Source: Lysobacterales bacterium (lineage in GTDB: Bacteria; Pseudomonadota; Gammaproteobacteria; Xanthomonadales; Marinicellaceae). From it: a stretch of 64,000 nucleotides of DNA. The position numbers were made by a program, and so were the translations under genes. The notes beneath the pieces were generated by a model, which worked only from the letters and a program-made list of their open reading frames with translations, did not search any database and was not told where the DNA came from. Where the stretch lies: contig JAGRJR010000007.1 in the NCBI GenBank assembly GCA_020442635.1, positions 434 through 64,433 on the forward strand. Reading direction: 5' to 3'. Positions 1 through 64,000 of the stretch are shown here, one piece after another. How positions within the stretch are numbered: position 1 is the stretch's first letter; the number at the start of each line of letters is the position of its first letter.

Positions 1-1888
1 AGGGGAACCCAATGTAGTCAATCAGTTTCTGAGCGACTTTCAAATTAACTTCATTATCTTCGACCAGTAAAATGGTTTTGGAGATATGACTTAAATCAAC
101 ATCTGCTTTCTCAACCGCTGCTTCGTCGTTTTCAGTGGTTTCTACGACTGTTGTGTTGTCATCATAAACAACTTCCTCTTGATCTGCATCCAGCTCCATC
201 ACTTTTTCTGGTGAAAATCGGCGTTCAAACTCACCAATCACCAGTTCCATGTCTTTATCGGGGTTAATGATTTGGATGTTTTTGTATTGTCTGATACCAG
301 CGATATGTTCGCTTTTACTGACGGCACAAATCCATACATCATCTAAATCGCCTTTCTCAACCAACAAAAGGACTTGTCTGAAGGTTTTGGCATTGGTGTC
401 GAAATCAATGAACATCAAAGTGGTTTTACCATCCTGGATACCACGAGCAGCCTTTATTCTGGAGAGTGCATGCTGATAGTTAAGAGAAGTTTGGACAGGT
501 AGTTGTAGCTTTTCAAGTTTGCCCTGGATATTCTTGAATAAAGCCGGATTGGTATTGACCAATATGGCTTGATGTTGATGAACTTCAGAGCCACCCTCCA
601 AACCTTTGCCTGCAGATTTACTAAAGGGTATTTCAAACCAGAAAGTACTGCCTATACCTTGTTTGGATTCTACACCGATACTCCCTTTTAATAGTTCAAC
701 AATCTTTTTACTGATGGCCAATCCCAAGCCAGTACCACCAAATTTTCGGGTTGATGAGTTATCTGCCTGGGTAAAGGCATTGAACAGTTTTTCGACCTGA
801 TCTTCAGGAATGCCAATGCCCTGATCTTTCACGGTGAAACGAATCAGTTCATTGGCTGTAAAGTTTTTAATTCTTTTGACTTCAATAACCACTTTGCCGT
901 GGTCAGAGAACTTGATGGCATTGGATAAGATATTGGTTAAAACCTGACGAATTCTGATGGGGTCGCCTCTGAGCAATGGATTGATTTGATCATCAAAATC
1001 CAGAGTGATTTCCAAACCCTTGCGATCAGCCGAGGGTTTCAGATTGTCAACCACTTCATCAACCACTTTTTTTAATTTAATGCCAGTAACCTCAATGGTG
1101 AGTTTTCCTGCTTCAACCTTGGAGTAATCCAGTAAATCGTCAATCAGTTTTTGCATCTGAGTGGCCGAAGTATGTGCTGTATTGAGGTAATCTCTTTGAA
1201 AATCATTCAGCTCCGTATCCATCACGATATCAATCAATGGAACAATACCGTTAAGTGGCGTTCTGATTTCATGACTCATGGTGGCCAAGAACTCCATCTT
1301 GGCCATTTCTGCAGCGGACAAATCTACCTGTAGGCTCTTGATTTCGTGTTTCAGCTGTTTAATTTCCTGCTTGGCCTCTTCAGCTTTTTTAACCTGGCGA
1401 GCCAAACTGGCTGGTAAAGGATCTGTTGTGCGTTCTTTGATGACTGGTTTGGCTAAAAGATGTTTGCTGGCAACTGTTAAAAAGCTCAAAATACACAGGT
1501 AGAAAAAAATAAAAGCAAAAGGAGAGGTAAGTCCGGTGTTGGCAGATGATTGTGTCATCATCAACACCATCAAGCTCAACACTGGAGCAGCGGCAGCGGC
1601 AGCTACATTTTTAATTTTCAGTTCAGTCAGTACCAAAAGTCCAGCAATCCAACATAATGCCAAAGTGGCATATAAAGTTGTATGGATATCTTCGGAAAAC
1701 CAAAAACTGATGGCCAAAAATAAACTGGCGACCAAAGGTATTGTTCGATTAACCTGTTCAGCAACTATTTCATCAAATCGATCAGCGATAATGGGTAAGG
1801 TGTAAATCCAACCACCTAAGATGATGAATGAAAAAATGCACAGGCTTATCAGTAGTGTTCCAGATTCTACCGATCCCAAAATTAGCAT
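1..1888 (-). CDS. hybrid sensor histidine kinase/response regulator (3' end runs off the window)
   Basis: Absent from the ORF track because the frame exits the left edge. Own minus-strand translation shows N-terminal TM segments and a coiled coil. It has H-box FLATMSHEIRTPLNG and ATPase boxes LSNAIKF, DQGIGI, GGTGLGLAISK. A receiver domain begins ILLVEDNEVNLKVAQ at the edge. First in-frame ATG is 1888; TTG 1912 or GTG 1903 are possible. Confidence 0.85.
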   Translation of the reverse strand, partial: MLILGSVESGTLLISLCIFSFIILGGWIYTLPIIADRFDEIVAEQVNRTIPLVASLFLAISFWFSEDIHTTLYATLALCWIAGLLVLTELKIKNVAAAAAAPVLSLMVLMMTQSSANTGLTSPFAFIFFYLCILSFLTVASKHLLAKPVIKERTTDPLPASLARQVKKAEEAKQEIKQLKHEIKSLQVDLSAAEMAKMEFLATMSHEIRTPLNGIVPLIDIVMDTELNDFQRDYLNTAHTSATQMQKLIDDLLDYSKVEAGKLTIEVTGIKLKKVVDEVVDNLKPSADRKGLEITLDFDDQINPLLRGDPIRIRQVLTNILSNAIKFSDHGKVVIEVKRIKNFTANELIRFTVKDQGIGIPEDQVEKLFNAFTQADNSSTRKFGGTGLGLAISKKIVELLKGSIGVESKQGIGSTFWFEIPFSKSAGKGLEGGSEVHQHQAILVNTNPALFKNIQGKLEKLQLPVQTSLNYQHALSRIKAARGIQDGKTTLMFIDFDTNAKTFRQVLLLVEKGDLDDVWICAVSKSEHIAGIRQYKNIQIINPDKDMELVIGEFERRFSPEKVMELDADQEEVVYDDNTTVVETTENDEAAVEKADVDLSHISKTILLVEDNEVNLKVAQKLIDYIGFP

Positions 1889-2117
1889 CAGTAGTGACAA
1901 CACAAACAACAAAAATTTATTGTTCTGTAAATAATCCATTTATTCCCTCTCGAATTCTTAACCCCAAATGGTGGTGGATTAACTGCCTGTAAAGGCTCTG
2001 TTCTTATTATTTGAATAACTGATTTTATCTAAATTTTGTTTCTCCCGAAAGCACTTTCTAAGGTTTTTATGCATAAAAAAGCCCTAATTATTTGATATTT
2101 CAGTTTTTTTTAGGAAG

Positions 2118-5100
2118 TTATTGTATTTGCAGTATTTTTTTTATTTGTTTTTTTGCTGCATTGAAAGAAAACCAGTTTTCTACATTTTCCAAACCACCGG
2201 AAGAAATTTGGTTCCATAAGGGTTCATCCTGATACAGTTTAATCACTGCTTGTGCGAATTCTTTAGGCTCATCAGCCATCATCACATCTTGTTTGTGAGT
2301 AGTGTGCATACCTTCCACTGCCACTTTGGTGCCAACCACAGGTTGTCCATAACTCATGCTCATATTGACTTTACCTTTGACTCCAGCGCCAAATCGTAAA
2401 GGGGCTACGGCAATCCGAATGTCTTGCATAAAAGGTTCAATGTCTTCAACAAAGCCATGGAACTTGATGTTTGGTTGATCTCCCAAGGCAGAGACTTGTT
2501 TGGGTGCTTTCGAGCCGATGATATGTAAAGTGATGTGGGGTAAAGATTCACTAATGATTGGGAAAATTTCCTCAACAAACCACAAAATACCATCCACATT
2601 CGGAGTGTGTTGGTAGCCACCTATAAACATGATGTCCCGGCGTTGTTGAAATGATTTTTGATTGCCATAGACTTCATGGATATTGGATAACACATCGACC
2701 TTCAGGGCAGGGTTTTCCTTGGACAAGACTTTTTGCTCATAGGGACTTACCACTAATGTCAGGTTACAAGCAGCAGCCACGGATAACTCTTGTTGTTTGG
2801 TTTTTTTGGCTGCTTTTATCAAAGTTTCGTCGTTAGCTACTTCCGCCATTCGTTGCTCTCGCAAATAGTGCAAATCAACGGTATCAAACCAGGTTTTTGC
2901 TTGAGGACAATAGCTTTTTATGGCCGACATCAGGGGTTTGGCTACATAGTAACGACTCAATATAACCAGATCAAACACTTCTCCTTTGGTTTTCAGAAAT
3001 TCTATAGGGCTGTGGTACTTTGGCGCATAAACACATTCAATACCCAATTGTTGCAGGTCAGTGGTGTAATGATCAAAATGAGCCATATTTTCTGGAATAA
3101 AGCTCACCTGATAACCTAACTCATGAAAAATTTGCATCAAGTTGAGCATCCGCAGTGAACCGGAATCCTGATCGGGTGTGGGTGTACATGCATCCATAAT
3201 AAGCACCCTTTTGGGTTGGTTCTGAAATCGTGCTTGTTCTATATTGCTTCCCGCCACAGGTTGTTGTTTGAGTTCATGTTGCCATTTGTCGAGGAATTTT
3301 TGTTGATTAACGACTTGGTATTTTTTGGTGCCTGAACTGAGATCAGTGCCTGATGAAATGCCCTCAAAATGGATGATTTTGCTGAGTGGTTGGTAATAAA
3401 CTTTAAGGCCTTTTTTTCTCACCGCAAATGCCAAATCGGTGTCTTCATAATAGGCGGGTTTGTAGCGTTGATCAAACTGACCCAAGTCATCAAAAAGTGT
3501 TTTTTTAATGATGATGCTGGCGCCGCTGCAATAGGAAACTTCCCTGACATGTTGAAATTCTGGCGCATCAGGTGAATCAAACCGACCATAGTTCCAACCA
3601 GAAGCGTCAGCAAACACGATGCCACCAGCCTCCTGTAAACGACCGTCGGGATAAATCAATTGAGAACCCACTAGACCAGCATCAGGATAAGCCTCAAATG
3701 TGCTAACCAAAGAGTCGAGCCATCCGGGTAATACCTCGGTGTCATTGTTTAAAAACAACAAAAAGGAACCCTTGGCTAAGCTGGCGCCAGTATTACAAGA
3801 TTCGATAAAACCACCATTTTGCTTTTGCGTATGCGCGGTAATGCCGCTGATCTTGGTTAATTGTTGTTGGGTGTCATCGGTAGAACAATCGTTGACCACA
3901 ATCACTTCAAAAGGTGTTTTGTCTTGAAGACTGGCCAATGATTCCAGACAGTGGTAAGTATGTTTGTATTGGTTGTAAACCGGAATGATGATGCTCACTG
4001 TGGGATCAGTGGTGGTGGCAACTGTTAAAGGTTGGTAGTACTCCTTGATTTCATGGGCTTGTACTGTTGATACGGGCTTTTGATCTTTTTTTAGCTTTTG
4101 TGCAGCTATTTTGGCGGTGTCTTTCAAACCTCTGGTTTTCAGACTGTTACGAACCCGTTTTGGGAGTCCTGTTAATTGGTTAAAACGAAACTTAATTGCG
4201 TTGCGTTTATGTCTGGCCCAAGTGGTAAAAGTCCTTATCGGCTTGGTCATTCTCCAGGAGCGACTGTTGTAAACTTCATTTAACTCATTTTCTCTGGATG
4301 TTAAGGTCTGTTGGGTTGTTGTTAGTTGTACTTGTGTTTCTTTCAGGGTCTGGCTTGTTTCGGTTAAGGCTTGTTGCGTTTCAGCCAGCTTTTGTTGTGT
4401 GCTTTTGACTGCGTTGCTTTCAAAGGCTAGTTTTTGTTGCAATGTTGAAATGATATTTTGCAGGTGCGTTGTTTCCTTACGCTCAAGCTCTAAATTATGC
4501 TCCAGGTGTTTGGTTTGTTTGTCCAGTGCTAAGGCCCAATCTTGTTTCGTTACCACTTCAGATTCAAGTGAAAGTATCCGATTAGTAAGCTGCGAGTTTT
4601 TATCACTTAGGTTCAACGTCCTTTGTATAAAAGGTTCAGCTGACAATAAACCTTGGGTTTTATATGCAGGTGGATTCAATTCAAAAGCTGCTAACAGCCG
4701 TAAATATTGAGCTTTGTTTACTAACAGGTCAGGTTGTTGGGTGTTTTTCGCATTGTCACTGACTTGTTTCAGTAACTCAGTTTGAGGCATGAGTGCTGTT
4801 ATCTTATCTGCTATTTCTTTCCCATGTTTATTGACCAGAAAACCATTGTTACCATCTTGGATGCGGTTGGCCAAAGCACCAGACCTGGTCGCCAGTACTG
4901 GTAAACCTAACATTTGTAATTCGGACAATGCATAGCTGAAAGTTTCGGAAGCAAGGGAGCTCATCAAAGCCAATTGCGGCGAATATTCTGCAACAAGTTC
5001 TCTCAGTTTTTTATGAGAAAAGTGTTTAATTACCACTGCATTCGGGTAGTGTTTGAATCTGGCTCCAGAATCACCCGCGCCGAGTAAAATGAACGCTATG

Positions 5101-6470
5101 TCATGATGATGTGACAGTTGCTTTATACATTCGTGAAGCAGCTGTTCACCTTTGGGCTTATTAACCCGACCCAAGACCAATACTTTAAATTTATCAGAGG
5201 AGTTTTGATAATTTATCGCGGAAAGTTGTGGAACACCATGGGGTATCACTGTAGCATTTTTATAGCAGGCAGAACTTTCAAGTTTAAGCAGATTGTTAAC
5301 AACTGATTGGTCTGGTGCCACAATTTTGACATGTGGCTGAGATAGCAAACGGTTGTTGGCTTTCTGCCAGCCAATCAAGTCATTTTTACCAATAGAGCCA
5401 AACGGTTCTTCACTGGTTTTCTCAAGCGCTAAATCAAGTGCTTTTGTGGTGATTTCAGGCTTGTCCAGTTCAGCTTGCAGACTGGGCCAGTGTGGAAAGT
5501 AGTCATGTAAAACCCTAATAGTCGGTAAACCGCTGTTTAAGCAATCCATGGCGTGACCAATTACAGATGAAACAACTATGGCCTGAATCCCGTAATCCAT
5601 GAGCAGCCGAGAGAAGATCATCTTATATTCTTGGTGACTGACTGTTGTTGCCGCAATCGGTTGGCTCAAATGAAACTCATTGATGGCTACAGACTCAGTT
5701 GATTGAAAATACAGCTTGAGTTTTTCGCCATACCTTTGTCGAAAAAGTTCGCCATGACTGGCCAGGATGTAATGATTAAAATCAGTTTGATTGGCAATAA
5801 AGTCTTCCAGCCATTTTTGTACGCCTCCACCCCAATCCATAACGACATGAAGTAAGTTGGGTTTTTGATTGAGGTTTGGATAAACTTGGTTTTCATAGGT
5901 GACTGAACCAGGTTCTTGGCTAAAAAACCAATGGAGCTTTGCCAAGGGATGAGCTGGTAAAGGGTTTTGATTACCTATTTCAGGTGCACTTGCACCCATA
6001 ACGTTACCAAGGTGTTTAGGTTCCTGAATCAGCAAGTTGTTGCAAGCATAAATTTGATTGGGTTGGTCTAAAGATGAAAGGTTTCTGAGTGCAAAGACAT
6101 GAGGATTAAGTCTTGTGGTAATGAATGTTTGTGGTTGTTGAGCGACAAATATGGCGTGATCAAGTGTTCTTTCATCACCATTGAATACTTTTCCATCAGC
6201 CAGTGGTGATAATTCGTATATTTCTGTGGTCAGGGCGGTGATACAATTGATTTCTTTATTGTCCAACAAGGGTTGTAGCAGGCGTACCTGCCAATAATCG
6301 GGCAACACAGCTTGTTTGTTGATAACAATAATGAATGGGTCGTTTTCACAATTGGATTTAATGAAGTCAAAAAGAGCCTCATCACAATGTGAAAAAGTGG
6401 TGTGCCAAGTCAGCCCGGATTGGCTGTTTTCCTTGCAATTGAAATATACCAGTTGAACATTATCAGACAT
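2118..6470 (-). CDS. giant multidomain glycosyltransferase (GT4-like + coiled coil + GT2 + GT4-like)
   Basis: 1450-aa ORF. GT2 signature VSIIIPVYNQ...VIVVNDCSTDDT...YYEDTDLAF. Two GT-B-like modules (LVLGRVNKPKGEQ...; FIGGYQHTPNVDG...GAGVKGKV). A Q/T/E/L-rich coiled coil (LESEVV...ENELNEV) sits between modules. Confidence 0.8.
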   Translation of the reverse strand: MSDNVQLVYFNCKENSQSGLTWHTTFSHCDEALFDFIKSNCENDPFIIVINKQAVLPDYWQVRLLQPLLDNKEINCITALTTEIYELSPLADGKVFNGDERTLDHAIFVAQQPQTFITTRLNPHVFALRNLSSLDQPNQIYACNNLLIQEPKHLGNVMGASAPEIGNQNPLPAHPLAKLHWFFSQEPGSVTYENQVYPNLNQKPNLLHVVMDWGGGVQKWLEDFIANQTDFNHYILASHGELFRQRYGEKLKLYFQSTESVAINEFHLSQPIAATTVSHQEYKMIFSRLLMDYGIQAIVVSSVIGHAMDCLNSGLPTIRVLHDYFPHWPSLQAELDKPEITTKALDLALEKTSEEPFGSIGKNDLIGWQKANNRLLSQPHVKIVAPDQSVVNNLLKLESSACYKNATVIPHGVPQLSAINYQNSSDKFKVLVLGRVNKPKGEQLLHECIKQLSHHHDIAFILLGAGDSGARFKHYPNAVVIKHFSHKKLRELVAEYSPQLALMSSLASETFSYALSELQMLGLPVLATRSGALANRIQDGNNGFLVNKHGKEIADKITALMPQTELLKQVSDNAKNTQQPDLLVNKAQYLRLLAAFELNPPAYKTQGLLSAEPFIQRTLNLSDKNSQLTNRILSLESEVVTKQDWALALDKQTKHLEHNLELERKETTHLQNIISTLQQKLAFESNAVKSTQQKLAETQQALTETSQTLKETQVQLTTTQQTLTSRENELNEVYNSRSWRMTKPIRTFTTWARHKRNAIKFRFNQLTGLPKRVRNSLKTRGLKDTAKIAAQKLKKDQKPVSTVQAHEIKEYYQPLTVATTTDPTVSIIIPVYNQYKHTYHCLESLASLQDKTPFEVIVVNDCSTDDTQQQLTKISGITAHTQKQNGGFIESCNTGASLAKGSFLLFLNNDTEVLPGWLDSLVSTFEAYPDAGLVGSQLIYPDGRLQEAGGIVFADASGWNYGRFDSPDAPEFQHVREVSYCSGASIIIKKTLFDDLGQFDQRYKPAYYEDTDLAFAVRKKGLKVYYQPLSKIIHFEGISSGTDLSSGTKKYQVVNQQKFLDKWQHELKQQPVAGSNIEQARFQNQPKRVLIMDACTPTPDQDSGSLRMLNLMQIFHELGYQVSFIPENMAHFDHYTTDLQQLGIECVYAPKYHSPIEFLKTKGEVFDLVILSRYYVAKPLMSAIKSYCPQAKTWFDTVDLHYLREQRMAEVANDETLIKAAKKTKQQELSVAAACNLTLVVSPYEQKVLSKENPALKVDVLSNIHEVYGNQKSFQQRRDIMFIGGYQHTPNVDGILWFVEEIFPIISESLPHITLHIIGSKAPKQVSALGDQPNIKFHGFVEDIEPFMQDIRIAVAPLRFGAGVKGKVNMSMSYGQPVVGTKVAVEGMHTTHKQDVMMADEPKEFAQAVIKLYQDEPLWNQISSGGLENVENWFSFNAAKKQIKKILQIQ

Positions 6471-6538
6471 CCGCGCATTCTACCAAAAAAAACCCCCAGC
6501 AATGCGGAGGTTTTCTTTAAAACTTTTTTAAAGATTTA

Positions 6539-7291
6539 TCAAAACAGCTCTTTAGGTAAGGATTGTTGTTTATAGCCGACAGGAACGATGAATGTGTCTG
6601 CTGGTAAGTCGTCATTATTGATGGTGTTCAACACACCTTTTTGTGACTCCATATCAAAATAGACTGGGATAACCTGGCCAATGGCTTCAAAATTCATACT
6701 TTGATCCTGACCAAATTGTGAAGCCAGCTTTTCTGCTACTTTCATAAAACCAGCAACAGCGCCATATTCGGTATCAGATATACCCAATTTGCTGTAACTG
6801 GTTACACAAAACTCACCATCTTTGGCATTTTGAGATTCTTTGATGACAACTTCACAACCAAAATCATTATAGCTTTTGGTTTCACCACTTTTGATGTATT
6901 TAGGAGCCGGTGCTTGTTTGGGCATTTTTTGTTTAATCATTGATTCCATCATGCCGCGCATTTGTTCACGTTGTGATTCAGGCAATTGCGCTAATTGTTC
7001 ATTAATCATTTTATCCATCATTTTTGAAACATCACTTAGTGCTTCTATCTCTCTTTGTCCAAACTCCAAAAAAGATTTTTCAGCATGGTTGATGACTGTA
7101 AAGACCGTTTTGTTGGCATCAAAAATAACCGCAGTTTCTGCTTCGGAGCTGCTGATCATTTTAACTTTGCCATCCGTTAGCAGCATTTTGCTTTGTTCAT
7201 TACCATTGCTGTCGTGGTATATCAAGGTGGTGTCTGCCGGAGCAATACCAGCGCCTAAGCATCCAGCTATCAGTAAAGCTTTGAATTTCAT
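6539..7291 (-). CDS. hypothetical lipoprotein
   Basis: 250-aa ORF with signal peptide and lipobox (LIAGC). No recognisable catalytic motif. Confidence 0.55.
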   Translation of the reverse strand: MKFKALLIAGCLGAGIAPADTTLIYHDSNGNEQSKMLLTDGKVKMISSSEAETAVIFDANKTVFTVINHAEKSFLEFGQREIEALSDVSKMMDKMINEQLAQLPESQREQMRGMMESMIKQKMPKQAPAPKYIKSGETKSYNDFGCEVVIKESQNAKDGEFCVTSYSKLGISDTEYGAVAGFMKVAEKLASQFGQDQSMNFEAIGQVIPVYFDMESQKGVLNTINNDDLPADTFIVPVGYKQQSLPKELF

Positions 7292-7414
7292 ATGTTGTTC
7301 TCGGTTTTAAAAAAGGCTTATTGTACGAATTAAAATTTAATCTCATGTTAACATGGCCAAACTTTTTTTGTGAACTTCGTCAGAATAATTGTGAATCGCC
7401 AAAGTAATGCCAAA

Positions 7415-9454
7415 ATGCCACAAAAAACCTACGTTCGATGGTTGTATCGAGGTTTTTTGTATTTATTTGGCGTTGTTGTAGGTTTAACAATACCTTGGTA
7501 CATATACATCAGCCATGTTACGGATTCTATTGTTAATGAACAATGGGAAATTCCATCAGTGGTTTATGCCAGACCTTTGGAATTGTATGTTGGTAAAAAC
7601 CTGACGCCAGAAGCTTTGGTTTTTGAATTAGACTTATTAGGCTATCAGGCTGTCAATGGGACACCGAAATTGGGACAGTATCAAATTTATCAGAACAACT
7701 TTGATATCTATAGCAAGGGTTTTGCTTTCACCGATAAAAACAGCCCGCCAAAAAGGATTAAAATAAACCTTTCGGAAAGTAAAATCGTTGAAATGACACC
7801 GGCCATTTATCGACTTGAACCCAAAGTTATTGGTCACTTTTATTCATCAGGACTGGAAAATCGGCAGCCAGTTAAAGTCAATGATATTCCAGACACCATG
7901 GTCAAGGGTTTACAAGCGGTTGAAGATCAGGATTTTAATCATCACCATGGTGTTTCATGGACAGGTATCATTCGAGCAGCCTATAAAAACTTGATGGCTG
8001 GTGAGATTGTGCAGGGAGGCAGCACCATCACCCAACAGTTGGTCAAAAATAAACTGCAATACAATCACAGCAGTATTTTACGCAAACTACACGAAGCACT
8101 GGCAGCGACTTTGTTAGAAAACAAGCTTAATAAAAAAGAAATCATCGAAATGTATTTCAATGAAATCTATTGGGGACAAGATGGAAAAGTATCGATACAT
8201 GGCGTTGCCGAAGCCGCCAGTTATTATTTTGCCAAAGATGTCAGACAGCTTAATATAGCTGAACAGGCACTGCTGGTTGGTATCATCAAGGGCCCTTCTT
8301 GGTATAACCCGTTCAGACAAGCTGAACGCGCCATACAGCGCCGCAATCTGGTGCTTAAAATATGGTTTGAAACAGCCATCATCAGTCAACAACAGTGGCA
8401 ACAAAGTAAAAATCAACCATTGGGTTTGAGTGGACATCGCAACATCAAAGCCGATTTTGCCGATTATATGGATGTGGTCAAAAGTCAGTTGAAAGCACAA
8501 TTCAAGGCCTCCGATCTGAGGCAAAAAGGCCTTAAAATTTTTACTTATTTAGATCCCTACATTCAATACAAAACCACCCAAACAGCTCGAAAAACCAGCC
8601 AATGGCTGTCATCAGATGTGGAAAGCGCGATTGTTGTCAGCGGTGCACAAAATGCAGAATTAAAAGCCATCAGCGGTTCAAAAAACGAACGTTCTCACTA
8701 CAATCGCGCACTGTTGGCAAAACGGCAAATCGGTTCTCTGATCAAGCCGTTTGTCTATTTGGCAGGATTGGAAACTTTGTCGGATTTTGATCTACAGGCT
8801 GATTTACATGATGAGCCCATCAAGTTGAAGACTGATGAAGGTACGGTATGGCAACCCAAAAATTGGGATAATAAAAGTTGGGGCATAATTGCTGCCAAGG
8901 AAGCCTTGGTTCATTCCCGAAATCAGGCGACGGTTGATTTGGGTTTGAAAATTAGCTTGAAAAAGTTCATTGGTTTTATGCAAGACCTGGGTTTAAATGT
9001 TAATCGCAGTCGTCACCCGTCACTGTTCCTTGGAGCCATTGACTTAACCCCGTTTGAAGTTCAACATCTGTTTAGTGTGTTTTCATCCAGGGGACAGAAT
9101 GCGCAGGTTCTTGCCGTCAACTACATCACGAATGTAGATAATGAATTGCTCAGTCACAACAAGCACCAAAATAAACTGCAAATCAACATCTCAAATATTG
9201 ACCTGATTAATCAAGCAATGTATGCCATAACCATCCGTGGCACGGCAAAAGCCATCAGCGAAAAATTTCAGCTTCCCGGCACTTGGTTTGGTAAAACCGG
9301 CACCACCAATGCAGGAAGAGACAGCTGGTTTTCAGGGTTTAATCAGGAACTGTTAGCTACCGTTTGGGTGGGTAGTGATGACAATGGTTCCACGCCTTAT
9401 TCCGGCAGCAGTGGTGCGCTGATATTGTGGGCTCATTTGTTTATGAATTTATAG
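7415..9454 (+). CDS. mrcB: bifunctional penicillin-binding protein 1B-like (transglycosylase/transpeptidase)
   Basis: N-terminal TM. GT51 motifs EDQDFNHHHGV and GGSTITQQLVKN. Transpeptidase SxxK (SLIK), SxN (SRN) and KTGTT. ATG 7415 is preferred over the track's GTG 7370. Confidence 0.8.
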   Translation: MPQKTYVRWLYRGFLYLFGVVVGLTIPWYIYISHVTDSIVNEQWEIPSVVYARPLELYVGKNLTPEALVFELDLLGYQAVNGTPKLGQYQIYQNNFDIYSKGFAFTDKNSPPKRIKINLSESKIVEMTPAIYRLEPKVIGHFYSSGLENRQPVKVNDIPDTMVKGLQAVEDQDFNHHHGVSWTGIIRAAYKNLMAGEIVQGGSTITQQLVKNKLQYNHSSILRKLHEALAATLLENKLNKKEIIEMYFNEIYWGQDGKVSIHGVAEAASYYFAKDVRQLNIAEQALLVGIIKGPSWYNPFRQAERAIQRRNLVLKIWFETAIISQQQWQQSKNQPLGLSGHRNIKADFADYMDVVKSQLKAQFKASDLRQKGLKIFTYLDPYIQYKTTQTARKTSQWLSSDVESAIVVSGAQNAELKAISGSKNERSHYNRALLAKRQIGSLIKPFVYLAGLETLSDFDLQADLHDEPIKLKTDEGTVWQPKNWDNKSWGIIAAKEALVHSRNQATVDLGLKISLKKFIGFMQDLGLNVNRSRHPSLFLGAIDLTPFEVQHLFSVFSSRGQNAQVLAVNYITNVDNELLSHNKHQNKLQINISNIDLINQAMYAITIRGTAKAISEKFQLPGTWFGKTGTTNAGRDSWFSGFNQELLATVWVGSDDNGSTPYSGSSGALILWAHLFMNL

Positions 9455-9511
9455 CTAAACAAATGAGCTCAGGGTTGTTCTGACATCACTATCAAGCTAA
9501 GATGAGCCGCT

Positions 9512-10003
9512 ATGAAAAACAGACTAACATTTTGGTTATTGGCTATGGTAACTGTGTTATTTGCCAGCAGTTGTAGTCAACACAGACCAATAGACATTAA
9601 TGACGACATTCGTGACCCTTCCGAACATGAACAATCGGTGATTCAAATCGCTCCAATGGTGCCCGAAGCTGTACAAATTTTGCTTCAAGAAGCAGAAAGT
9701 CAACAACAGCATGACCAAATTGAACAAGCCCTTTTAACCTTGAAAAGGGCTTTAAGTATCAGCCCAGGTTCAGCCTTGGTGCAACAACACTTGGCAGAGC
9801 TGTATCTGGCCGAAGGTGATTATCAGCAGGCCTTTGGCTGGTCAAACAGGGTATTTCAACAAGGCCCAACGCATGGTTCTGTATGCGAACGTGCCCGCAG
9901 AACGCTGGCCTTGGCTGCAGAGATGCTCAATGACGTAGAGACTCAAGCGCAAGCACTTGAATCAATCAGTGACTGTACTTTGCCAGCACCGAAAAAATAC
10001 TGA
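9512..10003 (+). CDS. TPR-like lipoprotein
   Basis: Signal peptide with lipobox (FASSC). TPR-like helices (LAELYLAEGDYQQAFGW). Confidence 0.55.
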   Translation: MKNRLTFWLLAMVTVLFASSCSQHRPIDINDDIRDPSEHEQSVIQIAPMVPEAVQILLQEAESQQQHDQIEQALLTLKRALSISPGSALVQQHLAELYLAEGDYQQAFGWSNRVFQQGPTHGSVCERARRTLALAAEMLNDVETQAQALESISDCTLPAPKKY

Positions 10004-11913
10004 TGATGAATATCACAGAGGTGCTGGGTGAGGATGGCCTTTTTCAGCAACAGCTGTCAGGCTTTAAAACCCGCCCACAACAAATTAAGCTGGCTGAAAA
10101 AATAGCCGAGGTGATTGAAGAGCAGTCTGTATTGATTGCTGAAGCTGGAACCGGAACCGGTAAAACCTTTGCTTATTTGTTGCCGGCACTGCTTTCAGAC
10201 AAAAAAATCATTGTGTCTACTGGTACCAAAACCCTACAAGACCAATTATTCACCAAAGACATTCCAAAATTACTGGAAATGTTGCAGATCAAACCCAAGG
10301 TCAGGTTACTCAAAGGCCGCAATAACTATTTGTGTTTACACCGCTATCATCAAGCCTCGGTGATGCCAATCAGCCGTTTTCCTGAAAACAAATCATTATT
10401 TAAACACCTGAATAACTGGATTCATCATTCAATTCGAGGAGAGGTTTCTGAGTTTATCAATCAAGTAGAAAATCGTCAGGTATTAACCAATTTAACTTCA
10501 ACACCAGAAAATTGTTTGGGTGCTGAATGTGACAATTACAACGAATGTTTTGTTTACAAGGCACGTCGCAGAGCGCTTGATGCTGATTTGTTGGTCATCA
10601 ATCATCATTTATTGTTTGCCGATATGGCGATAAAACAAGGAGGTTTTGGTGAATTGTTGCCCAAAGCAGATGTCATAGTGCTGGATGAGTCGCATCAAAT
10701 ACCCGAAATCGCTGGTCGTTTTTTCAGTCAGTTGTTCAGTTCACGTCAATGTAATGAGCTGCTGAGTGATTTGCTGACCGAAGCTGGTGAAGTAGAAGCT
10801 GCATTTGCAACCATCGCTGAAGCACATGAACAATTGAAACGCGCTTTGCGTGATGTCACTCTTGCCATGAGCCAAATGCCGGAACGCGAAAGCAGTAAAC
10901 GATTGTTCCAAACACCGATTATTATCGAGACTTTTGATTTATTATTGCATCAAATGAAGTTGTTACACTCGGCGCTCGAGCCGTTGGTGGTTCAAAGTTC
11001 GGGACTGCAAAATCTATACCTACGATTAGATGGCATGGTGATGTTGCTGGAAGACATGATGCAGCAAGGTGAGGGCAATTATATTTACTGGTTTGAGGCC
11101 AGGGAAAAATATTTTGCGCTGCATAAATCGCCACTGGAAGTGGCCGACCCGTTGTCTAATTTTCGGGCACCGTTAGAAACCAGCTGGGTGCTGACTTCAG
11201 CTACCTTGACAGTTGATGGTTCATTTAGCCACTTTCAGCAGCAAACTGGTTTTGAACCAGCCGACACTTTGTTGCTTGACAGTCCATTTGATTATCAACA
11301 ACAGGCGTTGCTGTTATTACCCAAAGAATTGCCAGAGCCCAGTGATTACGAATTCAATAAAGCCATGTTTGAATACGTGACACCTATCATTGAAGCAGCC
11401 AAGGGCGGCGTGTTTTTTTTGTTCACATCGCATCGCTCATTGCAAATGGCTGCCCACCATTTTCGCAATCAACTAGATCGACCTATTTTTGTTCAAGGTG
11501 AACAGGATCGCAATCAAATGCTTGAAGGGTTTCGTCAAGCAGGTAATGGTTTGTTATTGGGAGCCGCCAGTTTTTGGGAGGGTGTGGATGTAGCAGGTGC
11601 CAGTCTGAGTTGCGTTATTATCGACAAATTACCTTTTGCTCATCCCGGGGAGCCTGTATTGAAAGCGAAAATAGAATACATCAACAAAAACGGCGGTAAA
11701 GCTTTTTTTGACTTCCAGGTTCCGAAGGCAATTATCAGTCTCAAACAAGGCGCAGGAAGATTAATTCGAGGTGAAAATGATCAAGGCTTGTTGGTGATAT
11801 GTGACCGACGCATCACCAGTAAGTCTTACGGTCAAACATTTCTTAACTCTTTACCTGATATGAAAACCACTCACGATCGTGACCAGGCAATTAATTTTTT
11901 ATCGTGCATCTGA
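10003..11913 (+). CDS. yoaA: ATP-dependent DNA helicase, DinG/YoaA (XPD-like Fe-S) family
   Basis: Walker A AEAGTGTGKTFAYLLPA and DEAH-like VLDESHQ. Cys cluster CLHRY...CLGAECDNYNEC. 636 aa, the length I recall for E. coli YoaA. Confidence 0.8.
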   Translation: MMNITEVLGEDGLFQQQLSGFKTRPQQIKLAEKIAEVIEEQSVLIAEAGTGTGKTFAYLLPALLSDKKIIVSTGTKTLQDQLFTKDIPKLLEMLQIKPKVRLLKGRNNYLCLHRYHQASVMPISRFPENKSLFKHLNNWIHHSIRGEVSEFINQVENRQVLTNLTSTPENCLGAECDNYNECFVYKARRRALDADLLVINHHLLFADMAIKQGGFGELLPKADVIVLDESHQIPEIAGRFFSQLFSSRQCNELLSDLLTEAGEVEAAFATIAEAHEQLKRALRDVTLAMSQMPERESSKRLFQTPIIIETFDLLLHQMKLLHSALEPLVVQSSGLQNLYLRLDGMVMLLEDMMQQGEGNYIYWFEAREKYFALHKSPLEVADPLSNFRAPLETSWVLTSATLTVDGSFSHFQQQTGFEPADTLLLDSPFDYQQQALLLLPKELPEPSDYEFNKAMFEYVTPIIEAAKGGVFFLFTSHRSLQMAAHHFRNQLDRPIFVQGEQDRNQMLEGFRQAGNGLLLGAASFWEGVDVAGASLSCVIIDKLPFAHPGEPVLKAKIEYINKNGGKAFFDFQVPKAIISLKQGAGRLIRGENDQGLLVICDRRITSKSYGQTFLNSLPDMKTTHDRDQAINFLSCI

Positions 11914-11995
11914 GTCCAACTGGTTATTGTAAAACCCAAAACATTTTATATTTGTTGTTGCAAGTTGATCAACATTCTGTCTTATGAAAGCTTAT

Positions 11996-13747
11996 CTATA
12001 GCTGCTTTTTGATGGTGTTTTGACTGTTTGAGTCCATCAGTATGTGGTACTGCAGCATTTCATAGTCAATTAGCCACTGTTGCTGAACAACTGAGGGTGA
12101 TTTGGAAGTGGGGTATTTCGAAGACAATGGGTTGATGTAATCCATTGCTTGCGTATTGAACTTGAAAAAGCCGTCGGGCATCAACCCAGCTACTTTCAGT
12201 GTCAGCGCAGACAGGTAATTCATACTGACAAAAAAATTATCGTAAGCGGGTTGTTTAGGCAGGTAGTTAGACCAAATCAACGCTGGAACCACATATTTTT
12301 GATGATTTTTCGTGTGCTCATCTCGAATTAAGTCCAGTGCAGGCTGGTGATCACCGGCAAATAAAATCAAGGTCTTTTCCTCCGACTTTTCGTAATAGGC
12401 CACCAAATCAGTCAGCAAGGTTTCAACATGTCTTAAGGCATTAAAATATGCCAGGGTTTTGTTTTGTAGGTGTTTAGAAATGCCATGATTATGTTTAAGT
12501 TTAAGGGTGCTTTCAGGATAGTCTTCAAGGTGCCATGGCATGTGGCTGGAGTTGGCAAACGAATAAATAAAGGACTTGTCTTCAGCAGCAGTGATTGCGG
12601 TAATTTGTTTGAACAGCTCCTGGCTGGATGCAAACCGACCAGAAGGATCTAATTCAATCCCATCTCCGGTTAATGCCATTTTCTGATTGATACCAATGTA
12701 ATCATAAATTTTTTCAAAACCAAAGCCAGAAAGTTCAACCACCTGGATTACACTTGATTTGAATCCCCAGTCACTCAGCACCCTGGCTATACTCGGTGTA
12801 TGATCTGATACCAACTCTCGAAAAGGCAGAGATTCGATGGGTGTGAAAAACATACTCAATCCGGTTAATAGTTCAAATTCGGTATTGATGGATTTGCCGC
12901 CAAAAACAGGTACCACGACTTTTCCTGAAATGTGCTTTTCACGTAATTTATTGAAATGTTTAACTACGACTTCAGATGTCTCCCAACCAAGTTCATTTGG
13001 ATCAACAAATGATTCCACCAGGATAAATATGATATTGTCGGGAACCTCGGTTTCAGGAGTTATGGCTGGTGATTTGTCTAAGTCGTGTTTGGTTAAAATT
13101 TTGTTAACCTGCTCCTTGTTATAACCTTCAGGTTTAGTAGGTTTGGTTTGAAAGAAAATAGATTGGATAAAAAAATTCAGGTATCCATGTTTGGTAAAAC
13201 GATTAACCAGATTGCTGTTTTTTAATATTAATAGCTTTTCAGCTTTTAAATAAGCACTGATGTGATTTGATTGCCAGGTCATCAAGCCAGAAGACACAAT
13301 CAATATAAACAGAGCATAATAGCGAAGCCCGCGGATGGGTTTTTCTTTTTTTAACAGGAAAACCACCAAAACAATCAGTGGTACAACAGCTATGATGAGA
13401 TAAAGCAAATATTCAATGATGACTGAGGTGGTTCTGAGCAAATCATCCAATTGGGTGAAATCGATGGGCATCAGTGGCGCATCTAAAAAATTGATCTTGA
13501 CCAGGTTAACCAGAATAAAACAAAGGTAGACAGCCAAAGTTATCCAGGTCGTGGCATACAGTCTGGAGGTTAAAAAAACCAGAAATAACCACACAAAAGC
13601 CAAAGCCATCAACTCAATTCCAAGGCCCCAACTGAAACCCTTGGTTTTACCAACGAGACCAGATGCGGGAATGGCCCAACCGTAAACCAACGCAATAAGC
13701 AAAGTGGCAAGAAGAAGAAAAATAAAACCGGCTTTTAAATACTTCAT
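11996..13747 (-). CDS. LtaS/OpgB-type membrane phospho-alcohol transferase (alkaline-phosphatase superfamily)
   Basis: Multi-TM N-terminus plus an extracytoplasmic domain with VESFVDP and GGKSINTEFELLTG (Thr nucleophile context). No C/S-x-P-x-R formylglycine motif. Confidence 0.7.
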   Translation of the reverse strand: MKYLKAGFIFLLLATLLIALVYGWAIPASGLVGKTKGFSWGLGIELMALAFVWLFLVFLTSRLYATTWITLAVYLCFILVNLVKINFLDAPLMPIDFTQLDDLLRTTSVIIEYLLYLIIAVVPLIVLVVFLLKKEKPIRGLRYYALFILIVSSGLMTWQSNHISAYLKAEKLLILKNSNLVNRFTKHGYLNFFIQSIFFQTKPTKPEGYNKEQVNKILTKHDLDKSPAITPETEVPDNIIFILVESFVDPNELGWETSEVVVKHFNKLREKHISGKVVVPVFGGKSINTEFELLTGLSMFFTPIESLPFRELVSDHTPSIARVLSDWGFKSSVIQVVELSGFGFEKIYDYIGINQKMALTGDGIELDPSGRFASSQELFKQITAITAAEDKSFIYSFANSSHMPWHLEDYPESTLKLKHNHGISKHLQNKTLAYFNALRHVETLLTDLVAYYEKSEEKTLILFAGDHQPALDLIRDEHTKNHQKYVVPALIWSNYLPKQPAYDNFFVSMNYLSALTLKVAGLMPDGFFKFNTQAMDYINPLSSKYPTSKSPSVVQQQWLIDYEMLQYHILMDSNSQNTIKKQL

Positions 13748-13966
13748 TTTGTTTTTATTGTCTCTTTCTTAAGCATTTTTTAATATCAATGGTGTTAAGT
13801 TACTTATCATAAAATATGAAAATTGTGCTTTTAAAGCTGATGTAAACAGGGCGTTGAATTATAAAAGACATTGAGCTATATACTCAAAAAACTTTAAATT
13901 TTTGACTGATAAGACCGAAAGAGCCGTTTTAATTTTAAAGAATTGATTAAACTGCTGAAAAAAACC

Positions 13967-16126
13967 ATGAAAAAGTTCATTAAACCAACTGCTTTGCTGT
14001 TCTGTTTCTTCACAGAAGTGATATCAGCTCAATCGACTGGAACGGGTTGGGTTGTTGAAAACATTCATGGGCCATCGCAAGTCGGAATCTCGGACAACTT
14101 GTCCATAGACATTAATGATGATGGTTTGATAGACATCGTTTCTGTGTCCATAGAGGATGGAAATTTGAGGGCATACATCAATCAGGACAACCTACAGTTT
14201 GAAGAATTGACGCTTAGCAAAGATCTGTTAGGTGCATACAGACTGACATCAGCCTACTTAAATCAAGATGGTGAAATAGATTTTATCATTCCTTCCATTG
14301 ACTCACATCAAATTATTGCCATGATAGCAGTGCCTGGTGAACCCATACCAACCTATCAAAAGAAAATCATTGCTGAGAATGTCTTATTACCCACTGATGC
14401 ACTGGCGGCCGATTTCAATAATGACGATTTGATGGATGTTGTCAGCATTTCATTTGAGGATGGTTTACTTTTGCTACATACTCAAAATATGCACGGTGAA
14501 TTCACCACGACGCTTATTTCAGATACACCAGTAAGGCCACGAAAAATGGTGACAAAAGATTTTAACAATGATCAGCGGACGGATATTTTACTGGCTTCAT
14601 CTGAAGACAACAGCATCAGGTTATATCTCAATGAAGGCCCGGGTTTATTCACAGAAAGATTGATCAGTGATCAGTTAGAAGGTGTTAGTTACATTGCTTT
14701 GTGTGATGACGAGGCCGCATTGTTTCCAGACTTTGCAGCTGGTGTAAACGGTGCTGACCAGGTGGTTCTTTTTAATAACATCAATGGTGAATTATTTTCA
14801 GAGTTCATTGTTGATACCAACTTACCTGGTGCCAACGCAGTTCACTGTGCCAACATAGATGAAGATTCAGATTTGGAATTAATTGGTATTTCAAATACCT
14901 TAGCAAGCATTTATTCCTACCAATTGACCGGACTGATAAATAAACAGTTGGTTGCTAATGACAGAGACGGCTATGTTTCTATTGATGTGGCTCAATTTGA
15001 TATCAATAAAGGCCCGCAAATTCTCACACAGTCATATTTTGCCCAACGAAATTTACTTTATATGCCGGGCTCAGAAAATCAGGAAACAGTGGTGTGGGAA
15101 GACTTTCCTGAAGGCGCCAGGAGAGTGATGGCTGCAGATTTAACAGCGAATGGTACAGATGACCTGGTGATCAGTAGTTTTCGCAGTAATGAATTGATTA
15201 TGTATGAAGAAAATGGCACCGTTCAGCGATTGCTTGCCAGTGGACTCGAGGGTGTGGATGGCATAGAGTTGTATGACTTGGATAACAATAACCTTATAGA
15301 CATTCTTGTAACCACGGCTTATGGTGACGAAATATTTTGGTTTAAAAATTTAGATGGTGTCACCTATGAACAACATCTGATAACATCCAATCTAGACAAT
15401 CCACAAAGCGTCTTGGTCACGGATATCAATGGTGACCAACAACCAGATGTAGTAGCCACTTCATCTTTGGGTGATGCAATTTGGTGGTTTGAGCGGAGTG
15501 GAAATGTGTTCACTGAGCACAATATTTCAATGATTTCTGATGGTGCCAAGGATTTGTGCGCCGCGGATTTCAACAATGATGAAATGATGGATCTGGTGGT
15601 GACGAATTACTTCGGAAATTCGGTCGATTTATGGGTGAATAATCAACAAGGTTCAAGTTTCAGTCAAGTCAGCCTGGTCACAAATGTGCTGAGGCCCGAA
15701 AAGGTGGAGTGTGATAATTCGTTGTCGGATGGTCCGAAGGATGTTTGGGTATCGATTTCCGGAGATGGTCAAATGTTGCACTTAAAACACTTAGGTGGCC
15801 TGAATTTTGAACCACAAATTGTGGTTGATAAACTCAGTCAACCCAGAGGTTTTACCCTTTTTGAAATCGGTGAGAAGCGTAATCTAGCCATTGCCGACAA
15901 TACGCGCTCTGAAATTATAGAGGTTCGAAATGTTTTAGCTGATCAACAATGGACCGGTCTTTTGGCCTCGCCGTTATTTGGAATCAATTCGGTGTTTTCA
16001 GCCAGGCCTCTTAAAAACGAAGCAGTCAGAATTTATGCCACATCCACCGTTGATTCTGCCTTGAGAAGCTTAAGTTATCGGGACTTGATCTTTGAGGACG
16101 GATTTAACCTTCAATCAGCTCGGTAA
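13967..16126 (+). CDS. secreted FG-GAP/VCBS-repeat protein
   Basis: Signal peptide MKKFIKPTALLFCFFTEVISA. Repeated Ca-binding-like D-x-N-x-D-x-x-x-D units (DINDDGLIDIV, DFNNDDLMDVV, DFNNDQRTDIL, DINGDQQPDVV, DFNNDEMMDLV). ATG 13967 is preferred over TTG 13943. Confidence 0.75.
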   Translation: MKKFIKPTALLFCFFTEVISAQSTGTGWVVENIHGPSQVGISDNLSIDINDDGLIDIVSVSIEDGNLRAYINQDNLQFEELTLSKDLLGAYRLTSAYLNQDGEIDFIIPSIDSHQIIAMIAVPGEPIPTYQKKIIAENVLLPTDALAADFNNDDLMDVVSISFEDGLLLLHTQNMHGEFTTTLISDTPVRPRKMVTKDFNNDQRTDILLASSEDNSIRLYLNEGPGLFTERLISDQLEGVSYIALCDDEAALFPDFAAGVNGADQVVLFNNINGELFSEFIVDTNLPGANAVHCANIDEDSDLELIGISNTLASIYSYQLTGLINKQLVANDRDGYVSIDVAQFDINKGPQILTQSYFAQRNLLYMPGSENQETVVWEDFPEGARRVMAADLTANGTDDLVISSFRSNELIMYEENGTVQRLLASGLEGVDGIELYDLDNNNLIDILVTTAYGDEIFWFKNLDGVTYEQHLITSNLDNPQSVLVTDINGDQQPDVVATSSLGDAIWWFERSGNVFTEHNISMISDGAKDLCAADFNNDEMMDLVVTNYFGNSVDLWVNNQQGSSFSQVSLVTNVLRPEKVECDNSLSDGPKDVWVSISGDGQMLHLKHLGGLNFEPQIVVDKLSQPRGFTLFEIGEKRNLAIADNTRSEIIEVRNVLADQQWTGLLASPLFGINSVFSARPLKNEAVRIYATSTVDSALRSLSYRDLIFEDGFNLQSAR

Positions 16127-16976
16127 AAACTTCCCATAAACTTGAACATTTGAGGTCAATCATTTCTATTTGATGGTTTTTCAAGGGATGTATCTCAATA
16201 GTCTCGTCTTGAGAATCAAGGTTAAACGATGATTCGTTAAGGTATTCTCTGTTTTTAGATAACAGTCTGCTGCCTGTTAGATACTCCTGATCATTGCATG
16301 TTAACGATTCTTGGGTCCCAAGACCTTGGATTTCATCAGTGCCTACATCAATCAATTTTGAAATAGTTTCAGTAGGATGTTCACAAAGTTGATCATATCT
16401 AATCAAATGATCAACTTGGTTGATTTGATTAAGTATCTCCTGATTAACGGATAACCACTGGTCAGCACTTTGCACCAGTTTGTCTTGGTTTTGTATTTGT
16501 AGCCAATTTTTGGGCTTGACACCCCACCATCCATTTTCTGGCGGATACCCCATGTGCTCATGAGGTGTGTACTTTTTCAGCAGTGAAAATACATTGGCCA
16601 GTGGGTTTCTGATCATGGCGACAATCTTGCTTTCTGGAAAGTGTTTCTTTAACCAGGGAATTCTTACCGAGTTGTATGGATTTTTATTGATCCAAATGGG
16701 ACGACTTATGTTTTGAACCTTAATTCTTTCCAATAAGAGATGCTGATCTGACACCAAAAAATCATCTGAATCCAGATTGTGACCATGCTCACCATTATAT
16801 TGTTGATAAATTCGCCCACAAGGTTCTGCGGTGGGAGAAAAGGGTGGACTGTCTCCCCAGAAATCTCTTCCTTCGAGTTTAAATGGATTGGCAACATTGG
16901 GTTGGGTTAAAAGCAAACGGTTCAGAAGCGTGGTTCCTGATTTTTGTAAACCTATGATAAAAATAATCTGACTCAT
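16104..16976 (-). CDS. sulfotransferase
   Basis: 5'-PSB-like FIIGLQKSGTTLLNRLL and 3'-PB-like MIRNPLANVFS. Confidence 0.75.
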   Translation of the reverse strand: MSQIIFIIGLQKSGTTLLNRLLLTQPNVANPFKLEGRDFWGDSPPFSPTAEPCGRIYQQYNGEHGHNLDSDDFLVSDQHLLLERIKVQNISRPIWINKNPYNSVRIPWLKKHFPESKIVAMIRNPLANVFSLLKKYTPHEHMGYPPENGWWGVKPKNWLQIQNQDKLVQSADQWLSVNQEILNQINQVDHLIRYDQLCEHPTETISKLIDVGTDEIQGLGTQESLTCNDQEYLTGSRLLSKNREYLNESSFNLDSQDETIEIHPLKNHQIEMIDLKCSSLWEVFTELIEG

Positions 16977-17041
16977 GATATTTGATGTCTGGGTAACCGA
17001 AGTTGTCAGTTATGTATTCGGTCTCATGTTAAATTGTTGAA

Positions 17042-18931
17042 TTAATCGTTGCCAGTTGCTGCAGAAAGTTGACCGTAGTAATTTTCTCCATATAAAACAT
17101 CATACTGCAAAACTTGATAATCAAAAACCATATCTTTGAATTGCTCAGGAATTTCATCGGTATAGGTGTCATTTGCAGTTTTGACTAACATTGATAACTC
17201 TTCAATTTCATCAGACATTTTAATCAACAAATTGTACAGCGGGGTGGTTTTAACCTGGATCAATTTAAGCAGCTTGGCTCCTAACAGATTCATGCTCAGG
17301 TTTTGATTGAACTGAGGTGAATTAAAATTACTCCAAACAACATAAGGCACTCGGTGGTTTAACAACAGTGTGTTTTTGTCAGTATTGAGAATGATTTTTT
17401 TAAAGTGATTAACCATGGCCTGCCTGCTGCTAAATTGTGACTTGATATTTTTATTGCTCAAATGACTTTCAATCATGAAATTTTGTCGATATTCCGGAAG
17501 GCTGGGTTGATGGTCACCCATAATCAGAATAACGGTATCTTCATCGTATGTTTCATAGAAACTGATTAATTTTTTAATGGCTTTGTCAGTACTATGAATG
17601 GCGTTAACATAGGTTTTTATCTCTTTTTTTCCTTCTTCAAAAAAACTACCTTCAACATCTAGGTCAGAATTTAAATAAGCTGGGTAGTTCCAGGGGCCAT
17701 GGGTTGAATTTGGAAAAGCAAAAATAAACTGGGGTGGTTCTCGTTCGGTCATTGCTGTTATTTTGTTGATCAATGAAGTGTCGTCGGAATACCTTTCAGC
17801 TGCATCCCAGCTAGACTGCGGGTCATGTAACGTAGTGCTGATGTCATTAAAGCCCATATTGGGATAAGCAACCTGATAATTAAAGTAGCCAAGGCTTGCA
17901 ACATGAATGGCATTGGTTTCGTAGCCGTTATTTTTAAATTCATTGACAATGCTGGGTTTGGGCTGATTCATCAAATCAATATATGGAATAGAACCTTCTG
18001 TGACAAAGCGTAAACTCAGGCCGGTTAATAATTCAAACTCTGCATTTGCTGAACGGCCGCCTATGACTGGTGAGATGACTTCTCCTGAGGAAAACGCTTC
18101 ACTGATGGCCCGAAAATTTGGGATAGGGTCAAAACTGGTTTTAAGTCCCAACTTTCTTGGGTCGGTAAAAGATTCGATGAAAAAAATAATGACATTGGGT
18201 TTATCTGATGAGGGTTCACTGTTTTTGTTTTGATATTTTTGGTATATGCTTTTAACCAGATGATAGTCATATTTGGCAGGTGCTTCTGGTTTGTCACTTT
18301 TCAAAATCCGATATATAAATGTAAATAAAAAACCGTTTTTTTCAGATCCTTTCAGTGGGTAAGACTGACCTTTGGCAATGTTGGCATCAACCAGACTTTT
18401 GGCTATTGAATCATGATTCACCACCACCCCAAAAATCATCCCCACAGTCAAAATGCGAATGGTAAGTAAGTGCTTCCCGAAAAAAGGGGTTTTCTTCTCC
18501 TTTTGCATCAAAAACAACAGCAATCCCAACAGCAATGAGGCCATTATTACACCCGGAAAATAGGGCTTGAACACTTCCCAGGTCCTGATTAATTCAAGTG
18601 AATGTACCAGATCTATCGGGTAAACAGGCACGCCCAATGCCACAATTTTTTCAATATTTATCAGCATGAAAAAAATGTAACAAACAGAAACCAAAACCAA
18701 TGAACCAATGGTTCTGCGGGTAAAAACCAGCAAAACCGTGAACAATATAAGCATGGTCAGAGGTTCAATATAAAGAGAACTTTGTCCTAAGCGTAAGGGA
18801 TTAACCAGAGTTAAGCTGGAAATGACATAAGCCAGTAAACTGTGAAATAAAAAGAAATAAATTGCAGCCAATAAAACCCAGAGAATTTTATTGAAGTAGT
18901 TTGCTTTATTTTGAGAATTAGCGGTTATCAT
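17042..18931 (-). CDS. LtaS/OpgB-type membrane phospho-alcohol transferase (paralogue of 11996-13747)
   Basis: Multi-TM N-terminus, IESFTDP, GGRSANAEFELLTG. No formylglycine sulfatase motif. Confidence 0.7.
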   Translation of the reverse strand: MITANSQNKANYFNKILWVLLAAIYFFLFHSLLAYVISSLTLVNPLRLGQSSLYIEPLTMLILFTVLLVFTRRTIGSLVLVSVCYIFFMLINIEKIVALGVPVYPIDLVHSLELIRTWEVFKPYFPGVIMASLLLGLLLFLMQKEKKTPFFGKHLLTIRILTVGMIFGVVVNHDSIAKSLVDANIAKGQSYPLKGSEKNGFLFTFIYRILKSDKPEAPAKYDYHLVKSIYQKYQNKNSEPSSDKPNVIIFFIESFTDPRKLGLKTSFDPIPNFRAISEAFSSGEVISPVIGGRSANAEFELLTGLSLRFVTEGSIPYIDLMNQPKPSIVNEFKNNGYETNAIHVASLGYFNYQVAYPNMGFNDISTTLHDPQSSWDAAERYSDDTSLINKITAMTEREPPQFIFAFPNSTHGPWNYPAYLNSDLDVEGSFFEEGKKEIKTYVNAIHSTDKAIKKLISFYETYDEDTVILIMGDHQPSLPEYRQNFMIESHLSNKNIKSQFSSRQAMVNHFKKIILNTDKNTLLLNHRVPYVVWSNFNSPQFNQNLSMNLLGAKLLKLIQVKTTPLYNLLIKMSDEIEELSMLVKTANDTYTDEIPEQFKDMVFDYQVLQYDVLYGENYYGQLSAATGND

Positions 18932-19824
18932 ACGGGCATGATGTCATAGACTTCCTCGGCAATTCCCTGTAAAGAAATGTGGCTGGTTTGATCGTTCTGA
19001 ATCAATGTGACACCACTTTCTCCTGCCAGAATACCCTGATCAGAAATATTTCCAACATATTTGTTTTGAGAATGTGAAACCACTCGACCTTTTGATGTGC
19101 CAAATAACAAAACGGAATCATCGATATACAAACCTCTTGTGTAGCCATGTTCAACTTGAGTGATGACTTGGCCATTTTCCTTGATGACACGTTTTTTGCT
19201 TGAGTCACAGACGTACAGCTCATTGTTATAAGAAAAAAGTGAATGCGGCTGCTTTAGGCCAGAGATGAGTTTGGTGTTTGAATTGATATTGAGTGCGTAG
19301 CCTTCTTCTGCAAACATCCAAAATTCTTTTTCTTTGCTGCCAAAAGCACTGATGATGATATCGCCTTGATGCATACAAATAGAATTGATGTGGTGCGTGT
19401 CAGCCAGTGTGCCGATTTCAAAAACCGTTTCGAACCCAGCATTAATCCCAGCTCTGATACCCTTGTTGAAGTTATATTTAACCACCCGATCTTGTTTGGT
19501 CGCAACCAAGTATAAATTGCCATTGTTATACAGAACCGAATGGGCGCCTTTGATTGGTTCAAGTGACAAGCAATGGATCAATTCAAATTGCTTGTTGAGC
19601 ACCAATAGTTTTGAGTGTTTTGATTGCGCCGCTAAATAATAATAATCATTGCATTGTGCCAAGCCAGTGATGCCATTGATTTCATCAAATTCCTCACATT
19701 CTAAGCAGATATCTGTATAGGTTAAATGTTTATTTTTCAGGGTAATTAGGCCCAACAAACCACTTTTTCTGTCGGATGATTTGTTTTTTCTGTTGTTACA
19801 AAAGCTGATTAAAAAAGAATTCAT
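18928..19824 (-). CDS. hypothetical protein, possibly beta-propeller-like
   Basis: 298-aa ORF. Its stop overlaps the start of the downstream LtaS-like gene by 4 nt. Repetitive strand-like segments (NGNLYLVA, NNELYVCD, DSVLLFGT). No family assignment possible by eye. Confidence 0.45.
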   Translation of the reverse strand: MNSFLISFCNNRKNKSSDRKSGLLGLITLKNKHLTYTDICLECEEFDEINGITGLAQCNDYYYLAAQSKHSKLLVLNKQFELIHCLSLEPIKGAHSVLYNNGNLYLVATKQDRVVKYNFNKGIRAGINAGFETVFEIGTLADTHHINSICMHQGDIIISAFGSKEKEFWMFAEEGYALNINSNTKLISGLKQPHSLFSYNNELYVCDSSKKRVIKENGQVITQVEHGYTRGLYIDDSVLLFGTSKGRVVSHSQNKYVGNISDQGILAGESGVTLIQNDQTSHISLQGIAEEVYDIMPV

Positions 19825-19833
19825 GTTATTTGA

Positions 19834-20490
19834 TCAATCGGCTGAAAGATTGGCCTCAGGTTGTGATTCAAAGTGATAGTCGAGCATGCTTATATCCTTG
19901 CTATATAAATGTTCAATGATTTCTTTGGACTCCTCGTCATAATATTCCGAATAATGTCCCCTGCTGCCTTTTTTAGAGTGCAGGATTTGCTTGAAGCTGA
20001 TGTTCAGCTTGTTAAGAACATCGGTAACTGCTTGCTGAAAATTTTCAAATCTATAGACCTGGTCTACCAGGGAATGACCATTTTCATCAAGGAAGAACTT
20101 ATATTGGCAGGACCATTGAACATGTTCCTTTTTTTGGATCAGCTGTAAGTAAGTTTTGAATTCATCATTGGCTTTCATCCCTATAAAGTCCATCAAATCA
20201 GGTCTTTTTTTGATATAGGTAAATTGCGAAACAATTTTATCCCAGGGATTTCTGACTACTGTAAATTTAAAATAAGAGCTAAAAATACGCGGGCTAAACT
20301 CATTTTTTATCTGTGCTGCATACAGGTGCTGTAAACCGCCGGTTTGGTACTTGTTATACATGGGACTGATAAAGCCCATGTACAAGTTATCAGTGGTTTT
20401 TTCCTCGGGCTCCCAAATCATATTTTCAATACTGGTACCTCCGCATTTAGGTATGTGTACAAAAATACATTGGTGTTTGTGAGAAATCAT
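19834..20490 (-). CDS. sulfotransferase (carbohydrate sulfotransferase-like)
   Basis: IFVHIPKCGGTSIENMI (PAPS 5'-phosphate loop of the Sulfotransfer_2 type) and VVRNPWDKIVS. Confidence 0.7.
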   Translation of the reverse strand: MISHKHQCIFVHIPKCGGTSIENMIWEPEEKTTDNLYMGFISPMYNKYQTGGLQHLYAAQIKNEFSPRIFSSYFKFTVVRNPWDKIVSQFTYIKKRPDLMDFIGMKANDEFKTYLQLIQKKEHVQWSCQYKFFLDENGHSLVDQVYRFENFQQAVTDVLNKLNISFKQILHSKKGSRGHYSEYYDEESKEIIEHLYSKDISMLDYHFESQPEANLSAD

Positions 20491-20790
20491 TTTGAAATCA
20501 ATAAAAGCTATCGTGGTTGGTCTTCAATCAAATTCAGTCACTTACAGTCGTTTATCCTTTGCAGCACGTTAAGGGTTTAATGCTGAATTCATTTGTTGCT
20601 CATTATATGGTTTGGATTCTGATTAAGCCACAGTTGTTGTCACAAGTTATTTTTTTAGTGTAAATGTCACCTTTTTTATGTAGGATTACCTGAGCGGAAA
20701 ATAAATTTAATTTTTTTATCAGGAATTGACCGAAAAAAAAAATCCTTCCGTTCTTTATACTAAGTAAATTAACTTTAATAGGTGAAACAA

Positions 20791-21561
20791 ATGAAAAAAA
20801 CAATGTATAAGTTAGTCGCGTTGGGTTCGTTGATGTTATCAGCGAATGTATTTGCTCAATGTGATGACACTAACTTCAACGCCTGGACTGATGCTCGTGA
20901 AGATCAAGCAGGTTCTTTAGAAGCAACTGCTCCTGGTATGGCAGGTACTGCATGTAAGATGTCTGTTCAAGCACTTGTTGACAGAGATCAAAGAGCCCGT
21001 GTTCAAGATCAATCTCCACAATGTGAAAGCTCTTACAGATCACGCTTCATGATCAATGCTGATAACATGGGTCAATTGGCTACTAACGAAAGAAATAAAG
21101 TATACAACGCACAATGCAGAAGCGGTTTGGCTGGTCACGATCCTGGTGTAACTTGTTCAAACACAGGTGTTGTTCAGTTAAAACTTCAAGGTAACGACAC
21201 TGAAGACGCTAACATCTTCCGTTCTTTTGTGATTGATGAAGGTCCAGCAACTGCTGCTGACAACAGAAGAAAATTTGACGTCGTTGTAAACTCAGGTGAT
21301 CAAGCTTTCGAAATGCAATATATTCGTGCAAGTGCTCCAGGTGCTGCTGACGGTGTATTCAGATTGTGGGCTAACGGTAACACCAACGAAGCTTCTCCAG
21401 ACATCGAGTTCACTGATCTTCAAAACTACAATACTTGTATCGATGCTGCTAACTTAGGTTCAGTTGGTCCTAACAATAACTTCGTAAGTGGTACTGCTGG
21501 TGCTGTATTAAACTTTGACGAGTTCGAATCAAGAAGACAAACTGGTATTGGTGTAAACTAA
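20791..21561 (+). CDS. secreted Cys-containing protein of unknown function, likely highly expressed
   Basis: SD AGGTGA lies 6 nt before ATG 20791. Signal peptide MKKTMYKLVALGSLMLSANVFA. Codon usage visibly differs from neighbours (ggt/gct/cgt/aac/ttc/gac rich). ~290-bp upstream spacer and a strong terminator. Confidence 0.7.
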   Translation: MKKTMYKLVALGSLMLSANVFAQCDDTNFNAWTDAREDQAGSLEATAPGMAGTACKMSVQALVDRDQRARVQDQSPQCESSYRSRFMINADNMGQLATNERNKVYNAQCRSGLAGHDPGVTCSNTGVVQLKLQGNDTEDANIFRSFVIDEGPATAADNRRKFDVVVNSGDQAFEMQYIRASAPGAADGVFRLWANGNTNEASPDIEFTDLQNYNTCIDAANLGSVGPNNNFVSGTAGAVLNFDEFESRRQTGIGVN

Positions 21562-21583
21562 TAACAGACTTCTTATAGTCAAT

Positions 21584-21619
21584 AAAAGCCTGTAGTTTTC
21601 TACAGGCTTTTTTATTTTT
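21584..21619 (+). terminator. intrinsic terminator
   Basis: AAAAGCCTGTAG-tttt-CTACAGGCTTTT followed by a T-run. Confidence 0.8.
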
Positions 21620-21658
21620 AACTTGTTAAACACTCTAAATTGGAAGGTTGGATCTAAA

Positions 21659-22462
21659 ATGTCTCGAGCCACACATGATTTTGACTTAGAGGCTCCCATT
21701 ATCATTACCGGAAGAGGTGGTTCTGGTACCCGGATGTTGTCCACCTTATTACAAAGTGTTGATTTGTTTTTAGGAAACAAAATCAATCAACAAGGTGACT
21801 CAATGGAATGGGTCAAGCTCAATCGGAACATGTTGCAACAAAATATCAGCCTTGAAAAAGGTCAATTTTCAGAAAAATGGCAACATCTTTTGAAAGAAAA
21901 TGCCCAGACAATAATAGCAACTGAGCAGGCCAAAAATCATCAGGCCTGGGGTGCAAAGTTACCAGAGTTCATGTTTTTTATTCCTGAATTAAAACAGGTG
22001 TTTCCAAAAGCAAAATTTATCCATTTAATCAGACACCCCATTCACCTTTCTCTTCGACGCAGCCATGTTTCATCAAGGCTAGGTAATGCAGTTGGGGATA
22101 TTGTTTTACCTAAAGCCTATGAATTTGCAGGTTTGCCATTTGATCCGAACAACCAACAGGAACACATAAACAATGCGGTCAGCTGGTATTATCAACTTTC
22201 ACAAGTGACAGATCATTTTGCTCAACACGTTAATCAAGGTGATTTATTGACCATCAAGTATGAAGATATATTGGTAAATCACCAAGCTGTTCTAAATTCA
22301 TTGTGTCAATTTTTAGAATTACCCAAAACCAGTGAAAGTAATTTAGTGATTGATTTAACCAGAGCCAATCAGGACATTAAGTCCCATCAACAAGCCAAAG
22401 AAGTTTGGCAAATATGTGGACAACTGGCCAAACAATTTGGCTATCGATATACACAGGCATGA
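21659..22462 (+). CDS. sulfotransferase
   Basis: IIITGRGGSGTRMLSTLL and LIRHPIHLSLRRS. ATG 21659 is preferred over TTG 21623. Confidence 0.7.
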   Translation: MSRATHDFDLEAPIIITGRGGSGTRMLSTLLQSVDLFLGNKINQQGDSMEWVKLNRNMLQQNISLEKGQFSEKWQHLLKENAQTIIATEQAKNHQAWGAKLPEFMFFIPELKQVFPKAKFIHLIRHPIHLSLRRSHVSSRLGNAVGDIVLPKAYEFAGLPFDPNNQQEHINNAVSWYYQLSQVTDHFAQHVNQGDLLTIKYEDILVNHQAVLNSLCQFLELPKTSESNLVIDLTRANQDIKSHQQAKEVWQICGQLAKQFGYRYTQA

Positions 22463-23298
22463 CTTTGAGAGTATTTACCAATCAACTTATTGTAATTGCA
22501 GGTTGTCAACGCAGTGGTACAACCCTGACGGGTCAAATTCTTGGCGCGCATGAAAAATGCTTCTTGTTAGACGAAACAGATAAATTTTACGTTTGGTTTG
22601 ATGCTTTTGTTGCAGGAAATAAGGAACACCCACAACAACTGAATGAAAGTATCTGTCATGCTGCAGGTAAATACCTGGATCACAGAAATCAATTTCGTTC
22701 CATTGAGGACCTCAGCGGTTATGACATCGTGCTTAAGGCTCCCAACCTCAGTTTTCATTATCATGAATTGTCGATGATTCATCCCAAGCCGATAATCATT
22801 TATCCTGTCAGAGATGTCAGGGGAGTGGTTGCCAGCATGCTTAAATTCAAAAAGATGAATCCACGTCAAACTGATTTTTTTTCCAATAATAATTTCATTG
22901 AAAAGAACTATCCGGATGAATTGAAGTTATTGAAATCAACTTCGGTAGCTGATCATTGCAAGTCAGCCATAATCTGGAAAATTAAATCCATGCTGTATGT
23001 TAAGTTTGAGGCTTGTGGTTTAAACCCCTTTGTCTTTAAGTATGAGAATCTGGTGCATCATCAACAACAAATGTGCCAAAAAATGGCTGAACATTGTGGG
23101 CTCGAATTTGCACCAAACATGCTGGCTTATTACCGCGTTTTGGCTGGTAAAGGACCGGGTAAAACTTTACGTTCAAGAAAAATTGACGATGTTTCTATGT
23201 CTAAGTGGAAAAATGATCTGACGCCCAATCAAGTCAAAGATGTGATGGCAATAGCAGCAGCAGCCAATTTACATTTTTCAAAAGCTTTGGCGCATTAA
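22459..23298 (+). CDS. sulfotransferase
   Basis: IVIAGCQRSGTTLTGQIL and YPVRDVRGVVASM. ATG 22459 forms an ATGA overlap with the upstream stop. Confidence 0.7.
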   Translation: MTLRVFTNQLIVIAGCQRSGTTLTGQILGAHEKCFLLDETDKFYVWFDAFVAGNKEHPQQLNESICHAAGKYLDHRNQFRSIEDLSGYDIVLKAPNLSFHYHELSMIHPKPIIIYPVRDVRGVVASMLKFKKMNPRQTDFFSNNNFIEKNYPDELKLLKSTSVADHCKSAIIWKIKSMLYVKFEACGLNPFVFKYENLVHHQQQMCQKMAEHCGLEFAPNMLAYYRVLAGKGPGKTLRSRKIDDVSMSKWKNDLTPNQVKDVMAIAAAANLHFSKALAH

Positions 23299-23323
23299 CT
23301 GTATAGAGATTTATAAAAAAACA

Positions 23324-24316
23324 ATGAAAGCTGGGGACGTATTAAAACCTTTGGGAAATCTTAAATTTATACCGGATTGGTTTAATCATGAAGTTGAAAT
23401 TTCAGACCACACCATCTCTGTTCATCATCAAATAAAGTGCTTTCCTGCTGATATCACAAAGCCAAACAATACAATCCCTTACAGTTTTTATGACAGCAAA
23501 AATATTCCTGTTACTGCAGCCAATCATTTCAGAGGATATGAAGAAAACGATTTTGAGTTTGTAGATAACAGGCATATAGATGCTGAAATAAGGCAAAAGC
23601 TAGCTGGAAAGTCGTTATACCTGGGGTGGCTTTTTTCTCATTACGGACACTTTTTAACAGAGTCATTATCACGGTTATGGGTGATTGAAGAAGTTGACTT
23701 TCAAGGTTTTGATTATTTTTTGTTTAACTACAAACAAAACAAGAAAGGCGATATCCTAAAGGCCCAATTCATTTGGGACACTCTGGCTAAATTAGGTATT
23801 AATAAAGAAAAAGTGGTGTTAATTGATGACTGTTACACCATAGAAGAGCTGCACATTCCTACTCAAGCATTGGTTTTGCGAAGTGGTGTATCTAAAAAAA
23901 TGAATTCAGTGTGGAGCCAAGTTTCTAAACCAAACGCGCATCCTCATTTAAAAACCTACATATCCAGAACGGAGATTCCCAGACGGGCACTACAAAACGA
24001 AATCGATTTACAAAACGCCTTAAAAGAGAAAGGTTTTAAAGTGATTGCCCCTCAGAACATGTCGTTCGAAGATCAGTTGGCGATTTATGCCAAGACAAAA
24101 TTGCTGGTCAGTCCGGCAGGAACTGGCTTACACAATGCAGTTTTTATGCCTAAAAACACCCGCATCATCAGCATCACCCATGAGGATTTTCTATTAATTA
24201 ATGAATTGCTGTGTTGTTATGCCTCAGAGGTAGATTATCAGGTTTATTTAACTGAATCTGTGCAAACAGATGGGCAATGGAGCGTTGATATCAAAGATTT
24301 TTTGGCTTACCTTTGA
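23324..24316 (+). CDS. glycosyltransferase, GT61/DUF563-like
   Basis: SHYGHFLTESLSRLW and C-terminal SPAGTGLHNAVFMP resemble GT61/DUF563 family motifs. This is from memory, not searched. Confidence 0.55.
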   Translation: MKAGDVLKPLGNLKFIPDWFNHEVEISDHTISVHHQIKCFPADITKPNNTIPYSFYDSKNIPVTAANHFRGYEENDFEFVDNRHIDAEIRQKLAGKSLYLGWLFSHYGHFLTESLSRLWVIEEVDFQGFDYFLFNYKQNKKGDILKAQFIWDTLAKLGINKEKVVLIDDCYTIEELHIPTQALVLRSGVSKKMNSVWSQVSKPNAHPHLKTYISRTEIPRRALQNEIDLQNALKEKGFKVIAPQNMSFEDQLAIYAKTKLLVSPAGTGLHNAVFMPKNTRIISITHEDFLLINELLCCYASEVDYQVYLTESVQTDGQWSVDIKDFLAYL

Positions 24317-25158
24317 CTGATTTCAGACATTAATTTTTCAATGTCTTGTTTGTTATAGAAGTTCCACATAGAACCTTCACTGACTAAAAGTTTCTCACCG
24401 AGCTTTAACATCAAATTGTGATCATACAGATCATTCAGGTTTTTGTTCCTAAGCCTTTCATTCAATGTTTCAGCACCAGGTATCATTTTTTTTAGTATGT
24501 TTCCACCACTGCTAACGACATCCTCGTAACGAATGATGTGCGCATTGGATAAGGATGAAAAACGCTCAAAAAACCAGGACATAATAGTGATTTGTCGTTC
24601 TACCACGTCGTGAGTTTGATTGACTTGAGCTGAAAGTTCCGGATTAACTTTTTCGGCGGCAGGAATGTGACCACGATTGATGGGTAGTTTTACACTGCTC
24701 CAGGAAGCCAATAAGGACAAAGGATTTCTGATGATGGCATAACAAGGGTACAAAGCATTGAGCTGATTCAAAAGTTGACTGAAAATGGCATTGTGCTTTA
24801 TGCATAACTTGAAATTGGCATGTAATTTTTTATTTATATCAAACAAACCCTTTTGAGCCCCTTCTGACATTTGTCTGAGTCCGTTTGGGTCTTTGGAGCT
24901 GGCCATGTGATTGTCTGGCACGGCATCATTAATTAAAAGTGAAACAGCTTGTTTTTGTTCTAATATTTGCTTGCTGGTGTGATTAAAAAATGAGGCAATG
25001 TTTTCTAGGATTTGCTGTTCATTCAGTGCTTTGAAGTTTTTAATTTTAATGGGTTCATTCAGTGCCACAGCATTGTCAACTTTGTTGATTAAATGACATA
25101 CCAGGGTGGTTCCTGATCTGGGTAAGCCAGTGATGACAATGTGATTAGGGTTCTTCAT
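24307..25158 (-). CDS. sulfotransferase
   Basis: IVITGLPRSGTTLVCHLI and IIRNPLSLLASW. Confidence 0.75.
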   Translation of the reverse strand: MKNPNHIVITGLPRSGTTLVCHLINKVDNAVALNEPIKIKNFKALNEQQILENIASFFNHTSKQILEQKQAVSLLINDAVPDNHMASSKDPNGLRQMSEGAQKGLFDINKKLHANFKLCIKHNAIFSQLLNQLNALYPCYAIIRNPLSLLASWSSVKLPINRGHIPAAEKVNPELSAQVNQTHDVVERQITIMSWFFERFSSLSNAHIIRYEDVVSSGGNILKKMIPGAETLNERLRNKNLNDLYDHNLMLKLGEKLLVSEGSMWNFYNKQDIEKLMSEISQR

Positions 25159-25179
25159 TATAATTTTTAAGCGTTTAGT

Positions 25180-26136
25180 TCAATTGAATTGCCAGAGCTT
25201 GTCACTTTGGTTCATGATATCAATGAATTTTTCACGCTCTCGTTCTAGGGTGTATTCACTGGAAGTCCGGGCTGCTGTTTGTAGCATCTTATGTTTAGTT
25301 GATGAGTCCATATTTAATGCCAGGTTAATGGATTGAATAAAAGCTTCAAGTGTATAGCTTTCAGGAATGATACATGTTTCTGAATCGCGACAGAAACTTT
25401 GGTTGCCTATACAGTCCGGACAAATGACCAAAGACTGTAAAGCCATGGCCTCAATGGCAGGCAGGTAAAAACCTTCGGTTGGGTTGGGTAAAAAAACCGC
25501 TATGGCGTTGTTATTAATGGCAGCAAGGTAATCAAGCTGAGACAGTTTACTATTAATTAATCGAACCTCGATGCCTTTTGCACGAAGCCTTTCAGCCAGT
25601 TCATCCCCAAATGCAGGGTTTTTAAGCGCCAGAATCAAAACCGATTGATGTTTATCTGCATGCACTAAGGAAGACAGTGTTTTGGGTATGCTGAAACCAT
25701 TCGGTATCGAAAAAACAGGACCATTCACTTGTTTACTTGCTAATAAAGCTTGCTTAACTTCATCACTGACACAAATTCGAATGGCCTTGTTGCTTAAGTA
25801 TTGATACAAAGGGTTTTTGGGGTTGGCGTGTCTGACATGCTGAATAAAGTTAATGATGGGTTTTTGGGGATCAAATTTAATCGGCATTTCCCAGTCCTTA
25901 CCAGCAAGAAAATAAATATCTGGATTAATACTGTTCAGTTCCTTGATGACTTTGTTTTTGACATTGATAAATGGGTTATTTGCGTCCCAAATGCTATCCG
26001 CTGTGAAGTAAACATAAGGATCAAAACGTTTGCTATTCAGCAAGTGAGTAAAATAATGCCAGACTTTCAGATGACCGCCAGTGAACATTCGATAATTTCG
26101 AAAAAATAAAACTTTTTGGTTGTCTGAGTTGTTCAT
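25180..26136 (-). CDS. glycosyltransferase family 4-like (GT-B)
   Basis: E-x7-E motif TEGFYLPAIEAMA in the C-terminal half. Confidence 0.65.
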   Translation of the reverse strand: MNNSDNQKVLFFRNYRMFTGGHLKVWHYFTHLLNSKRFDPYVYFTADSIWDANNPFINVKNKVIKELNSINPDIYFLAGKDWEMPIKFDPQKPIINFIQHVRHANPKNPLYQYLSNKAIRICVSDEVKQALLASKQVNGPVFSIPNGFSIPKTLSSLVHADKHQSVLILALKNPAFGDELAERLRAKGIEVRLINSKLSQLDYLAAINNNAIAVFLPNPTEGFYLPAIEAMALQSLVICPDCIGNQSFCRDSETCIIPESYTLEAFIQSINLALNMDSSTKHKMLQTAARTSSEYTLEREREKFIDIMNQSDKLWQFN

Positions 26137-26168
26137 TGTTTCGGTCTAATCTGTTTTGCCTGTCTGCT

Positions 26169-27176
26169 TCAAGGTTTGCGACTGACCAATTGAATGATGA
26201 TTTTACCTTCATCTGAATGTCTGGCAGCATCAAACAATTGGTCAATTTGCTGTTTGAACTGCAGGATTGTTGCTTGGTGTTCGCTGGAATCAGTGTTGAT
26301 TTCAGGCATCGGACATTCACCAATTAAATAATTTAAGTAAGCATAAAAATAGGTGCCAAGTATTTTTTTAAAGACAATCTCATCTCTGGACCTGACATTG
26401 AATTTGGTGTCTGCGGACTCAAGTTTTGCCGTTTTAATGCTTTTACTTATCAAATCATAATCAACAAAACCCTTGTTCAGATACCTTCCACTCATTCCAC
26501 CTATGTGTACCAGACCGTCAATGTTTTGGTATTGTTTGGAAAAATTTAAATGATGCATGAGCACGCTCAATAGCTTGCCGGTATCAAACATTTCAAAGCT
26601 AATGTTGTAGGTATTAATCACATGACGTGCTGAATCGGGAATTTGCTCAATCGAGCGGTATTGTTCAAATCCGACACCAAAAGTATCCATAGTATGAGCC
26701 AAAGCAGTTCTTTTATAGATGCAAAAGAATGATGAGGCCAAAGGAATTTTACCATCATGGCTGACGGTGGTTGCTCCCCCTTTGAAGCCTGAATAAATCG
26801 AGTCAACATCATTCTCCATGCGGCTGCATGATGAAAAAACGGCATCATTTCCAAGCAAATCATAAACTCCTGTAGTGACTTTCTCAAAAGCAAATATGTC
26901 GGGATCCATAAAACAGAACAATTCATGGCTTTCATTAAAAAACAACAAATCAAGCAATGTTCCATGCGGTAAAATTGATTCACTTTCAACATTCAGAAAA
27001 TTTAGTCGGTTTGAAGTTTCACAAATCTGCTTTAACAAGGCTGACTCTTGATTGCCTAAAGCATTTCCAACCAACCTGAATTTGTATGGGGTATTTAATA
27101 ACAGACTGATTAATGGAAGGGATTGGAAGCTAACTGTGTCAGGTAAAAATATGATGTTGAATATGGGCTCTTTCAT
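26169..27176 (-). CDS. putative GT-A-fold glycosyltransferase
   Basis: D-x-D-like FMDPDIF after an N-terminal beta-alpha-beta segment. ATG 27176 is preferred over TTG 27203. Weak assignment. Confidence 0.4.
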   Translation of the reverse strand: MKEPIFNIIFLPDTVSFQSLPLISLLLNTPYKFRLVGNALGNQESALLKQICETSNRLNFLNVESESILPHGTLLDLLFFNESHELFCFMDPDIFAFEKVTTGVYDLLGNDAVFSSCSRMENDVDSIYSGFKGGATTVSHDGKIPLASSFFCIYKRTALAHTMDTFGVGFEQYRSIEQIPDSARHVINTYNISFEMFDTGKLLSVLMHHLNFSKQYQNIDGLVHIGGMSGRYLNKGFVDYDLISKSIKTAKLESADTKFNVRSRDEIVFKKILGTYFYAYLNYLIGECPMPEINTDSSEHQATILQFKQQIDQLFDAARHSDEGKIIIQLVSRKP

Positions 27177-27239
27177 TGGGCAGTAACAAATCAGTCGTAG
27201 CAAATGTTACAATATAACGTCAATTGATGATATACCTAC

Positions 27240-27698
27240 ATGAAACTATTCAGTATAAAGTCCTGCGTGATTGTTTGCTTCGATCATGAAATCAAAGACC
27301 ACATCGATCTTGCCAAGCAGATGGCTCGAATCAATCCGAAACTGGAGCTTTTGTTGCTGTGTGTTTTTCAGGGTAAGCAGCAGGCTGAAAAATTTCATGA
27401 TGCAGGTTTCCCTGAAAACTTGAACTTAATCAGGTACCCTTGTAACCGAACATTCGATGCGACTTTTGCGCTGATTTGTTTTTTTCTGAAACAAAGCAGA
27501 CAACAGATTTTGGTGCTAAAACGACCGATAGCTATTCAAATACCCAAAAGAAAATGGGTTTTAAGATCCAAGGGGATTAATAAGGTTTCAATCAACAAAG
27601 AGACTTCTGGGGTTCTGTTGCTAAAAAATAAGCTGATAATCAGTCAGCAAAATGACATCAATACCAGTCAGTCTCTCAAACCACATGTATCAGTTTAG
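27240..27698 (+). CDS. hypothetical protein
   Basis: 152-aa ORF filling the gap between flanking genes. No motif recognised. Confidence 0.35.
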   Translation: MKLFSIKSCVIVCFDHEIKDHIDLAKQMARINPKLELLLLCVFQGKQQAEKFHDAGFPENLNLIRYPCNRTFDATFALICFFLKQSRQQILVLKRPIAIQIPKRKWVLRSKGINKVSINKETSGVLLLKNKLIISQQNDINTSQSLKPHVSV

Positions 27699-27713
27699 AT
27701 AATCAATAGTAAA

Positions 27714-28490
27714 ATGACCATATCTTTAAGCCGTTCTGAAATTCAATCTATTGTTGAAAAAACTGATGTCTCAAGATTAGCTCAAATCAAAAACCTGATT
27801 TTGTTTGTCGGTCACGCACACAGTGGTCACAGTATTGTGGGGTCAATTCTGGATTCGCACTCAGACATCGCCTTAGCCAATGAAGTCAACATTGCCAAAT
27901 TAATTGTTGATCATGACCTAACCCAGCAAGAAATCACTTCTGTTCTGTTATATTTTTCATTTCAGAACAGCAATGAAAAGGGTTGGAAGAATTCTGAATA
28001 TCAGTACAAACATGATAAGGGATTTCAGGGAGAAACCAGCCATCCGTTGATTTTAGGCGATAAAAAAGCAGGCGGTACAACAAGAATTTTGATTAAGCAT
28101 GATTGGCTGCTCAATCATTTAATTGATATGTTTAAAGAAAAAATCAAGTTTATTTTTGTAAGAAGAAACCCGCTTGATGTAGTGGCCGCTTATTCTTACT
28201 ATATGAATCAGCCACCCTGTCAATTTCATGTTGACAGGTACCTAGAAAATTATCAAATGGTAAAAACCATCTCCCAAAAAGTTCATTCCAATCAGTTCAT
28301 TGAAGTCTCCCAAGAACGTTTTGTTCATGAGCCTGCACGAGTGATGGTGCCAGTGTTTGAAAAAATTTCCATACCCGTTCAACCTGAACAATTAAAGCAA
28401 TGGGTTTCGAGTGTCAGATCTGATATCAAAGGTAAAAGTGAGACCATAAAAATTCCAGAGACCTTACGAGTTCAATTGCCCGTTTTTTAA
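27714..28490 (+). CDS. sulfotransferase (degenerate PAPS loop)
   Basis: ILFVGHAHSGHSIVGSIL (His replaces the usual Lys/Arg) and VRRNPLDVVAAYS. Confidence 0.6.
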   Translation: MTISLSRSEIQSIVEKTDVSRLAQIKNLILFVGHAHSGHSIVGSILDSHSDIALANEVNIAKLIVDHDLTQQEITSVLLYFSFQNSNEKGWKNSEYQYKHDKGFQGETSHPLILGDKKAGGTTRILIKHDWLLNHLIDMFKEKIKFIFVRRNPLDVVAAYSYYMNQPPCQFHVDRYLENYQMVKTISQKVHSNQFIEVSQERFVHEPARVMVPVFEKISIPVQPEQLKQWVSSVRSDIKGKSETIKIPETLRVQLPVF

Positions 28491-28534
28491 TCGGATGTTG
28501 AATTTTTCACGTTTTTTCTCTGTACCACTTTGTT

Positions 28535-28543
28535 TGTTATAAT
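28535..28543 (+). promoter_or_regulatory. candidate extended -10 promoter (TGtTATAAT)
   Basis: TGTTATAAT lies 27 nt upstream of GTG 28570. No good -35. Confidence 0.35.
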
Positions 28544-28569
28544 GCCCTAACTTTTAAGAAGCTATCTGA

Positions 28570-29496
28570 GTGAAGTCTGTGGAAAATTACATTGTTTTCT
28601 GTGTTGAAAACGGCCTATTAGAGCAACAAGGGATTCTGCTGGCTCATTCAATCAATCGATATCTGTATCCACAATATAAAGCCATTGCGTTTTCTCCCAG
28701 GTCTGGTCACTTTATGTCTGATGAAACTGCATTGGTTTTAGATAGCTTGAATGTCATTGTTAGAAAAGAGCACCTCAATGAGCGGTTTAACCATTATCCA
28801 ATTGCCAATAAACTGCTGGTGATGAGCCATCTTGAAAAGCAATTGAATTGTGATGGTCTGATGTTTCTAGATACAGATACCCTGGTCACCAATAACTTTC
28901 ATATACCAAATGATAAACAGTTGTTGCTAAGGCCTGTGGATAATAAGGGTCCCGGAACTACCGGTGATACGGATGAAAATGATGTATTTTGGCAAGATGT
29001 ATTTGACCTTTTTGAGCTGCCTATAGCTGCGCCAACTGTCATAACCACAGTTGATCAAACACTGATTCGAGGTTATTTCAATGCAGGTCTGGTTTGGACC
29101 AGTGGTTTGACGAATTTTTATCAACAGTGGGAACAGGATTTTCTTAAATTGGTTGACTCAGGTTTGAGACCTCAAAAGTACCAATCCAAAGATGGTAATG
29201 ACTTCAGGTGTCTTGATCAAGTAGCTTTGGCTGTGACTGCAGTCAGATATCAGCAACATTTGAACTTGTTGCCTGAAACCTACAATTATCCACTTCCGTT
29301 TAAGCCCAGGTTACAAGCGCGAACTGGTCATCCCACACTGAATGAATTGACTCACATTCATTATCATAAATGGTTTCAACATCCCGATTTCTTGGACCAC
29401 ATCACTTCTGAACAGGAAAAACAATCTGAACAGTATCAATGGTTGAAATCACAATTGCCCTTACAACCAGAAATCAGTGGGCCATTTAAGTGTTAA
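28570..29496 (+). CDS. putative nucleotide-diphospho-sugar transferase (GT8-like)
   Basis: FLDTDTLV D-x-D motif in a GT-A-like context. GTG start. Confidence 0.45.
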   Translation: MKSVENYIVFCVENGLLEQQGILLAHSINRYLYPQYKAIAFSPRSGHFMSDETALVLDSLNVIVRKEHLNERFNHYPIANKLLVMSHLEKQLNCDGLMFLDTDTLVTNNFHIPNDKQLLLRPVDNKGPGTTGDTDENDVFWQDVFDLFELPIAAPTVITTVDQTLIRGYFNAGLVWTSGLTNFYQQWEQDFLKLVDSGLRPQKYQSKDGNDFRCLDQVALAVTAVRYQQHLNLLPETYNYPLPFKPRLQARTGHPTLNELTHIHYHKWFQHPDFLDHITSEQEKQSEQYQWLKSQLPLQPEISGPFKC

Positions 29497-29612
29497 CACT
29501 GAAAGTTTTCAGTTTGAATGAGCTCAATTTCTAATAAAACATAAACCATTTCATCCGTGAAGTTCAGGGCAAATCAGTCTAAAATGGTGAACTTTAAATC
29601 TTTGATTTCACT

Positions 29613-32282
29613 ATGAACAAAACCCTATACTTGGTCGATGGTTCCTCCTATCTGTTTCGTGCTTTTTTCGTGCCGAATTTGCGACGATTGGCGAGTAAGG
29701 ATGGACATCCGACTGGAGTGATGTATGGGGTGACTAACATGTTACAAAGGATGCTGGATGAATACGATCCAGAATATATGGTGGTGGTGTTTGATGCCAA
29801 AGGTAAAACTTTTCGTCATGATATGTACCCTGAATACAAAGCCAACCGACCCCCCATGCCAGATGAGTTGCGGATGCAACTGGAGCCAACCAAGGCTTTG
29901 ATAAAAGCCATGGGAATTCCCATGCTGGAAGTACCTCATGTAGAGGCTGATGATGTGATAGGTACTTTGGTGAAAAAGGCTGAGGATCTTGGGGTTGAGA
30001 CTTTGGTTTCGACCAGTGACAAGGATTTGGCGCAATTGGTTTCTGATCATGTGACCTTGGTTAACACCATGTCTGATTATGTGATGGATGAGGCTGGGGT
30101 GCTGGAAAAGTTTGGTGTAAGGCCTGATCAAATTATTGATTACCTGGCTTTGATTGGTGATTCTTCTGACAACATCCCTGGTGTAAATAAGGTTGGTCCT
30201 AAAACTGCAGTTAATTGGCTACAACAATATGATACTGTAGACAACATCATTGCTCATGCTAATGATTTCAAAGGTAAGGTAGGCGAATATTTGCGTGAGG
30301 GCATTGAACAACTAAAACTGTCCAGACAGTTGGTGGTCATTAAAAAAGATTGTGATGTGGATTATCAAGTTGGTGATTTCAAGTTACAACCTAAGGACAT
30401 TCTGGCATTAAATGAGATTGGTCAAAAGTTCAACATGAAACGGTTTGCCGAGTTATCTCAGGACGCTGTAAAAGAAAAGGATACGGAACCACAAATTGAA
30501 TACAGCTGTATTCAGGATATGAAATCCTTGCAGCAATGGTTAGATGGTATAAAAAAAGCTGGTTTGGTGGCCTTTGATCTGGAAACCGATTCGTTGAATC
30601 CGATAGGTGCTAACATCATAGGATTGTCCTTTGCCTATCAAGTAGGAGAAGCGGCTTATGTGCCTATTGGTCATGAAACCGAAGAATCACAGTTGGCGCT
30701 GGATGAGGTGCTGAATGCTTTGGTACCGGTGTTGCAATCAGTGGATATAGTGGGGCAACACTTCAAATATGATTTGAATGTTCTGTCGAACTATCATGTT
30801 CAGCTTACCAGCCAAAAACACGACTCCATGTTAGAGTCTTATGTGCTTAATGCTGCCTCTGGCAGACATGATATGGATTCTTTGGCAGCCTTGTATCTGA
30901 ACAAAAAAACCATCAAGTACGAAGACATTTGCGGCAAGGGTGCCAAACAAATACCGTTTGCACAAGTTTCAATTAAGGATGCCACCCAATATGCTGCTGA
31001 AGATGCTGACATCACTTTGCAGTTGCATCATGAGTTATGGGGTCAATTAGAACAAACCGAACAAAGGCCAATCTATACCGAGGTAGAAATGCCTTTAGTT
31101 GCTGTGTTGGCTGCGATGGAACAAACGGGAGTATTGATTGATCGTGTAGAACTAGCTCGGCAAAGTAAGCATTTGGAACTGAGCATGAACAAGTTGCAAC
31201 TAAAAGCTTATGAGCTGGCTGGCAAGGAATTTAATCTCGGTTCGCCCAAGCAGTTACAGGAAATTTTGTTTGAAGAACAGGGTATCCCAGTGTTGAAGAA
31301 AACTGCAACCGGACAAGCATCAACGGCAGAAGATGTGTTGCAGGATTTGTCTGCAGATTATGAATTGCCAGCAGTGATTCTGGAATACCGCTCATTGAGT
31401 AAACTAAAAAGCACATATACCGATAAGCTGCCTCTGGAAATCAATGAAAAAACCGGTCGGGTTCACACTTCATATCATCAGGCAGTGGCCATCACCGGAC
31501 GATTGTCTTCATCGAATCCAAATTTACAAAACATACCGATTCGAACTGAAGAAGGTCGTAAGGTCAGAAAAGCATTTGTGGCACCGCAAGGCTGGCAACT
31601 GTTGGCAGCTGACTATTCACAGATTGAATTGCGTATCATGGCTCATTTGTCACAAGACGAGAATTTATTACAAGCCTTTAACGAAGGCGTGGATGTGCAC
31701 AGCCAAACCGCTTCGCAAGTTTTTGATACCCCTTTGGATGAAGTAAGCGGTGAGCAAAGAAGGGCGGCCAAAGCCATCAATTTTGGATTGATGTATGGCA
31801 TGAGTGCGTTTGGTTTGAGCAAGCAGTTACACATCAGTCGCAAGGAAGCTTCCAATTATATGAAACAGTATTTTTCGCAATACCCCAATGTTAAAGCCTT
31901 TATTGACTCAGTGAAAGAAAAAGCAGCGGAGCAAGGCTATCTGGATACTTTGTTTGGTCGTCGTTTATATTTTCCAGAAATCAATAACCGCAATGCGCGA
32001 GTTAGAGCTGGCGCTGAGCGCGCTGCGATTAATGCACCGATGCAAGGCACAGCTGCCGACATCATCAAAAAAGCCATGTTGGCGGTTTATCAGGAAGTCA
32101 AAGCGGCCAATGACATTAGGGTGATTATGCAAGTACATGATGAGTTGGTGTTTGAGGTCAAAGAAAATGCAGCGTCTGATTGGGCTGAAAAGATTAAAAC
32201 AATAATGGAATCGGTTGCTAAGCTGGATGTACCTTTAGTGGTTGATTATGGGATTGGCGAAAATTGGGATGAGGCCCATTAA
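29613..32282 (+). CDS. polA: DNA polymerase I
   Basis: 5'-nuclease N-terminus LYLVDGSSYLFRAFF. Motif A DYSQIELRIMAHLS, motif B RRAAKAINFGLMYGMSAFGL, motif C QVHDELVFEV. Confidence 0.97.
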   Translation: MNKTLYLVDGSSYLFRAFFVPNLRRLASKDGHPTGVMYGVTNMLQRMLDEYDPEYMVVVFDAKGKTFRHDMYPEYKANRPPMPDELRMQLEPTKALIKAMGIPMLEVPHVEADDVIGTLVKKAEDLGVETLVSTSDKDLAQLVSDHVTLVNTMSDYVMDEAGVLEKFGVRPDQIIDYLALIGDSSDNIPGVNKVGPKTAVNWLQQYDTVDNIIAHANDFKGKVGEYLREGIEQLKLSRQLVVIKKDCDVDYQVGDFKLQPKDILALNEIGQKFNMKRFAELSQDAVKEKDTEPQIEYSCIQDMKSLQQWLDGIKKAGLVAFDLETDSLNPIGANIIGLSFAYQVGEAAYVPIGHETEESQLALDEVLNALVPVLQSVDIVGQHFKYDLNVLSNYHVQLTSQKHDSMLESYVLNAASGRHDMDSLAALYLNKKTIKYEDICGKGAKQIPFAQVSIKDATQYAAEDADITLQLHHELWGQLEQTEQRPIYTEVEMPLVAVLAAMEQTGVLIDRVELARQSKHLELSMNKLQLKAYELAGKEFNLGSPKQLQEILFEEQGIPVLKKTATGQASTAEDVLQDLSADYELPAVILEYRSLSKLKSTYTDKLPLEINEKTGRVHTSYHQAVAITGRLSSSNPNLQNIPIRTEEGRKVRKAFVAPQGWQLLAADYSQIELRIMAHLSQDENLLQAFNEGVDVHSQTASQVFDTPLDEVSGEQRRAAKAINFGLMYGMSAFGLSKQLHISRKEASNYMKQYFSQYPNVKAFIDSVKEKAAEQGYLDTLFGRRLYFPEINNRNARVRAGAERAAINAPMQGTAADIIKKAMLAVYQEVKAANDIRVIMQVHDELVFEVKENAASDWAEKIKTIMESVAKLDVPLVVDYGIGENWDEAH

Positions 32283-32284
32283 AA

Positions 32285-32355
32285 GGTTTGCTTCGAGGCC
32301 ACTTCTTGCGCTGGAGCGAAAACCGTAACCTCTTCGCAAGCTTAAATGAGTTACT
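32285..32355. repeat. 71-bp direct repeat, copy 1
   Basis: Identical to 32396-32466 (GGTTTGCTTCGAGGCCACTTCTTGCGCTGGAGCGAAAACCGTAACCTCTTCGCAAGCTTAAATGAGTTACT). Confidence 0.95.
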
Positions 32356-32395
32356 CGGTTTGACTCGCTTCACTCGCCAAGGAGTAACATGGTGC

Positions 32396-32466
32396 GGTTT
32401 GCTTCGAGGCCACTTCTTGCGCTGGAGCGAAAACCGTAACCTCTTCGCAAGCTTAAATGAGTTACT
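32396..32466. repeat. 71-bp direct repeat, copy 2
   Basis: Identical to copy 1, separated from it by a 40-bp spacer. Confidence 0.95.
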
Positions 32467-32694
32467 TATTCGGATCATGCGATTTAGCAATGGTAAAAGG
32501 GATCGGTTATTATGATTTGAGATTGATTTTATGTGATTAGATTTGAATAATATTTTTTAGAAAACCCGTTTGATAATTATTCAAATCCTTTTAAATCAAT
32601 GACTTTTAATGAACTTTATAGAAACAATCCTAGAAATACATTCTAAATCAACAATGTCATAAAAAAACTGAAAAAAATATTGACATGTAAGCTT

Positions 32695-32907
32695 TTATGC
32701 ACAGGTAGTCATATCGTTGTCACAAAACAAAGTGTTAGCAAAAAAAGCTTCATTTTTACTTTTATAAAAAAACGTAAGCTATTGATAAATAAGGTTAATT
32801 AAAGTCGGTTAATAATTAACCGTTTTAACTAAGGTATAGTGAGGCTGTAGGCTTTTGGGCTAAAAACCAAAGTTATTCACAAAGTTATCCACAGGTGTTG
32901 TGGATAA
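32695..32907. promoter_or_regulatory. cluster of four consensus DnaA boxes
   Basis: TTATGCACA 32695-32703, TTATTCACA 32873-32881, TTATCCACA 32885-32893, TGTGGATAA 32899-32907. All are perfect to TTATNCACA. Confidence 0.7.
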
Positions 32908-33177
32908 CTGAAGGCACTAATTTTTATGTTCATAATCGAACAGAAAAACGCGTTTATAGGAGTGTATGTGATATAGCAATTTGGTTTTACTTTATTTGAA
33001 AATAAACATTTTTATTTTGCTAAAGCCAAATCTTTTAACAGACATTGATTTGTTAATTCAGAGTTTGATTAGGAATTATTAACATGCCCTTGTATAATTC
33101 TTGCTCATCGCTTTTTTTAGCGGTGCATAAGTCCTGTCTTCAGCTTACTTCATCATGAAGACAATTGATTAAAAGGA

Positions 33178-33393
33178 GTGCAATCATGCGTAATAAATCC
33201 AATTCATATATTTCCTTTTGAACCCACCAGTAAACGACGTAAGGGTTATCCTTCGGAAACTAAAGTAAAACGTGGGCAAAGAGTAGTTCATGGGTACAAG
33301 GTGTTGATTGAGAAGCTTGGCCGAAATGACCTCTGCCCTTGTGGTTCGGGAAAACGGTTTAAGAAATGTTGTATTAATACGGGTCGCTTTTGA
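33178..33393 (+). CDS. small SEC-C/SWIM metal-binding motif protein
   Basis: C-terminal [18 protein letters not shown] matches the SecA C-terminal zinc motif. The start is uncertain: GTG 33178 abuts the SD. Confidence 0.5.
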
Positions 33394-33537
33394 CGGCAGT
33401 AACCGTCATCACTACCAACGATGATGATTTGTGGTGGTTGTTTCTACATCCGCCACAAACGCAGTGTCTATTCCAAAATGATTCTCTTTATATTTCCCTT
33501 ATGGCACAATAATAAGGTTTAAATAACATACAATCCA

Positions 33538-36339
33538 ATGGATGAAAGTCTGAGTCATGTGATTATAAAACTGGTTGATAAACATTTGTTTATTGATGAA
33601 AAAGGTGTGGCTTTGCTCAATCAATCGTCCCTGTTACATGAAATTAAAGAAAAACATCCAAGCATCAATTGTCAACAATTGAACCAACATTTGGAACTCC
33701 TCGAACTGGATTTACCGTCGCAACTTATTTCTGAATTTTGCAGTGAGTCTGTAAACTCACTGCAGGCCGATGAGAAGCTGTCCCTATATCAAATAATTAA
33801 GCCACTGGCACAAGGTGGTATGGGTGAAGTTTATCTTGCCAAGAGAGCGGACGGACAGTTTGATAAAAAGGTCGCTTTGAAGATATTGTCCAAAGGCCTA
33901 ATAACCAGTGACCTTTTAACCAGGTTTCGAAGCGAAAGACAAATCCTTGCAAACCTAAGGCACCCCAATATTGTGCCTATTTTGGATGCGGGGACTACCC
34001 AAAATAACCGACCTTGGTTTGTGCTGGAATTCATTGATGGTATCCGCATAGATGATTTTTGTCTTAAACATCAATTGTCGCATGAACAAGTTATTCAGCT
34101 GTTTTTGCAAGTTTGTAAGGCCATCATTTATGCACATAAAGAGGGTGTGATTCATCGCGATTTGAAACCAGCCAATATATTGGTTGAAAACAACGACAAA
34201 CCGATGGCCATGGTGCTTGATTTTGGCATTGCCCAAAACGCGGACAGTCAGGAGTTAACCGTCACCGGACAAATGATAGGCACCCCAGGTTACATGTCGC
34301 CTGAGCAAACAGCGGGTCAATTGAAACAAGTCGATCATCGCAGCGATGTATTTGCTCTGGGTGTGATTTTATTTCAGTTACTTTCCGGCATTCATCCCTT
34401 TAAAGGCGACACATCCACTGAAACTAATTTCAATGTGATGAAGCAGGCCCCGCTTCACTTGTCGAAAAAGCAAGTGGACTCATCTTTGATTGCCGTTATT
34501 CATAAGTGTTTACACAAATCACCCACCTGTCGTTATCAATCGGTCCAGGAACTGGCGGATGACTGTCTGCGGTATTTGAATAAAGAACCCGTGTTGGCTC
34601 AAAAAGTCACCTGGGGTATTACTCTAAAAGCCCAATTAAGGAAAAGGCCACTGGTCAGTTTGTTCACTGTACTGGCAGTGGTCGTTTTGATGTTTATGGC
34701 CGGGCTGTTGGTTAAACAAAACATTGAATCAGAACAACACGCTCAGCAATTACAACAATACTTGATATCTGGTAAGGAGTTGGAACAAAGTTTACGCCAA
34801 CAACACATGTTACCTGCTCATGATTTGTCAGCCACTTATAAACACATTGAACAGCAAATTGCTGAGTTGAAAAATAAGTTGAGTGAATCAAAACAAAAGG
34901 ATCTGGGTTATATCTATGCCACGTTGGGTAACGCTTATTTGTTGTTAAACCAACCACAACCTGCGATATCTGCTTTTACCCAAGCTGAACAGTTGCAGTT
35001 TGATAATGAACGCCTGCATTTACAATTTGCTTTGGCGCTGGCACAGCGGTGGGAACATGAATCAAATAATCTTGATCAGATTGCCAACAAAAAACAACGA
35101 GAAGAACATGATATCTACATTCAAAATGCTTATTTGATTCCAGCTCAAAACAAACTCAGTGAATACTTAAAAACCAGTAATGACAATACCTATTTACAGG
35201 CCTATTTAGCTTATTTAAACGATGATTTGGAATTGGCTATGGGATTGGCTAATCAAGCAATACAGCAGGATTCTGGTTTGTTTGAAGCCCATCGACTGGC
35301 AGGTAAGGCGGCTTTCGTTAAAGGTAAAAAGCGCGCCAGGGATGGGCAGGCCGAAATGGCACTGGAGGCTTATAAGGAAGCAGAAACCAGTTTTGAACAG
35401 GCTATATTAATCGGTCGCAGTGACCCATTGAGTTATCAGAATTATTGTGAATTGTTGACCACAAAGATGCATGCGGACATCATCAGTGATAATGTATCCA
35501 ACAATTTATCTGCCGCCCAAAATATTTGTGTCCAATCTGAACGTGTATTGCCTAATCAATTTATTAATGCATTGAACCAGGCCAAAATATATTCTGCACA
35601 AATTACATTGAATGAAGAGTTGCAAATCTATCAAGCTGATGATGCAGAAAAATATTTAGAGTATGCGCAAAAAGCACTTGATTTGGCACCTAATCATACC
35701 GAGGCTTTGGCTGAAATGGTCTGGGCTTTGATTCGGATTTCCGATACAAACAACAATGAATTGACCCAGGAAGAAAAAAATAGTTATTTGCGACAGGCCC
35801 AAAAATACGCTGAAACTTCGATAAAAATCAATGATGAAGACGCCTACAACTGGGCTAATCTGGCAGACATCCACTACACCTTGGCCAACCGTAATGTCGA
35901 AAAATTTGATATTACGCCCCATGTGGACGCTGGCGTGGCCGCTTATCAAAAATCCAATGAATTGTTACCCAGCTATGCCTGGTACTATAACATCGCCAAC
36001 CTAACCAAAATTCAGGGTGACTACTTGGTTTATAAAGAAAATTCTGAAGCGGCAAAGAACGCTTATCAAGATGCTGTAGATTACTATCAAGAAACCGTTA
36101 GGCAATCTCAAGAGTTTTCCCGAGCCTGGCTTGACTACGCCACCACGTACCGCACCATGATTACCATTAAAATCGACTTAAACCAGTACAGTGAAGAAGA
36201 CCTTGTTGAGGCAACCAATGCACTGAACCGTGCTTGTCAATTGTATCAACGCAAAGGCGCTGTCAATGAACGATTGACAGATGCCATTAAAGATTTTCAC
36301 TCAATAGCTACTTTCAAAACACCAGCTCACTGTTTATAA
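33538..36339 (+). CDS. transmembrane Ser/Thr protein kinase with large TPR-like extracytoplasmic domain
   Basis: GQGGMGEVY, VALK, HRDLKPANIL, DFGIA, GTPGYMSPE. One TM (LVSLFTVLAVVVLMFMAGLLV). ~540-aa helical-repeat C-terminus. Confidence 0.9.
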   Translation: MDESLSHVIIKLVDKHLFIDEKGVALLNQSSLLHEIKEKHPSINCQQLNQHLELLELDLPSQLISEFCSESVNSLQADEKLSLYQIIKPLAQGGMGEVYLAKRADGQFDKKVALKILSKGLITSDLLTRFRSERQILANLRHPNIVPILDAGTTQNNRPWFVLEFIDGIRIDDFCLKHQLSHEQVIQLFLQVCKAIIYAHKEGVIHRDLKPANILVENNDKPMAMVLDFGIAQNADSQELTVTGQMIGTPGYMSPEQTAGQLKQVDHRSDVFALGVILFQLLSGIHPFKGDTSTETNFNVMKQAPLHLSKKQVDSSLIAVIHKCLHKSPTCRYQSVQELADDCLRYLNKEPVLAQKVTWGITLKAQLRKRPLVSLFTVLAVVVLMFMAGLLVKQNIESEQHAQQLQQYLISGKELEQSLRQQHMLPAHDLSATYKHIEQQIAELKNKLSESKQKDLGYIYATLGNAYLLLNQPQPAISAFTQAEQLQFDNERLHLQFALALAQRWEHESNNLDQIANKKQREEHDIYIQNAYLIPAQNKLSEYLKTSNDNTYLQAYLAYLNDDLELAMGLANQAIQQDSGLFEAHRLAGKAAFVKGKKRARDGQAEMALEAYKEAETSFEQAILIGRSDPLSYQNYCELLTTKMHADIISDNVSNNLSAAQNICVQSERVLPNQFINALNQAKIYSAQITLNEELQIYQADDAEKYLEYAQKALDLAPNHTEALAEMVWALIRISDTNNNELTQEEKNSYLRQAQKYAETSIKINDEDAYNWANLADIHYTLANRNVEKFDITPHVDAGVAAYQKSNELLPSYAWYYNIANLTKIQGDYLVYKENSEAAKNAYQDAVDYYQETVRQSQEFSRAWLDYATTYRTMITIKIDLNQYSEEDLVEATNALNRACQLYQRKGAVNERLTDAIKDFHSIATFKTPAHCL

Positions 36340-36341
36340 GT

Positions 36342-36893
36342 ATGGAACACGATGTTACACAAATTACTCAGCTGCTGCATCAGGCACAACAAGGTAATGT
36401 GATGGCGAACGAGCAATTGGTGACATTGTTGTACCAGGATTTGAAAGCCATTGCGGCGAGACAACGACTGAAATTCAATCAACCAACCATCAACACCACA
36501 GGCATCGTTCATGAAGCATGGCTAAAACTCAGAAAACATACTTCTGACATCAAAGATCGACAGCACTTTATGGCAACTGCAACACTGGCTATCAGACACC
36601 TGTTAATCAATCAGATTAATAAGAAAAAAAGCCAAAAACACCAGCAACCTGACAGCCATACTTATAGCAGTGAGTTACACGGTAATACTGATGTTTCAGA
36701 ATGGTTGTTACAATTAGATCAAGCCATTGATGCGCTCAATCAAACACACCCACGCCTTGCACAGGTGTTTCAAATGCATTATTTCGCAGGTTTAAGTTAC
36801 CAGGACATTGCTGAAACATTGCAAGTGACCAGTAAAACAGTGCAAAGAGACTGGATCAAAGCCAAATTGCTACTGGCTACCAGTCTTTCCTGA
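36342..36893 (+). CDS. ECF-type RNA polymerase sigma factor (TIGR02999-like, kinase-associated type)
   Basis: ITQLLHQAQQGN...LVTLLYQDLKAIAARQ...IVHEAWLKL and sigma-4 HTH SYQDIAETLQVTSKTVQRDW. Starts 2 nt after the kinase stop codon. No anti-sigma gene is adjacent. Confidence 0.8.
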   Translation: MEHDVTQITQLLHQAQQGNVMANEQLVTLLYQDLKAIAARQRLKFNQPTINTTGIVHEAWLKLRKHTSDIKDRQHFMATATLAIRHLLINQINKKKSQKHQQPDSHTYSSELHGNTDVSEWLLQLDQAIDALNQTHPRLAQVFQMHYFAGLSYQDIAETLQVTSKTVQRDWIKAKLLLATSLS

Positions 36894-36904
36894 TTTTTAA
36901 ATGC

Positions 36905-38980
36905 TCATAACTCCTCAAATCCATTATCAAAAATCACATCCAAGTTGATAAATGTAGCGGTTACGGTTTTTTCACTGTCCATAACTAAGTCACAGCTACC
37001 AGAACCTGTACAGTCTCCTGACCATTCAACGAATTGGTGACCATTGTTGACGTCTACTTCCAAAGTAATGACTGTATTTTCTTGAATATGCGCGGAACAA
37101 CTTTCCCCACAGTCTATGGCTTGTGTTTGTATCGCATAAATCCTGCCAAGGCCATTACCCTGTTTTTCAACGGTTAACTGATAAGTGGGGATCAATTCAA
37201 ACTCGGCTGATACTGTGATCAAATGATTGGGTACGGTCAGTACACAAGTCTCCGCCATGCCACAAACAGCACCATCCAAACCCCATTGCACAAATCGGCT
37301 GCCAAAATAGGCTTGGGTGTTCAAGGTGATTTCTTCACCAATGGTAATGGCTTGTTCACAAACAATTGGACCAGTACAGTCTAATGCTGTTTCGGGGTTT
37401 CCATATATCCTTCCGACACCATTACCGACTCGGCCAATGCCAACCAATGAAGCATCGGGTACTTCTGCTGAACCAATGTCACAATGACCTTGATCATCGC
37501 CATCTCCATTGTAAAAATTGAGTAAACCAGAGTGGTTTCTGCGGCCGGTTAAATCAAAGTCTAATAAAAGGCCATCACCATCATAACAATCATTGCGCTC
37601 CCAGGCATCAATCAAGGGTGAGGTTACCTTTGGCACCAAACGATAGGGATGAAAACCGGTTTGTGACTCATAAGCGACTACGGGGTCGGCCAATATTTGG
37701 TTGTCATTACCAATCAGGCAGCCACTGTCTAGGTTACTCAGGTTGTGTTTTGATACATGGTTGTTAACCCTAAAAAACTGACATTTGGTGACGGTGTTGT
37801 TACTGGCCTCACTCACCAAGGCATTACCTTTATACGTGGTTACATTGTTAGAAAAATAACTGTATACATCAGCAACACCGGCGCCACCTCCTTGGCTGAT
37901 GTTGTGATAAAAAGTGTTGCCAATGATATTGATTTGATGCGCGCCATCGGTACTTGAACTGAGGTTGTTTCTCAGACCTCCCACCCCGACACTGGCGACA
38001 TTATTTGCTACCAAATTATTGTTAAAGTATAAATGGTTGTATTCAACAAACACCCCCGCACCTGAAGCAGCCTGGTTGTTTAACACGGAGTTACGCCTAA
38101 ACCTCAATTCAGTGGTGGTTATAGTTACCTCATTGGTTTTAAACAAAGCGCCACCATTGGCTGAAACCAGATTATTTTCAAACAATGAATTCTGTACATC
38201 TACAACACCACCTGTTGAATAAATACCTCCACCATATTGTGCTTGGTTGGCAGTAAAAACCGACTGCTCAACGTTGATGTCATCAAATACTCGCAAAGCA
38301 CCACCAAAATCAGCCGCGGTGTTGTTGTTGAAAACCGTACCATTTATGTTCAACCTGATGAATTTATCTGCAAAAATCGCACCACCATTTTCAGCTGAAT
38401 TACCTATGAACTCACTGTCAATGAGGTGAATGGTGGTTATGTTTGTGGCATTTTGTGCCCGGTCAAAACCAATGGCACCACCAAAGCCATCACTGTGGTT
38501 ATTGATAAAACTGACCTCTGTCAGGTAAATGTCATCGACATCTTCGTCAAATTGAATGGCGCCGCCATTACCAGACGAAGAAGCGTCTCTCAGGATGGTT
38601 CGATTAAGTGAGAAGGAACTGTTAGGATCTAAATTAACATCAAAAAAAGCTTGATTACCATCAGAGAGCAAAGTCAGGGTTTTCCCCGCAGGTACCTGAA
38701 TATCGATACTGTCACCGAAAAGAATCAGCGTGTCATCAGCGCTTAAAATCAAGGTGTTTAATGGTGCAGGGAACAACGACAGTTCAAACTGAATAACATC
38801 ATCACCACTGCCCATAGCACATTGATCGAAAGCCAGATCAAAACCGGCTGATAGTACTGCTTCGGCAAAGTTACAATTACCATTGTTACTGTTATTAAAC
38901 TCACTAGAGTCAACGGTAATGGTTGCTGACCAGGCCACTTGCATAAAGCACCCAATAACCACAAAACAAATTTTTTTCAT
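36905..38980 (-). CDS. secreted Pmp-like parallel beta-helix protein with two InlB-B-repeat-like C-terminal domains
   Basis: Signal peptide. Repeated GGA[IL]/FxxN units (NGGAIQF, FGGAIGF, NGGAIFA, FGGALRV, YGGGIYS, NGGALF). C-terminal Cys-containing repeats (GNGVGRIYG..., GNGLGRIYA...). Confidence 0.7.
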   Translation of the reverse strand: MKKICFVVIGCFMQVAWSATITVDSSEFNNSNNGNCNFAEAVLSAGFDLAFDQCAMGSGDDVIQFELSLFPAPLNTLILSADDTLILFGDSIDIQVPAGKTLTLLSDGNQAFFDVNLDPNSSFSLNRTILRDASSSGNGGAIQFDEDVDDIYLTEVSFINNHSDGFGGAIGFDRAQNATNITTIHLIDSEFIGNSAENGGAIFADKFIRLNINGTVFNNNTAADFGGALRVFDDINVEQSVFTANQAQYGGGIYSTGGVVDVQNSLFENNLVSANGGALFKTNEVTITTTELRFRRNSVLNNQAASGAGVFVEYNHLYFNNNLVANNVASVGVGGLRNNLSSSTDGAHQINIIGNTFYHNISQGGGAGVADVYSYFSNNVTTYKGNALVSEASNNTVTKCQFFRVNNHVSKHNLSNLDSGCLIGNDNQILADPVVAYESQTGFHPYRLVPKVTSPLIDAWERNDCYDGDGLLLDFDLTGRRNHSGLLNFYNGDGDDQGHCDIGSAEVPDASLVGIGRVGNGVGRIYGNPETALDCTGPIVCEQAITIGEEITLNTQAYFGSRFVQWGLDGAVCGMAETCVLTVPNHLITVSAEFELIPTYQLTVEKQGNGLGRIYAIQTQAIDCGESCSAHIQENTVITLEVDVNNGHQFVEWSGDCTGSGSCDLVMDSEKTVTATFINLDVIFDNGFEEL

Positions 38981-39117
38981 GAGATTTTTCCATGTTAATT
39001 ATTCCGTTTAACAAGAAAAATTTTCGGAAGTGGACATGACAATCATTTTTTTTTCGGATTTTGTAAACGAATGTGGGTGTTAATTTTATTGAAGGGACAA
39101 TTTATAGTCTCTTATCG

Positions 39118-39621
39118 TTATTCTTCGTTATCATCGCAGCACTCTTTTCTGGTTTTTAAAGCCAACTTAACCAAGGCCAATGGCAGCAGGTAGAGAATGG
39201 CGTAAATAACCAGTACCTGTAACAGAATGAAAACATGTAACTGATAATTGTCTTTATGTGTTTTGTATAATGCGAATGCCAAAATCAACAAATAAGGTAC
39301 TACATAGAGCACAAAATATCGAAATAATGTACTTCTTTTGAATAAGTTTTTTATCTGCGAAACCAAATTCCTGAAGCTATCCAAGATTAGTTGACCATGA
39401 CTTATACCCTCATTGTTATTTTGCTTTTTCAGCCACTTCATTAAAATAACCCATACCGTTAGGCAGCCTATGAAAATTAAAATGGGTATGCCGCCATACA
39501 CCAGAATGTTTCCAAACAAACCTAAATCCGGAGGCATGATTCCTGTTGCACACGCACTTCCGCTAAACCACAGTAAGGCCGCACATAGACAAATAGTGAG
39601 TTTGGTTAAATCAAGATTCAT
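39118..39621 (-). CDS. hypothetical membrane protein
   Basis: 167 aa with about four hydrophobic helices. Overlaps the upstream GT gene end by 11 nt. Confidence 0.5.
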   Translation of the reverse strand: MNLDLTKLTICLCAALLWFSGSACATGIMPPDLGLFGNILVYGGIPILIFIGCLTVWVILMKWLKKQNNNEGISHGQLILDSFRNLVSQIKNLFKRSTLFRYFVLYVVPYLLILAFALYKTHKDNYQLHVFILLQVLVIYAILYLLPLALVKLALKTRKECCDDNEE

Positions 39622-40741
39622 AGGCTTTAATTGTTAACTCGGCACAACGTTGCCAGGTATATTGTTGGGCATGTTCAAGTCCAGTTTGTTTTGCATTATT
39701 TAGCCAAGTGTCATCACTTATGGCTTGCTCAAGAGCCGCTTGTATTGACTCAATATCATAAGGATCACATAGCTTGGCATAACCTCTGGCCACCTCTTGC
39801 ATGGCAGAATTTTGACTGGTTAGTACGGCAGTGCCCGAAGCCATCGATTCTATGATCGGCAAGCCAAAGCCCTCATACAAGGACGGAAAGGCGGTTAACT
39901 GTGCTGCTGCATAGAGATGTTGTAGTTGAGTTTGACTGAGATAGCCCAGGCTAATGATTTGACCTTGTTTGACCAATTGACGAATCTGTTGTTGTAAATC
40001 CTGATTGAGCCAACCCGTAGAGCCCGCCAAAACCAACGGATAGGTGCTTCTTAAGTTTTTTGGTAGTTGCGTATAAGCCAACAACAAACGATTGAGATTT
40101 TTTCGTGGTTCAGTGGTGGCCACTGACAAAATAAATTGCTGGTATGATAATTGATGTTTTTGCAAGGTGGCAGCCACTTCAGTTTCTGTGTAGGGTTTGA
40201 AGCCTGCATTGACTCCCAAAGGTGTGACATGAATCTGTTCAGTAGGAAAAGCATAATGTTCAATGATTTCCTGTTTGACATGTTCAGAAGGTGTCACTAA
40301 AACATCAGCTTGTTCCAAAGTTTTGGGAATCTCTCGATCCAAAAACTGTAAACGGTAACTTGGCTGAGTTTCTCGATAATGCACAAAGGACAAATCATGG
40401 AAGGTTGCTACAGATTTGCCATCATAGGGCATTAACACAAAATTGGGACTATGAAAAATGGCATCATCCAAACCCTGGGTCAATTGTTTAAATTTTTTAG
40501 CGCGTCTTTTGGTATACATGTTCAAAGCCAAAGACTTGAAGGGCACCCATTGACGCAAATGACTGAGCCATTGATTCTCTTCAGCCGAATGCGCAATGTC
40601 TTTAACCCAATGATCAGCGGAAAAATATTGAATGCTGCTTATTTTAGATTGCTGTGGTAGATGTTGTCCCAGCTGTAAGGTGTATTGGCCGATACCGGTC
40701 AAGGGATGGGTGATGGCATCTACATTTAAAATGACTTTCAA
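39611..40741 (-). CDS. glycosyltransferase family 4 (GT-B)
   Basis: E-x7-E motif YEGFGLPIIESMASGTAVL. Confidence 0.8.
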   Translation of the reverse strand: MKVILNVDAITHPLTGIGQYTLQLGQHLPQQSKISSIQYFSADHWVKDIAHSAEENQWLSHLRQWVPFKSLALNMYTKRRAKKFKQLTQGLDDAIFHSPNFVLMPYDGKSVATFHDLSFVHYRETQPSYRLQFLDREIPKTLEQADVLVTPSEHVKQEIIEHYAFPTEQIHVTPLGVNAGFKPYTETEVAATLQKHQLSYQQFILSVATTEPRKNLNRLLLAYTQLPKNLRSTYPLVLAGSTGWLNQDLQQQIRQLVKQGQIISLGYLSQTQLQHLYAAAQLTAFPSLYEGFGLPIIESMASGTAVLTSQNSAMQEVARGYAKLCDPYDIESIQAALEQAISDDTWLNNAKQTGLEHAQQYTWQRCAELTIKAYES

Positions 40742-40797
40742 AAGATTAACTCAGGCTGGTATCATGTCAGGTGTTTTAATTCTATCAAATTTATAAC

Positions 40798-41229
40798 ATG
40801 ACCAACCCATTTCATTTGGCCATTCCGGTCAGAAACGTTGAAGAGGCCAAAAAATTTTATATTGATGTATTGGGCTGCAAGCAAGGACGCAGTTCCAGTC
40901 ACTGGGTGGATCTGGATTTGTTTGGTCATCAATTGGTTTGTCACTTGGATGAATCTTTGGGAGCAGATGGCAAGGTCAGATTGATCAACAATGAAGTCGA
41001 TGCCCGTGGCGTGCCTGTTCCCCATTTTGGAGTGGTGCTGAGTATGGATGACTGGCAGCTTTTGGCCGATAAACTGACGGCTGTGGGCACAGAATTTGTA
41101 ATCGAACCCTATATCCGCTTCAAAGGAAAACCAGGCGAACAAGCTACCTTGTTCTTTTTAGACCCTTCTGGCAACGCTTTGGAATTTAAGGCTTTTAAAG
41201 ATTTATCACAGCTTTTTGTGGTTGATTAA
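40798..41229 (+). CDS. VOC (glyoxalase/bleomycin-resistance/dioxygenase) family protein
   Basis: FHLAIPVRNVEEAKKFYIDVLG N-terminus is typical of VOC beta-alpha-beta-beta-beta modules. Confidence 0.65.
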   Translation: MTNPFHLAIPVRNVEEAKKFYIDVLGCKQGRSSSHWVDLDLFGHQLVCHLDESLGADGKVRLINNEVDARGVPVPHFGVVLSMDDWQLLADKLTAVGTEFVIEPYIRFKGKPGEQATLFFLDPSGNALEFKAFKDLSQLFVVD

Positions 41230-42712
41230 TCACCAGTTCCAGACCCATGTTAGGCCATTGCTTCATCTCATCTTTCAGATCGGCTTTAATCAAAGGATGA
41301 TCATGTAACCATTCGGTGTCTATTTCTATACAAACCTTGTGATGACGCCAACTCATGTGTTTGATGGGCACCGGCTCATGGTGCCGATTTCGGGCAAACA
41401 CCACTGATAAGCGCAAAATGACTAATAATTGCACCACCACTTCATATTGGCGGTCAGTTAAACCAGATAGCACGCTTTTACTGATTTTTCGCCGGTGTAA
41501 ACGTATCAGGGTGGCCATCACCAATTTTTGTTGGTTGGAAAAACCTGGCATATCGGCATGATTGACCAAAAAAGCACCAATTTTGTGGTATTGGCTGTGA
41601 GCAATGGACAAGCCGATTTCATGCAGTTTAATGGCGCCTTTGAGTAAATTCAGAATCCGACGTCGAATTTTCAAATTCAGATGTTGAATAATGTCTTCGC
41701 TGTAGCGCTGAACATTTTCTGCATGTTGCATATCCACGGTAAATTGTTCGGTGAGTTTACGGATGCTGCGTTTGGTCACAGAAATGGTTTGTGGCCCATC
41801 GGACATTTCATAGATCAGACCTTCTCGCAATGCACCCAAAGAAACATCAATCTGATCCAGCCGGAACGCTTTCATCAAGGCATACACAATGGCTAAACCA
41901 CCAATGAACACTGGTCTGCGATCTTCACTCAATCCATTTACCTGAGTAAGTTTATCAATGTGTCCTAGTTCAATACATTGTTGTTTAAGTAGTTTTAATC
42001 CTTCCATGGTGATACCATTGGGCGCCCATTCATTGGCCTCCAGGATCGCGGCAGTAGCACGTAATGTGCCAGAGGCGCCTACGCTGTGACTCCAGCCTTG
42101 GTTGATATACTCTTGCACATAAGGGTTAAGTTCTTGCAAAGCATGAATCACGGCTTTTTTCCAATTGTGCTTATCAATGATGCCATCTTTGAAATACTTC
42201 TGTGTGTAACTGACACAACCCATATATAAGCTTTCTCGCTTATGTGGTTTCATGCCATCACCAATAATCAATTCGGTACTACCGCCACCAATGTCCATCA
42301 CCAGTTTGCGTGAGGGGTTGCCACGGGTTGATTGCGCTACGCCCAAATACAACATACGCGCTTCTTCACGACCGGAGATGATTTCTATTTCATGGTTAAG
42401 GATTTTTTCTGCTTTTCGTATAAATTCTGCAGAATTTTTTGCCACCCGTAAGGTGTTGGTTCCAACCACACGGATGTGAGAATCTGGGATATTTTGTATC
42501 CGTTCAGACATCAGTCGCAGAGAATCGTAGGCTTTTTCCAGGTACTCATCCGAGATATTTTTATGCGCGTCCAAACCAGCAGCCATCCTCACCATATGTT
42601 TTACGGAGTCAATGGGATAAATTTGGCCGGATTTAAATGATGCCACCAACAAATGAAATGAGTTGGATCCTAAATCAATGGCGGCGTACAGGTTTTTTGA
42701 CGAATTTGGCAT
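41195..42712 (-). CDS. gppA: exopolyphosphatase / pppGpp phosphohydrolase (Ppx/GppA family)
   Basis: YAAIDLGSNSFHLLVA and MDIGGGSTELIIG (ASKHA fold) plus a C-terminal HD-like domain. It sits next to rho-trxA, as gppA does in enterics. Confidence 0.8.
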   Translation of the reverse strand: MPNSSKNLYAAIDLGSNSFHLLVASFKSGQIYPIDSVKHMVRMAAGLDAHKNISDEYLEKAYDSLRLMSERIQNIPDSHIRVVGTNTLRVAKNSAEFIRKAEKILNHEIEIISGREEARMLYLGVAQSTRGNPSRKLVMDIGGGSTELIIGDGMKPHKRESLYMGCVSYTQKYFKDGIIDKHNWKKAVIHALQELNPYVQEYINQGWSHSVGASGTLRATAAILEANEWAPNGITMEGLKLLKQQCIELGHIDKLTQVNGLSEDRRPVFIGGLAIVYALMKAFRLDQIDVSLGALREGLIYEMSDGPQTISVTKRSIRKLTEQFTVDMQHAENVQRYSEDIIQHLNLKIRRRILNLLKGAIKLHEIGLSIAHSQYHKIGAFLVNHADMPGFSNQQKLVMATLIRLHRRKISKSVLSGLTDRQYEVVVQLLVILRLSVVFARNRHHEPVPIKHMSWRHHKVCIEIDTEWLHDHPLIKADLKDEMKQWPNMGLELVINQPQKAVINL

Positions 42713-42892
42713 GGGTTTATTTTAACTAGTCAGTTTTGAAAAAGTCCATCCTGGCCTTCTTTAAAATCGGTCAAAAAACACTTAACCTCAAAAATGTGAT
42801 TTTTCTGGTGTTTTATGACCTTGCTTGAGCCTTTTGGCTCAGGGCGGTACATCCCTGTACCACTAAAAATGCCAAATCGTTGGTTTTGAGAA

Positions 42893-44149
42893 TTATCGTT
42901 TCATTGAAGTAAAGAATTCTTCATTGGTTTTGGTGTCTTTTAGTTTATCCAGCAAAAACTCAATGGCTTGCAAGTCATCCATTGGATTCAGAATCTTACG
43001 CAGGATGTGCGCTTTTTGCAGGAAGTCTGGCTCTACAATCAAGTCCTCACGACGAGTACCCGACTTGTTGATGTTCATGGCTGGCCAAATGCGTTTTTCA
43101 GCAGCACGGCGATCCAGATGAACTTCCATATTACCAGTACCTTTAAATTCCTCAAAAATCACTTCGTCCATTTTAGAGCCGGTTTCAACCAAGCCAGTGG
43201 CGATGATGGTTAAGCTACCACCTTCTTCAACATTACGTGCTGCACCAAAGAATTTTTTGGGACGATGCAAAGCATTGGCATCTACACCACCAGTCAGGAT
43301 TTTACCTGAGGCTGGCGTTACTGTGTTGTAAGCACGAGCCAATCGGGTGATTGAGTCAAGCAGAATAATGACGTCTTGTTTGTGTTCCACCAAACGTTTT
43401 GCTCGTTCAATCACCATATCTGCCACTTGTACGTGGCGGGTTGCAGGTTCATCAAAAGTCGATGCAATCACTTCACCTTTGACTGTACGTTGCATGTCGG
43501 TCACCTCTTCAGGACGTTCGTCTATCAGTAACACGAATAATTTGGCCTCAGGGTTGTTCATTGCTATGGAAGTGGCAATGTTTTGCAAAATCATGGTTTT
43601 ACCCGCTTTAGGTGGTGAAACAATCAAACCACGCTGACCTTTACCAATGGGTGAAATCAAATCAATGATTCGAGTGGTTAAATCTTCTCTTGAGCCATCA
43701 CCTCGTTCCATTTTTAGCTGTTCAGTTGCAAACAAAGGCGTCAGGTTTTCAAAAATGATTTTTCCTTTGGTATTTTCGGGTGGCTCATAGTTGATGGTAC
43801 TAATCTGCAACAAAGCAAAATAGCGTTCAGAATCTTTAGGCGGTCTTATTTTACCGACTATGGTGTCACCAGTTTGTAACCCAAAGCGTCTGATTTGACT
43901 GGGCGATACATAAATATCATCAGGTCCAGCCTGATAGGAGCCTTCAGGCGCTCGCAAAAACCCAAAGCCATCAGGCAATACTTCCAATACGCCATCACCG
44001 AATATATCTTCACCTTTTTTGGCGTGTTTTTTCAGGATGGAAAAAATCATTTGTTGTTTGTGAACACGAGAGCGGTTTTCGACACCAACTTCTTGGGCAA
44101 TTTCAGTCAACTTGGTGGTCGACATTTGTTTTAATTCAGATAGGTTCAT
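42893..44149 (-). CDS. rho: transcription termination factor Rho
   Basis: [22 protein letters not shown], an N-terminal RNA-binding region, 418 aa. Confidence 0.97.
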
Positions 44150-44342
44150 ATAATTTTTTTGGCAGAATGCCTGTTTGATGGTTCTGAGTGATTAAGTTAA
44201 AAGTTCCCTTATAAAGCGCGTAATATTACATCTGCATACGCTAAAAATATTTTTTAAAGTTTAAGGATTAATGCTTTCGACAAAAGACTTGCCGGATTTG
44301 ATGTGTATAAACTACCATGTAAATTTGATGCTGTCCAGCGCG

Positions 44343-44382
44343 AAAATAAAAAAACGCCTGATTGTTTTGAAAATCAGGCGTT
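44343..44382 (-). terminator. intrinsic terminator downstream of trxA
   Basis: Minus strand: AACGCCTGATT-loop-AATCAGGCGTT followed by TTTTTTTATTTT. Confidence 0.8.
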
Positions 44383-44392
44383 ATTTAACAGT

Positions 44393-44719
44393 TTATGCTG
44401 TGTGTTTGTTCAAAAAGTCCAGGAGTTGACCTTTTGATACGGCTCCTACGTGCTGATCAATAACTTCACCATTCTTGAATACCATCAATGTTGGAATACC
44501 TCTGATGGCCATCTTAACAGCTGTTTCCTTGTTATCTTCGATGTTCAGTTTAGCCACTTTAACTTGACCGTCTAACTCTTCGGCGACTTCTTCTAAAATC
44601 GGAGCAATCATGCGACATGGACCACACCATTCTGCCCAATAATCCACCAAAACTGGTATGTCCGAGTTGGTGATTTCATCAAAAGTGGCATCTGTGGCCG
44701 TAATAATGTTTTCGCTCAT
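44393..44719 (-). CDS. trxA: thioredoxin
   Basis: WAEWCGPC active site. GGAGA SD before ATG 44719. 108 aa. Confidence 0.95.
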   Translation of the reverse strand: MSENIITATDATFDEITNSDIPVLVDYWAEWCGPCRMIAPILEEVAEELDGQVKVAKLNIEDNKETAVKMAIRGIPTLMVFKNGEVIDQHVGAVSKGQLLDFLNKHTA

Positions 44720-44820
44720 GTTTTTCTCCATTGAAACCTTGGTCAAGGTTGTTTGTTAATTTTGACGATATATGTGGTTGGTTTTGACAATTTCAATCAG
44801 ATATTGTTGCAAATATTACA

Positions 44821-45543
44821 TCATTCCAAAATCTGTAAAAACCTAGGCATATCAATAATAGTGATTTGTTGATCAGCCAGTGCCAGTATGTTATTTTTCT
44901 TCAACTTGGTAAAAGTTCGGCTCAAAGTTTCTTCGGCAAGACCAAGGTAATTTGCGAGATCTCGTTGTGAAACCTGAAATGGAAACTGACTGGCGGAAAA
45001 GCCTCTTGAATAATACAAATCTGAAACATCTTTTACAAAGCTGACCAGTTTTTGTTTGGCGTTATATTCGCTGTGAACAATTTCAAACTGGATGATTTTT
45101 TCACTCATCATTTTCATTACTCTGTTCTGGATATCCCTGTGTTTCATTGCCAGTTCCTGTAAGGGATAAAATGGTATCACACAATATGAACCAGAACTGA
45201 CGGCTTTAACTGTGGTTTTGTACTTGCCTTCATGAATGCCGTCAAAGCCCATTACTTGGCCGGGGATAAAAATATCTACAATACGTTCATCTCCCTGTTG
45301 AGTCAGGTAGACTGATTTAAACATCCCTGAATGGACGGTATATAGATGTTGAAAAGTGGCCCCGGCTTTAAATACGGTCTGATTCTTTTCAATCATGATG
45401 TGGGAATCAATGATGTTTTCAATGGCTTTAATTTCTTCAGATTGAATTCTTACTCTACGGTTATCAACCATTTTGGTACACAATTCACAATCACCGCAGT
45501 TGCTTGAAGGGGTCGACATATAGCCTGACTTGGTTATTAACAT
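44821..45543 (-). CDS. fnr: Crp/Fnr-family oxygen-sensing regulator (FNR/ANR-like)
   Basis: N-terminal Cys cluster NCGDCELC plus central Cys (SGSYCVIPF). cNMP-like barrel. C-terminal [22 protein letters not shown]. Divergent from ccoN. Confidence 0.85.
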
Positions 45544-45579
45544 GTTTTGTTAGTTATATTTTTGTTAAAGTTTTAAATC

Positions 45580-45593
45580 TTGACATTAATCAA
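45580..45593. promoter_or_regulatory. FNR/ANR box
   Basis: TTGACattaATCAA has one mismatch to TTGAT-N4-ATCAA. Its centre lies ~73 nt upstream of the ccoN ATG and 37 nt upstream of the fnr ATG. Confidence 0.7.
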
Positions 45594-45659
45594 TATCAGA
45601 ATTGCTTCGGCTTTATTATAATTCATGCCATTCCTCATGGGCAAATAAGCATTGAAAAT

Positions 45660-47078
45660 ATGATTGATTTCAACGATAAGATAGTTAAGCAATTTACGAT
45701 TGCGACAATTTTTTGGGGCATTGTTGGCATGTTGGTTGGCGTTTTGATAGCGGCACAACTGACGTGGCCAGCTTTGAATTTTGACATTCCTTGGCTGACT
45801 TACAGTCGTTTGCGTCCGCTGCATACCAATGCAGTGATTTTCGCTTTCGGTGGTAATGCTTTGTTGGGCACGTCATTTTATGTGGCACAAAGAACCTGTC
45901 AGGTTAAACTGTTTTCCAACAGTTTAGCGAGTATGGTCTTTTGGGGTTACCAGCTTGTTATAGTTGGCGCTGCGTTGACTTTGCCCTTTGGTTTTACTCA
46001 AAGTAAGGAGTATGCTGAGCTGATTTGGCCACTTGATGTGCTGTTGACAGTGGTTTGGGTGTTGTATGCCATTGTTTATTTTGGCACCATCGCCACCAGA
46101 ACAGTTAAACATATATATGTGGCCAACTGGTTCTATGCGGCTTTCATCATTACCATTGCTGTTTTGCACATTGTTAATAACCTGGCGGTTCCGGTTAATT
46201 GGCATTTGTCCTATCCTGTGTTTTCAGGTGCGGTAGATGCTTTGACCCAATGGTGGTATGGTCATAATGCGGTGGGCTTCTTCCTGACCGCAGGCTTTTT
46301 GGGAATGATGTATTACTTTGTACCTAAACAAGCGGGTCGTCCGGTATATTCTTACCGATTATCTATTGTGCATTTTTGGGCTTTAGTTTCTACTTACATG
46401 TGGGCAGGTCCTCACCATTTGCAATACACTTCTTTACCAGATTGGGCACAATCGCTGGGCATGGTGTTTTCATTGATTTTGTTGGCTCCATCTTGGGGTG
46501 GCATGATTAACGGCATGATGACATTATCAGGCGCCTGGGATAAATTACGTTCTGATCCAATCATTAAAATGATGATTGTGGCTTTGTCGTTCTATGGTAT
46601 GAGTACTTTTGAAGGTCCGATGATGTCAATCAAGACGGTGAATGCGTTGTCTCATTACACTGACTGGACTATCGGACACGTTCACTCAGGCGCATTGGGT
46701 TGGGTCGCTTTGATGACTATGGCGTCCATGTATTCACTGGTACCAAGACTTTGGGGGCGTGATGGCATGTACAGCACCAACCTGATTAATGTTCACTTCT
46801 GGATTGCCACACTCGGCATTGTTCTCTACATCGCCTCGATGTGGATAGCAGGTGTGATGCAAGGTTTGATGTGGCGTGAGGTGGATGCCAATGGTGCATT
46901 GGTCTATAGCCACGTCGAAAGTATCGAGGCCACATATCCTTATTATGTGATTCGATTAATCGGTGGTTTGTTGTTCTTTGTGGGTATTTTAATTCAAGCT
47001 TATAACACCTGGAAAACAATTAAAGGTGATAAAAGCGAAAGTGCTGTAGCAGGTAGCGCAGCAGGAGCAAACGCATGA
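45660..47078 (+). CDS. ccoN: cbb3-type cytochrome c oxidase subunit I
   Basis: [13 protein letters not shown] and ~12 TM helices. ATG 45660 gives 472 aa. The track's 45504 start would overlap fnr and the FNR box. Confidence 0.93.
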
Positions 47079-47689
47079 GCAAGCATGAGAAAATTGAGAA
47101 AAATATTGGTTTAATGGGTGTGTTAATTGCTGTTGTCATCAGCTTTGCTGGCATCATTGAAATTGCTCCACTGATGTCTCAGGCAAGCGTGGTTGAACCA
47201 GTACCTGGTCTCAAACCAAGAAACCCTTTACAGTTAGCTGGTCAAAACATCTACGTATCTGAAGGTTGCTATAACTGTCATTCGCAGCAGGTTAGACCTT
47301 TTGTTGATGAAACATTGCGCTATGGACATTATTCTGTAGCAGGGGAGTCTGTTTATGACAGGCCTTTTCAATGGGGTTCAAAGCGCACCGGACCAGACTT
47401 GGCTCGAGTGGGGGGACGTTATTCCAATGAGTGGCATGAAATACATTTGATGGATCCTCGCTCAGTAGTTCCTACATCTAATATGCCTGGTTATCCATGG
47501 TTGGCAGAAACGCCTGTTGATGTTGAACAAACTGTGGCCAGTATGAAAACATTAAAAATGTTAGGTCACCCTTATTCTGACAAAGAGATTGCTGATGCAG
47601 CGGCCAGTTTAACTGACAAAACCCAGCTGGATGCACTGGTTGCTTACTTGCAAAACCTCGGTACAGCTATGCCAAGGAGTTACCAATGA
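47075..47689 (+). CDS. ccoO: cbb3-type cytochrome c oxidase subunit II (monohaem)
   Basis: [15 protein letters not shown] overlap with ccoN. Confidence 0.93.
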
Positions 47690-47850
47690 TCAGTGGCATC
47701 TACACAGCAGTATTGATTTTGATATTTCTGGGCATAGTCGCTTGGGCCTGGAGTAATCAAAATAAAGAAAAATTTGAAGAGTTGTCATACACCGCTTTAC
47801 AAGAAGATGAAGATATGACAGCAACCAATGAGGAGAAAATCCATGAGTAA
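47686..47850 (+). CDS. ccoQ: cbb3-type oxidase subunit CcoQ
   Basis: 54-codon ORF, below the track cutoff: [32 protein letters not shown]... It has a single TM. ATGA overlap with ccoO and 8-nt overlap with ccoP. Confidence 0.8.
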   Translation: MISGIYTAVLILIFLGIVAWAWSNQNKEKFEELSYTALQEDEDMTATNEEKIHE

Positions 47851-48724
47851 TTTTTGGCACTGGACCGTTATCATTTTAGTGGTAGCACACATCATTGCAT
47901 ATTTGTGGCTGCTTTTTGCGACTTCCAAGAAGAAAGTCGATAAACGCGAAGACAACACCACCGGTCACGTTTGGGATGGTGACTTAAGAGAATGGGACAA
48001 CCCTATGCCTCGTTGGTGGTTGTGGTTATTTGTACTTACCATCGTGTTTGCTCTGGGCTATTTGTATCTTTACCCAGGTTTAGGAAACTTCAAGGGCAGT
48101 AAGGAATGGACATCAACTGATCAATTTAAAACCGCTTATGAAGCCAATACCGAAGCGCGAAATCGTTCTTTTGCTGGTTTCATTGATAAGCCTGTTGAAC
48201 AGTTGATTAAAGATGAAAATGCGATGTTGATTGGTAAACGCATCTTTTCTAATAACTGCGCTTTGTGTCATGGCTCAGATGCCGCTGGTGCTGTCGGTTT
48301 TCCCAATCTGACCGACAACGACTGGAACTGGGGTGGTGATTATGAAACCATTGTAACTACCATCACCAATGGGCGGGCTGGAGTTATGCCTGCATTTGCA
48401 CCTGCTCTGGGAGAGGATGGTGCTAAACAAGTGGCCGCTTATGTACGTAGTTTGTCTGGTATCAGCCATGATGCCAATCTGGCTTCTGAAGGCGCTCAGA
48501 AATTTGGTATGTTTTGTGCCGCCTGTCATGGTGCTGATGCCAAAGGGCAGGATTTGTTTGGTGCTCCAAACCTGACTGACAATATCTGGTTGCATGGTTC
48601 AGATGCCATCATCGAAACCGCTTTGTATGAAGGTTTGAATGGCAACATGCCAGCACAAAAAGATATACTTGATGAAAATCGTATCAAGCTGGTTGCTGCT
48701 TATGTATATTCATTGAGCCAATAA
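47843..48724 (+). CDS. ccoP: cbb3-type cytochrome c oxidase subunit III (dihaem)
   Basis: Two CxxCH motifs (CALCHGSDA, CAACHGADA). N-terminal TM. Confidence 0.92.
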   Translation: MSNFWHWTVIILVVAHIIAYLWLLFATSKKKVDKREDNTTGHVWDGDLREWDNPMPRWWLWLFVLTIVFALGYLYLYPGLGNFKGSKEWTSTDQFKTAYEANTEARNRSFAGFIDKPVEQLIKDENAMLIGKRIFSNNCALCHGSDAAGAVGFPNLTDNDWNWGGDYETIVTTITNGRAGVMPAFAPALGEDGAKQVAAYVRSLSGISHDANLASEGAQKFGMFCAACHGADAKGQDLFGAPNLTDNIWLHGSDAIIETALYEGLNGNMPAQKDILDENRIKLVAAYVYSLSQ

Positions 48725-48773
48725 AGATTACAATATTGCAAACAGGAGGTTCTGTTTGGAGCCTCCTCTTTAT

Positions 48774-49100
48774 ATGAGACAAACTATGGGAACTCAACCA
48801 ATTGTAAAAAACCGGGGCTTCAATGAGCGTCAGATCAAACGCATTTTTTATCGGCGTTTAGCTATAGTGCTTTGGGTTTCTTTTTTTACTGCTGCGGTTG
48901 AATCCATGGTGTTTTTTGCCCTGTTTGACCCTTCATATTTGGGTCAATTGTCCAGTTTTTCTGTGGACATCACCCAATGGCAAGGTTATGCCATTGGGTT
49001 TGTTTTTTTCTGGGCTTTTACCTTCTTGGCGGCCCTGTTCAGTGGTGTAGTTTTGGCACTGCCCAGATCCCGATTGGCCAAAAGAAACCCCAACAGCTAA
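48774..49100 (+). CDS. hypothetical small membrane protein
   Basis: Two predicted TM helices. Lies between ccoP and ccoG. Confidence 0.45.
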   Translation: MRQTMGTQPIVKNRGFNERQIKRIFYRRLAIVLWVSFFTAAVESMVFFALFDPSYLGQLSSFSVDITQWQGYAIGFVFFWAFTFLAALFSGVVLALPRSRLAKRNPNS

Positions 49101-49144
49101 AAAAATAAAAATAAATTTTAACCCACAAATATCAGGCTTATCCC

Positions 49145-50539
49145 ATGAGCAAACAAGAAACCAAGCCAGTTGAATTGAGTCTCTATAAGGCTCACGAAAA
49201 AATTTACCCAAGAGAAATTAAAGGTCGTTTCCAATTTAAGAGAAAATTGGCGGTCTTTATCTTGTTGGGTTTATTTTACTTTTTACCATGGATCAGTTGG
49301 GAAGGCCAACAAGCTATCTTGTTTGACTTGCCACAACGACGTTTTCATTTATTTGGCTTAACCTTGTGGCCGCAGGATTTTATTTTCCTGGCGTTGATGC
49401 TGATCATTGCGGCATTTTCACTTTTCTTCTTTACCGCTTTGGCGGGCCGCCTTTGGTGCGGTTATGCTTGTCCGCAAACCGTATGGACCGAGGTCTTCAT
49501 TTGGCTTGAACAACTCACCGAAGGTAATCGCAATAAACGGATGAAGTTGGACAATGGTCCTTGGAACTCAGAAAAAATCATCCGTAAATCTTCCAAACAG
49601 TTTCTTTGGATCGTTTTTGCTTTGTGGACAGGGTTCACTTTTGTGGGATTTTTTACACCAATAAAAGAGTTGGCAGCACATGTGATGTCGTGGACTTTGG
49701 GTCCGTGGGAAGGTTTTTGGCTGTTTTTCTACGCCTTGGCAACATATGGTAATGCCGGATTCTTGCGCGAACAGGTTTGTTTATACATGTGTCCTTATGC
49801 CCGATTTCAAAGTGCCATGTTTGACAAGGAAACTTTAATCATATCTTACGATGAAGCTCGGGGCGAACCACGTATGCGTGGTAAAAAAAGGCGTGAAACA
49901 GAAGCCCCTGGAGATTGTATTGATTGCACCATGTGTGTACAGGTTTGTCCAACTGGCATCGATATCCGTGATGGTTTACAGTATGAATGTATCGGCTGTG
50001 CGGCCTGTATTGATGCTTGTGACGAAGTGATGGAAAAAAGTGGCATGCCCAAAGGGTTAATCCGTTACACCACGGAAAATGCTTTAAATGGAAAACCCAC
50101 CCATATTTTCAGGCCCAGAACCATCATATACATGATTATTTTACTTGGTCTGGTCAGTGCATTTGTACTCGCCTTATTTGGTCGTAGCAGCATTGATATG
50201 AATGTAATTCATGATCGTAACAGCTTTTATCGCATCGTGGATGCAAACACCATTGAAAATGTTTATACTCTGAAAATCATGAACAAGGGCACCACAACTG
50301 CACAGTATCAGGTTTCTGCCTCTGGCATAGAAGGCCTTGATGTCGTTCTGGGGATGCATGAAACAGTCATTGCAGCCGAACCTGGTCAACTGGTGATTGT
50401 GCCGATTAAAATTCAGGCCGATAAGCAGCAAGCCAATAAAAAAATTCAAACCATTGAAGTTACTGTTAACCAAGTCGGTGATGACAACGCTGGAGAAGCG
50501 GCTTCTGAAAAAGTTAAATACTTTGGATATAAAAAATGA
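49145..50539 (+). CDS. ccoG: cbb3 oxidase accessory 4Fe-4S protein CcoG/FixG
   Basis: CGYACPQ, CIDCTMCVQVCPTGIDIR, CIGCAACIDACD. Confidence 0.9.
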   Translation: MSKQETKPVELSLYKAHEKIYPREIKGRFQFKRKLAVFILLGLFYFLPWISWEGQQAILFDLPQRRFHLFGLTLWPQDFIFLALMLIIAAFSLFFFTALAGRLWCGYACPQTVWTEVFIWLEQLTEGNRNKRMKLDNGPWNSEKIIRKSSKQFLWIVFALWTGFTFVGFFTPIKELAAHVMSWTLGPWEGFWLFFYALATYGNAGFLREQVCLYMCPYARFQSAMFDKETLIISYDEARGEPRMRGKKRRETEAPGDCIDCTMCVQVCPTGIDIRDGLQYECIGCAACIDACDEVMEKSGMPKGLIRYTTENALNGKPTHIFRPRTIIYMIILLGLVSAFVLALFGRSSIDMNVIHDRNSFYRIVDANTIENVYTLKIMNKGTTTAQYQVSASGIEGLDVVLGMHETVIAAEPGQLVIVPIKIQADKQQANKKIQTIEVTVNQVGDDNAGEAASEKVKYFGYKK

Positions 50540-50730
50540 AAGAACAACCACAAAAAGCACAACCAGCAAAAAAACAGCCCTGGTATAAATACCCATGGGT
50601 TTGGTTCATGATTTCATTGCCAGCCAGTGCTGTTGTAGCGGGTCTTTATACGGTTTATATTGCCCAACAAAACGCACCTCAAGTAATTGTTAAACAAAAC
50701 AAGTTCCAAATAGACAAAGAAGACGAATGA
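50536..50730 (+). CDS. ccoH: short FixH/CcoH-like membrane protein
   Basis: PWYKYPWVWFMISLPASAVVAGLYTV resembles the FixH N-terminal TM. It sits between ccoG and ccoI, with both junctions overlapping by 4 nt. Only 64 aa. Confidence 0.55.
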   Translation: MKEQPQKAQPAKKQPWYKYPWVWFMISLPASAVVAGLYTVYIAQQNAPQVIVKQNKFQIDKEDE

Positions 50731-53099
50731 CTAGCTGTTTTCACTGCGGTGAAACTGTACCTGAAGGTGTAAATTTAACGGCCAAAATTAATCAAGTTGA
50801 GCAGCCGATGTGCTGTATAGGATGTCAAGCGGTGGCTCAGTTTCTGGCAGACAATGACCACCAAGCCTTTTATCAATATCGTGATGACCAGCTTCCTGTC
50901 GAGCAAGTCAGTGTCAATGACAACGATTGGCAACATCTAGACAACGCCGATGTTTTTAAAAAGCTCACACAATCGACTGACAATAACCATTACCAGGTTA
51001 CCATCAAAATAGAAGGTATGTACTGTAGCGCCTGTGGTTGGTTGCTACAAAAGGTCCTGCAATCCCGCCCAGGAATCAGTGATTTACGTATCAATGCAGT
51101 GACGCAAAATTTACAAGTTGTTTTTGATTCTGAAGTCATTAAACTCAGTGAAATTTTTGCCCAAATAAACGCGCTGGGTTATCTACCATTACAACAACAG
51201 GAAACCAGTCAACACGCCAACTATGAACGCAACCGACAACTAAAAAAAATGGCCGTTGCTGGTTTTGGCATGATGTTCATCATGACTTTGGCAGTGCCGC
51301 TTTATTCACCAGAAGCCATGGCTGTGGCTCCTCACATCCAACGGTTTTTTTTGATGATCAGTATGCTGATTGCTACAGTGGTGTTTTTTTATTCCGGTAC
51401 GGATTTCGTCAACAACGCCATTCGTGACCTAAAAAATCGGCATTTGGGTATGGATGTGCCCGTGGCTTTGTCCATAACTTTAGCCTATTTTGTTAGTATT
51501 TATCTTAGCTTCAAACAACAAGGTCATGTTTATTTTGATTCGATGACCATGTTCATCTTTTTTTTACTGCTGGGTCGATTTGTGGAATCTCAGGTTCGGC
51601 ACAAAGGCATGAATGTCCGTGAATCCTTGTTTGCTTTGGTGCCCGTCAGTGCAGAACAGCAAATCGCTGAAGGACACTTCCAAACCATCCCGTTGGATCA
51701 AGTGGTGAAAGGTGATGTGCTGCGAGTTAAGTCGGGACAAACCATACCTTGTGATGGTTTGATTATCAAAGGGCAAGCTCAAGTCAATGAAGCCATCTTG
51801 ACAGGCGAGTCTAAATTGATTGAAAAAAGTTCTGATGATCTGGTTTATGCAGGAGCTAAGTTGGTCAGTGGTGAGGTTTTGATAGAAACTACCGTTAATA
51901 ACCAAGACAGCTTTTTATCGAAACTGGCTGACTTGATGGAATTGGCACAAAGCAAAAAACCTGCCAGTTTGCAATTGGTTGACCGGATTGCCAGTTACTT
52001 TGTGGCTGGGGTGCTGTTACTGGCTGCCATTACCGCCCTTTGGTATGGTTTGAATCAATCAGATGCATTGATGACTGCTTTGTTGTCAGTATTGATTGCC
52101 ACTTGCCCCTGTGCCTTGTCATTGGCCACACCAACCGCTTTAACCGCCGCGGGTGTGCAGTTATTGAACCAGGGCGTATTGGTCAATAATACCGAGGCCA
52201 TTACCCAACTGGATAAAATTGACCAGTGGTATTTTGATAAAACTGGTACCTTGTCAGATGAACAACTGCACATAGTTAAGAGCCATCTGTTGACAGAAGT
52301 AACGGATTTACCCACAATCACCAACTCACTACAACAAATAAGCAACCACCCGATTGCTTCTGCTTTTACAGGATATAGCCAAATTGTTGAAAACCCTCAA
52401 AACCATGCTGGCAAAGGTGTTTCGGGGACTATAACAGGAAAAGACTGGCTGATGGGCAGTCAATCGTGGCTGGCTGAACAAGGTGTGGCTATACCCGAAT
52501 TGGAGCTCAATCCAAATAACACCGTAGTTTATTTGGCTTGTGAGCAACAAATGGTTGCTGCTTTTGAGCTTGCTGTTAATGTGCGAACAGGTGCTGAGGC
52601 GTTAATAGACTTTCTCAAGAAACAAGACAAAAAACTCACCATCATAAGCGGTGATCAAACAGCCACGGTCAATAGTTGGTCACAACACTTAGTGATGGAT
52701 TCAGCTTTTGGTGATTTAACTGCAGAAGATAAAATCAATCACATTACCAAACAACAGCAACAAGGAATCCGATGTGTTATGGTGGGTGACGGCGTTAATG
52801 ATGCGCCGGTTTTGTCACAGGCGGATGTTTCCATCAGTCTGAAACAAGGCGCTTATTTGGCACATTCTGCATCAGACTTGATTGTATTGGGTAAATCCTT
52901 GTTGCCACTGATTAAGGCGCAGCAAACCTCTCACAAAACCAACAACATCATCAAACAAAACTTAATCTGGTCGTTGGTATATAATCTCAGTGTGACACCG
53001 ATTGCCATGATGGGGTTGCTGGCTCCTTGGATGGCGGCCATCGGTATGTCGCTCAGTTCGTTGTTGGTGGTCATGAATTCTAGGAGATTACTTAAATAG
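50727..53099 (+). CDS. ccoI: copper-translocating P1B-type ATPase CcoI/FixI
   Basis: N-terminal CFHCGE...CCIGC, HMA GMYCSACG, CPC, DKTGTLS, GDGVNDAP. Confidence 0.92.
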   Translation: MTSCFHCGETVPEGVNLTAKINQVEQPMCCIGCQAVAQFLADNDHQAFYQYRDDQLPVEQVSVNDNDWQHLDNADVFKKLTQSTDNNHYQVTIKIEGMYCSACGWLLQKVLQSRPGISDLRINAVTQNLQVVFDSEVIKLSEIFAQINALGYLPLQQQETSQHANYERNRQLKKMAVAGFGMMFIMTLAVPLYSPEAMAVAPHIQRFFLMISMLIATVVFFYSGTDFVNNAIRDLKNRHLGMDVPVALSITLAYFVSIYLSFKQQGHVYFDSMTMFIFFLLLGRFVESQVRHKGMNVRESLFALVPVSAEQQIAEGHFQTIPLDQVVKGDVLRVKSGQTIPCDGLIIKGQAQVNEAILTGESKLIEKSSDDLVYAGAKLVSGEVLIETTVNNQDSFLSKLADLMELAQSKKPASLQLVDRIASYFVAGVLLLAAITALWYGLNQSDALMTALLSVLIATCPCALSLATPTALTAAGVQLLNQGVLVNNTEAITQLDKIDQWYFDKTGTLSDEQLHIVKSHLLTEVTDLPTITNSLQQISNHPIASAFTGYSQIVENPQNHAGKGVSGTITGKDWLMGSQSWLAEQGVAIPELELNPNNTVVYLACEQQMVAAFELAVNVRTGAEALIDFLKKQDKKLTIISGDQTATVNSWSQHLVMDSAFGDLTAEDKINHITKQQQQGIRCVMVGDGVNDAPVLSQADVSISLKQGAYLAHSASDLIVLGKSLLPLIKAQQTSHKTNNIIKQNLIWSLVYNLSVTPIAMMGLLAPWMAAIGMSLSSLLVVMNSRRLLK

Positions 53100-53108
53100 G
53101 TTATTGCT

Positions 53109-53294
53109 ATGAATATGGTTTTTGTATTGGTTTTATTAAGTTTGGCACTGGCTGGTTTTGCGGTTTGGGCCTTGATTTGGGCCATCAATAAAAATCAGTT
53201 TGATGATCTTGACAGTCCGGCTTATTCCATCTTAGATGATGATAACGAGCCGAACTTGCCTGCCAATAAAGCCAAACAAGAAACTGAAGAATAA
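53109..53294 (+). CDS. ccoS: cbb3 oxidase maturation protein CcoS/FixS
   Basis: 61 aa with a single TM, then NKNQFDDLDSPAYSILDDD. Confidence 0.85.
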   Translation: MNMVFVLVLLSLALAGFAVWALIWAINKNQFDDLDSPAYSILDDDNEPNLPANKAKQETEE

Positions 53295-53309
53295 GCAAGC
53301 CTTTAATCC

Positions 53310-54023
53310 ATGCTCTCAGCACTCACACCACTTGTTATTGGCTTTTTCTCCGGTTTTCACTGCATTGCCATGTGTGGCGGTCTTTGTGCGGTGATTTGCC
53401 AAAAGCAAAATAACAATCAAACCCTCATTACAAACCTTGGACGCATCACCACTTACACACTGCTCGGTGCACTGTTTGCCGGCATCATTCAAGGCGCCAG
53501 TTTACAATTGGATTTGGGCAATTGGGGCTTTTTCCTGCGCTTGTTGATGGGAGTGATGTTGGTCATCAGCGGTTTGGTGATTCTATTCAAAAACAAAGCC
53601 AAATGGTTGACCATTCAAAAAGCTTTGCCGTTTTGGCCTGCCGTGTCACAAAAACTCAAAAACATCCAACAAGCCACCAGCACACCTGCCGTGTTTGCCA
53701 AAGGCATGCTGTGGGGATTGATTCCCTGTGGTTTGTTGTATGGCATGCTGGTCATTGCCGCAACCACCGCTGATGTCTGGCGTGGTGCCAGCTTTATGCT
53801 GTTCTTTGGTTTGGGAACTTTAATTCCTTTATTGGTTTCACAAAACATCATCCGCAAACTGCTTGATCAAAACAACCGCTGGCTACGAGGTCTATCAGGT
53901 GGTTTCGTGATTTTTCTGGGCTTATGGATTACGCTGTCACCCTGGTTTGCCCATGGCCTGATTCCCGAAGACAACCGCTTTTTTACTGAACTGAGCGCTG
54001 TGTTGTCGATGTGTATACCGTAA
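53310..54023 (+). CDS. DsbD_2/TauE-like membrane protein
   Basis: GFHCIAMCGGLC motif and ~6 TM helices. This is the usual position downstream of ccoS. Confidence 0.65.
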   Translation: MLSALTPLVIGFFSGFHCIAMCGGLCAVICQKQNNNQTLITNLGRITTYTLLGALFAGIIQGASLQLDLGNWGFFLRLLMGVMLVISGLVILFKNKAKWLTIQKALPFWPAVSQKLKNIQQATSTPAVFAKGMLWGLIPCGLLYGMLVIAATTADVWRGASFMLFFGLGTLIPLLVSQNIIRKLLDQNNRWLRGLSGGFVIFLGLWITLSPWFAHGLIPEDNRFFTELSAVLSMCIP

Positions 54024-54248
54024 ATGCTTCCTACGGACTAAAACCTGTCCTAACATCTCCGTAGTTACACAATTTACTCTTGAAATATAAATTTTTTCTT
54101 AACAATCCCTAATTACTTTTTTTACACAATTAATTTAATAGGAAGCTCCTGTTTGCAAAAAATAATGAAACATATGTTGTTTATATTTGAATAAATAAAA
54201 ATATCTACATAAAATGATTTTTTCTTTTAACATATAGGTAGATTGTAA

Positions 54249-54947
54249 ATGAAACATATTTTTTTATTAATATTAATTCATATGTCTTTTAATATCTGCG
54301 CAAAAGAAGAATTAAATACCGAACTTAACGGTGAAATATTTAGAGGCGTGATGCAAGATACATTAGCTCAATTCAATTATCACAGAAGTCAAACGGAATT
54401 TTTATTTCCAGACTACCAAAGAGAGGAGTCATTTTTTAAATCTTTTGGTGAAATAAGTTATCAAGGAGTCATTTCAACGCAAGAGCTTGGTAAATTGGAA
54501 TATGTAACTAAAAATGCCATTATTTATTGGAATACAAGATCAGTTGATTCCAAAAGTGCTGGAAGTTTAGACATGAATCAGTTTATTTTCGAACATCATC
54601 CAAACTTGTTTCCGAATGGTGAACAAAAATTTGTTTGTGGAGGATTATGTATTGGAGCAATTGGTGTTGGTATTGGTGCTATTGCATGTGCAATATGGAA
54701 TGAACAATGTAATACAAGGTGTAGTATGGTATCCTGCCCTGTCGGATCCTCTAAAGTATGTGAATCTTCTTGTGCCACAATGTACTGCGGTGTAGCCTGT
54801 AATCATTTTGATCCAGAATTGCTTCCAATCTTCAATCCACCATGGGCTGGTGGTGTGTGGAATACTTATCCATTTGCCGATTGGAATGAATTTACTTTAA
54901 ATGGAGACCCTTCAGGCGGTAGTGGTCCTGTTACAATAGGAAAGTAA
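54249..54947 (+). CDS. secreted Cys-rich protein with Gly-zipper hydrophobic segment
   Basis: Signal peptide MKHIFLLILIHMSFNICA, GGLCIGAIGVGIGAIACAIW, then NEQCNTRCSMVSCPVGSSKVCESSCATMYCGVACNHF. Very AT-rich gene. Confidence 0.6.
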   Translation: MKHIFLLILIHMSFNICAKEELNTELNGEIFRGVMQDTLAQFNYHRSQTEFLFPDYQREESFFKSFGEISYQGVISTQELGKLEYVTKNAIIYWNTRSVDSKSAGSLDMNQFIFEHHPNLFPNGEQKFVCGGLCIGAIGVGIGAIACAIWNEQCNTRCSMVSCPVGSSKVCESSCATMYCGVACNHFDPELLPIFNPPWAGGVWNTYPFADWNEFTLNGDPSGGSGPVTIGK

Positions 54948-54973
54948 GTTCATTAAAACTTTAATTAATACTT

Positions 54974-55016
54974 AAAACCCCAAAATTAGATTTGATTTTT
55001 TTGGGGTTTTTTGGTT
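54974..55016 (+). terminator. intrinsic terminator
   Basis: AAAACCCCAAAA-13 nt loop-TTTTGGGGTTTT followed by TTGGTTTTG. Confidence 0.7.
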
Positions 55017-55024
55017 TTGTAGTG

Positions 55025-55987
55025 ATGTATATGGATAAAAAACGCCCTGTTTTCTTTGGTTTCATAATTTCTGGTATATTAGCCTTTATTTTGATTGCTC
55101 CAGTTATATTGACAACCTTACAAAACCTATCGGGTAATATAATATTTGAAACCAGTGATATTCACTTTTTGGTTACTGAAGAATCAGAAGATGAAGTTCT
55201 CGCCACCATTCATCAATCTATCAGTAATTTAAGGATTGAGGAATTGGTCAACTTAGAAGTTACGAATGTTGAAAATGACAAAATTTTATCTGTTTATTTT
55301 AAAATAAAATCGAATAAGGGTGTCCAAATCAGTGAATTTATAGAAACACTCAAATCGAACAAATCATTACTTTTTAAAAGCGAAAACTGGAAGTCTTTCA
55401 TGACTGATGATTTTGTAAAGAGTGACTCACTTATATTTTCCCAGCTGGCCTCATTGTTGTTTTTTTCAATCATTTATCTCAAATATTTTCAACACAAGTC
55501 ATTTACTGTTCGTAATTCTCGATACAACCTGGAAAACTTGACAAAAGCTACAGTAGCAATTTGTGGTCTGGTTTTACTGGTTCAAATAATATATCTAATA
55601 TTTGAAAAATTGGGTGTTAATTTTTATGAATATGATGGTGCTTTTAGAAAGACAACGGATAACACTTGGATACTTTATCTCACAACAATTGTATTGATGC
55701 CGGCTTTGGAGGAACTGGTGTTTAGGGGGTTGATATTTAAAAACTTCTTGTTGAATAATATGTTTATAAAGGGCTTCTTGTTCACTTCGGTGTTGTTTGC
55801 GTCACTACACCAATGGCAAATATGGCACTTAAGTTCAGAAGTGAAAATTTCTCAATTTATCATCATGTTTCTAATTTCTATGGTCTTTTGTTGGTTGTAC
55901 AAAAAATCAGGGCAGTTGTGGGTAGTGATTTATGCACATGCGCTCTACAATGGCACACATATTCTGCTTATTCATTTATTCGGGTAA
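55025..55987 (+). CDS. CPBP (CAAX/Abi) family intramembrane metalloprotease
   Basis: Motif 1 EELVFRG, motif 2 FASLH, motif 3 HALYN. Extra ~160-aa N-terminal region after TM1. ATG 55025 is preferred because TTG 54992 lies inside the terminator. Confidence 0.75.
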   Translation: MYMDKKRPVFFGFIISGILAFILIAPVILTTLQNLSGNIIFETSDIHFLVTEESEDEVLATIHQSISNLRIEELVNLEVTNVENDKILSVYFKIKSNKGVQISEFIETLKSNKSLLFKSENWKSFMTDDFVKSDSLIFSQLASLLFFSIIYLKYFQHKSFTVRNSRYNLENLTKATVAICGLVLLVQIIYLIFEKLGVNFYEYDGAFRKTTDNTWILYLTTIVLMPALEELVFRGLIFKNFLLNNMFIKGFLFTSVLFASLHQWQIWHLSSEVKISQFIIMFLISMVFCWLYKKSGQLWVVIYAHALYNGTHILLIHLFG

Positions 55988-56204
55988 AAAGCATAAAAAC
56001 TGATAGAAAAACTCCTCTTACGAATATGTATCAGTTAAGAATCTATCAAACCATCTTTTCTTTCTTATTAAAACAGCCAAAATATCTGAACTTTTTATTT
56101 TCCCCGTTGTTTAACTTTGAAGCGTTAAATCTAACTGATGGCACATTTTTTTGTGTCAATTTTTATCATAATCTATAAGCAAGTTTTTTTGGGGACAGGA
56201 TTCC

Positions 56205-56870
56205 ATGTTGGAATTAACCGACATTAGCAAGATTTATCAAACACAAGGCGAGACCATCACAGCATTGGATCATGTGGACTTATCCATTGCCACCGGAGAG
56301 TTTGTCGCTATCATGGGCCGCTCGGGTTCGGGTAAATCCACCATGCTAAATATTTTGGGCTGTATGGATAAGCCCACTTCGGGTCAATATCTGTTGGCCA
56401 ATAAGGACGTCAGTGCACTGAATGATGATGCCTTGAGCCAAATTCGCAATGATCATATTGGTTTTGTGTTTCAGGGTTTTCACTTATTACCTCGTTTAAG
56501 TGCATTGGAAAATGTGATGGTGCCATTGCGTTTTGCCTCTGCTGAAAAACAGCAAGGCGGCGAACAAAGGGCCAAGGACTTGTTAGACCAGGTTGGCCTG
56601 GGAGAACGCTTGCATCACATGCCCAATGAAATGTCCGGTGGTCAAATTCAAAGAGTGGCCATTGCTCGCTCGTTGATCAATCAGCCTGCTGTGTTACTGG
56701 CTGATGAACCCACTGGTAATCTTGACAGTGCGATATCACAACAAATCATTGATTTGTTATGTTCCTTAAATCAGGCAGGACAAACCATTGTGATGGTCAC
56801 TCATGAGCCTGATATAGCGGAAAATGCTGGGCGTACCATTCACTTTCTTGACGGAAAAATCATCTCATGA
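56205..56870 (+). CDS. ABC transporter ATP-binding protein (MacB/LolD type)
   Basis: Walker A GRSGSGKST, signature MSGGQIQRVAIARSL, Walker B LLADEPTGNLD. Confidence 0.9.
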   Translation: MLELTDISKIYQTQGETITALDHVDLSIATGEFVAIMGRSGSGKSTMLNILGCMDKPTSGQYLLANKDVSALNDDALSQIRNDHIGFVFQGFHLLPRLSALENVMVPLRFASAEKQQGGEQRAKDLLDQVGLGERLHHMPNEMSGGQIQRVAIARSLINQPAVLLADEPTGNLDSAISQQIIDLLCSLNQAGQTIVMVTHEPDIAENAGRTIHFLDGKIIS

Positions 56871-57799
56871 CAAAAGCCATATTTTTGATATTTTTTGCAT
56901 CTTTTGCCCATGCCCAACTGTTTACCGGTGTGGTTGAATCGAGTCAGACTCAGGTGGTTAATATGCCGCAGTTGCGTGGTTGGCAAGGTAAAATAAGTGA
57001 AATGGTGGATGAAGGTACTTTTGTTGAAATTGGAGATTTTTTGGTACGAATTGATGGCAGTGAAGTAGATGGCACCATCGAGTCCAAAGTTGAACAGTTG
57101 GATGTGTTCGAGGCCAGTGCCAAACGCGATATGATTCAAATTGACATCGATTTGAACAATGCTCAACTGGCTTATGAAAAAGCCAAAGTAGATCGCAAAG
57201 TAGCCCAACTAAAAGCCGATGTGCCGGTTAATTTTATTGGTGAACTGGAGTATAAAGAGCGACAATTGGCTTTAAAAACCAGGACCAAAGACCTCAATGA
57301 AGCTGAAAATAACCTCAAATCGAGCCAACAGAAGAAAAAAGAGAAACAACTTGAAGTTGAATTGGGCTTGGAGCAAAAACAAAAAGATCTGGCCTATTGG
57401 CAAGGCCAGTTAGATTCGTTGACCATTAAGGCCAAACAGTCTGGCTATGTCATTTATGCAGCACATCCCTGGACTGGTAGCAAATATCAAGTCGGAGATC
57501 AGGCCAACAGTGGTATGGAAATTTTGAAAGTTTCTAAAAAGCAAAACATGCGGGTTAAAGCTTGGGTGAATGCTATTGATATTCCTGTCATTAGCCAGGG
57601 GAAGGCTGTAAAAGTGTCTTTTGATGCCTTGCCTAACGTAAAAGTAAACGGTGAAATATCCACCATTTCTTCAGGTGGGCGTGACAAAAAAGACTGGGGA
57701 GATGGTTTGTATTATGAAATCGAGGTTACTTTGCCAGATACAGATGACATAGCATTGCTTCCTGGAATGAGTGCCCTGATTCATATTGGCGAGGAGTGA
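56867..57799 (+). CDS. HlyD-family periplasmic adaptor 1
   Basis: Signal/anchor, lipoyl-like half-motifs, a long coiled coil, and a beta-barrel end (LPGMSALIHIG). ATGA overlap with the ATPase gene. Confidence 0.7.
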   Translation: MTKAIFLIFFASFAHAQLFTGVVESSQTQVVNMPQLRGWQGKISEMVDEGTFVEIGDFLVRIDGSEVDGTIESKVEQLDVFEASAKRDMIQIDIDLNNAQLAYEKAKVDRKVAQLKADVPVNFIGELEYKERQLALKTRTKDLNEAENNLKSSQQKKKEKQLEVELGLEQKQKDLAYWQGQLDSLTIKAKQSGYVIYAAHPWTGSKYQVGDQANSGMEILKVSKKQNMRVKAWVNAIDIPVISQGKAVKVSFDALPNVKVNGEISTISSGGRDKKDWGDGLYYEIEVTLPDTDDIALLPGMSALIHIGEE

Positions 57800-57800
57800 G

Positions 57801-58742
57801 ATGAAAAAAATAGTGTTGTTAATTTTAGTGCTAAACCTGTTCCCTGCTGCTGCTGACTTTAAAGCCAATGGTGAATTAAAAGCTTTGGAAACAGACAATT
57901 ATTCACCACCCAAAATTCGCCGAATCTGGCAATATACCATAGCCTTCATGGCGCCTGATGGTAGTCAGGTTAATCCTGGACAACCAGTACTGATGTTCAA
58001 AACCGATCAGTTGAACGAGCGTCTGCTGGATAAACAAGGGGAGTTGAATATCAAACAATCCGAGTTGAAAAAAACCGAAGTTGGTAAGGTGGAAACCATC
58101 CAAAACAAAGACCTTGCTATTGAAGAGAAGAAAATGCTGTTGGACAAAGCGCAACGCAAAGCTGAATTACCCAAAAGTGTGATTGCCTTGAACGAATATG
58201 AAGAAAATCAACTCAAATATCAATTGGCTCGGCTGGAATACCAACATGCCATTGATGATAGACGTTTAACCGAAGAAAAGCTGGATACTGAAATCGATAT
58301 TTTAAATGCAAATATCGCTAAATTTTCGGCCGAAGTTGATGAATTGAATAACTCGATTCAAAGCATGCGCATCATGTCCAAACGCAAAGGTATTGTGATG
58401 CATCAGACCGATTGGAATAATAACAAATATGCAGTAGGGGATTCGGTTTGGGGTGGGGCACGGGTCACTGAAGTCGCTGATTTGGAGCAAATCATCGCTC
58501 AATTAGAAATCAAGGAAAACGACATGTCTCGAGTCAGCGAAGGGCAAAAAGTTAAATTCACGCTGGATGCATATCCCGATATGGAATTCAGCGGTAATAT
58601 CAAATCTTTGTCAAAAGTGGTGCGAACCAAATCGAAAAACCAACCTTCAAAAATTCTTGATGCGATTGTGGCTATTGATGAATTGAACCTTGAAATTATG
58701 CGACCTGGCATGAGCATTAAAGCAACCATTCTGGCGGAATAA
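57801..58742 (+). CDS. HlyD-family periplasmic adaptor 2 (paralogue of adaptor 1)
   Basis: Same architecture, with a C-terminal RPGMSIKATI. ATG lies 1 nt after the upstream stop. Confidence 0.7.
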   Translation: MKKIVLLILVLNLFPAAADFKANGELKALETDNYSPPKIRRIWQYTIAFMAPDGSQVNPGQPVLMFKTDQLNERLLDKQGELNIKQSELKKTEVGKVETIQNKDLAIEEKKMLLDKAQRKAELPKSVIALNEYEENQLKYQLARLEYQHAIDDRRLTEEKLDTEIDILNANIAKFSAEVDELNNSIQSMRIMSKRKGIVMHQTDWNNNKYAVGDSVWGGARVTEVADLEQIIAQLEIKENDMSRVSEGQKVKFTLDAYPDMEFSGNIKSLSKVVRTKSKNQPSKILDAIVAIDELNLEIMRPGMSIKATILAE

Positions 58743-58744
58743 AC

Positions 58745-59950
58745 ATGAAAAAAACAACCCTGATTTTAGCTACCAGCCTGTTAACAGCCTGTGGTGGAGA
58801 GGATAAAAACTCCACTCCAGTAATCACTGTTATGCAAGATCGAGTGGTGTTTGAAATTCATGCAGAAGGGGAGCTGGAGGCGGTTAAATCAACCCCAATC
58901 ACTACGCCTGCAGCATCACGTCGTCCACAGACACTGGCATGGATAGCGCCGCAATTTTCTACAGTCAAAGAAGGTGAAGTGGTGGCGAAATTCGATGGCA
59001 GTGATTTTCAACTGGAAGTGGATGAAACGGAGTTTGAAATCCAGAAAATCATGTATTCAATGATGGACAAGGATCGTGAAATAGATAACAGTAAATTTAG
59101 TTTTGGCGCTGAAGCCGAAGTTATCGACTATGAATATGAACTGGCCAAACAATTCAACATTGATGACCCATTGCTGTATACCAAGATTGAAATGATTGAA
59201 GCTGGTGATAATGAGGATTTTCTCAAAGCCAAAGCCGAACACATCGACAAGGTTGAAGAAAATTTTGAAGAAAAGTCGGCTTCAGAAAAAGCCGTACTGG
59301 AAAGCTCAAAACAAAAACAAATGGCTAAATTGGAAATGAACTCAGCCAGTTTAAGCGCATTAGAAATTAAAGCGCCGCATGATGGTTTGTTTGTACTTGA
59401 GCCCAGTTGGGACGGTTCTTTACCTGAACCTGGGAAGTCAGTGTTTCCGGGTGCGAAACTTGCTTCGTTGCCTGACTTGAGTGCTATGCAGGCCAAGATT
59501 TATGTCCCTGAAGTTGAAGCCATCGGCATCAAGGAAGGGGTGGCGGCAACCGTTTCTTTACATGCTTTTCCTGATAACCAAATCAACGGTACTGTCAGTT
59601 CAATCAGCAAAACTGCCCAGCCCAAAGAGCGAGACAATCCTGTTAAATATTTTACCGTAACCGTTGCTTTGGACACCTCCAATGATGATAAGCTCAAACC
59701 TGGACAACGATTAGATGCCAGCATTCGGGTGGTCGAACAAGAACAAGGGCTTGCTGTGCCTATTCAGACGGTTTTTCGTGAACAGGAACGCACCTGGGTT
59801 TTTATTCAAAAGGGTGGTGGGTTTGCACAACAAGATGTTACAACCGGCTTTTGTAGTTCCAGTTTGTGTACCATTGAAACAGGTTTAACCGATGGAGATG
59901 TTATCGCATTAAGTCAACCCGTAGGATTGATAGCGGAGGGTAGGCCATGA
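58745..59950 (+). CDS. HlyD/RND-adaptor-family lipoprotein (adaptor 3)
   Basis: Lipobox LLTAC, coiled coil, and a beta-barrel/MPD-like C-terminus (LKPGQRLDASIRV). Confidence 0.7.
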   Translation: MKKTTLILATSLLTACGGEDKNSTPVITVMQDRVVFEIHAEGELEAVKSTPITTPAASRRPQTLAWIAPQFSTVKEGEVVAKFDGSDFQLEVDETEFEIQKIMYSMMDKDREIDNSKFSFGAEAEVIDYEYELAKQFNIDDPLLYTKIEMIEAGDNEDFLKAKAEHIDKVEENFEEKSASEKAVLESSKQKQMAKLEMNSASLSALEIKAPHDGLFVLEPSWDGSLPEPGKSVFPGAKLASLPDLSAMQAKIYVPEVEAIGIKEGVAATVSLHAFPDNQINGTVSSISKTAQPKERDNPVKYFTVTVALDTSNDDKLKPGQRLDASIRVVEQEQGLAVPIQTVFREQERTWVFIQKGGGFAQQDVTTGFCSSSLCTIETGLTDGDVIALSQPVGLIAEGRP

Positions 59951-61185
59951 ATACACTGAGCATCAATTTAAAACATGCCATCTCTGAAATGATGCACCAC
60001 AAACTGCGTACTTTGCTTACGCTGTTGGGTATGGTGTTTGGGGTGGGTGCGGTGATAGCTATGCTGAGCATCGGTGAAGGGGCGCAAGCAGAAGCCACCC
60101 GTTTGATTGAAAAAATGGGTCTGCGTAATCTGGTGATTGAGGAAAAAACCTTTGACCAGGAAACCCTGAAAGAAATTCGCGAAGACACTTTGGGTTTGTC
60201 GATGAATGATGTAAGAGCCTTGCAGGACAGTTTGCCATTTGTTGAACAAACCTGTGGTGAAAAAACCATCAAGACTTGGAGTTTGTTTTCAGTCAATGCC
60301 AATTCTGATGGTGCCGTTAAAGCGATATCGCCCAGTTGTTTTGCCATGGCCAATCTTGAAGCGGCTACAGGAAGGTTGTTCGAGCAAGCTGATAACAAAG
60401 CGTTTTCACAAGTGGCCGTTATCGGTTCTGAGGTGGCTGATCAGCTATTTCCCGAAGGTAATGCTCTCGGCCAACGCATTAAAATCAACCATCTGTGGGT
60501 TGAAGTGGTGGGTGTTTTACGTAAAGACGAACTTTCCAAAGACGAAATTCAAGGCATCAAACTGGGTGCCGAACACAACCAGATTTTCATTCCAGTAGAA
60601 ACTGCTTTCAAACGCCTGAAGCTGGAAATGTTAGAGAGCCAATTGGACACCATAAGAGTTGGTCTTGATGAAAGCATCAAGCCGCAAATGGCCTCAGTAG
60701 CCATTGACCGTTTGCTCAAACGTCGCCATGGTAACATCGACGATTACCAAATTATTGTGCCGGCTTCATTACTAAATCAACAAAATCAAACCCAACAAAT
60801 CTTCACCATAGTGATGTCAAGCATAGCGGGCATTTCCCTGTTGGTCGGTGGTATAGGTATCATGAATATCATGTTGGCTACGGTGTTAGAACGCACCAAA
60901 GAAATTGGCTTATTACGCGCTTTAGGTGCACGCAAAGCTGACATCAAAAATCAATTCCTTATCGAAAGCGCCACCATTGCTGCTGTTGGTGCAGTGCTCG
61001 GTATTGTCATGGGGATCATCTTATCGTTCCTGATTCAGTCGCTGGCCGACTGGCCAGTAGCCTGGAGTATTTTTTCCATTATCCTTGCAGTTGGTGTTTG
61101 CCTGTTGACAGGCATCGCTTTTGGCTATTATCCCGCTAAGCAAGCCGCCGAACTGGATCCGATACAGGCGCTACAGAAAAATTGA
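59947..61185 (+). CDS. ABC transporter permease, MacB/FtsX type
   Basis: TM1, a ~230-aa periplasmic domain, and three C-terminal TMs with an FtsX-like ending (GIAFGYYPAKQAAELDPIQAL). Confidence 0.85.
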   Translation: MNTLSINLKHAISEMMHHKLRTLLTLLGMVFGVGAVIAMLSIGEGAQAEATRLIEKMGLRNLVIEEKTFDQETLKEIREDTLGLSMNDVRALQDSLPFVEQTCGEKTIKTWSLFSVNANSDGAVKAISPSCFAMANLEAATGRLFEQADNKAFSQVAVIGSEVADQLFPEGNALGQRIKINHLWVEVVGVLRKDELSKDEIQGIKLGAEHNQIFIPVETAFKRLKLEMLESQLDTIRVGLDESIKPQMASVAIDRLLKRRHGNIDDYQIIVPASLLNQQNQTQQIFTIVMSSIAGISLLVGGIGIMNIMLATVLERTKEIGLLRALGARKADIKNQFLIESATIAAVGAVLGIVMGIILSFLIQSLADWPVAWSIFSIILAVGVCLLTGIAFGYYPAKQAAELDPIQALQKN

Positions 61186-61284
61186 TACATAGGTTTTAAA
61201 AAGCAGGCTTTATAAGAAAATAATTCAAGAGGTTGAAATCTAAGGCTTTTTCGAAAAAAAACTATTGGAATCAATGCTTTGAAA

Positions 61285-61360
<76 letters not shown>

Positions 61361-61395
61361 ACTATCGTTTGCTCTCGCATGAAACGAGGAAGCGA

Positions 61396-61424
61396 AGTAT
61401 AGACAAAATCATATGATTGTTCAA
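61396..61424 (-). promoter_or_regulatory. sigma-70 promoter for tRNA-Thr
   Basis: Minus strand TTGAAC-17 nt-TATACT. The -10 element ends ~35 nt upstream of the tRNA 5' end. Confidence 0.6.
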
Positions 61425-61738
61425 ACTTTTTTTTATAATTAGAGGTATTTCTCCCGTTTGTGGTTCAAGCAAAGGCCACTCTTAATGAGTTGGCACTGAA
61501 AAAAGTCTACCCCGGATTTTTTTGGATTCAGTTAAAACACACACACTTAGCACTTGGTTTTTTGGTAATGGTTTTTGTATATTTGATTCCCTTTCTATTA
61601 AAGTTAATATTTTATGTGATTTTTAGATTCAACTCATTAAAGTTGAGATGTTCAAAATAAAGCGGCCATTATATGTTGGCTTCTCATTTAAGATGTTTCT
61701 TGCGATAATGGGGGCTTGTATCAAAAAAAACAGTTTCA

Positions 61739-62491
61739 ATGACGCCACTTACCTTAACCATGCAAGGCATGGAAAATTTGAATGACAGTACAGTTAATAT
61801 TTCTTTTAAAGTTGATTCTGAGCAACCTTTTGTGGTGATTGCCGGTCAGTTTTTACGCTTGCACTTTACCCAGGATGATGGCTTTGAAACGTTCAGGAGT
61901 TATTCAATTGCTAATATTTTTCCCGAGGAAAAGTCATTGTTGGATGAAGTGGCGATCGCGGTTTCCTGGGTACCAGGTGGTCTGGCGACCGAGTACTTGT
62001 CGAATATGCAAGTAGGTGAACAATTAGAAGCAACTGGTCCTTATGGTCGTTTTTGTTTGTTGCCCGACCGACATGAACGCTATTTTCTGATTGCTACTGG
62101 TACTGGTGTAACACCTTATCGAGCCATGCTTAAGGAAATAGAACTGCGTTTGCAAACAGGGTCAGAGTTTTATGTGGTCATGGGGGCACAGGATGAAACT
62201 GGGTTGTTGTATGAAGCTGATTTTGTGGCGTTGGAATCTCAATATGATCATTTTCACTACGTTCCTTGTCTGTCACGAAAAACACGAATCCAACCAGGCG
62301 TTAATGACCATAACGGTTATGTACAAAGCTATTTGACCCAACATGACTTTGATGCTGAAAATGACATTGCCTATTTATGCGGGAATCCCAATATGGTTGA
62401 TGCAACTTTTAATTTACTTAAAGAAAAAGGTATGCCTGTGCCATTAATTAAGCGAGAAAAATACATCAGTCCTGCACCAAGGAAAAAATAA
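61739..62491 (+). CDS. ferredoxin-NADP(+) reductase-family flavoprotein
   Basis: FAD motif RSYSIAN, NAD(P) motif ATGTGVTPYRAM, and YLCGNPNMV. Confidence 0.8.
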   Translation: MTPLTLTMQGMENLNDSTVNISFKVDSEQPFVVIAGQFLRLHFTQDDGFETFRSYSIANIFPEEKSLLDEVAIAVSWVPGGLATEYLSNMQVGEQLEATGPYGRFCLLPDRHERYFLIATGTGVTPYRAMLKEIELRLQTGSEFYVVMGAQDETGLLYEADFVALESQYDHFHYVPCLSRKTRIQPGVNDHNGYVQSYLTQHDFDAENDIAYLCGNPNMVDATFNLLKEKGMPVPLIKREKYISPAPRKK

Positions 62492-62564
62492 CCGTGACCA
62501 TTGGGACATGATTAATCTTAACCATTTGCAATACAATTATTTACGTTAAACAGCTCAAATTCTT

Positions 62565-63998
62565 ATGAAAAAAATCTTATTCACCACGGTGATGTGGTTG
62601 GCTTTGGTTGATGCCAATGCCATCGAACTGAAGCCCTGCTTTATTGGCGCCGATAATTCTGGTGTTAGCACCAAGGCACATTGCGGTAAATTGGCTGTTC
62701 CTGAAAATCGGAACAGCCCTGAGAAAACCATTGAATTAAACATTGCAGTGATTAAATCAAGCTCCAATGAAAAACTTGATGATCCTTTGCTGTTATTAGC
62801 TGGCGGTCCCGGCCAGGGTGCTGTTGATACCTACGCAGGCTTGGTTAATGGTTTCAAAAACATGATACCATTGCGCGACATTGTTTTGGTGGATCAACGA
62901 GGTACAGGAGATTCTAACCCTTTGCGTTGTGAAATTGATCCAGAAGAGTTTGAGACTTTGAGTGACTTGTCATCTGATGCCTGGAAACAATGGACAACTG
63001 ACTGTCATAACAGCCTGAATGCTGATACCCGCTTTTATACCACCACAGAGGCGATACATGATTTGGAAGCGGTTCGTGAAGCTTTGGCCATTCCCCAATG
63101 GAATCTGTATGGTGGGTCTTATGGTACTCGAAAGGCATTGACTTATATGAACTTGTACCCTGAGGCCATCAGATCGGTCATTCTGGATGCTGTGGTGCCA
63201 CAGGAACAGGCATTGGGGGTGGAGCACGAAGCCAATTTACAAAGTACATTGGAGAGAATCTTTATGCTGTGCGAAAAAGATCAGGATTGCCATACCGCTT
63301 TTGGTGATGCCGGACAACAGATGTGGAAGTTTTTGGATAAACTGAAAGAAACGCCCATCCAGTTGCGAATGCCCAACCCCACTTCAGGGGAATTTGAGGA
63401 GGTGTTGATGACACGTGAATATGCGGTTGTGGCTTTGCGCATGTTTGCCTATTCGCCAGAAACTATGGGGCTCATTCCTTTGATGGTTTCATTGGCCAAT
63501 CATGATCAACCAGAAACCATCGCTGCACAAGCACAAATGATGATGGCCAACTTAAACCAAGGACTGAACAATGCATTGGAAATTTCGGTTTCCTGTGCTG
63601 AGGATGTACCTTTTATGCCTAAAAAAACTCATACCAGCAATTCTTTGTTTGGCGATGATTTGTTTGAAATGATGCATGCCCGATGTGAATTATGGGACTC
63701 TGTTCCCGTAGATAAGGCTTTTAAACAACCTGTTGTTTCAGACATCCCTACCTTGTTATTATCCGGTGAGTATGATCCAGTCACCCCGCCAGAAAATGCT
63801 GAAAAAGTGATGCAAACACTCAGTAATGCTCAACATTTGGTGGCCAAAGGCCAGGGGCATATTGTTGGTACTAGGGGTTGTATGCCAAAAATTCTGGCTG
63901 CATTCATTAAAGATCCAGAAGCAGAGTTAGACACTGCCTGTATGAAGGATTTTCGTGACTTTTCTTTTTTTATCAACATGAATGGGCCAAAAGAATGA
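62565..63998 (+). CDS. secreted alpha/beta hydrolase (tripeptidyl-aminopeptidase-like)
   Basis: Signal peptide, nucleophile elbow GGSYGT, and a C-terminal GQGH segment. Confidence 0.7.
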   Translation: MKKILFTTVMWLALVDANAIELKPCFIGADNSGVSTKAHCGKLAVPENRNSPEKTIELNIAVIKSSSNEKLDDPLLLLAGGPGQGAVDTYAGLVNGFKNMIPLRDIVLVDQRGTGDSNPLRCEIDPEEFETLSDLSSDAWKQWTTDCHNSLNADTRFYTTTEAIHDLEAVREALAIPQWNLYGGSYGTRKALTYMNLYPEAIRSVILDAVVPQEQALGVEHEANLQSTLERIFMLCEKDQDCHTAFGDAGQQMWKFLDKLKETPIQLRMPNPTSGEFEEVLMTREYAVVALRMFAYSPETMGLIPLMVSLANHDQPETIAAQAQMMMANLNQGLNNALEISVSCAEDVPFMPKKTHTSNSLFGDDLFEMMHARCELWDSVPVDKAFKQPVVSDIPTLLLSGEYDPVTPPENAEKVMQTLSNAQHLVAKGQGHIVGTRGCMPKILAAFIKDPEAELDTACMKDFRDFSFFINMNGPKE

Positions 63999-64000
63999 TA

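Follow-up and report, generated by a model that had tools for sequence, protein, structure and literature searches.

Sulfated surface polysaccharides are a type of product already known in marine bacteria. The synechan (xss) cluster of Synechocystis sp. PCC 6803 encodes two sulfotransferases and eight glycosyltransferases together with Wzx, Wzy, a PCP protein and its own regulators, and has one sulfotransferase for each sulfate in the repeat unit (PMC8205485). Sulfated capsules with sulfotransferase genes in their clusters have also been described in marine Vibrio sp. KMM 8419 and Cobetia marina KMM 1449. The loci of these strains comprise 70-80 genes, including cysDNC(Q), nucleotide-sugar operons and an ABC transporter or kpsSC, and in the Vibrio strain three sulfotransferases are dispersed over an 80-gene locus (PMC11641403, PMC11766843). 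The Pontiella cluster contains one sulfotransferase. Hypervariable O-antigen and capsule loci lie between conserved genes, e.g. between galF and gnd in Enterobacteriaceae, and carry wzx/wzy or wzm/wzt along with nucleotide-sugar genes in one operon.

Here we describe an island in a 64-kb stretch of DNA, referred to as the window, from a MAG of the marine gammaproteobacterium Marinicella. The island (11877-29190, about 17 kb) lies between a DinG-like helicase gene and polA and encodes six sulfotransferases, four glycosyltransferases and two GacH/LtaS-type transferases. Like the xss cluster, it interleaves sulfotransferases of distinct subfamilies with several glycosyltransferases in one locus. 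In contrast to xss, it combines six sulfotransferases with only four glycosyltransferases, is devoid of assembly, export and regulator genes, and is strain-variable and chromosomal. Its GacH-type transferases and its two secreted proteins have no counterpart in xss.

Results

The flanks of the island are nearly identical to those of the sister MAG GCA_041395465.1 (99.6% for window positions 1-11876, 98.7% for 29191-42283). Between these flanks, no DNA similarity was found in a comparison of the two sequences, and the sister strain carries at the helicase-polA site an unrelated cassette that also encodes six sulfotransferases. The right breakpoint at 29191 falls within a GT8-like gene, the 3′ 300 bp of which belong to the conserved flank. 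The GC content is 0.385 in the island versus 0.414 in the flanks. Rather than forming one long operon, the genes are laid out as a mosaic of at least six short transcription units with alternating orientation, and no ops/JUMPstart element was found in the island. A second sample contains a collinear copy of the cassette with 94.8% identity, and the cassette is under purifying selection (dN/dS 0.06-0.40 for ten genes).

The same families recur in shuffled order at the helicase-polA site of about ten Marinicella/Marinicellaceae genomes; the island of the M. pacifica type strain CGMCC 1.12181 encodes five sulfotransferases. The locus is a strain-variable replacement island that is kept in kind throughout the genus, an aspect absent from an earlier note on this DNA. 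Islands of other Marinicella species additionally carry genes for AT3, AT3-SGNH and MBOAT acyltransferases, FkbM methyltransferases, a TOD1/MUCI70 glycosyltransferase-like protein, a DegT aminotransferase and an NDP-sugar epimerase/dehydratase.

The six genes regarded as sulfotransferase genes in the earlier note are open reading frames with the proposed coordinates, and every product scored above the Pfam gathering threshold (E values from 4e-21 to 4e-6), so that the profile HMM search suggested there placed six of six inside sulfotransferase families. ST1 (16104-16976, minus strand) matches Sulfotransfer_3 (PF13469, 1.5e-19) and contains the loop GLQKSGTT and the downstream motif RNPLANVFS. 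ST2 (19834-20490, minus strand) is a full-length match to Sulfotransfer_2 (PF03567, 4.6e-9; IPKCGGTS, RNPWDKIVS). ST3 (21659-22462, plus strand; searched as 21623-22462) matches PF13469 with 4.1e-21 (GRGGSGTR, RHPIHLSLRRS), and ST4 (22459-23298, plus strand; searched as 22405-23298) matches both PF13469 (2.6e-16) and Sulfotransfer_1 (PF00685, 5.5e-10; GCQRSGTT, RDVRGVVAS). Upstream TTG codons at 21623 and 22405 are alternative starts of the latter two genes, with the ATG codons at 21659 and 22459 being equally plausible. ST5 (24307-25158, minus strand; GLPRSGTT, RNPLSLLAS) and ST6 (27714-28490, plus strand; GHAHSGHS, RNPLDVVAAYS) match PF13469 with 4.4e-6 and 2.4e-9, respectively. The match of ST5 is marginal (27.6 versus a cutoff of 27 bits) but is counted because its orthologous family of seven members supports the assignment and the sister-strain member has a precomputed PF13469 match. 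When family HMMs were applied to all stop-to-stop ORFs of the 64-kb window, these six were the only sulfotransferases detected, and all of them lie within the island.

All six proposed 5′-phosphate loops are literally present and conserved in the orthologous families. Five have the form of a 5′-phosphosulfate loop with a basic residue (QKSGTT, PKCGGTS, QRSGTT, PRSGTT and RGGSGTR; consensus ending S/C-G-T-T/S), whereas the atypical loop of ST6, invariant in ten orthologues, has His instead of Lys/Arg. The 3′-phosphate motif of the R-x-P type, said to be present in each protein, exists as R-[NH]-P followed by S/A in five of them; in ST4 the corresponding sequence is RDVRGVVAS. A looser motif, R-x-x-...-S after the central β-strand, is found in all six. 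PAPS is the presumed sulfate donor. Neither a transmembrane helix nor a signal peptide was predicted in any of the six. As noted before, the proteins are mutually very divergent, the best pairwise BLASTP match having an E value of only 9e-5. dN/dS values are 0.11 for ST1, 0.13 for ST3, 0.10 for ST4 and 0.23 for ST5. ST1 is present in all 11 Marinicella islands and is paired with a GT8-like gene across phyla; ST6 is encoded in 10 of these 11 islands and also by Nitrosococcus oceani and a planctomycete, and relatives of ST2 with the loop IPKTAGTS are encoded in other islands.

NoeE was the only named NCBIfam model matched by ST1, ST4 and ST5. Since the scores were 16-33 bits compared with a cutoff of 500, these proteins are not NoeE orthologues. 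Like the island enzymes, the rhizobial Nod-factor sulfotransferases NoeE and NodH belong to the same superfamily, as bacterial PAPS-dependent carbohydrate O-sulfotransferases, but their acceptor is a lipochitooligosaccharide signal and not a surface polymer.

Support was obtained for four glycosyltransferases; the earlier note had claimed at least four. The product of 23324-24316 (plus strand) belongs to GT61 (PF04577, 5.2e-25), and that of 25180-26136 (minus strand) is a GT4-like, GT-B enzyme just over the cutoff (PF00534, 3.6e-6; 27.1 versus 26.4 bits). The divergent GT2-like protein (26169-27203, minus strand) has no direct Pfam match and was assigned through remote homologues. It has 369 representative homologues and an invariant D100-x-D102 motif; of 41 remote homologues, 11 match PF00535 and two are fused to Sulfotransfer_3. 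Divergently paired with its gene is one for a 152-aa protein without a family match (27240-27698, plus strand), which recurs beside the GT2-like gene in four loci. The protein encoded at 28570-29496 (plus strand) gave no match to the Pfam GT8 HMM and is assigned by fold only, as a GT8/GT6-like retaining GT-A glycosyltransferase. Its AlphaFold model (AF2, pLDDT 94.4) resembles glycogenin, LgtC, alpha3GalT and WbbM in Foldseek (probability 1.0, TM about 0.5), D101-x-D103 is invariant, and homologues are named 'LPS biosynthesis glycosyltransferase' at JGI. Outside the island, 2118-7291 (minus strand) encodes a 1450-aa GT4-coiled coil-GT2-GT4 fusion and a 250-aa membrane-anchored protein, a pair kept beside the island in four loci. 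The best PDB match of the GT2 domain of the fusion is chondroitin polymerase (1e-9), a generic similarity. Both proteins are candidate backbone enzymes that may act together with the island.

The two proposed LtaS-type transferases were confirmed. Paralogue a (11996-13747, minus strand) has four N-terminal transmembrane helices and a PF00884 domain at residues 238-521 (5e-26), and paralogue b (17042-18931, minus strand) has five helices and the domain at residues 245-540 (1e-34). The best PDB match of paralogue b is the phosphoglycerol transferase GacH (5wcx/5u9z, 4.4e-22, residues 216-502); this PDB search was made with paralogue b, with which paralogue a clusters. With GacH of Streptococcus pyogenes (PDB 5wcx) and LtaS they share an N-terminal multi-helix anchor, an extracytoplasmic alkaline-phosphatase-fold domain and the metal-binding E, DH and H motifs. 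Both keep ESF, GDH and S[ST]HxPW, and GG[KR]S at the nucleophile position; in paralogue a these read ESF, GGKSxNxE, SSHMPW and GDH. They differ in their Gram-negative host, in having four to five helices and in a Ser at the putative nucleophile position, where GacH and LtaS have the Thr nucleophile. The formylglycine sulfatase motif C/S-x-P-x-R is missing from this position in both proteins, which argues against type I sulfatases. Paralogue b lacks the motif altogether, and the only S-x-P-x-R of paralogue a, SLPFR at residue 306, lies 20 residues past the nucleophile-equivalent Ser.

Two further island proteins are secreted. One (13943-16126, plus strand) has a signal peptide and is an FG-GAP/VCBS β-propeller with seven repeats (FG-GAP_3, 4.8e-33), the gene of which is found in seven of 11 related islands. 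The other (20782-21561, plus strand) is a β-jelly-roll protein encoded in all 11 islands (dN/dS 0.06), with a predicted fold (AF2, pLDDT 89.5) that is polysaccharide-lyase-like or lectin-like. Its top Foldseek match is the PL20 glucuronan lyase 2zzj (4e-8), followed by PL36, PL14, PL7, PL18 and PL28 lyases (top matches 4e-8 to 1e-5, TM 0.4-0.64), and the resemblance is to polyuronate and ulvan lyases. PL7-type lyases have a conserved catalytic His/Tyr and Arg/Gln neutralisers. The invariant residues of the jelly-roll protein include R86, R104, R251, E82, E177 and D152 but neither His nor Tyr, and it may be a lectin-like binder or work by another mechanism. The DUF4915/TIGR03032-like cytoplasmic protein (18928-19824, minus strand; PF16261, 1.1e-13), present in eight of the 11 islands, has only weak WD/NHL matches in the PDB and is probably another β-propeller.

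Nearly all window ORFs of at least 120 aa were scanned, and in agreement with the earlier note none encodes Wzx, Wzy, Wzm/Wzt, Wza, a nucleotide-sugar enzyme or CysDNC. Genes for an initiating transferase, flippase, polymerase, ABC-2 transporter, PCP/OPX protein or ligase were found neither in the window nor in the Marinicella islands examined, and the same is true for cysDNC/cysQ. The DegT and NDP-sugar epimerase/dehydratase genes named above belong to the islands of other Marinicella.

In N. oceani, a core module of the GT8-like, ST1, ST6 and jelly-roll genes lies beside genes for an ABC ATPase and a five-helix permease. In the planctomycete, the module without the jelly-roll gene lies beside Wzy_C. 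In raw genomes of various phyla, ST1 homologues are often surrounded by arrays of four to nine sulfotransferases. The presumed rarity of six sulfotransferases in one locus thus stands in comparison with characterised loci, which have one to three each, but not in comparison with raw genomes; sulfotransferase-dense loci are common in uncharacterised genomes and a number of six is therefore not unique.

Discussion

We consider it probable that the locus serves to tailor a cell-surface polysaccharide, such as a capsule, an EPS or an O-antigen-like polymer, that is polysulfated and glycerophosphorylated, and that the island is exchanged horizontally in the manner of serotype loci. A sulfated glycan, already put forward in the earlier note, is the best-supported product given the sugar-modifying genes in the islands of other Marinicella and the location of the core module in ABC and Wzy clusters. 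Its description as glycosaminoglycan-like is conjectural, and no hexosamine or uronate genes are present in the window. The chemistry of a Marinicella glycan has not been published.

For acceptor, donor, regiospecificity, order of steps and export route we propose the following scheme. In the cytoplasm, the GT61, GT4-like, GT2-like and GT8-like enzymes would extend a lipid-linked or growing glycan. The six cytoplasmic, mutually unrelated sulfotransferases of the PAPS type would then each sulfate a different position of the glycan, and machinery encoded outside the island would export it. In the periplasm, the two GacH/LtaS-type enzymes might use membrane phospholipid as the source of glycerol phosphate, or of a related phospho-head group, and attach it to the glycan. 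Binding or trimming of the polyanionic product might be the task of the secreted lyase-like jelly-roll and FG-GAP proteins. Exchange of the whole cassette would make the decoration with sulfate, and elsewhere with methyl, acetyl and glycerol phosphate groups, vary from strain to strain.

Alternatively, the acceptor might be a lipid A-core-linked oligosaccharide, i.e. an LOS-type outer core or short O-chain. Its assembly and sulfation would take place directly on lipid A-core at the inner leaflet, and MsbA would then flip it to the periplasmic side for glycerophosphorylation. Such a pathway needs no Wzx, Wzy or ABC-2 transporter and would explain why export, polymerase and initiation genes are missing from every Marinicella island; moreover, LgtC, which the GT8-like enzyme resembles, is an LOS galactosyltransferase, homologues of the enzyme carry the JGI name given above, and cassette replacement at the strain level is typical of LOS and O-antigen loci. 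However, there are no waa, heptosyl- or Kdo-transferase genes nearby in the window, the universally kept jelly-roll protein suits a polymer better, and the ABC-transporter and Wzy genes next to the core module point to polymers, which makes an LOS-type product rather unlikely.

Still more doubtful is a modification of proteins, in which the FG-GAP, jelly-roll or further exported proteins would receive sugars and/or tyrosine sulfate while still in the cytoplasm. GT61 includes protein O-glycosyltransferases, lipid-carrier machinery is missing, and few island members are as well conserved as the two secreted non-enzymatic proteins. The solved structures nearest to the ST1 profile are the protein-tyrosine sulfotransferases TPST1 and TPST2, but this likeness is confined to some 60 residues in the PAPS-binding region. 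None of the tyrosines in the jelly-roll family is invariant, the M. pacifica island lacks the FG-GAP gene, GacH-like, AT3, MBOAT, DegT and epimerase genes indicate carbohydrate substrates, and the core module elsewhere resides in Wzy or ABC polysaccharide clusters.

Another conceivable product is a sulfated glycolipid, or a different small amphiphile, that would leave the cell through the MacB-type (DevBCA-like) tripartite pump encoded at 56205-61185. The missing polymer export genes would fit such a product as well, and in Marinicella sp. W31 and M. rhabdoformis the homologous pump is encoded immediately next to the FG-GAP end of the island. Yet the pump genes are 27 kb away from the island here and not adjacent in most other species, no island contains a lipid, PKS or fatty-acyl gene, and both the protein with the lyase-like fold and the Wzy/ABC-2 surroundings in other taxa favour polymers, so that we regard this product as improbable. 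A catabolic locus for algal sulfated polysaccharides with incidental sulfotransferases, which the PF00884 'Sulfatase' matches and the lyase-like fold might suggest, is extremely improbable, given that the PF00884 proteins are membrane-anchored and LtaS/GacH-type without the formylglycine motif at the nucleophile position, that 10 of 16 island genes encode biosynthetic transferases, and that the family scan revealed no TonB receptor, SusD, glycoside hydrolase or sugar transporter.

More speculatively, each Marinicella strain might display a sulfation code of its own. Conserved enzymes, among them perhaps the 1450-aa triple glycosyltransferase, would build the backbone. Its decoration would fall to an exchangeable complement of as many as six regiospecific sulfotransferases, along with transferases for methyl, acetyl and glycerophosphate groups, and serotypes would be defined mainly by the pattern of anionic decoration and not by sugar composition. 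The conserved GT8-like/ST1/ST6 module, in which ST6 has the invariant His-type loop, might then produce a disulfated sugar motif common to gammaproteobacteria and planctomycetes.

With the Vibrio and Cobetia loci the Marinicella island shares the marine gammaproteobacterial host, sulfotransferases in a glycan cluster, replacement from strain to strain and, in the case of Vibrio, a DUF563/GT61 enzyme. In contrast to them, it concentrates six sulfotransferases in 17 kb and has no supply or export genes. It also differs from classical O-antigen and capsule loci in consisting solely of tailoring enzymes, glycosyltransferases and secreted proteins, arranged in at least six short divergent units. 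What it has in common with these loci is a fixed chromosomal site, a GC content below that of the flanks and a cassette that is replaced in full even between strains that are otherwise almost identical.

The six sulfotransferases of the island

Between a DinG-like helicase gene and polA, the island (window positions 11877-29190) carries the six sulfotransferase genes proposed in an earlier note: ST1 (16104-16976, minus strand), ST2 (19834-20490, minus), ST3 (21659-22462, plus), ST4 (22459-23298, plus), ST5 (24307-25158, minus) and ST6 (27714-28490, plus). The ORF list and translations place them exactly there, all score above the Pfam gathering thresholds, and the quoted loops GLQKSGTT, IPKCGGTS, GRGGSGTR, GCQRSGTT, GLPRSGTT and GHAHSGHS are all found in the translations. 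A downstream 3′-phosphate motif of the R-x-P type, claimed for every gene, is present in five (R-[NH]-P...S/A) but not in ST4 (RDVRGVVAS). Five of the ORFs match Sulfotransfer_3, two of these also Sulfotransfer_1; the sixth gives a full-length match to Sulfotransfer_2. The lowest Pfam score is that of ST5 (27.6 vs 27 bits), in whose family of seven orthologues the protein from the sister strain has a precomputed PF13469 match. A direct PDB sequence search with ST2 gave nothing meaningful. None of the six has a predicted transmembrane helix, fitting the expectation for cytoplasmic PAPS users. PGAP names all of them 'sulfotransferase', and therefore the single-gene annotations are not new.

Pairwise, the six proteins are nearly unalignable (best pair, E 9e-5). 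Recent duplication is not their origin: they are either ancient paralogues or independent acquisitions. The ST6 loop GHAHSGHS has a His instead of the usual Lys/Arg and is strictly invariant across ten orthologues (the window and loci L002, L006-L011, L014 and L016), which may reflect altered donor binding or catalysis.

Fixed family HMMs, run over every stop-to-stop ORF of the 64 kb, detected the six sulfotransferases of the island and no others. Such counts miss some distant members, as in a planctomycete locus with three by fixed family HMMs vs five by precomputed Pfam. Open-ended iterative phmmer was rejected for counting, as it drifted into the GT8-like family, via ORFs called as fusions in high-GC loci, and also into 274-aa proteins of an unrelated family, which hhalign excluded from the sulfotransferases.

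Companion enzymes and secreted proteins

At least four glycosyltransferases had been postulated, and this number holds because a GT8-like (28570-29496, plus) and a GT2-like protein (26169-27203, minus) add to GT61 and GT4-like enzymes. The GT61 gene is well matched (Pfam, 5e-25); the GT4-like protein lies barely over the cutoff. The GT8-like protein has no Pfam match, and its AlphaFold model (pLDDT 94.4) retrieved the retaining GT-A enzymes glycogenin, LgtC, alpha-1,3-GalT and WbbM, each with probability 1.0; D101-x-D103 is invariant in its family. The GT2-like protein, likewise without direct Pfam match, is assigned transitively via Pfam matches of remote homologues: its family comprises 369 clusters, 11 of 41 diverse members match Glycos_transf_2, and D100-x-D102 is invariant. 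Direct PDB sequence searches with both proteins returned nothing meaningful, and hhalign of the two families aligned the DxD region alone, without significance. In other organisms, Sulfotransfer_3 domains (two of the 41 members) or GT1 domains are joined to some proteins of this family (alignment A6). Such fusions are direct domain-fusion evidence for glycosyltransferase-sulfotransferase coupling.

The two LtaS-type transferases of the earlier note (11996-13747 and 17042-18931, both minus) were likewise recovered, each with four to five N-terminal transmembrane helices followed by a PF00884 domain. For 17042-18931, the paralogue used in the PDB search, GacH, a glycerol-phosphate transferase of streptococci, is the best relative of solved structure (E 4e-22). 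Both proteins keep the ESF, S[ST]HxPW and GDH motifs; the formylglycine motif C/S-x-P-x-R is absent from the nucleophile position of both, which reads GG[KR]S. Their sequences thus indicate LtaS/GacH-type transferases, not sulfatases.

A secreted protein (20782-21561, plus), whose small family numbers 23 members, all hypothetical proteins, is modelled as a beta-jelly roll (pLDDT 89.5). Its nearest structures are PL20 glucuronan lyase, PL36/PL14/PL7/PL18 alginate lyases and PL28 ulvan lyase, with lectins ranking lower. The family has many invariant Arg and no invariant His or Tyr, and the modelled protein may be a binder rather than a cleaver of an anionic polymer. Pfam further identifies a secreted FG-GAP/VCBS propeller (13943-16126, plus) and a cytoplasmic DUF4915 protein (18928-19824, minus), probably also a propeller given weak beta-propeller matches only; a literature search found no mention of DUF4915/TIGR03032. 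The protein at 27240-27698 (plus) has no assigned function. The FG-GAP gene and ST1 converge, with a 23-bp overlap of their 3′ ends (16104-16126), and the C-terminus of the FG-GAP protein, LIFEDGFNLQ, is similar to the linker before a jelly-roll-like domain in the distant homologue P0265.

Conservation and exchange of the island

Scanning the genome collection with the ST1-family profile yielded 38 loci. In those from Marinicella and Marinicellaceae the same families recur, with the gene order shuffled: ST1 and the jelly-roll protein in all 11 loci, ST6 in 10, DUF4915 in 8, ST5 and FG-GAP in 7, ST4 in 4 and ST3 in 3, GacH-like proteins in 6 (window not counted) and the GT8-like and GT2-like proteins in 6 each (window counted). 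Wherever flanks are visible the site is identical, with polA on one side and the helicase, a TPR protein, PBP1, a 250-aa protein and a 1450-aa glycosyltransferase fusion on the other. The M. pacifica type strain has a complete island between helicase and polA, with five sulfotransferases and no exporter, and Wzx, Wzy, ABC-2, OPX and initiating transferases are absent from all Marinicella islands examined. Islands of other species additionally encode DegT aminotransferase, NDP-sugar epimerase/dehydratase, AT3 and AT3-SGNH acyltransferases, MBOAT, FkbM and other methyltransferases and a TOD1/MUCI70 GT-like protein, all hallmark carbohydrate-tailoring functions.

The 1450-aa GT4-coiled coil-GT2-GT4 fusion adjoins the 250-aa membrane-anchored protein (together 2118-7291), and in several Marinicella species both are kept next to the island. 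From synteny alone, the pair could be a conserved backbone synthase. The fusion's GT2 domain resembles chondroitin polymerase over some 100 residues of generic GT2 character, and we do not count this as evidence for a glycosaminoglycan backbone.

The window's Rho matches its counterpart in a Marinicella sp. MAG exactly, and PolA is more than 90% identical between the two. The sister MAG GCA_041395465.1 shares 99.6% identity with positions 1-11876 and 98.7% with 29191-42283, but its cassette shows no DNA similarity to 11877-29190. That cassette, of about 19 kb, likewise has six sulfotransferases, different ones, besides an FG-GAP protein (38% identity), a second propeller, a methyltransferase, a GT2, a metallophosphoesterase-domain protein and a 9-TM protein; ST1 (44%), ST6 (36%) and the GT8-like protein (58%) have distant homologues only. 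The window's island lies 3 GC points below its flanks, comprises six or more units of alternating orientation in a mosaic arrangement, and contains no ops/JUMPstart element. One contig from an unrelated sequencing run is collinear with the window's cassette at 94.8% DNA identity, and comparison of these copies gave dN/dS values of 0.06-0.40 for ten cassette genes including ST1-ST5. This cassette type persists, with its genes under purifying selection.

Outside the island, a Ser/Thr protein kinase with TPR region is directly followed by a PF07638-type ECF sigma factor (33538-36893), a pairing also kept in the sister strain. The neighbouring 691-aa protein (36905-38980), with Chlamydia-PMP repeats and divergent InlB B-repeats, is probably a surface adhesin.

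A core module beyond the genus

ST1 and the GT8-like gene are adjacent in Planctomycetota, Solirubrobacterales and others. Homologues of GT8-like, ST1, ST6 and the jelly-roll protein occur together with three more sulfotransferases in Nitrosococcus oceani (L044 9003-13587), where a sulfatase-domain protein, GT4s and an ABC ATPase adjoining a 5-TM permease are also encoded; this array is broken by an IS605/TnpB remnant. In a Planctomycetota MAG (L046 8936-11776), ST6, ST1 and GT8-like are accompanied by three additional sulfotransferases, GT4s and a Wzy_C protein. The ABC and Wzy_C contexts link this module with canonical pathways for polysaccharides.

Proposed pathway and alternatives

A glycan locus is the best supported reading of this wholly computational evidence; the epithet 'glycosaminoglycan-like' used in the earlier note is not established. 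Cytoplasmic glycosyltransferases would extend the glycan, and the six cytoplasmic sulfotransferases would sulfate distinct positions. The enzyme families of this step are evident; we infer that PAPS is the donor, and likewise the acceptor and the regiospecificity. The product would leave via export machinery unlinked to the island, periplasmic GacH/LtaS-type enzymes would, by homology, add glycerol phosphate taken from phospholipid, and the secreted jelly-roll and FG-GAP proteins, judging from their folds, might bind or trim the polyanion. Conjecturally, six sulfotransferases to four glycosyltransferases could mean very high charge density. As carrier we tentatively favour a polymer (capsule/EPS) over lipid A-core, because the lyase-like protein is universal and ABC/Wzy contexts occur elsewhere.

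That the island instead modifies proteins is very unlikely: among solved structures TPST comes nearest to the ST1 profile, which is weakly suggestive, but the likeness is limited to the PAPS-binding region. About equally unlikely is a sulfated glycolipid exported by a MacB-type pump, to which the sole pointer is a pump adjacent to the island in two species; the homologue abuts the FG-GAP end in Marinicella sp. W31 and M. rhabdoformis (L007 13055-18091; L045 20548-20906). A catabolic function (sulfatase plus lyase) was rejected, given that transferases make up most of the genes and that both PF00884 proteins are of LtaS/GacH type.

In the window, 27 kb separate the island from the pump operon (56205-61185; ABC ATPase, three HlyD-like adaptor paralogues and MacB/FtsX permease), and the pump may export the island's product. 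Just upstream, a low-GC patch (54001-56000, 0.322) holds an unannotated 232-aa ORF, a CAAX/Rce1-like protease gene and an ops-like GGCGGTAG at 54915-54922 (plus); two such 8-mers were observed in the window vs 0.34 expected.

Significance and comparison with known loci

To our knowledge, sulfated glycans of bacteria are rare in the characterised literature, and hardly any bacterial polysaccharide sulfotransferase has a known specificity. Here, six (about ten genus-wide) conserved, purifying-selected sulfotransferase families occur also in the cultured M. pacifica type strain, W31 and M. rhabdoformis, and the predicted polysulfated, glycerophosphorylated surface polymer is therefore directly testable. 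If confirmed, they would be a source of regiospecific carbohydrate sulfotransferases with which heparin-like or other sulfated glycans could be synthesised enzymatically. Cassette exchange in near-identical strains offers a natural comparison of decoration effects on phage, grazer and metal interactions, and the cross-phylum GT8-like/ST1/ST6 module provides an annotation foothold for many multi-sulfotransferase loci of uncultured bacteria.

A full-text literature search for Marinicella with sulfotransferase or sulfation found nothing relevant. The locus as a whole was not described before; the present analysis adds the strain-variable genus-wide island, the cross-phylum core module and the atypical ST6 loop, each testable in cultured strains. 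The supposed rarity of six sulfotransferases stands against characterised systems only, since arrays of 4-9 are common around the ST1 family. The Cobetia marina locus of about 70 genes includes PAPS-synthesis, sulfotransferase and ABC-transporter genes (PMC11766843). Synechan, with two sulfotransferases, was called unprecedented (PMC8205485), Vibrio KMM 8419 has three scattered over an 80-gene locus with cysDNC and an ABC transporter (PMC11641403), and the Pontiella cluster has one (PMC7356697), compared with six in the island described here.

Follow-up and report, generated by a model that had tools for sequence, protein, structure and literature searches.

A low-GC islet in the window (the whole stretch of DNA analysed, 64,000 nucleotides) holds two genes, one for a Cys-rich protein that looks exported and oxidised in the periplasm (ORF1) and the other for a CPBP/Rce1-like glutamic intramembrane protease, and these two genes are strictly co-inherited in a fixed order. 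The islet is a lineage-specific insertion of foreign DNA whose empty site is documented, and the pair is best explained as a self-contained, horizontally mobile two-gene cassette. As far as its sequence can tell, ORF1 defines a previously unmodelled family of Cys-rich exported proteins. The pair is tentatively read as a toxin-like effector accompanied by its own protease for processing or immunity, a reading whose chances come close to even without reaching it. The features are collected in Table 1.

Table 1. Features of the islet and its flanks (positions in the window)
Feature	Coordinates	Strand	Remarks
DsbD_2 family membrane protein (left flank, outside the islet)	53310..54023	+	PF13386 E 7e-45; end of the ccoG/ccoI/ccoS cluster
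Inserted low-GC islet, ~2.1 kb	54020..56119	.	follows the DsbD_2 stop and precedes the conserved leader of the ABC operon
Candidate sigma-70 promoter, TTGAAT-17-TAAAAT	54187..54215	+	34 nt upstream of the ORF1 ATG; consensus scan 9/12
ORF1, 232 aa: signal peptide, N-domain, hydrophobic segment, 8-Cys cluster, acidic aromatic tail	54249..54947	+	first member of a family without a model
Predicted Sec signal peptide, aa 1-18, cleavage ICA↓KEE	54249..54302	+	read from the sequence; AXA-like sites kept in homologues
N-terminal domain, aa 19-127, ~105 aa, helices and a 4-stranded sheet, invariant Y85 and W94	54303..54629	+	alignment A3; AF2 pLDDT ~65-80
Central segment, aa 128-150, marginally hydrophobic and rich in small residues; two GxxxG; Cys130/134 and Cys147 on its flanks	54630..54698	+	
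Cys cluster, aa 147-184: C147-x6-C154-x3-C158-x4-C163-x7-C171-x3-C175-x4-C180-x3-C184	54687..54800	+	
Acidic aromatic/Pro-rich C-terminal tail (FNPPW..GG.W..YPF..W)	54801..54944	+	
Stem-loop AAAACCCCAAAA-N13-TTTTGGGGTTTT, then U-rich run	54974..55010	+	12-bp perfect inverted repeat, ORF1-CPBP intergenic
CPBP/Rce1-like glutamic intramembrane protease, 320 aa	55025..55987	+	PF02517; alternative start 55031
CPBP motif 1, E229-E230-x-x-F233-R234 (EExxxR)	55709..55726	+	invariant in alignment A4
CPBP motif 2, F258-x3-H262 (FxxxH)	55796..55810	+	invariant in A4
CPBP motif 3, H305-x3-N309 (HxxxN)	55937..55951	+	invariant in A4
MacB-type ABC operon: ATPase, three HlyD-family adaptors, MacB_PCD/FtsX permease (outside the islet)	56205..61185	+	host-like GC

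The GC content of the islet (0.319) is the minimum among all 2.1-kb windows of the 64 kb (mean 0.406, sd 0.023, z −3.8), and in 500-nt windows it is 0.28-0.37 over 53750-56250 against 0.41-0.47 on both flanks. The third codon positions of ORF1 have the lowest GC of the 42 long ORFs (0.228; mean 0.396, sd 0.048), and those of the CPBP gene stand at 0.35. The initial annotation had described the segment as more AT-rich than both flanks, which these values confirm, and the limits that it gave, 54024-56204, agree well with the indel boundaries mapped on relatives: the blastn match between the window and L007 ends at 54019 and restarts at 56120. The site is empty in three relatives (L007, L018, L019), in which the DsbD_2 end of the cco cluster, syntenic with the left flank here, directly adjoins the same ABC operon, with about 150 nt between the two in L018 and L019. 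No direct or inverted repeats hinting at a transposon were found flanking the islet.

The ORF1 family comprises about 12 sequence clusters among billions of proteins. Searches gave 4 matches in 5.8e9 clusters and 9 in 1.84e9 representatives, with none on viral contigs, and the sources are wastewater and activated-sludge Gammaproteobacteria together with other low-GC Gram-negative MAGs. Conserved pairing of the two genes had been set beforehand as a refutation test, and the homologue search found co-occurrence: in 9/9 lineages with contigs long enough to be informative (the window, L001, L002/L006, L003, L008, L012/13, L014, L016 and L017) ORF1 is followed on the same strand, after a gap of 33-210 nt, by the same CPBP subtype. 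The pairing persists down to about 25-30% identity, and the flanks in the five long contexts of the pair are all unrelated. Where measured (the window, L001, L017 and L012), the pair lies in a low-GC patch. The pair retains 23-28% identity where the ABC orthologues beside it retain 48-72%, and the CPBP diverges faster than ORF1 (50 versus 72% and 39 versus 62% identity), which is the reverse of what would be expected of a housekeeping sorting enzyme with variable clients. Conflict systems are typically sparse, fast-moving cassettes. Orphan immunity genes are common in real toxin systems, and no orphan CPBP copies were seen in the very small sample available. Both genes are taken as real because they are conserved in the ~12 clusters and, more weakly, because metatranscriptome contigs span 54446-54827 and 55029-55280 (contigs only, at a depth of 2.5-3.9, with DNA carry-over possible).

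The N-terminus of ORF1 has the shape of an SPase-I signal peptide when read from the sequence (MKH, hydrophobic core, ICA↓K), and the corresponding sites of the homologues, whose lengths range over 187-256 aa, are SA↓K, FA↓Q or LA↓K. The two stretches quoted in the initial annotation, GGLCIGAIGVGIGAIACAIW and CNTRCSMVSCPVGSSKVCESSCATMYCGVAC, are both present in ORF1. The dense Cys array announced there after the hydrophobic stretch proved to hold eight conserved Cys, seven of them invariant and one, C171, present in 10/12 sequences, and this cluster, within the 85-aa region that follows the segment, is the most conserved part of the protein. Past the signal peptide, 10 of the 12 members have 8 or 10 Cys, the extra ones coming and going pairwise. 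From Cys147 to the C-terminus the protein is net acidic in 11/12 members, without a basic cluster. The C-x3-C-x4-C-x3-C spacing is that of two-disulfide beta-hairpin peptides of the tachyplesin type, and AF2 places a low-confidence beta-hairpin at this stretch; the model as a whole is of low confidence (pLDDT 53-59) and has an unbroken helix over residues 135-160. Neither Pfam, NCBIfam, PADLOC, PHROGs nor PDB sequences gave a match to ORF1, in keeping with the early description of the module as new as far as this protein goes; Foldseek with the low-confidence AF2 model gave nothing at E<0.3, and the N-domain has no PDB or Pfam relatives. Promoter-like sites are no commoner in the region than in shuffled sequences, and the candidate listed in Table 1 is weak evidence.

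The central segment has a Kyte-Doolittle value of 2.16 (1.7-2.2 across the window subfamily) and a summed Hessa dG of +0.3 kcal/mol in the window protein; over the family the dG ranges from +0.1 to +5.2, whereas in most partner CPBPs the strongest helices, TM1 and TM3, reach −0.5 to −2.2. Because of these dG values it is not a robust stop-transfer anchor; since the window protein lies near the TM threshold, a type-I topology with a cytoplasmic metal-binding Cys domain is possible. The glycine zipper first seen in this segment stands in part. Two GxxxG motifs are present in the window protein and its close relatives (one or two within the close subfamily), but the six most distant members have none, a strict GxxxGxxxG is absent, and the Pfam models Gly-zipper_Omp, _OmpA, _YMGG and Rick_17kDa_Anti match none of the 12 at E<=1.

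The CPBP matches the Rce1-like profile PF02517 with 65.8 bits (cut-off 22.4; E 4.3e-18) over profile positions 3-92 of 93, and its three catalytic motifs, which had been noted as intact from the start, are invariant across eight partner CPBPs; the enzyme is proposed to be catalytically competent. The frame runs from TTG 54992 to 55987, but this TTG falls within the intergenic stem-loop and the realistic start is therefore ATG 55025 (320 aa) or the one annotated by NCBI, 55031 (318 aa). The protein is laid out as TM1, a domain of ~105 aa predicted to be periplasmic (aa 31-136, nt 55115-55432) and a 6-TM core, with TM2 and TM3 ahead of motif 1, a topology deduced from the basic N-termini and the K/R-rich loop past TM2 in the partner sequences. 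The N-terminal extension reported earlier is thus real, but it consists of TM1 and the loop domain, about 135 residues instead of ~160. All NCBIfam subfamily models score under their cut-offs: MrtJ (NF033192, 37.4 bits against 75), the second-best match, the myxosortase core (NF040914, 21.5 against 100), exosortase E/protease (TIGR04162, 20.8 against 150), MroQ (NF046050, 21.9 against 270) and ABC_perm_CPBP (NF041647, 53.8 against 435) were all rejected as identities of this CPBP.

Between the two genes, the stem-loop is a candidate attenuator or partial terminator. A stem-loop occurs at the same position in 7/8 independent loci with unrelated sequences (z-scores over the eight loci −2.0, −6.3, −3.0, −1.4, −3.1, −4.7, −5.6 and −1.1), and its recurrence is what one would expect if the structural gene is expressed at a higher level than an accessory enzyme.

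The ABC exporter beside the pair, to which the initial annotation had drawn attention, is a core host operon outside the islet. Its Pfam matches (PF00005; PF12704 with PF02687; PF13437/PF16576 three times) are those of a MacB-type (type VII) system, and there is no outer-membrane factor gene within the operon. The adjacency holds here and recurs in L017, where a different pair subfamily in a divergent genome adjoins the orthologous triple-adaptor operon on the opposite side, so that the pair is beside such an operon in two of the five long contexts; this second adjacency makes a functional link possible, suggestive and not compelling. Against it, orthologous operons occur without the pair in at least five loci (L007, L018, L019, L021, L022), and three long contexts of the pair (L001, L012/13, L014) have no such operon within 8 kb. 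The slot in L017 is a variable region, occupied in L022 by unrelated cargo. Among the other neighbourhoods, the L001 copy is at the edge of a low-GC island which holds small acidic ORFs and Imm51 (E 1e-21), the P0011/P0012 subfamily has XRE regulators beside it, and the L014 copy lies among hypothetical genes, with an AAA_15/AAA_21 ATPase gene ~3.3 kb away.

If the pair is a toxin-like effector with its protease, ORF1 would be overproduced, the stem-loop damping read-through into the CPBP gene, and after export by Sec it would be oxidised in the periplasm to a disulfide-rich protein with 4-5 disulfides, whose small-residue-rich, marginally hydrophobic segment would insert in membranes, making of it a bacteriocin-like or pro-toxin effector. 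The CPBP would serve ORF1 alone as a glutamic intramembrane protease: the additional, predicted periplasmic domain would recognise ORF1, and the membrane-embedded active site would cut at or near the hydrophobic/Cys junction. Cleavage would give protection of the producer (Abi-type enzymatic immunity), maturation of an active fragment, or both. We infer in this scheme the export of ORF1, its disulfide state, its membrane activity, its cleavage by the CPBP, toxicity and immunity. By analogy, the triple-adaptor MacB-type pump might in addition expel the periplasmic product across the outer membrane or add protection, in the manner of MacAB-TolC with enterotoxin STII and YknWXYZ with SDP, an addition that we consider doubtful.

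The pairing, mobility, sparse spread and divergence of the cassette and the invariant catalytic residues of its CPBP speak for the toxin reading, as do the signs of export and oxidation in ORF1 and the recurrent stem-loop; the Imm51 island, the XRE regulators and the repeated proximity of a MacB-type operon are further hints. There is also precedent for CPBP proteins that are encoded after bacteriocin genes and act in self-immunity (reviewed in Haft 2023; Cdz paper PMC5380434). Against this stand the lack of any sequence or structural likeness to toxin, bacteriocin or immunity families in Pfam, NCBIfam, PADLOC, PHROGs, PDB and Foldseek, the length (200-255 aa) and folded N-domain of ORF1, unlike the small GG-leader peptides that accompany known Abi immunity proteins, the lack of orphan CPBP copies in the very small sample, and the ABC link, which is not obligate. 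A Gram-negative producer moreover has to bring its product through the outer membrane, and no gene of the cassette provides a dedicated way out. The boldest form of the proposal would see in ORF1 the first of a new class of protein antibiotics in Gram-negatives: exported by Sec as a pro-protein, it would form a knot of 4-5 disulfides and enter inner membranes with its Gly/Ala-rich segment, while a co-evolving CPBP, recognising it through the periplasmic domain, would protect the producer and/or release the active fragment by intramembrane proteolysis, with the MacB-type pump as exit. It is unlikely as a whole; if true, a proteobacterial CPBP would for the first time have a defined substrate and a physiological role, and enzymatic immunity within the membrane would have its first Gram-negative case.

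The main rival is a non-toxic client with its dedicated sorting protease, in which ORF1 would be an envelope or surface protein, its internal helix and invariant Cys serving as the signal for recognition and cleavage, and cleavage would free or re-anchor the N-terminal domain or release the Cys-rich part. A single client with an adjacent dedicated CPBP is as well precedented as toxin and immunity, given the CPBPs that Haft 2023 documents beside single clients with an invariant Cys next to a TM helix; strict adjacency, intact catalytic motifs, the invariant Cys147 that ends the hydrophobic segment and the second-best NCBIfam match of the CPBP (MrtJ, 37 bits) are all as expected, and a hairpin giving an excess of client over enzyme fits equally well. 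ORF1, however, has no tripartite C-terminal signal (Cys motif, TM and Arg cluster at the extreme C-terminus): its helix is internal, at aa 128-150 of 232, and the net-acidic 85-aa region after it contains the most conserved Cys cluster and no Arg cluster. The scores of MrtJ, Mrt_core and exosortase-E are far under their cut-offs, the enzyme outpaces its client in divergence, and a mobile, patchy, low-GC spread is unusual for housekeeping sorting. This explanation is rather unlikely. The same may be said of the pair as an accessory of the triple-adaptor exporter, supplying a pump substrate and its maturation protease. That the pair directly adjoins 1:1 orthologous operons on opposite sides in two divergent genomes, with different pair subfamilies, argues for such a role, and MacB-type pumps take Sec-exported, disulfide-bonded periplasmic peptides or protect from endogenous peptide toxins (PMC5985334; PMC4887032); the host GC of the operon, the loci in which operon and pair occur apart and the variable nature of the L017 slot argue against it.

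In a stress-sensing module based on regulated intramembrane proteolysis, ORF1 would be a type-I protein with a periplasmic sensor, one TM and, on the cytoplasmic side, a Cys8 domain that binds metal (Zn or Fe-S) or senses redox state and that the CPBP would release as a signal by cutting within the membrane. The segment of the window subfamily is hydrophobic enough by Kyte-Doolittle and continuously helical in the low-confidence AF2 model, the eight conserved Cys could make two Cys4 sites, the deduced topology would put EExxxR close to where TM4 ends on the cytoplasmic side, its position in Rce1, and XRE regulators adjoin one subfamily. On the biological scale of Hessa dG the segment is sub-threshold in several members (+3 to +5 kcal/mol), however, with two Arg inside it in P0016, the net-acidic tail is without the K/R cluster that a cytoplasmic location would call for, the Cx3C spacing and pairwise gain and loss of Cys favour disulfides over CxxC-type metal sites, and the window, L001 and L014 have neither a partner sigma factor nor a DNA-binding domain, so that such a module seems improbable. 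An anti-phage (abortive-infection-type) or addiction module, that is, a membrane-disrupting effector restrained or activated by its protease, is more improbable still. The mobile low-GC islets, the two-gene architecture, the ATPase gene near the L014 copy and the immunity gene in the L001 island would suit it, but at least five family members gave no PADLOC (PADLOC-DB v2; sole match E 0.07) or PHROG match for either protein, viral contigs gave none, a Sec-exported effector is atypical for abortive infection, and the 'Abi' label of the CPBP family is a historical misnomer (Haft 2023).

Hardly any of the abundant CPBP/Rce1-like proteases of bacteria has a known substrate, and the roles proposed for them in bacteriocin immunity and protein sorting rest mostly on gene neighbourhood. 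The cassette provides a minimal system of two co-inherited genes, with an obvious candidate substrate and a conserved Cys/hydrophobic junction. If ORF1 is membrane-active it would represent a new antimicrobial scaffold; if its function is mundane, the pair would still add one more curated client and protease to the CPBP landscape.

The arrangement is close in outline to the Gram-positive Abi/CPBP bacteriocin self-immunity proteins, such as PlnI, PlnLR, SkkI and BlpY, reportedly described by Kjos et al. in 2010. Likewise, the CPBP gene lies, in 9/9 lineages, directly downstream of the gene for a hydrophobic, membrane-active-looking, Cys-rich product predicted to be exported, the protease motifs are conserved, and the cassette is small, mobile and patchy. 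ORF1 matches no bacteriocin family, however, and has a Sec signal, 187-256 aa, a folded N-domain and an 8-Cys cluster, whereas the Abi partner is of <100 aa with a double-glycine leader; the hosts here are Gram-negative, the CPBP has an extra TM and the ~105-aa domain predicted to be periplasmic, and in place of a dedicated C39-ABC exporter the adjacent ABC is MacB-type, without a C39 domain. SdpC of Bacillus subtilis is a Sec-dependent precursor of ~200 aa which yields the internal hydrophobic, disulfide-containing peptide toxin SDP, and ORF1, as proposed here, would be alike, down to the MacB-type pump. SDP has one disulfide, is matured by SdpAB and countered by SdpI, without a CPBP and in a Gram-positive host, and searches of ORF1 against family libraries gave no match. 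The MacB-type pump YknWXYZ with its adaptor guards against SDP from the extracytoplasmic side (PMC5985334, PMC4887032), and MacB pumps act on Sec-exported, Dsb-oxidised peptides and endogenous peptide toxins (PMC5985334; PMC4887032). Enterotoxin STII is exported by Sec, acquires its disulfides from Dsb in the periplasm and is then expelled by MacAB-TolC (PMC5985334), and since the pair adjoins such a pump twice, a fragment of ORF1 might leave in this way; STII is, however, a small peptide without a protease partner, and the pump link here is adjacency in two of five long contexts.

The glycine-zipper contact-dependent bacteriocins Cdz of Caulobacter (PMC5380434) are likewise small-residue-rich, hydrophobic, membrane-damaging effectors of a Gram-negative, an activity which for ORF1 is a proposal, and they have a polytopic inner-membrane immunity protein with an ABC/HlyD system and a CAAX protease gene nearby. 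CdzC and CdzD are of ~85 aa, type I-exported and without a Cys cluster, in contrast to ORF1, CdzI does not belong to the CPBP family, and the CaaX protease encoded nearby proved dispensable (PMC5380434). In JDVT-CTERM/MrtJ and MYXO-CTERM/myxosortase, CPBP sorting proteases with their client (Haft 2023, bioRxiv 10.1101/2023.06.07.544157), a single client also lies beside its own CPBP, an invariant Cys is next to a hydrophobic helix and the N-terminal domains of the CPBPs differ radically between systems, but ORF1 lacks the tripartite C-terminal signal, its helix being internal and without an Arg cluster after it. The eukaryotic and archaeal Rce1 (type II CAAX prenyl protease) shares the fold family and the catalytic Glu/His/His/Asn set. 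Unlike its substrates, ORF1 has no CAAX C-terminus and there is no prenylation machinery, and the substrate relation here is a presumed one; by analogy with Rce1, CPBP cleavage next to the invariant Cys147, at the membrane interface, is plausible.

The segment between the DsbD_2 gene, the last gene of a ccoG/ccoI/ccoS cluster, and a MacB-type ABC operon has a GC content of 0.28-0.37, with 0.41-0.47 on its flanks, and holds ORF1, which encodes a 232-aa Cys-rich protein with a predicted signal peptide, followed by the gene of a Rce1-like predicted intramembrane protease, CPBP. At 0.319 this islet has the lowest GC of any 2.1-kb stretch in the window (mean 0.406, sd 0.023, z -3.8), and the GC3 of ORF1 (0.228) is the minimum among 42 long ORFs (0.396 +/- 0.048); the initial annotation of an AT-rich segment with two genes is borne out by these values, and the sequence strings quoted there are present. 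In three relatives (L007, L018 and L019) the cco genes and DsbD_2 are separated from the five-gene ABC operon by a spacer of 150-480 nt that lacks ORF1 and CPBP. L007, a MAG named 'Gammaproteobacteria bacterium', is the nearest genome match to the window, with a DsbD_2 protein 89% identical to that of the window, while L018 and L019 show ~70-74% nucleotide identity. The L007 homology ends at 54019 and restarts at 56120, which sets the islet at 54020-56119; it is an insertion relative to the three relatives. No terminal inverted or direct repeats beyond chance-level AT-rich matches were found at its ends and no integrase or transposase ORF inside it, and an Rfam scan of the islet detected no family. 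GC-rich palindromes, REP-like in appearance, recur in the empty-site spacer of L007 (e.g. GCCGAAGGCAA(A)GAAGCCT x2), and this sequence is absent from the window. Elsewhere in the window a perfect 71-nt direct repeat with a spacing of 111 nt is located in the second-lowest-GC region (~0.33), within the 1.25-kb gap that extends from polA to a small SEC-C-motif ORF/Ser-Thr kinase gene.

Positions of the features in the window and in related loci
Feature	Sequence	Position	Strand	Remark
71-nt direct repeat	window	32285-32355; 32396-32466
DsbD_2 gene	window	53310-54023		left neighbour of islet
Islet	window	54020-56119
Upstream copy of ORF1 start	window	54164-54181
ORF1 start region	window	54248-54265
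ORF1	window	54249-54947	+
Low-depth segments, run X4	window	54340-55260; 55812-55995
Intergenic stem-loop	window	54974-55010
CPBP gene	window	55025 or 55031 to 55987	+	realistic ATG starts; stop
S285/C289/Y292 codons	window	~55877-55900
ABC operon	window	56205-61185		right neighbour of islet
ABC operon	L007	2855-7844
ABC operon	L017	2632-7617
Empty-site spacer	L007	2371-2747
Low-GC island	L001	6000-11900
XRE-family HTH gene	L012	7625-7876	-
XRE-family HTH gene	L013	6317-6568	-
XRE-family HTH gene	L017	7628-7885	-
Variable slot	L022	13400-20200		unrelated insert
Variable slot	L017	7634-9757		HTH-ORF1-CPBP

The pair formed by ORF1 and CPBP is a conserved, very rare and mobile module. Homologues of ORF1, none of them with an assigned name, numbered 4 among 5.8 billion protein clusters and 9 among 1.84 billion representatives searched in full with a HMMER profile. 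Pattern scans of genome, viral and metagenome contigs gave no matches, and also missed JGI contigs known to carry homologues; these negatives are weak because the scans were limited by their patterns. The alignment of the 12 family members proved too divergent to scan with. A 300-326-aa Rce1-like protein is encoded by the next same-strand gene, 33-210 nt downstream of ORF1, in 9/9 lineages with long enough contigs (window, L001, L003, L002/L006, L008/9, L012/13, L014, L016 and L017; the contigs of L004, L015, L010 and L011 end too early and are left out of the count), and the pairing holds at ORF1 identities down to ~25-30%. The association proposed in the initial annotation is thus real, as the two genes occur together in other genomes. 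The flanks are all different in the five long contexts of the pair: cco genes and DsbD_2 on the left and the ABC operon on the right in the window, an island with Imm51 and SelR in L001, IspDF with an XRE regulator and an M23 peptidase in L012/13, hypothetical genes on both sides in L014, and an ABC operon with an XRE regulator and an XRE regulator with RuvB in L017. A lower-GC patch surrounds the pair again in L001 (host GC ~0.54) and in L017 (host ~0.36). The identities of ORF1 and CPBP compared in mirror-tree style gave a Pearson coefficient of 0.85, which is driven by close clusters and hence is not independent evidence, and a Spearman coefficient of 0.09. CPBP diverges faster than ORF1 (50 vs 72% and 39 vs 62% identity).

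Some copies are accompanied by further genes. An XRE-family HTH gene of 83-85 aa, 56-59% identical among its copies (tblastx), lies divergent from and just upstream of ORF1 in the subfamily of the homologues P0011 and P0012; none is present in the window, L001 or L014, and its product probably regulates the cassette in this subfamily alone. In L001 the pair lies in a low-GC island (0.37-0.48; genome 0.52-0.60) together with an Imm51 gene (E 1e-21) and several small hypothetical ORFs, acidic or Cys-containing; the whole resembles an island of immunity or conflict genes.

ORF1 had no match in Pfam, NCBIfam, PADLOC or PHROGs, either as single sequences or with all 12 family members, nor in PDB sequence profiles. 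The family alignment shows a SPase-I-type signal peptide, an N-domain of ~105 aa in which Y85 and W94 are invariant, a hydrophobic segment of ~20 residues rich in small residues, a Cys cluster and a tail that is rich in aromatic residues and Pro, and acidic in the window protein. AlphaFold2 models reached a pLDDT of 53 with 5 sequences and 59 with 12, and were used for the coarse secondary-structure layout only; in them the N-domain (pLDDT ~65-80) consists of helices and a four-stranded sheet, and a Foldseek search of the model against the PDB gave nothing below E 0.3. The cluster reads C147-x6-C154-x3-C158-x(2-4)-C163-x(6-7)-C171-x3-C175-x(4-9)-C180-x3-C184, with seven Cys invariant and C171 present in 10/12 sequences. 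Its C-x3-C-x4-C-x3-C spacing matches the one in two-disulfide beta-hairpin peptides of the tachyplesin type, which we take as a lead only; the model places a beta-hairpin there with low confidence. The glycine zipper of the initial annotation proved an overstatement, as one or two GxxxG motifs occur in the close subfamily and none in the six most distant members. A lipoprotein reading was rejected, since Cys17 in 'NIC' forms no lipobox and homologues lack it.

Three features make it more probable that the C-terminal half of ORF1 is exported, with its Cys in disulfides, than that a TM anchor leaves it in the cytoplasm. The segment is weakly hydrophobic, its Hessa-scale dG (simple sum) ranging across the family from +0.1 to +5.2 kcal/mol, while reference TM helices (the strongest, TM1/TM3, of most partner CPBPs) score from -0.5 to -2.2; that of the window is borderline (Kyte-Doolittle 2.16, dG +0.3), and three distant members carry an Arg or Lys within it. 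The Cys change in pairs: 10/12 members have 8 or 10 Cys in the mature protein, and additional ones are gained or lost pairwise, e.g. CGGLC or CPWC ahead of the hydrophobic segment. Finally, from Cys147 to its end the protein is net acidic in 11/12 members, with a basic cluster in none. At the nucleotide level a second copy of the ORF1 start region (AATGAAACATAT...), 89% identical over 18 nt, lies 84 nt further upstream and gives the AT-rich leader a 9-codon mini-ORF, MKHMLFIFE*, which may be what is left of a duplication or may encode a leader peptide.

In the alignment of eight partner CPBPs a basic N-terminus is followed by TM1, a loop domain of ~105 aa, TM2, a K/R-rich loop and the CPBP core. 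The positive-inside pattern suggests that the loop domain is periplasmic; by eye it follows a beta-alpha-beta-beta-alpha-beta pattern, it has no PDB sequence relatives, and its conservation is limited to partners of close ORF1 homologues. Homology between this domain and the ORF1 N-domain was ruled out (hhalign probability 0.1%). P226, E229, E230, F233, R234, F258, H262, H305 and N309 are invariant in all eight proteins, and on account of these residues they are predicted to be active enzymes and not degenerate scaffolds. Off the canonical motifs S285, C289 and Y292 (S-x3-C-W/Y-x-Y) are also invariant in 8/8 partners; C289 is a membrane-embedded Cys, and the three residues may be related to the Cys-rich partner. 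The window CPBP scores 65.8 bits with the Pfam CPBP/Rce1-like model (cut-off 22.4) and lies far under every cut-off of the curated NCBIfam subfamily models: ABC_perm_CPBP (53.8 bits, cut-off 435), MrtJ (37.4, 75), MroQ (21.9, 270) and Mrt_core (21.5, 100).

A perfect 12-bp stem-loop followed by a U-rich run separates ORF1 from the CPBP gene, and TTG 54992 was ruled out as a CPBP start because it falls within it. Stable stem-loops of unrelated sequence occupy this spacer in 7/8 independent loci, with z-scores against dinucleotide shuffles of -2.0 in the window, -6.3 in L001, -3.0 in L002, -1.4 in L003 (where a 10-bp stem is present), -3.1 in L008, -4.7 in L012 and -5.6 in L014; the exception is L016 (-1.1), whose 33-nt spacer is without a strong stem. 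The order gene, stem-loop, gene is a classic arrangement for making a product in excess and then, by read-through, an accessory enzyme. The window corresponds to contig JAWLAP010000004.1 of NCBI assembly GCA_041395465.1, and DNA near-identical to it was found in wastewater and activated-sludge metagenomes. In one DNA run (2024 wastewater) the depth of the islet, 8.5, equals that of its flanks, 8.6, which suggests that the islet is fixed in that population. The wastewater study also provides metatranscriptome contigs of low depth that cover part of ORF1, the CPBP 5' end and ABC genes, which suggests transcription in situ. In a 2018 activated-sludge metagenome (run X4) two parts of the islet had depths of 2.3-3.6x, vs 6-8x on the flanks, with contig breaks, which could reflect AT-bias or heterogeneity of the population for the islet.

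The initial annotation placed the pair upstream of an ABC exporter. The two do adjoin in the window, but the operon is not part of the cassette, since the pair is missing at five of the operon loci L007 and L017-L022 and the operon is missing within 8 kb of the pair in three long contexts; the link is at best facultative. The operon encodes an ATPase, three tandem paralogous HlyD-family adaptors, ~22-26% identical to one another and with a lipobox in the third, and a MacB_PCD/FtsX permease; it has host-like GC, no outer-membrane factor gene inside it, and 1:1 orthologues at at least 8 loci (window, L007, L017, L018, L019, L020, L021 and L022). In L017 the pair lies directly downstream of the orthologous operon, and directly upstream in the window. 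The L017 pair is of a different subfamily, with the XRE regulator, and identities to the window are 72% for ATPase and permease, 48-55% for the adaptors, 28% for ORF1 and 23% for CPBP. Random insertion is unlikely to have brought pair and operon together twice, independently, among five long contexts. However, L017 has a close relative, L022, in which the same slot between the ABC permease and the XRE/RuvB block holds an unrelated low-GC insert of 6.8 kb that encodes a 1307-aa hybrid sensor kinase (Reg_prop/Y_Y_Y-HisKA-HATPase-REC-AraC), so that this flank is a general variable region. The empty site speaks against a role of the operon for the pair and the L017 adjacency for one, the latter with less weight in view of L022; a functional link between pair and exporter is doubtful. 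It would be mechanistically sensible by precedent: MacB-type pumps draw on the periplasm for their substrates, one of which is enterotoxin STII, exported by Sec and oxidised by DsbA, and in Bacillus the MacB-related YknWXYZ shields the cell from SDP, a Sec-dependent peptide toxin with a disulfide that Bacillus itself makes (PMC5985334, PMC4887032).

It is likely that ORF1, or its product, is a direct target of CPBP, given their strict adjacency and co-divergence, the intact catalytic residues, the extra CPBP domain predicted in the probable export compartment of ORF1, and the conserved Cys/hydrophobic junction of ORF1. What such an action would serve is a more tentative matter. The interpretation in the initial annotation is partly supported: the pairing is real, and the reading that we favour, at somewhat less than even chances, is a putative bacteriocin-like effector whose immunity and/or maturation would be enzymatic. 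The cassette resembles a conflict element in being rare, mobile, low in GC and fast-evolving; CPBP outpaces ORF1 in divergence, whereas in a housekeeping sorting system the clients would be the variable part; ORF1 looks exported and disulfide-stabilised, with an insertion-prone segment; and one copy has Imm51 and small acidic ORFs as neighbours in its island. Under the predicted topology EExxxR would be nearer the cytoplasmic end of TM4, a placement shared with Rce1, and one may speculate that the active site would be reachable only by ORF1 inserted across the membrane, which would provide a logic of immunity.

A non-toxic client with its sorting protease, of the JDVT-CTERM/MrtJ kind (Haft 2023), would likewise have a dedicated CPBP beside its partner, but ORF1 lacks the tripartite signal at the C-terminus that defines such clients, and this reading is unlikely. 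Regulated intramembrane proteolysis of ORF1 as a type-I sensor would place the eight-Cys domain in the cytoplasm, at odds with its probable export, and seems improbable. Lower still do we rate a defence or addiction module, for which PADLOC, PHROG and viral contigs gave no match. The libraries and literature searched contained no description of the ORF1 partner family, of the CPBP subtype with its predicted periplasmic insert, of the Sec-dependent, Cys-cluster architecture or of the Gram-negative setting. CPBP itself is a member of a known superfamily, and a CPBP beside a partner is a known theme, described both for bacteriocin immunity and for C-terminal sorting.
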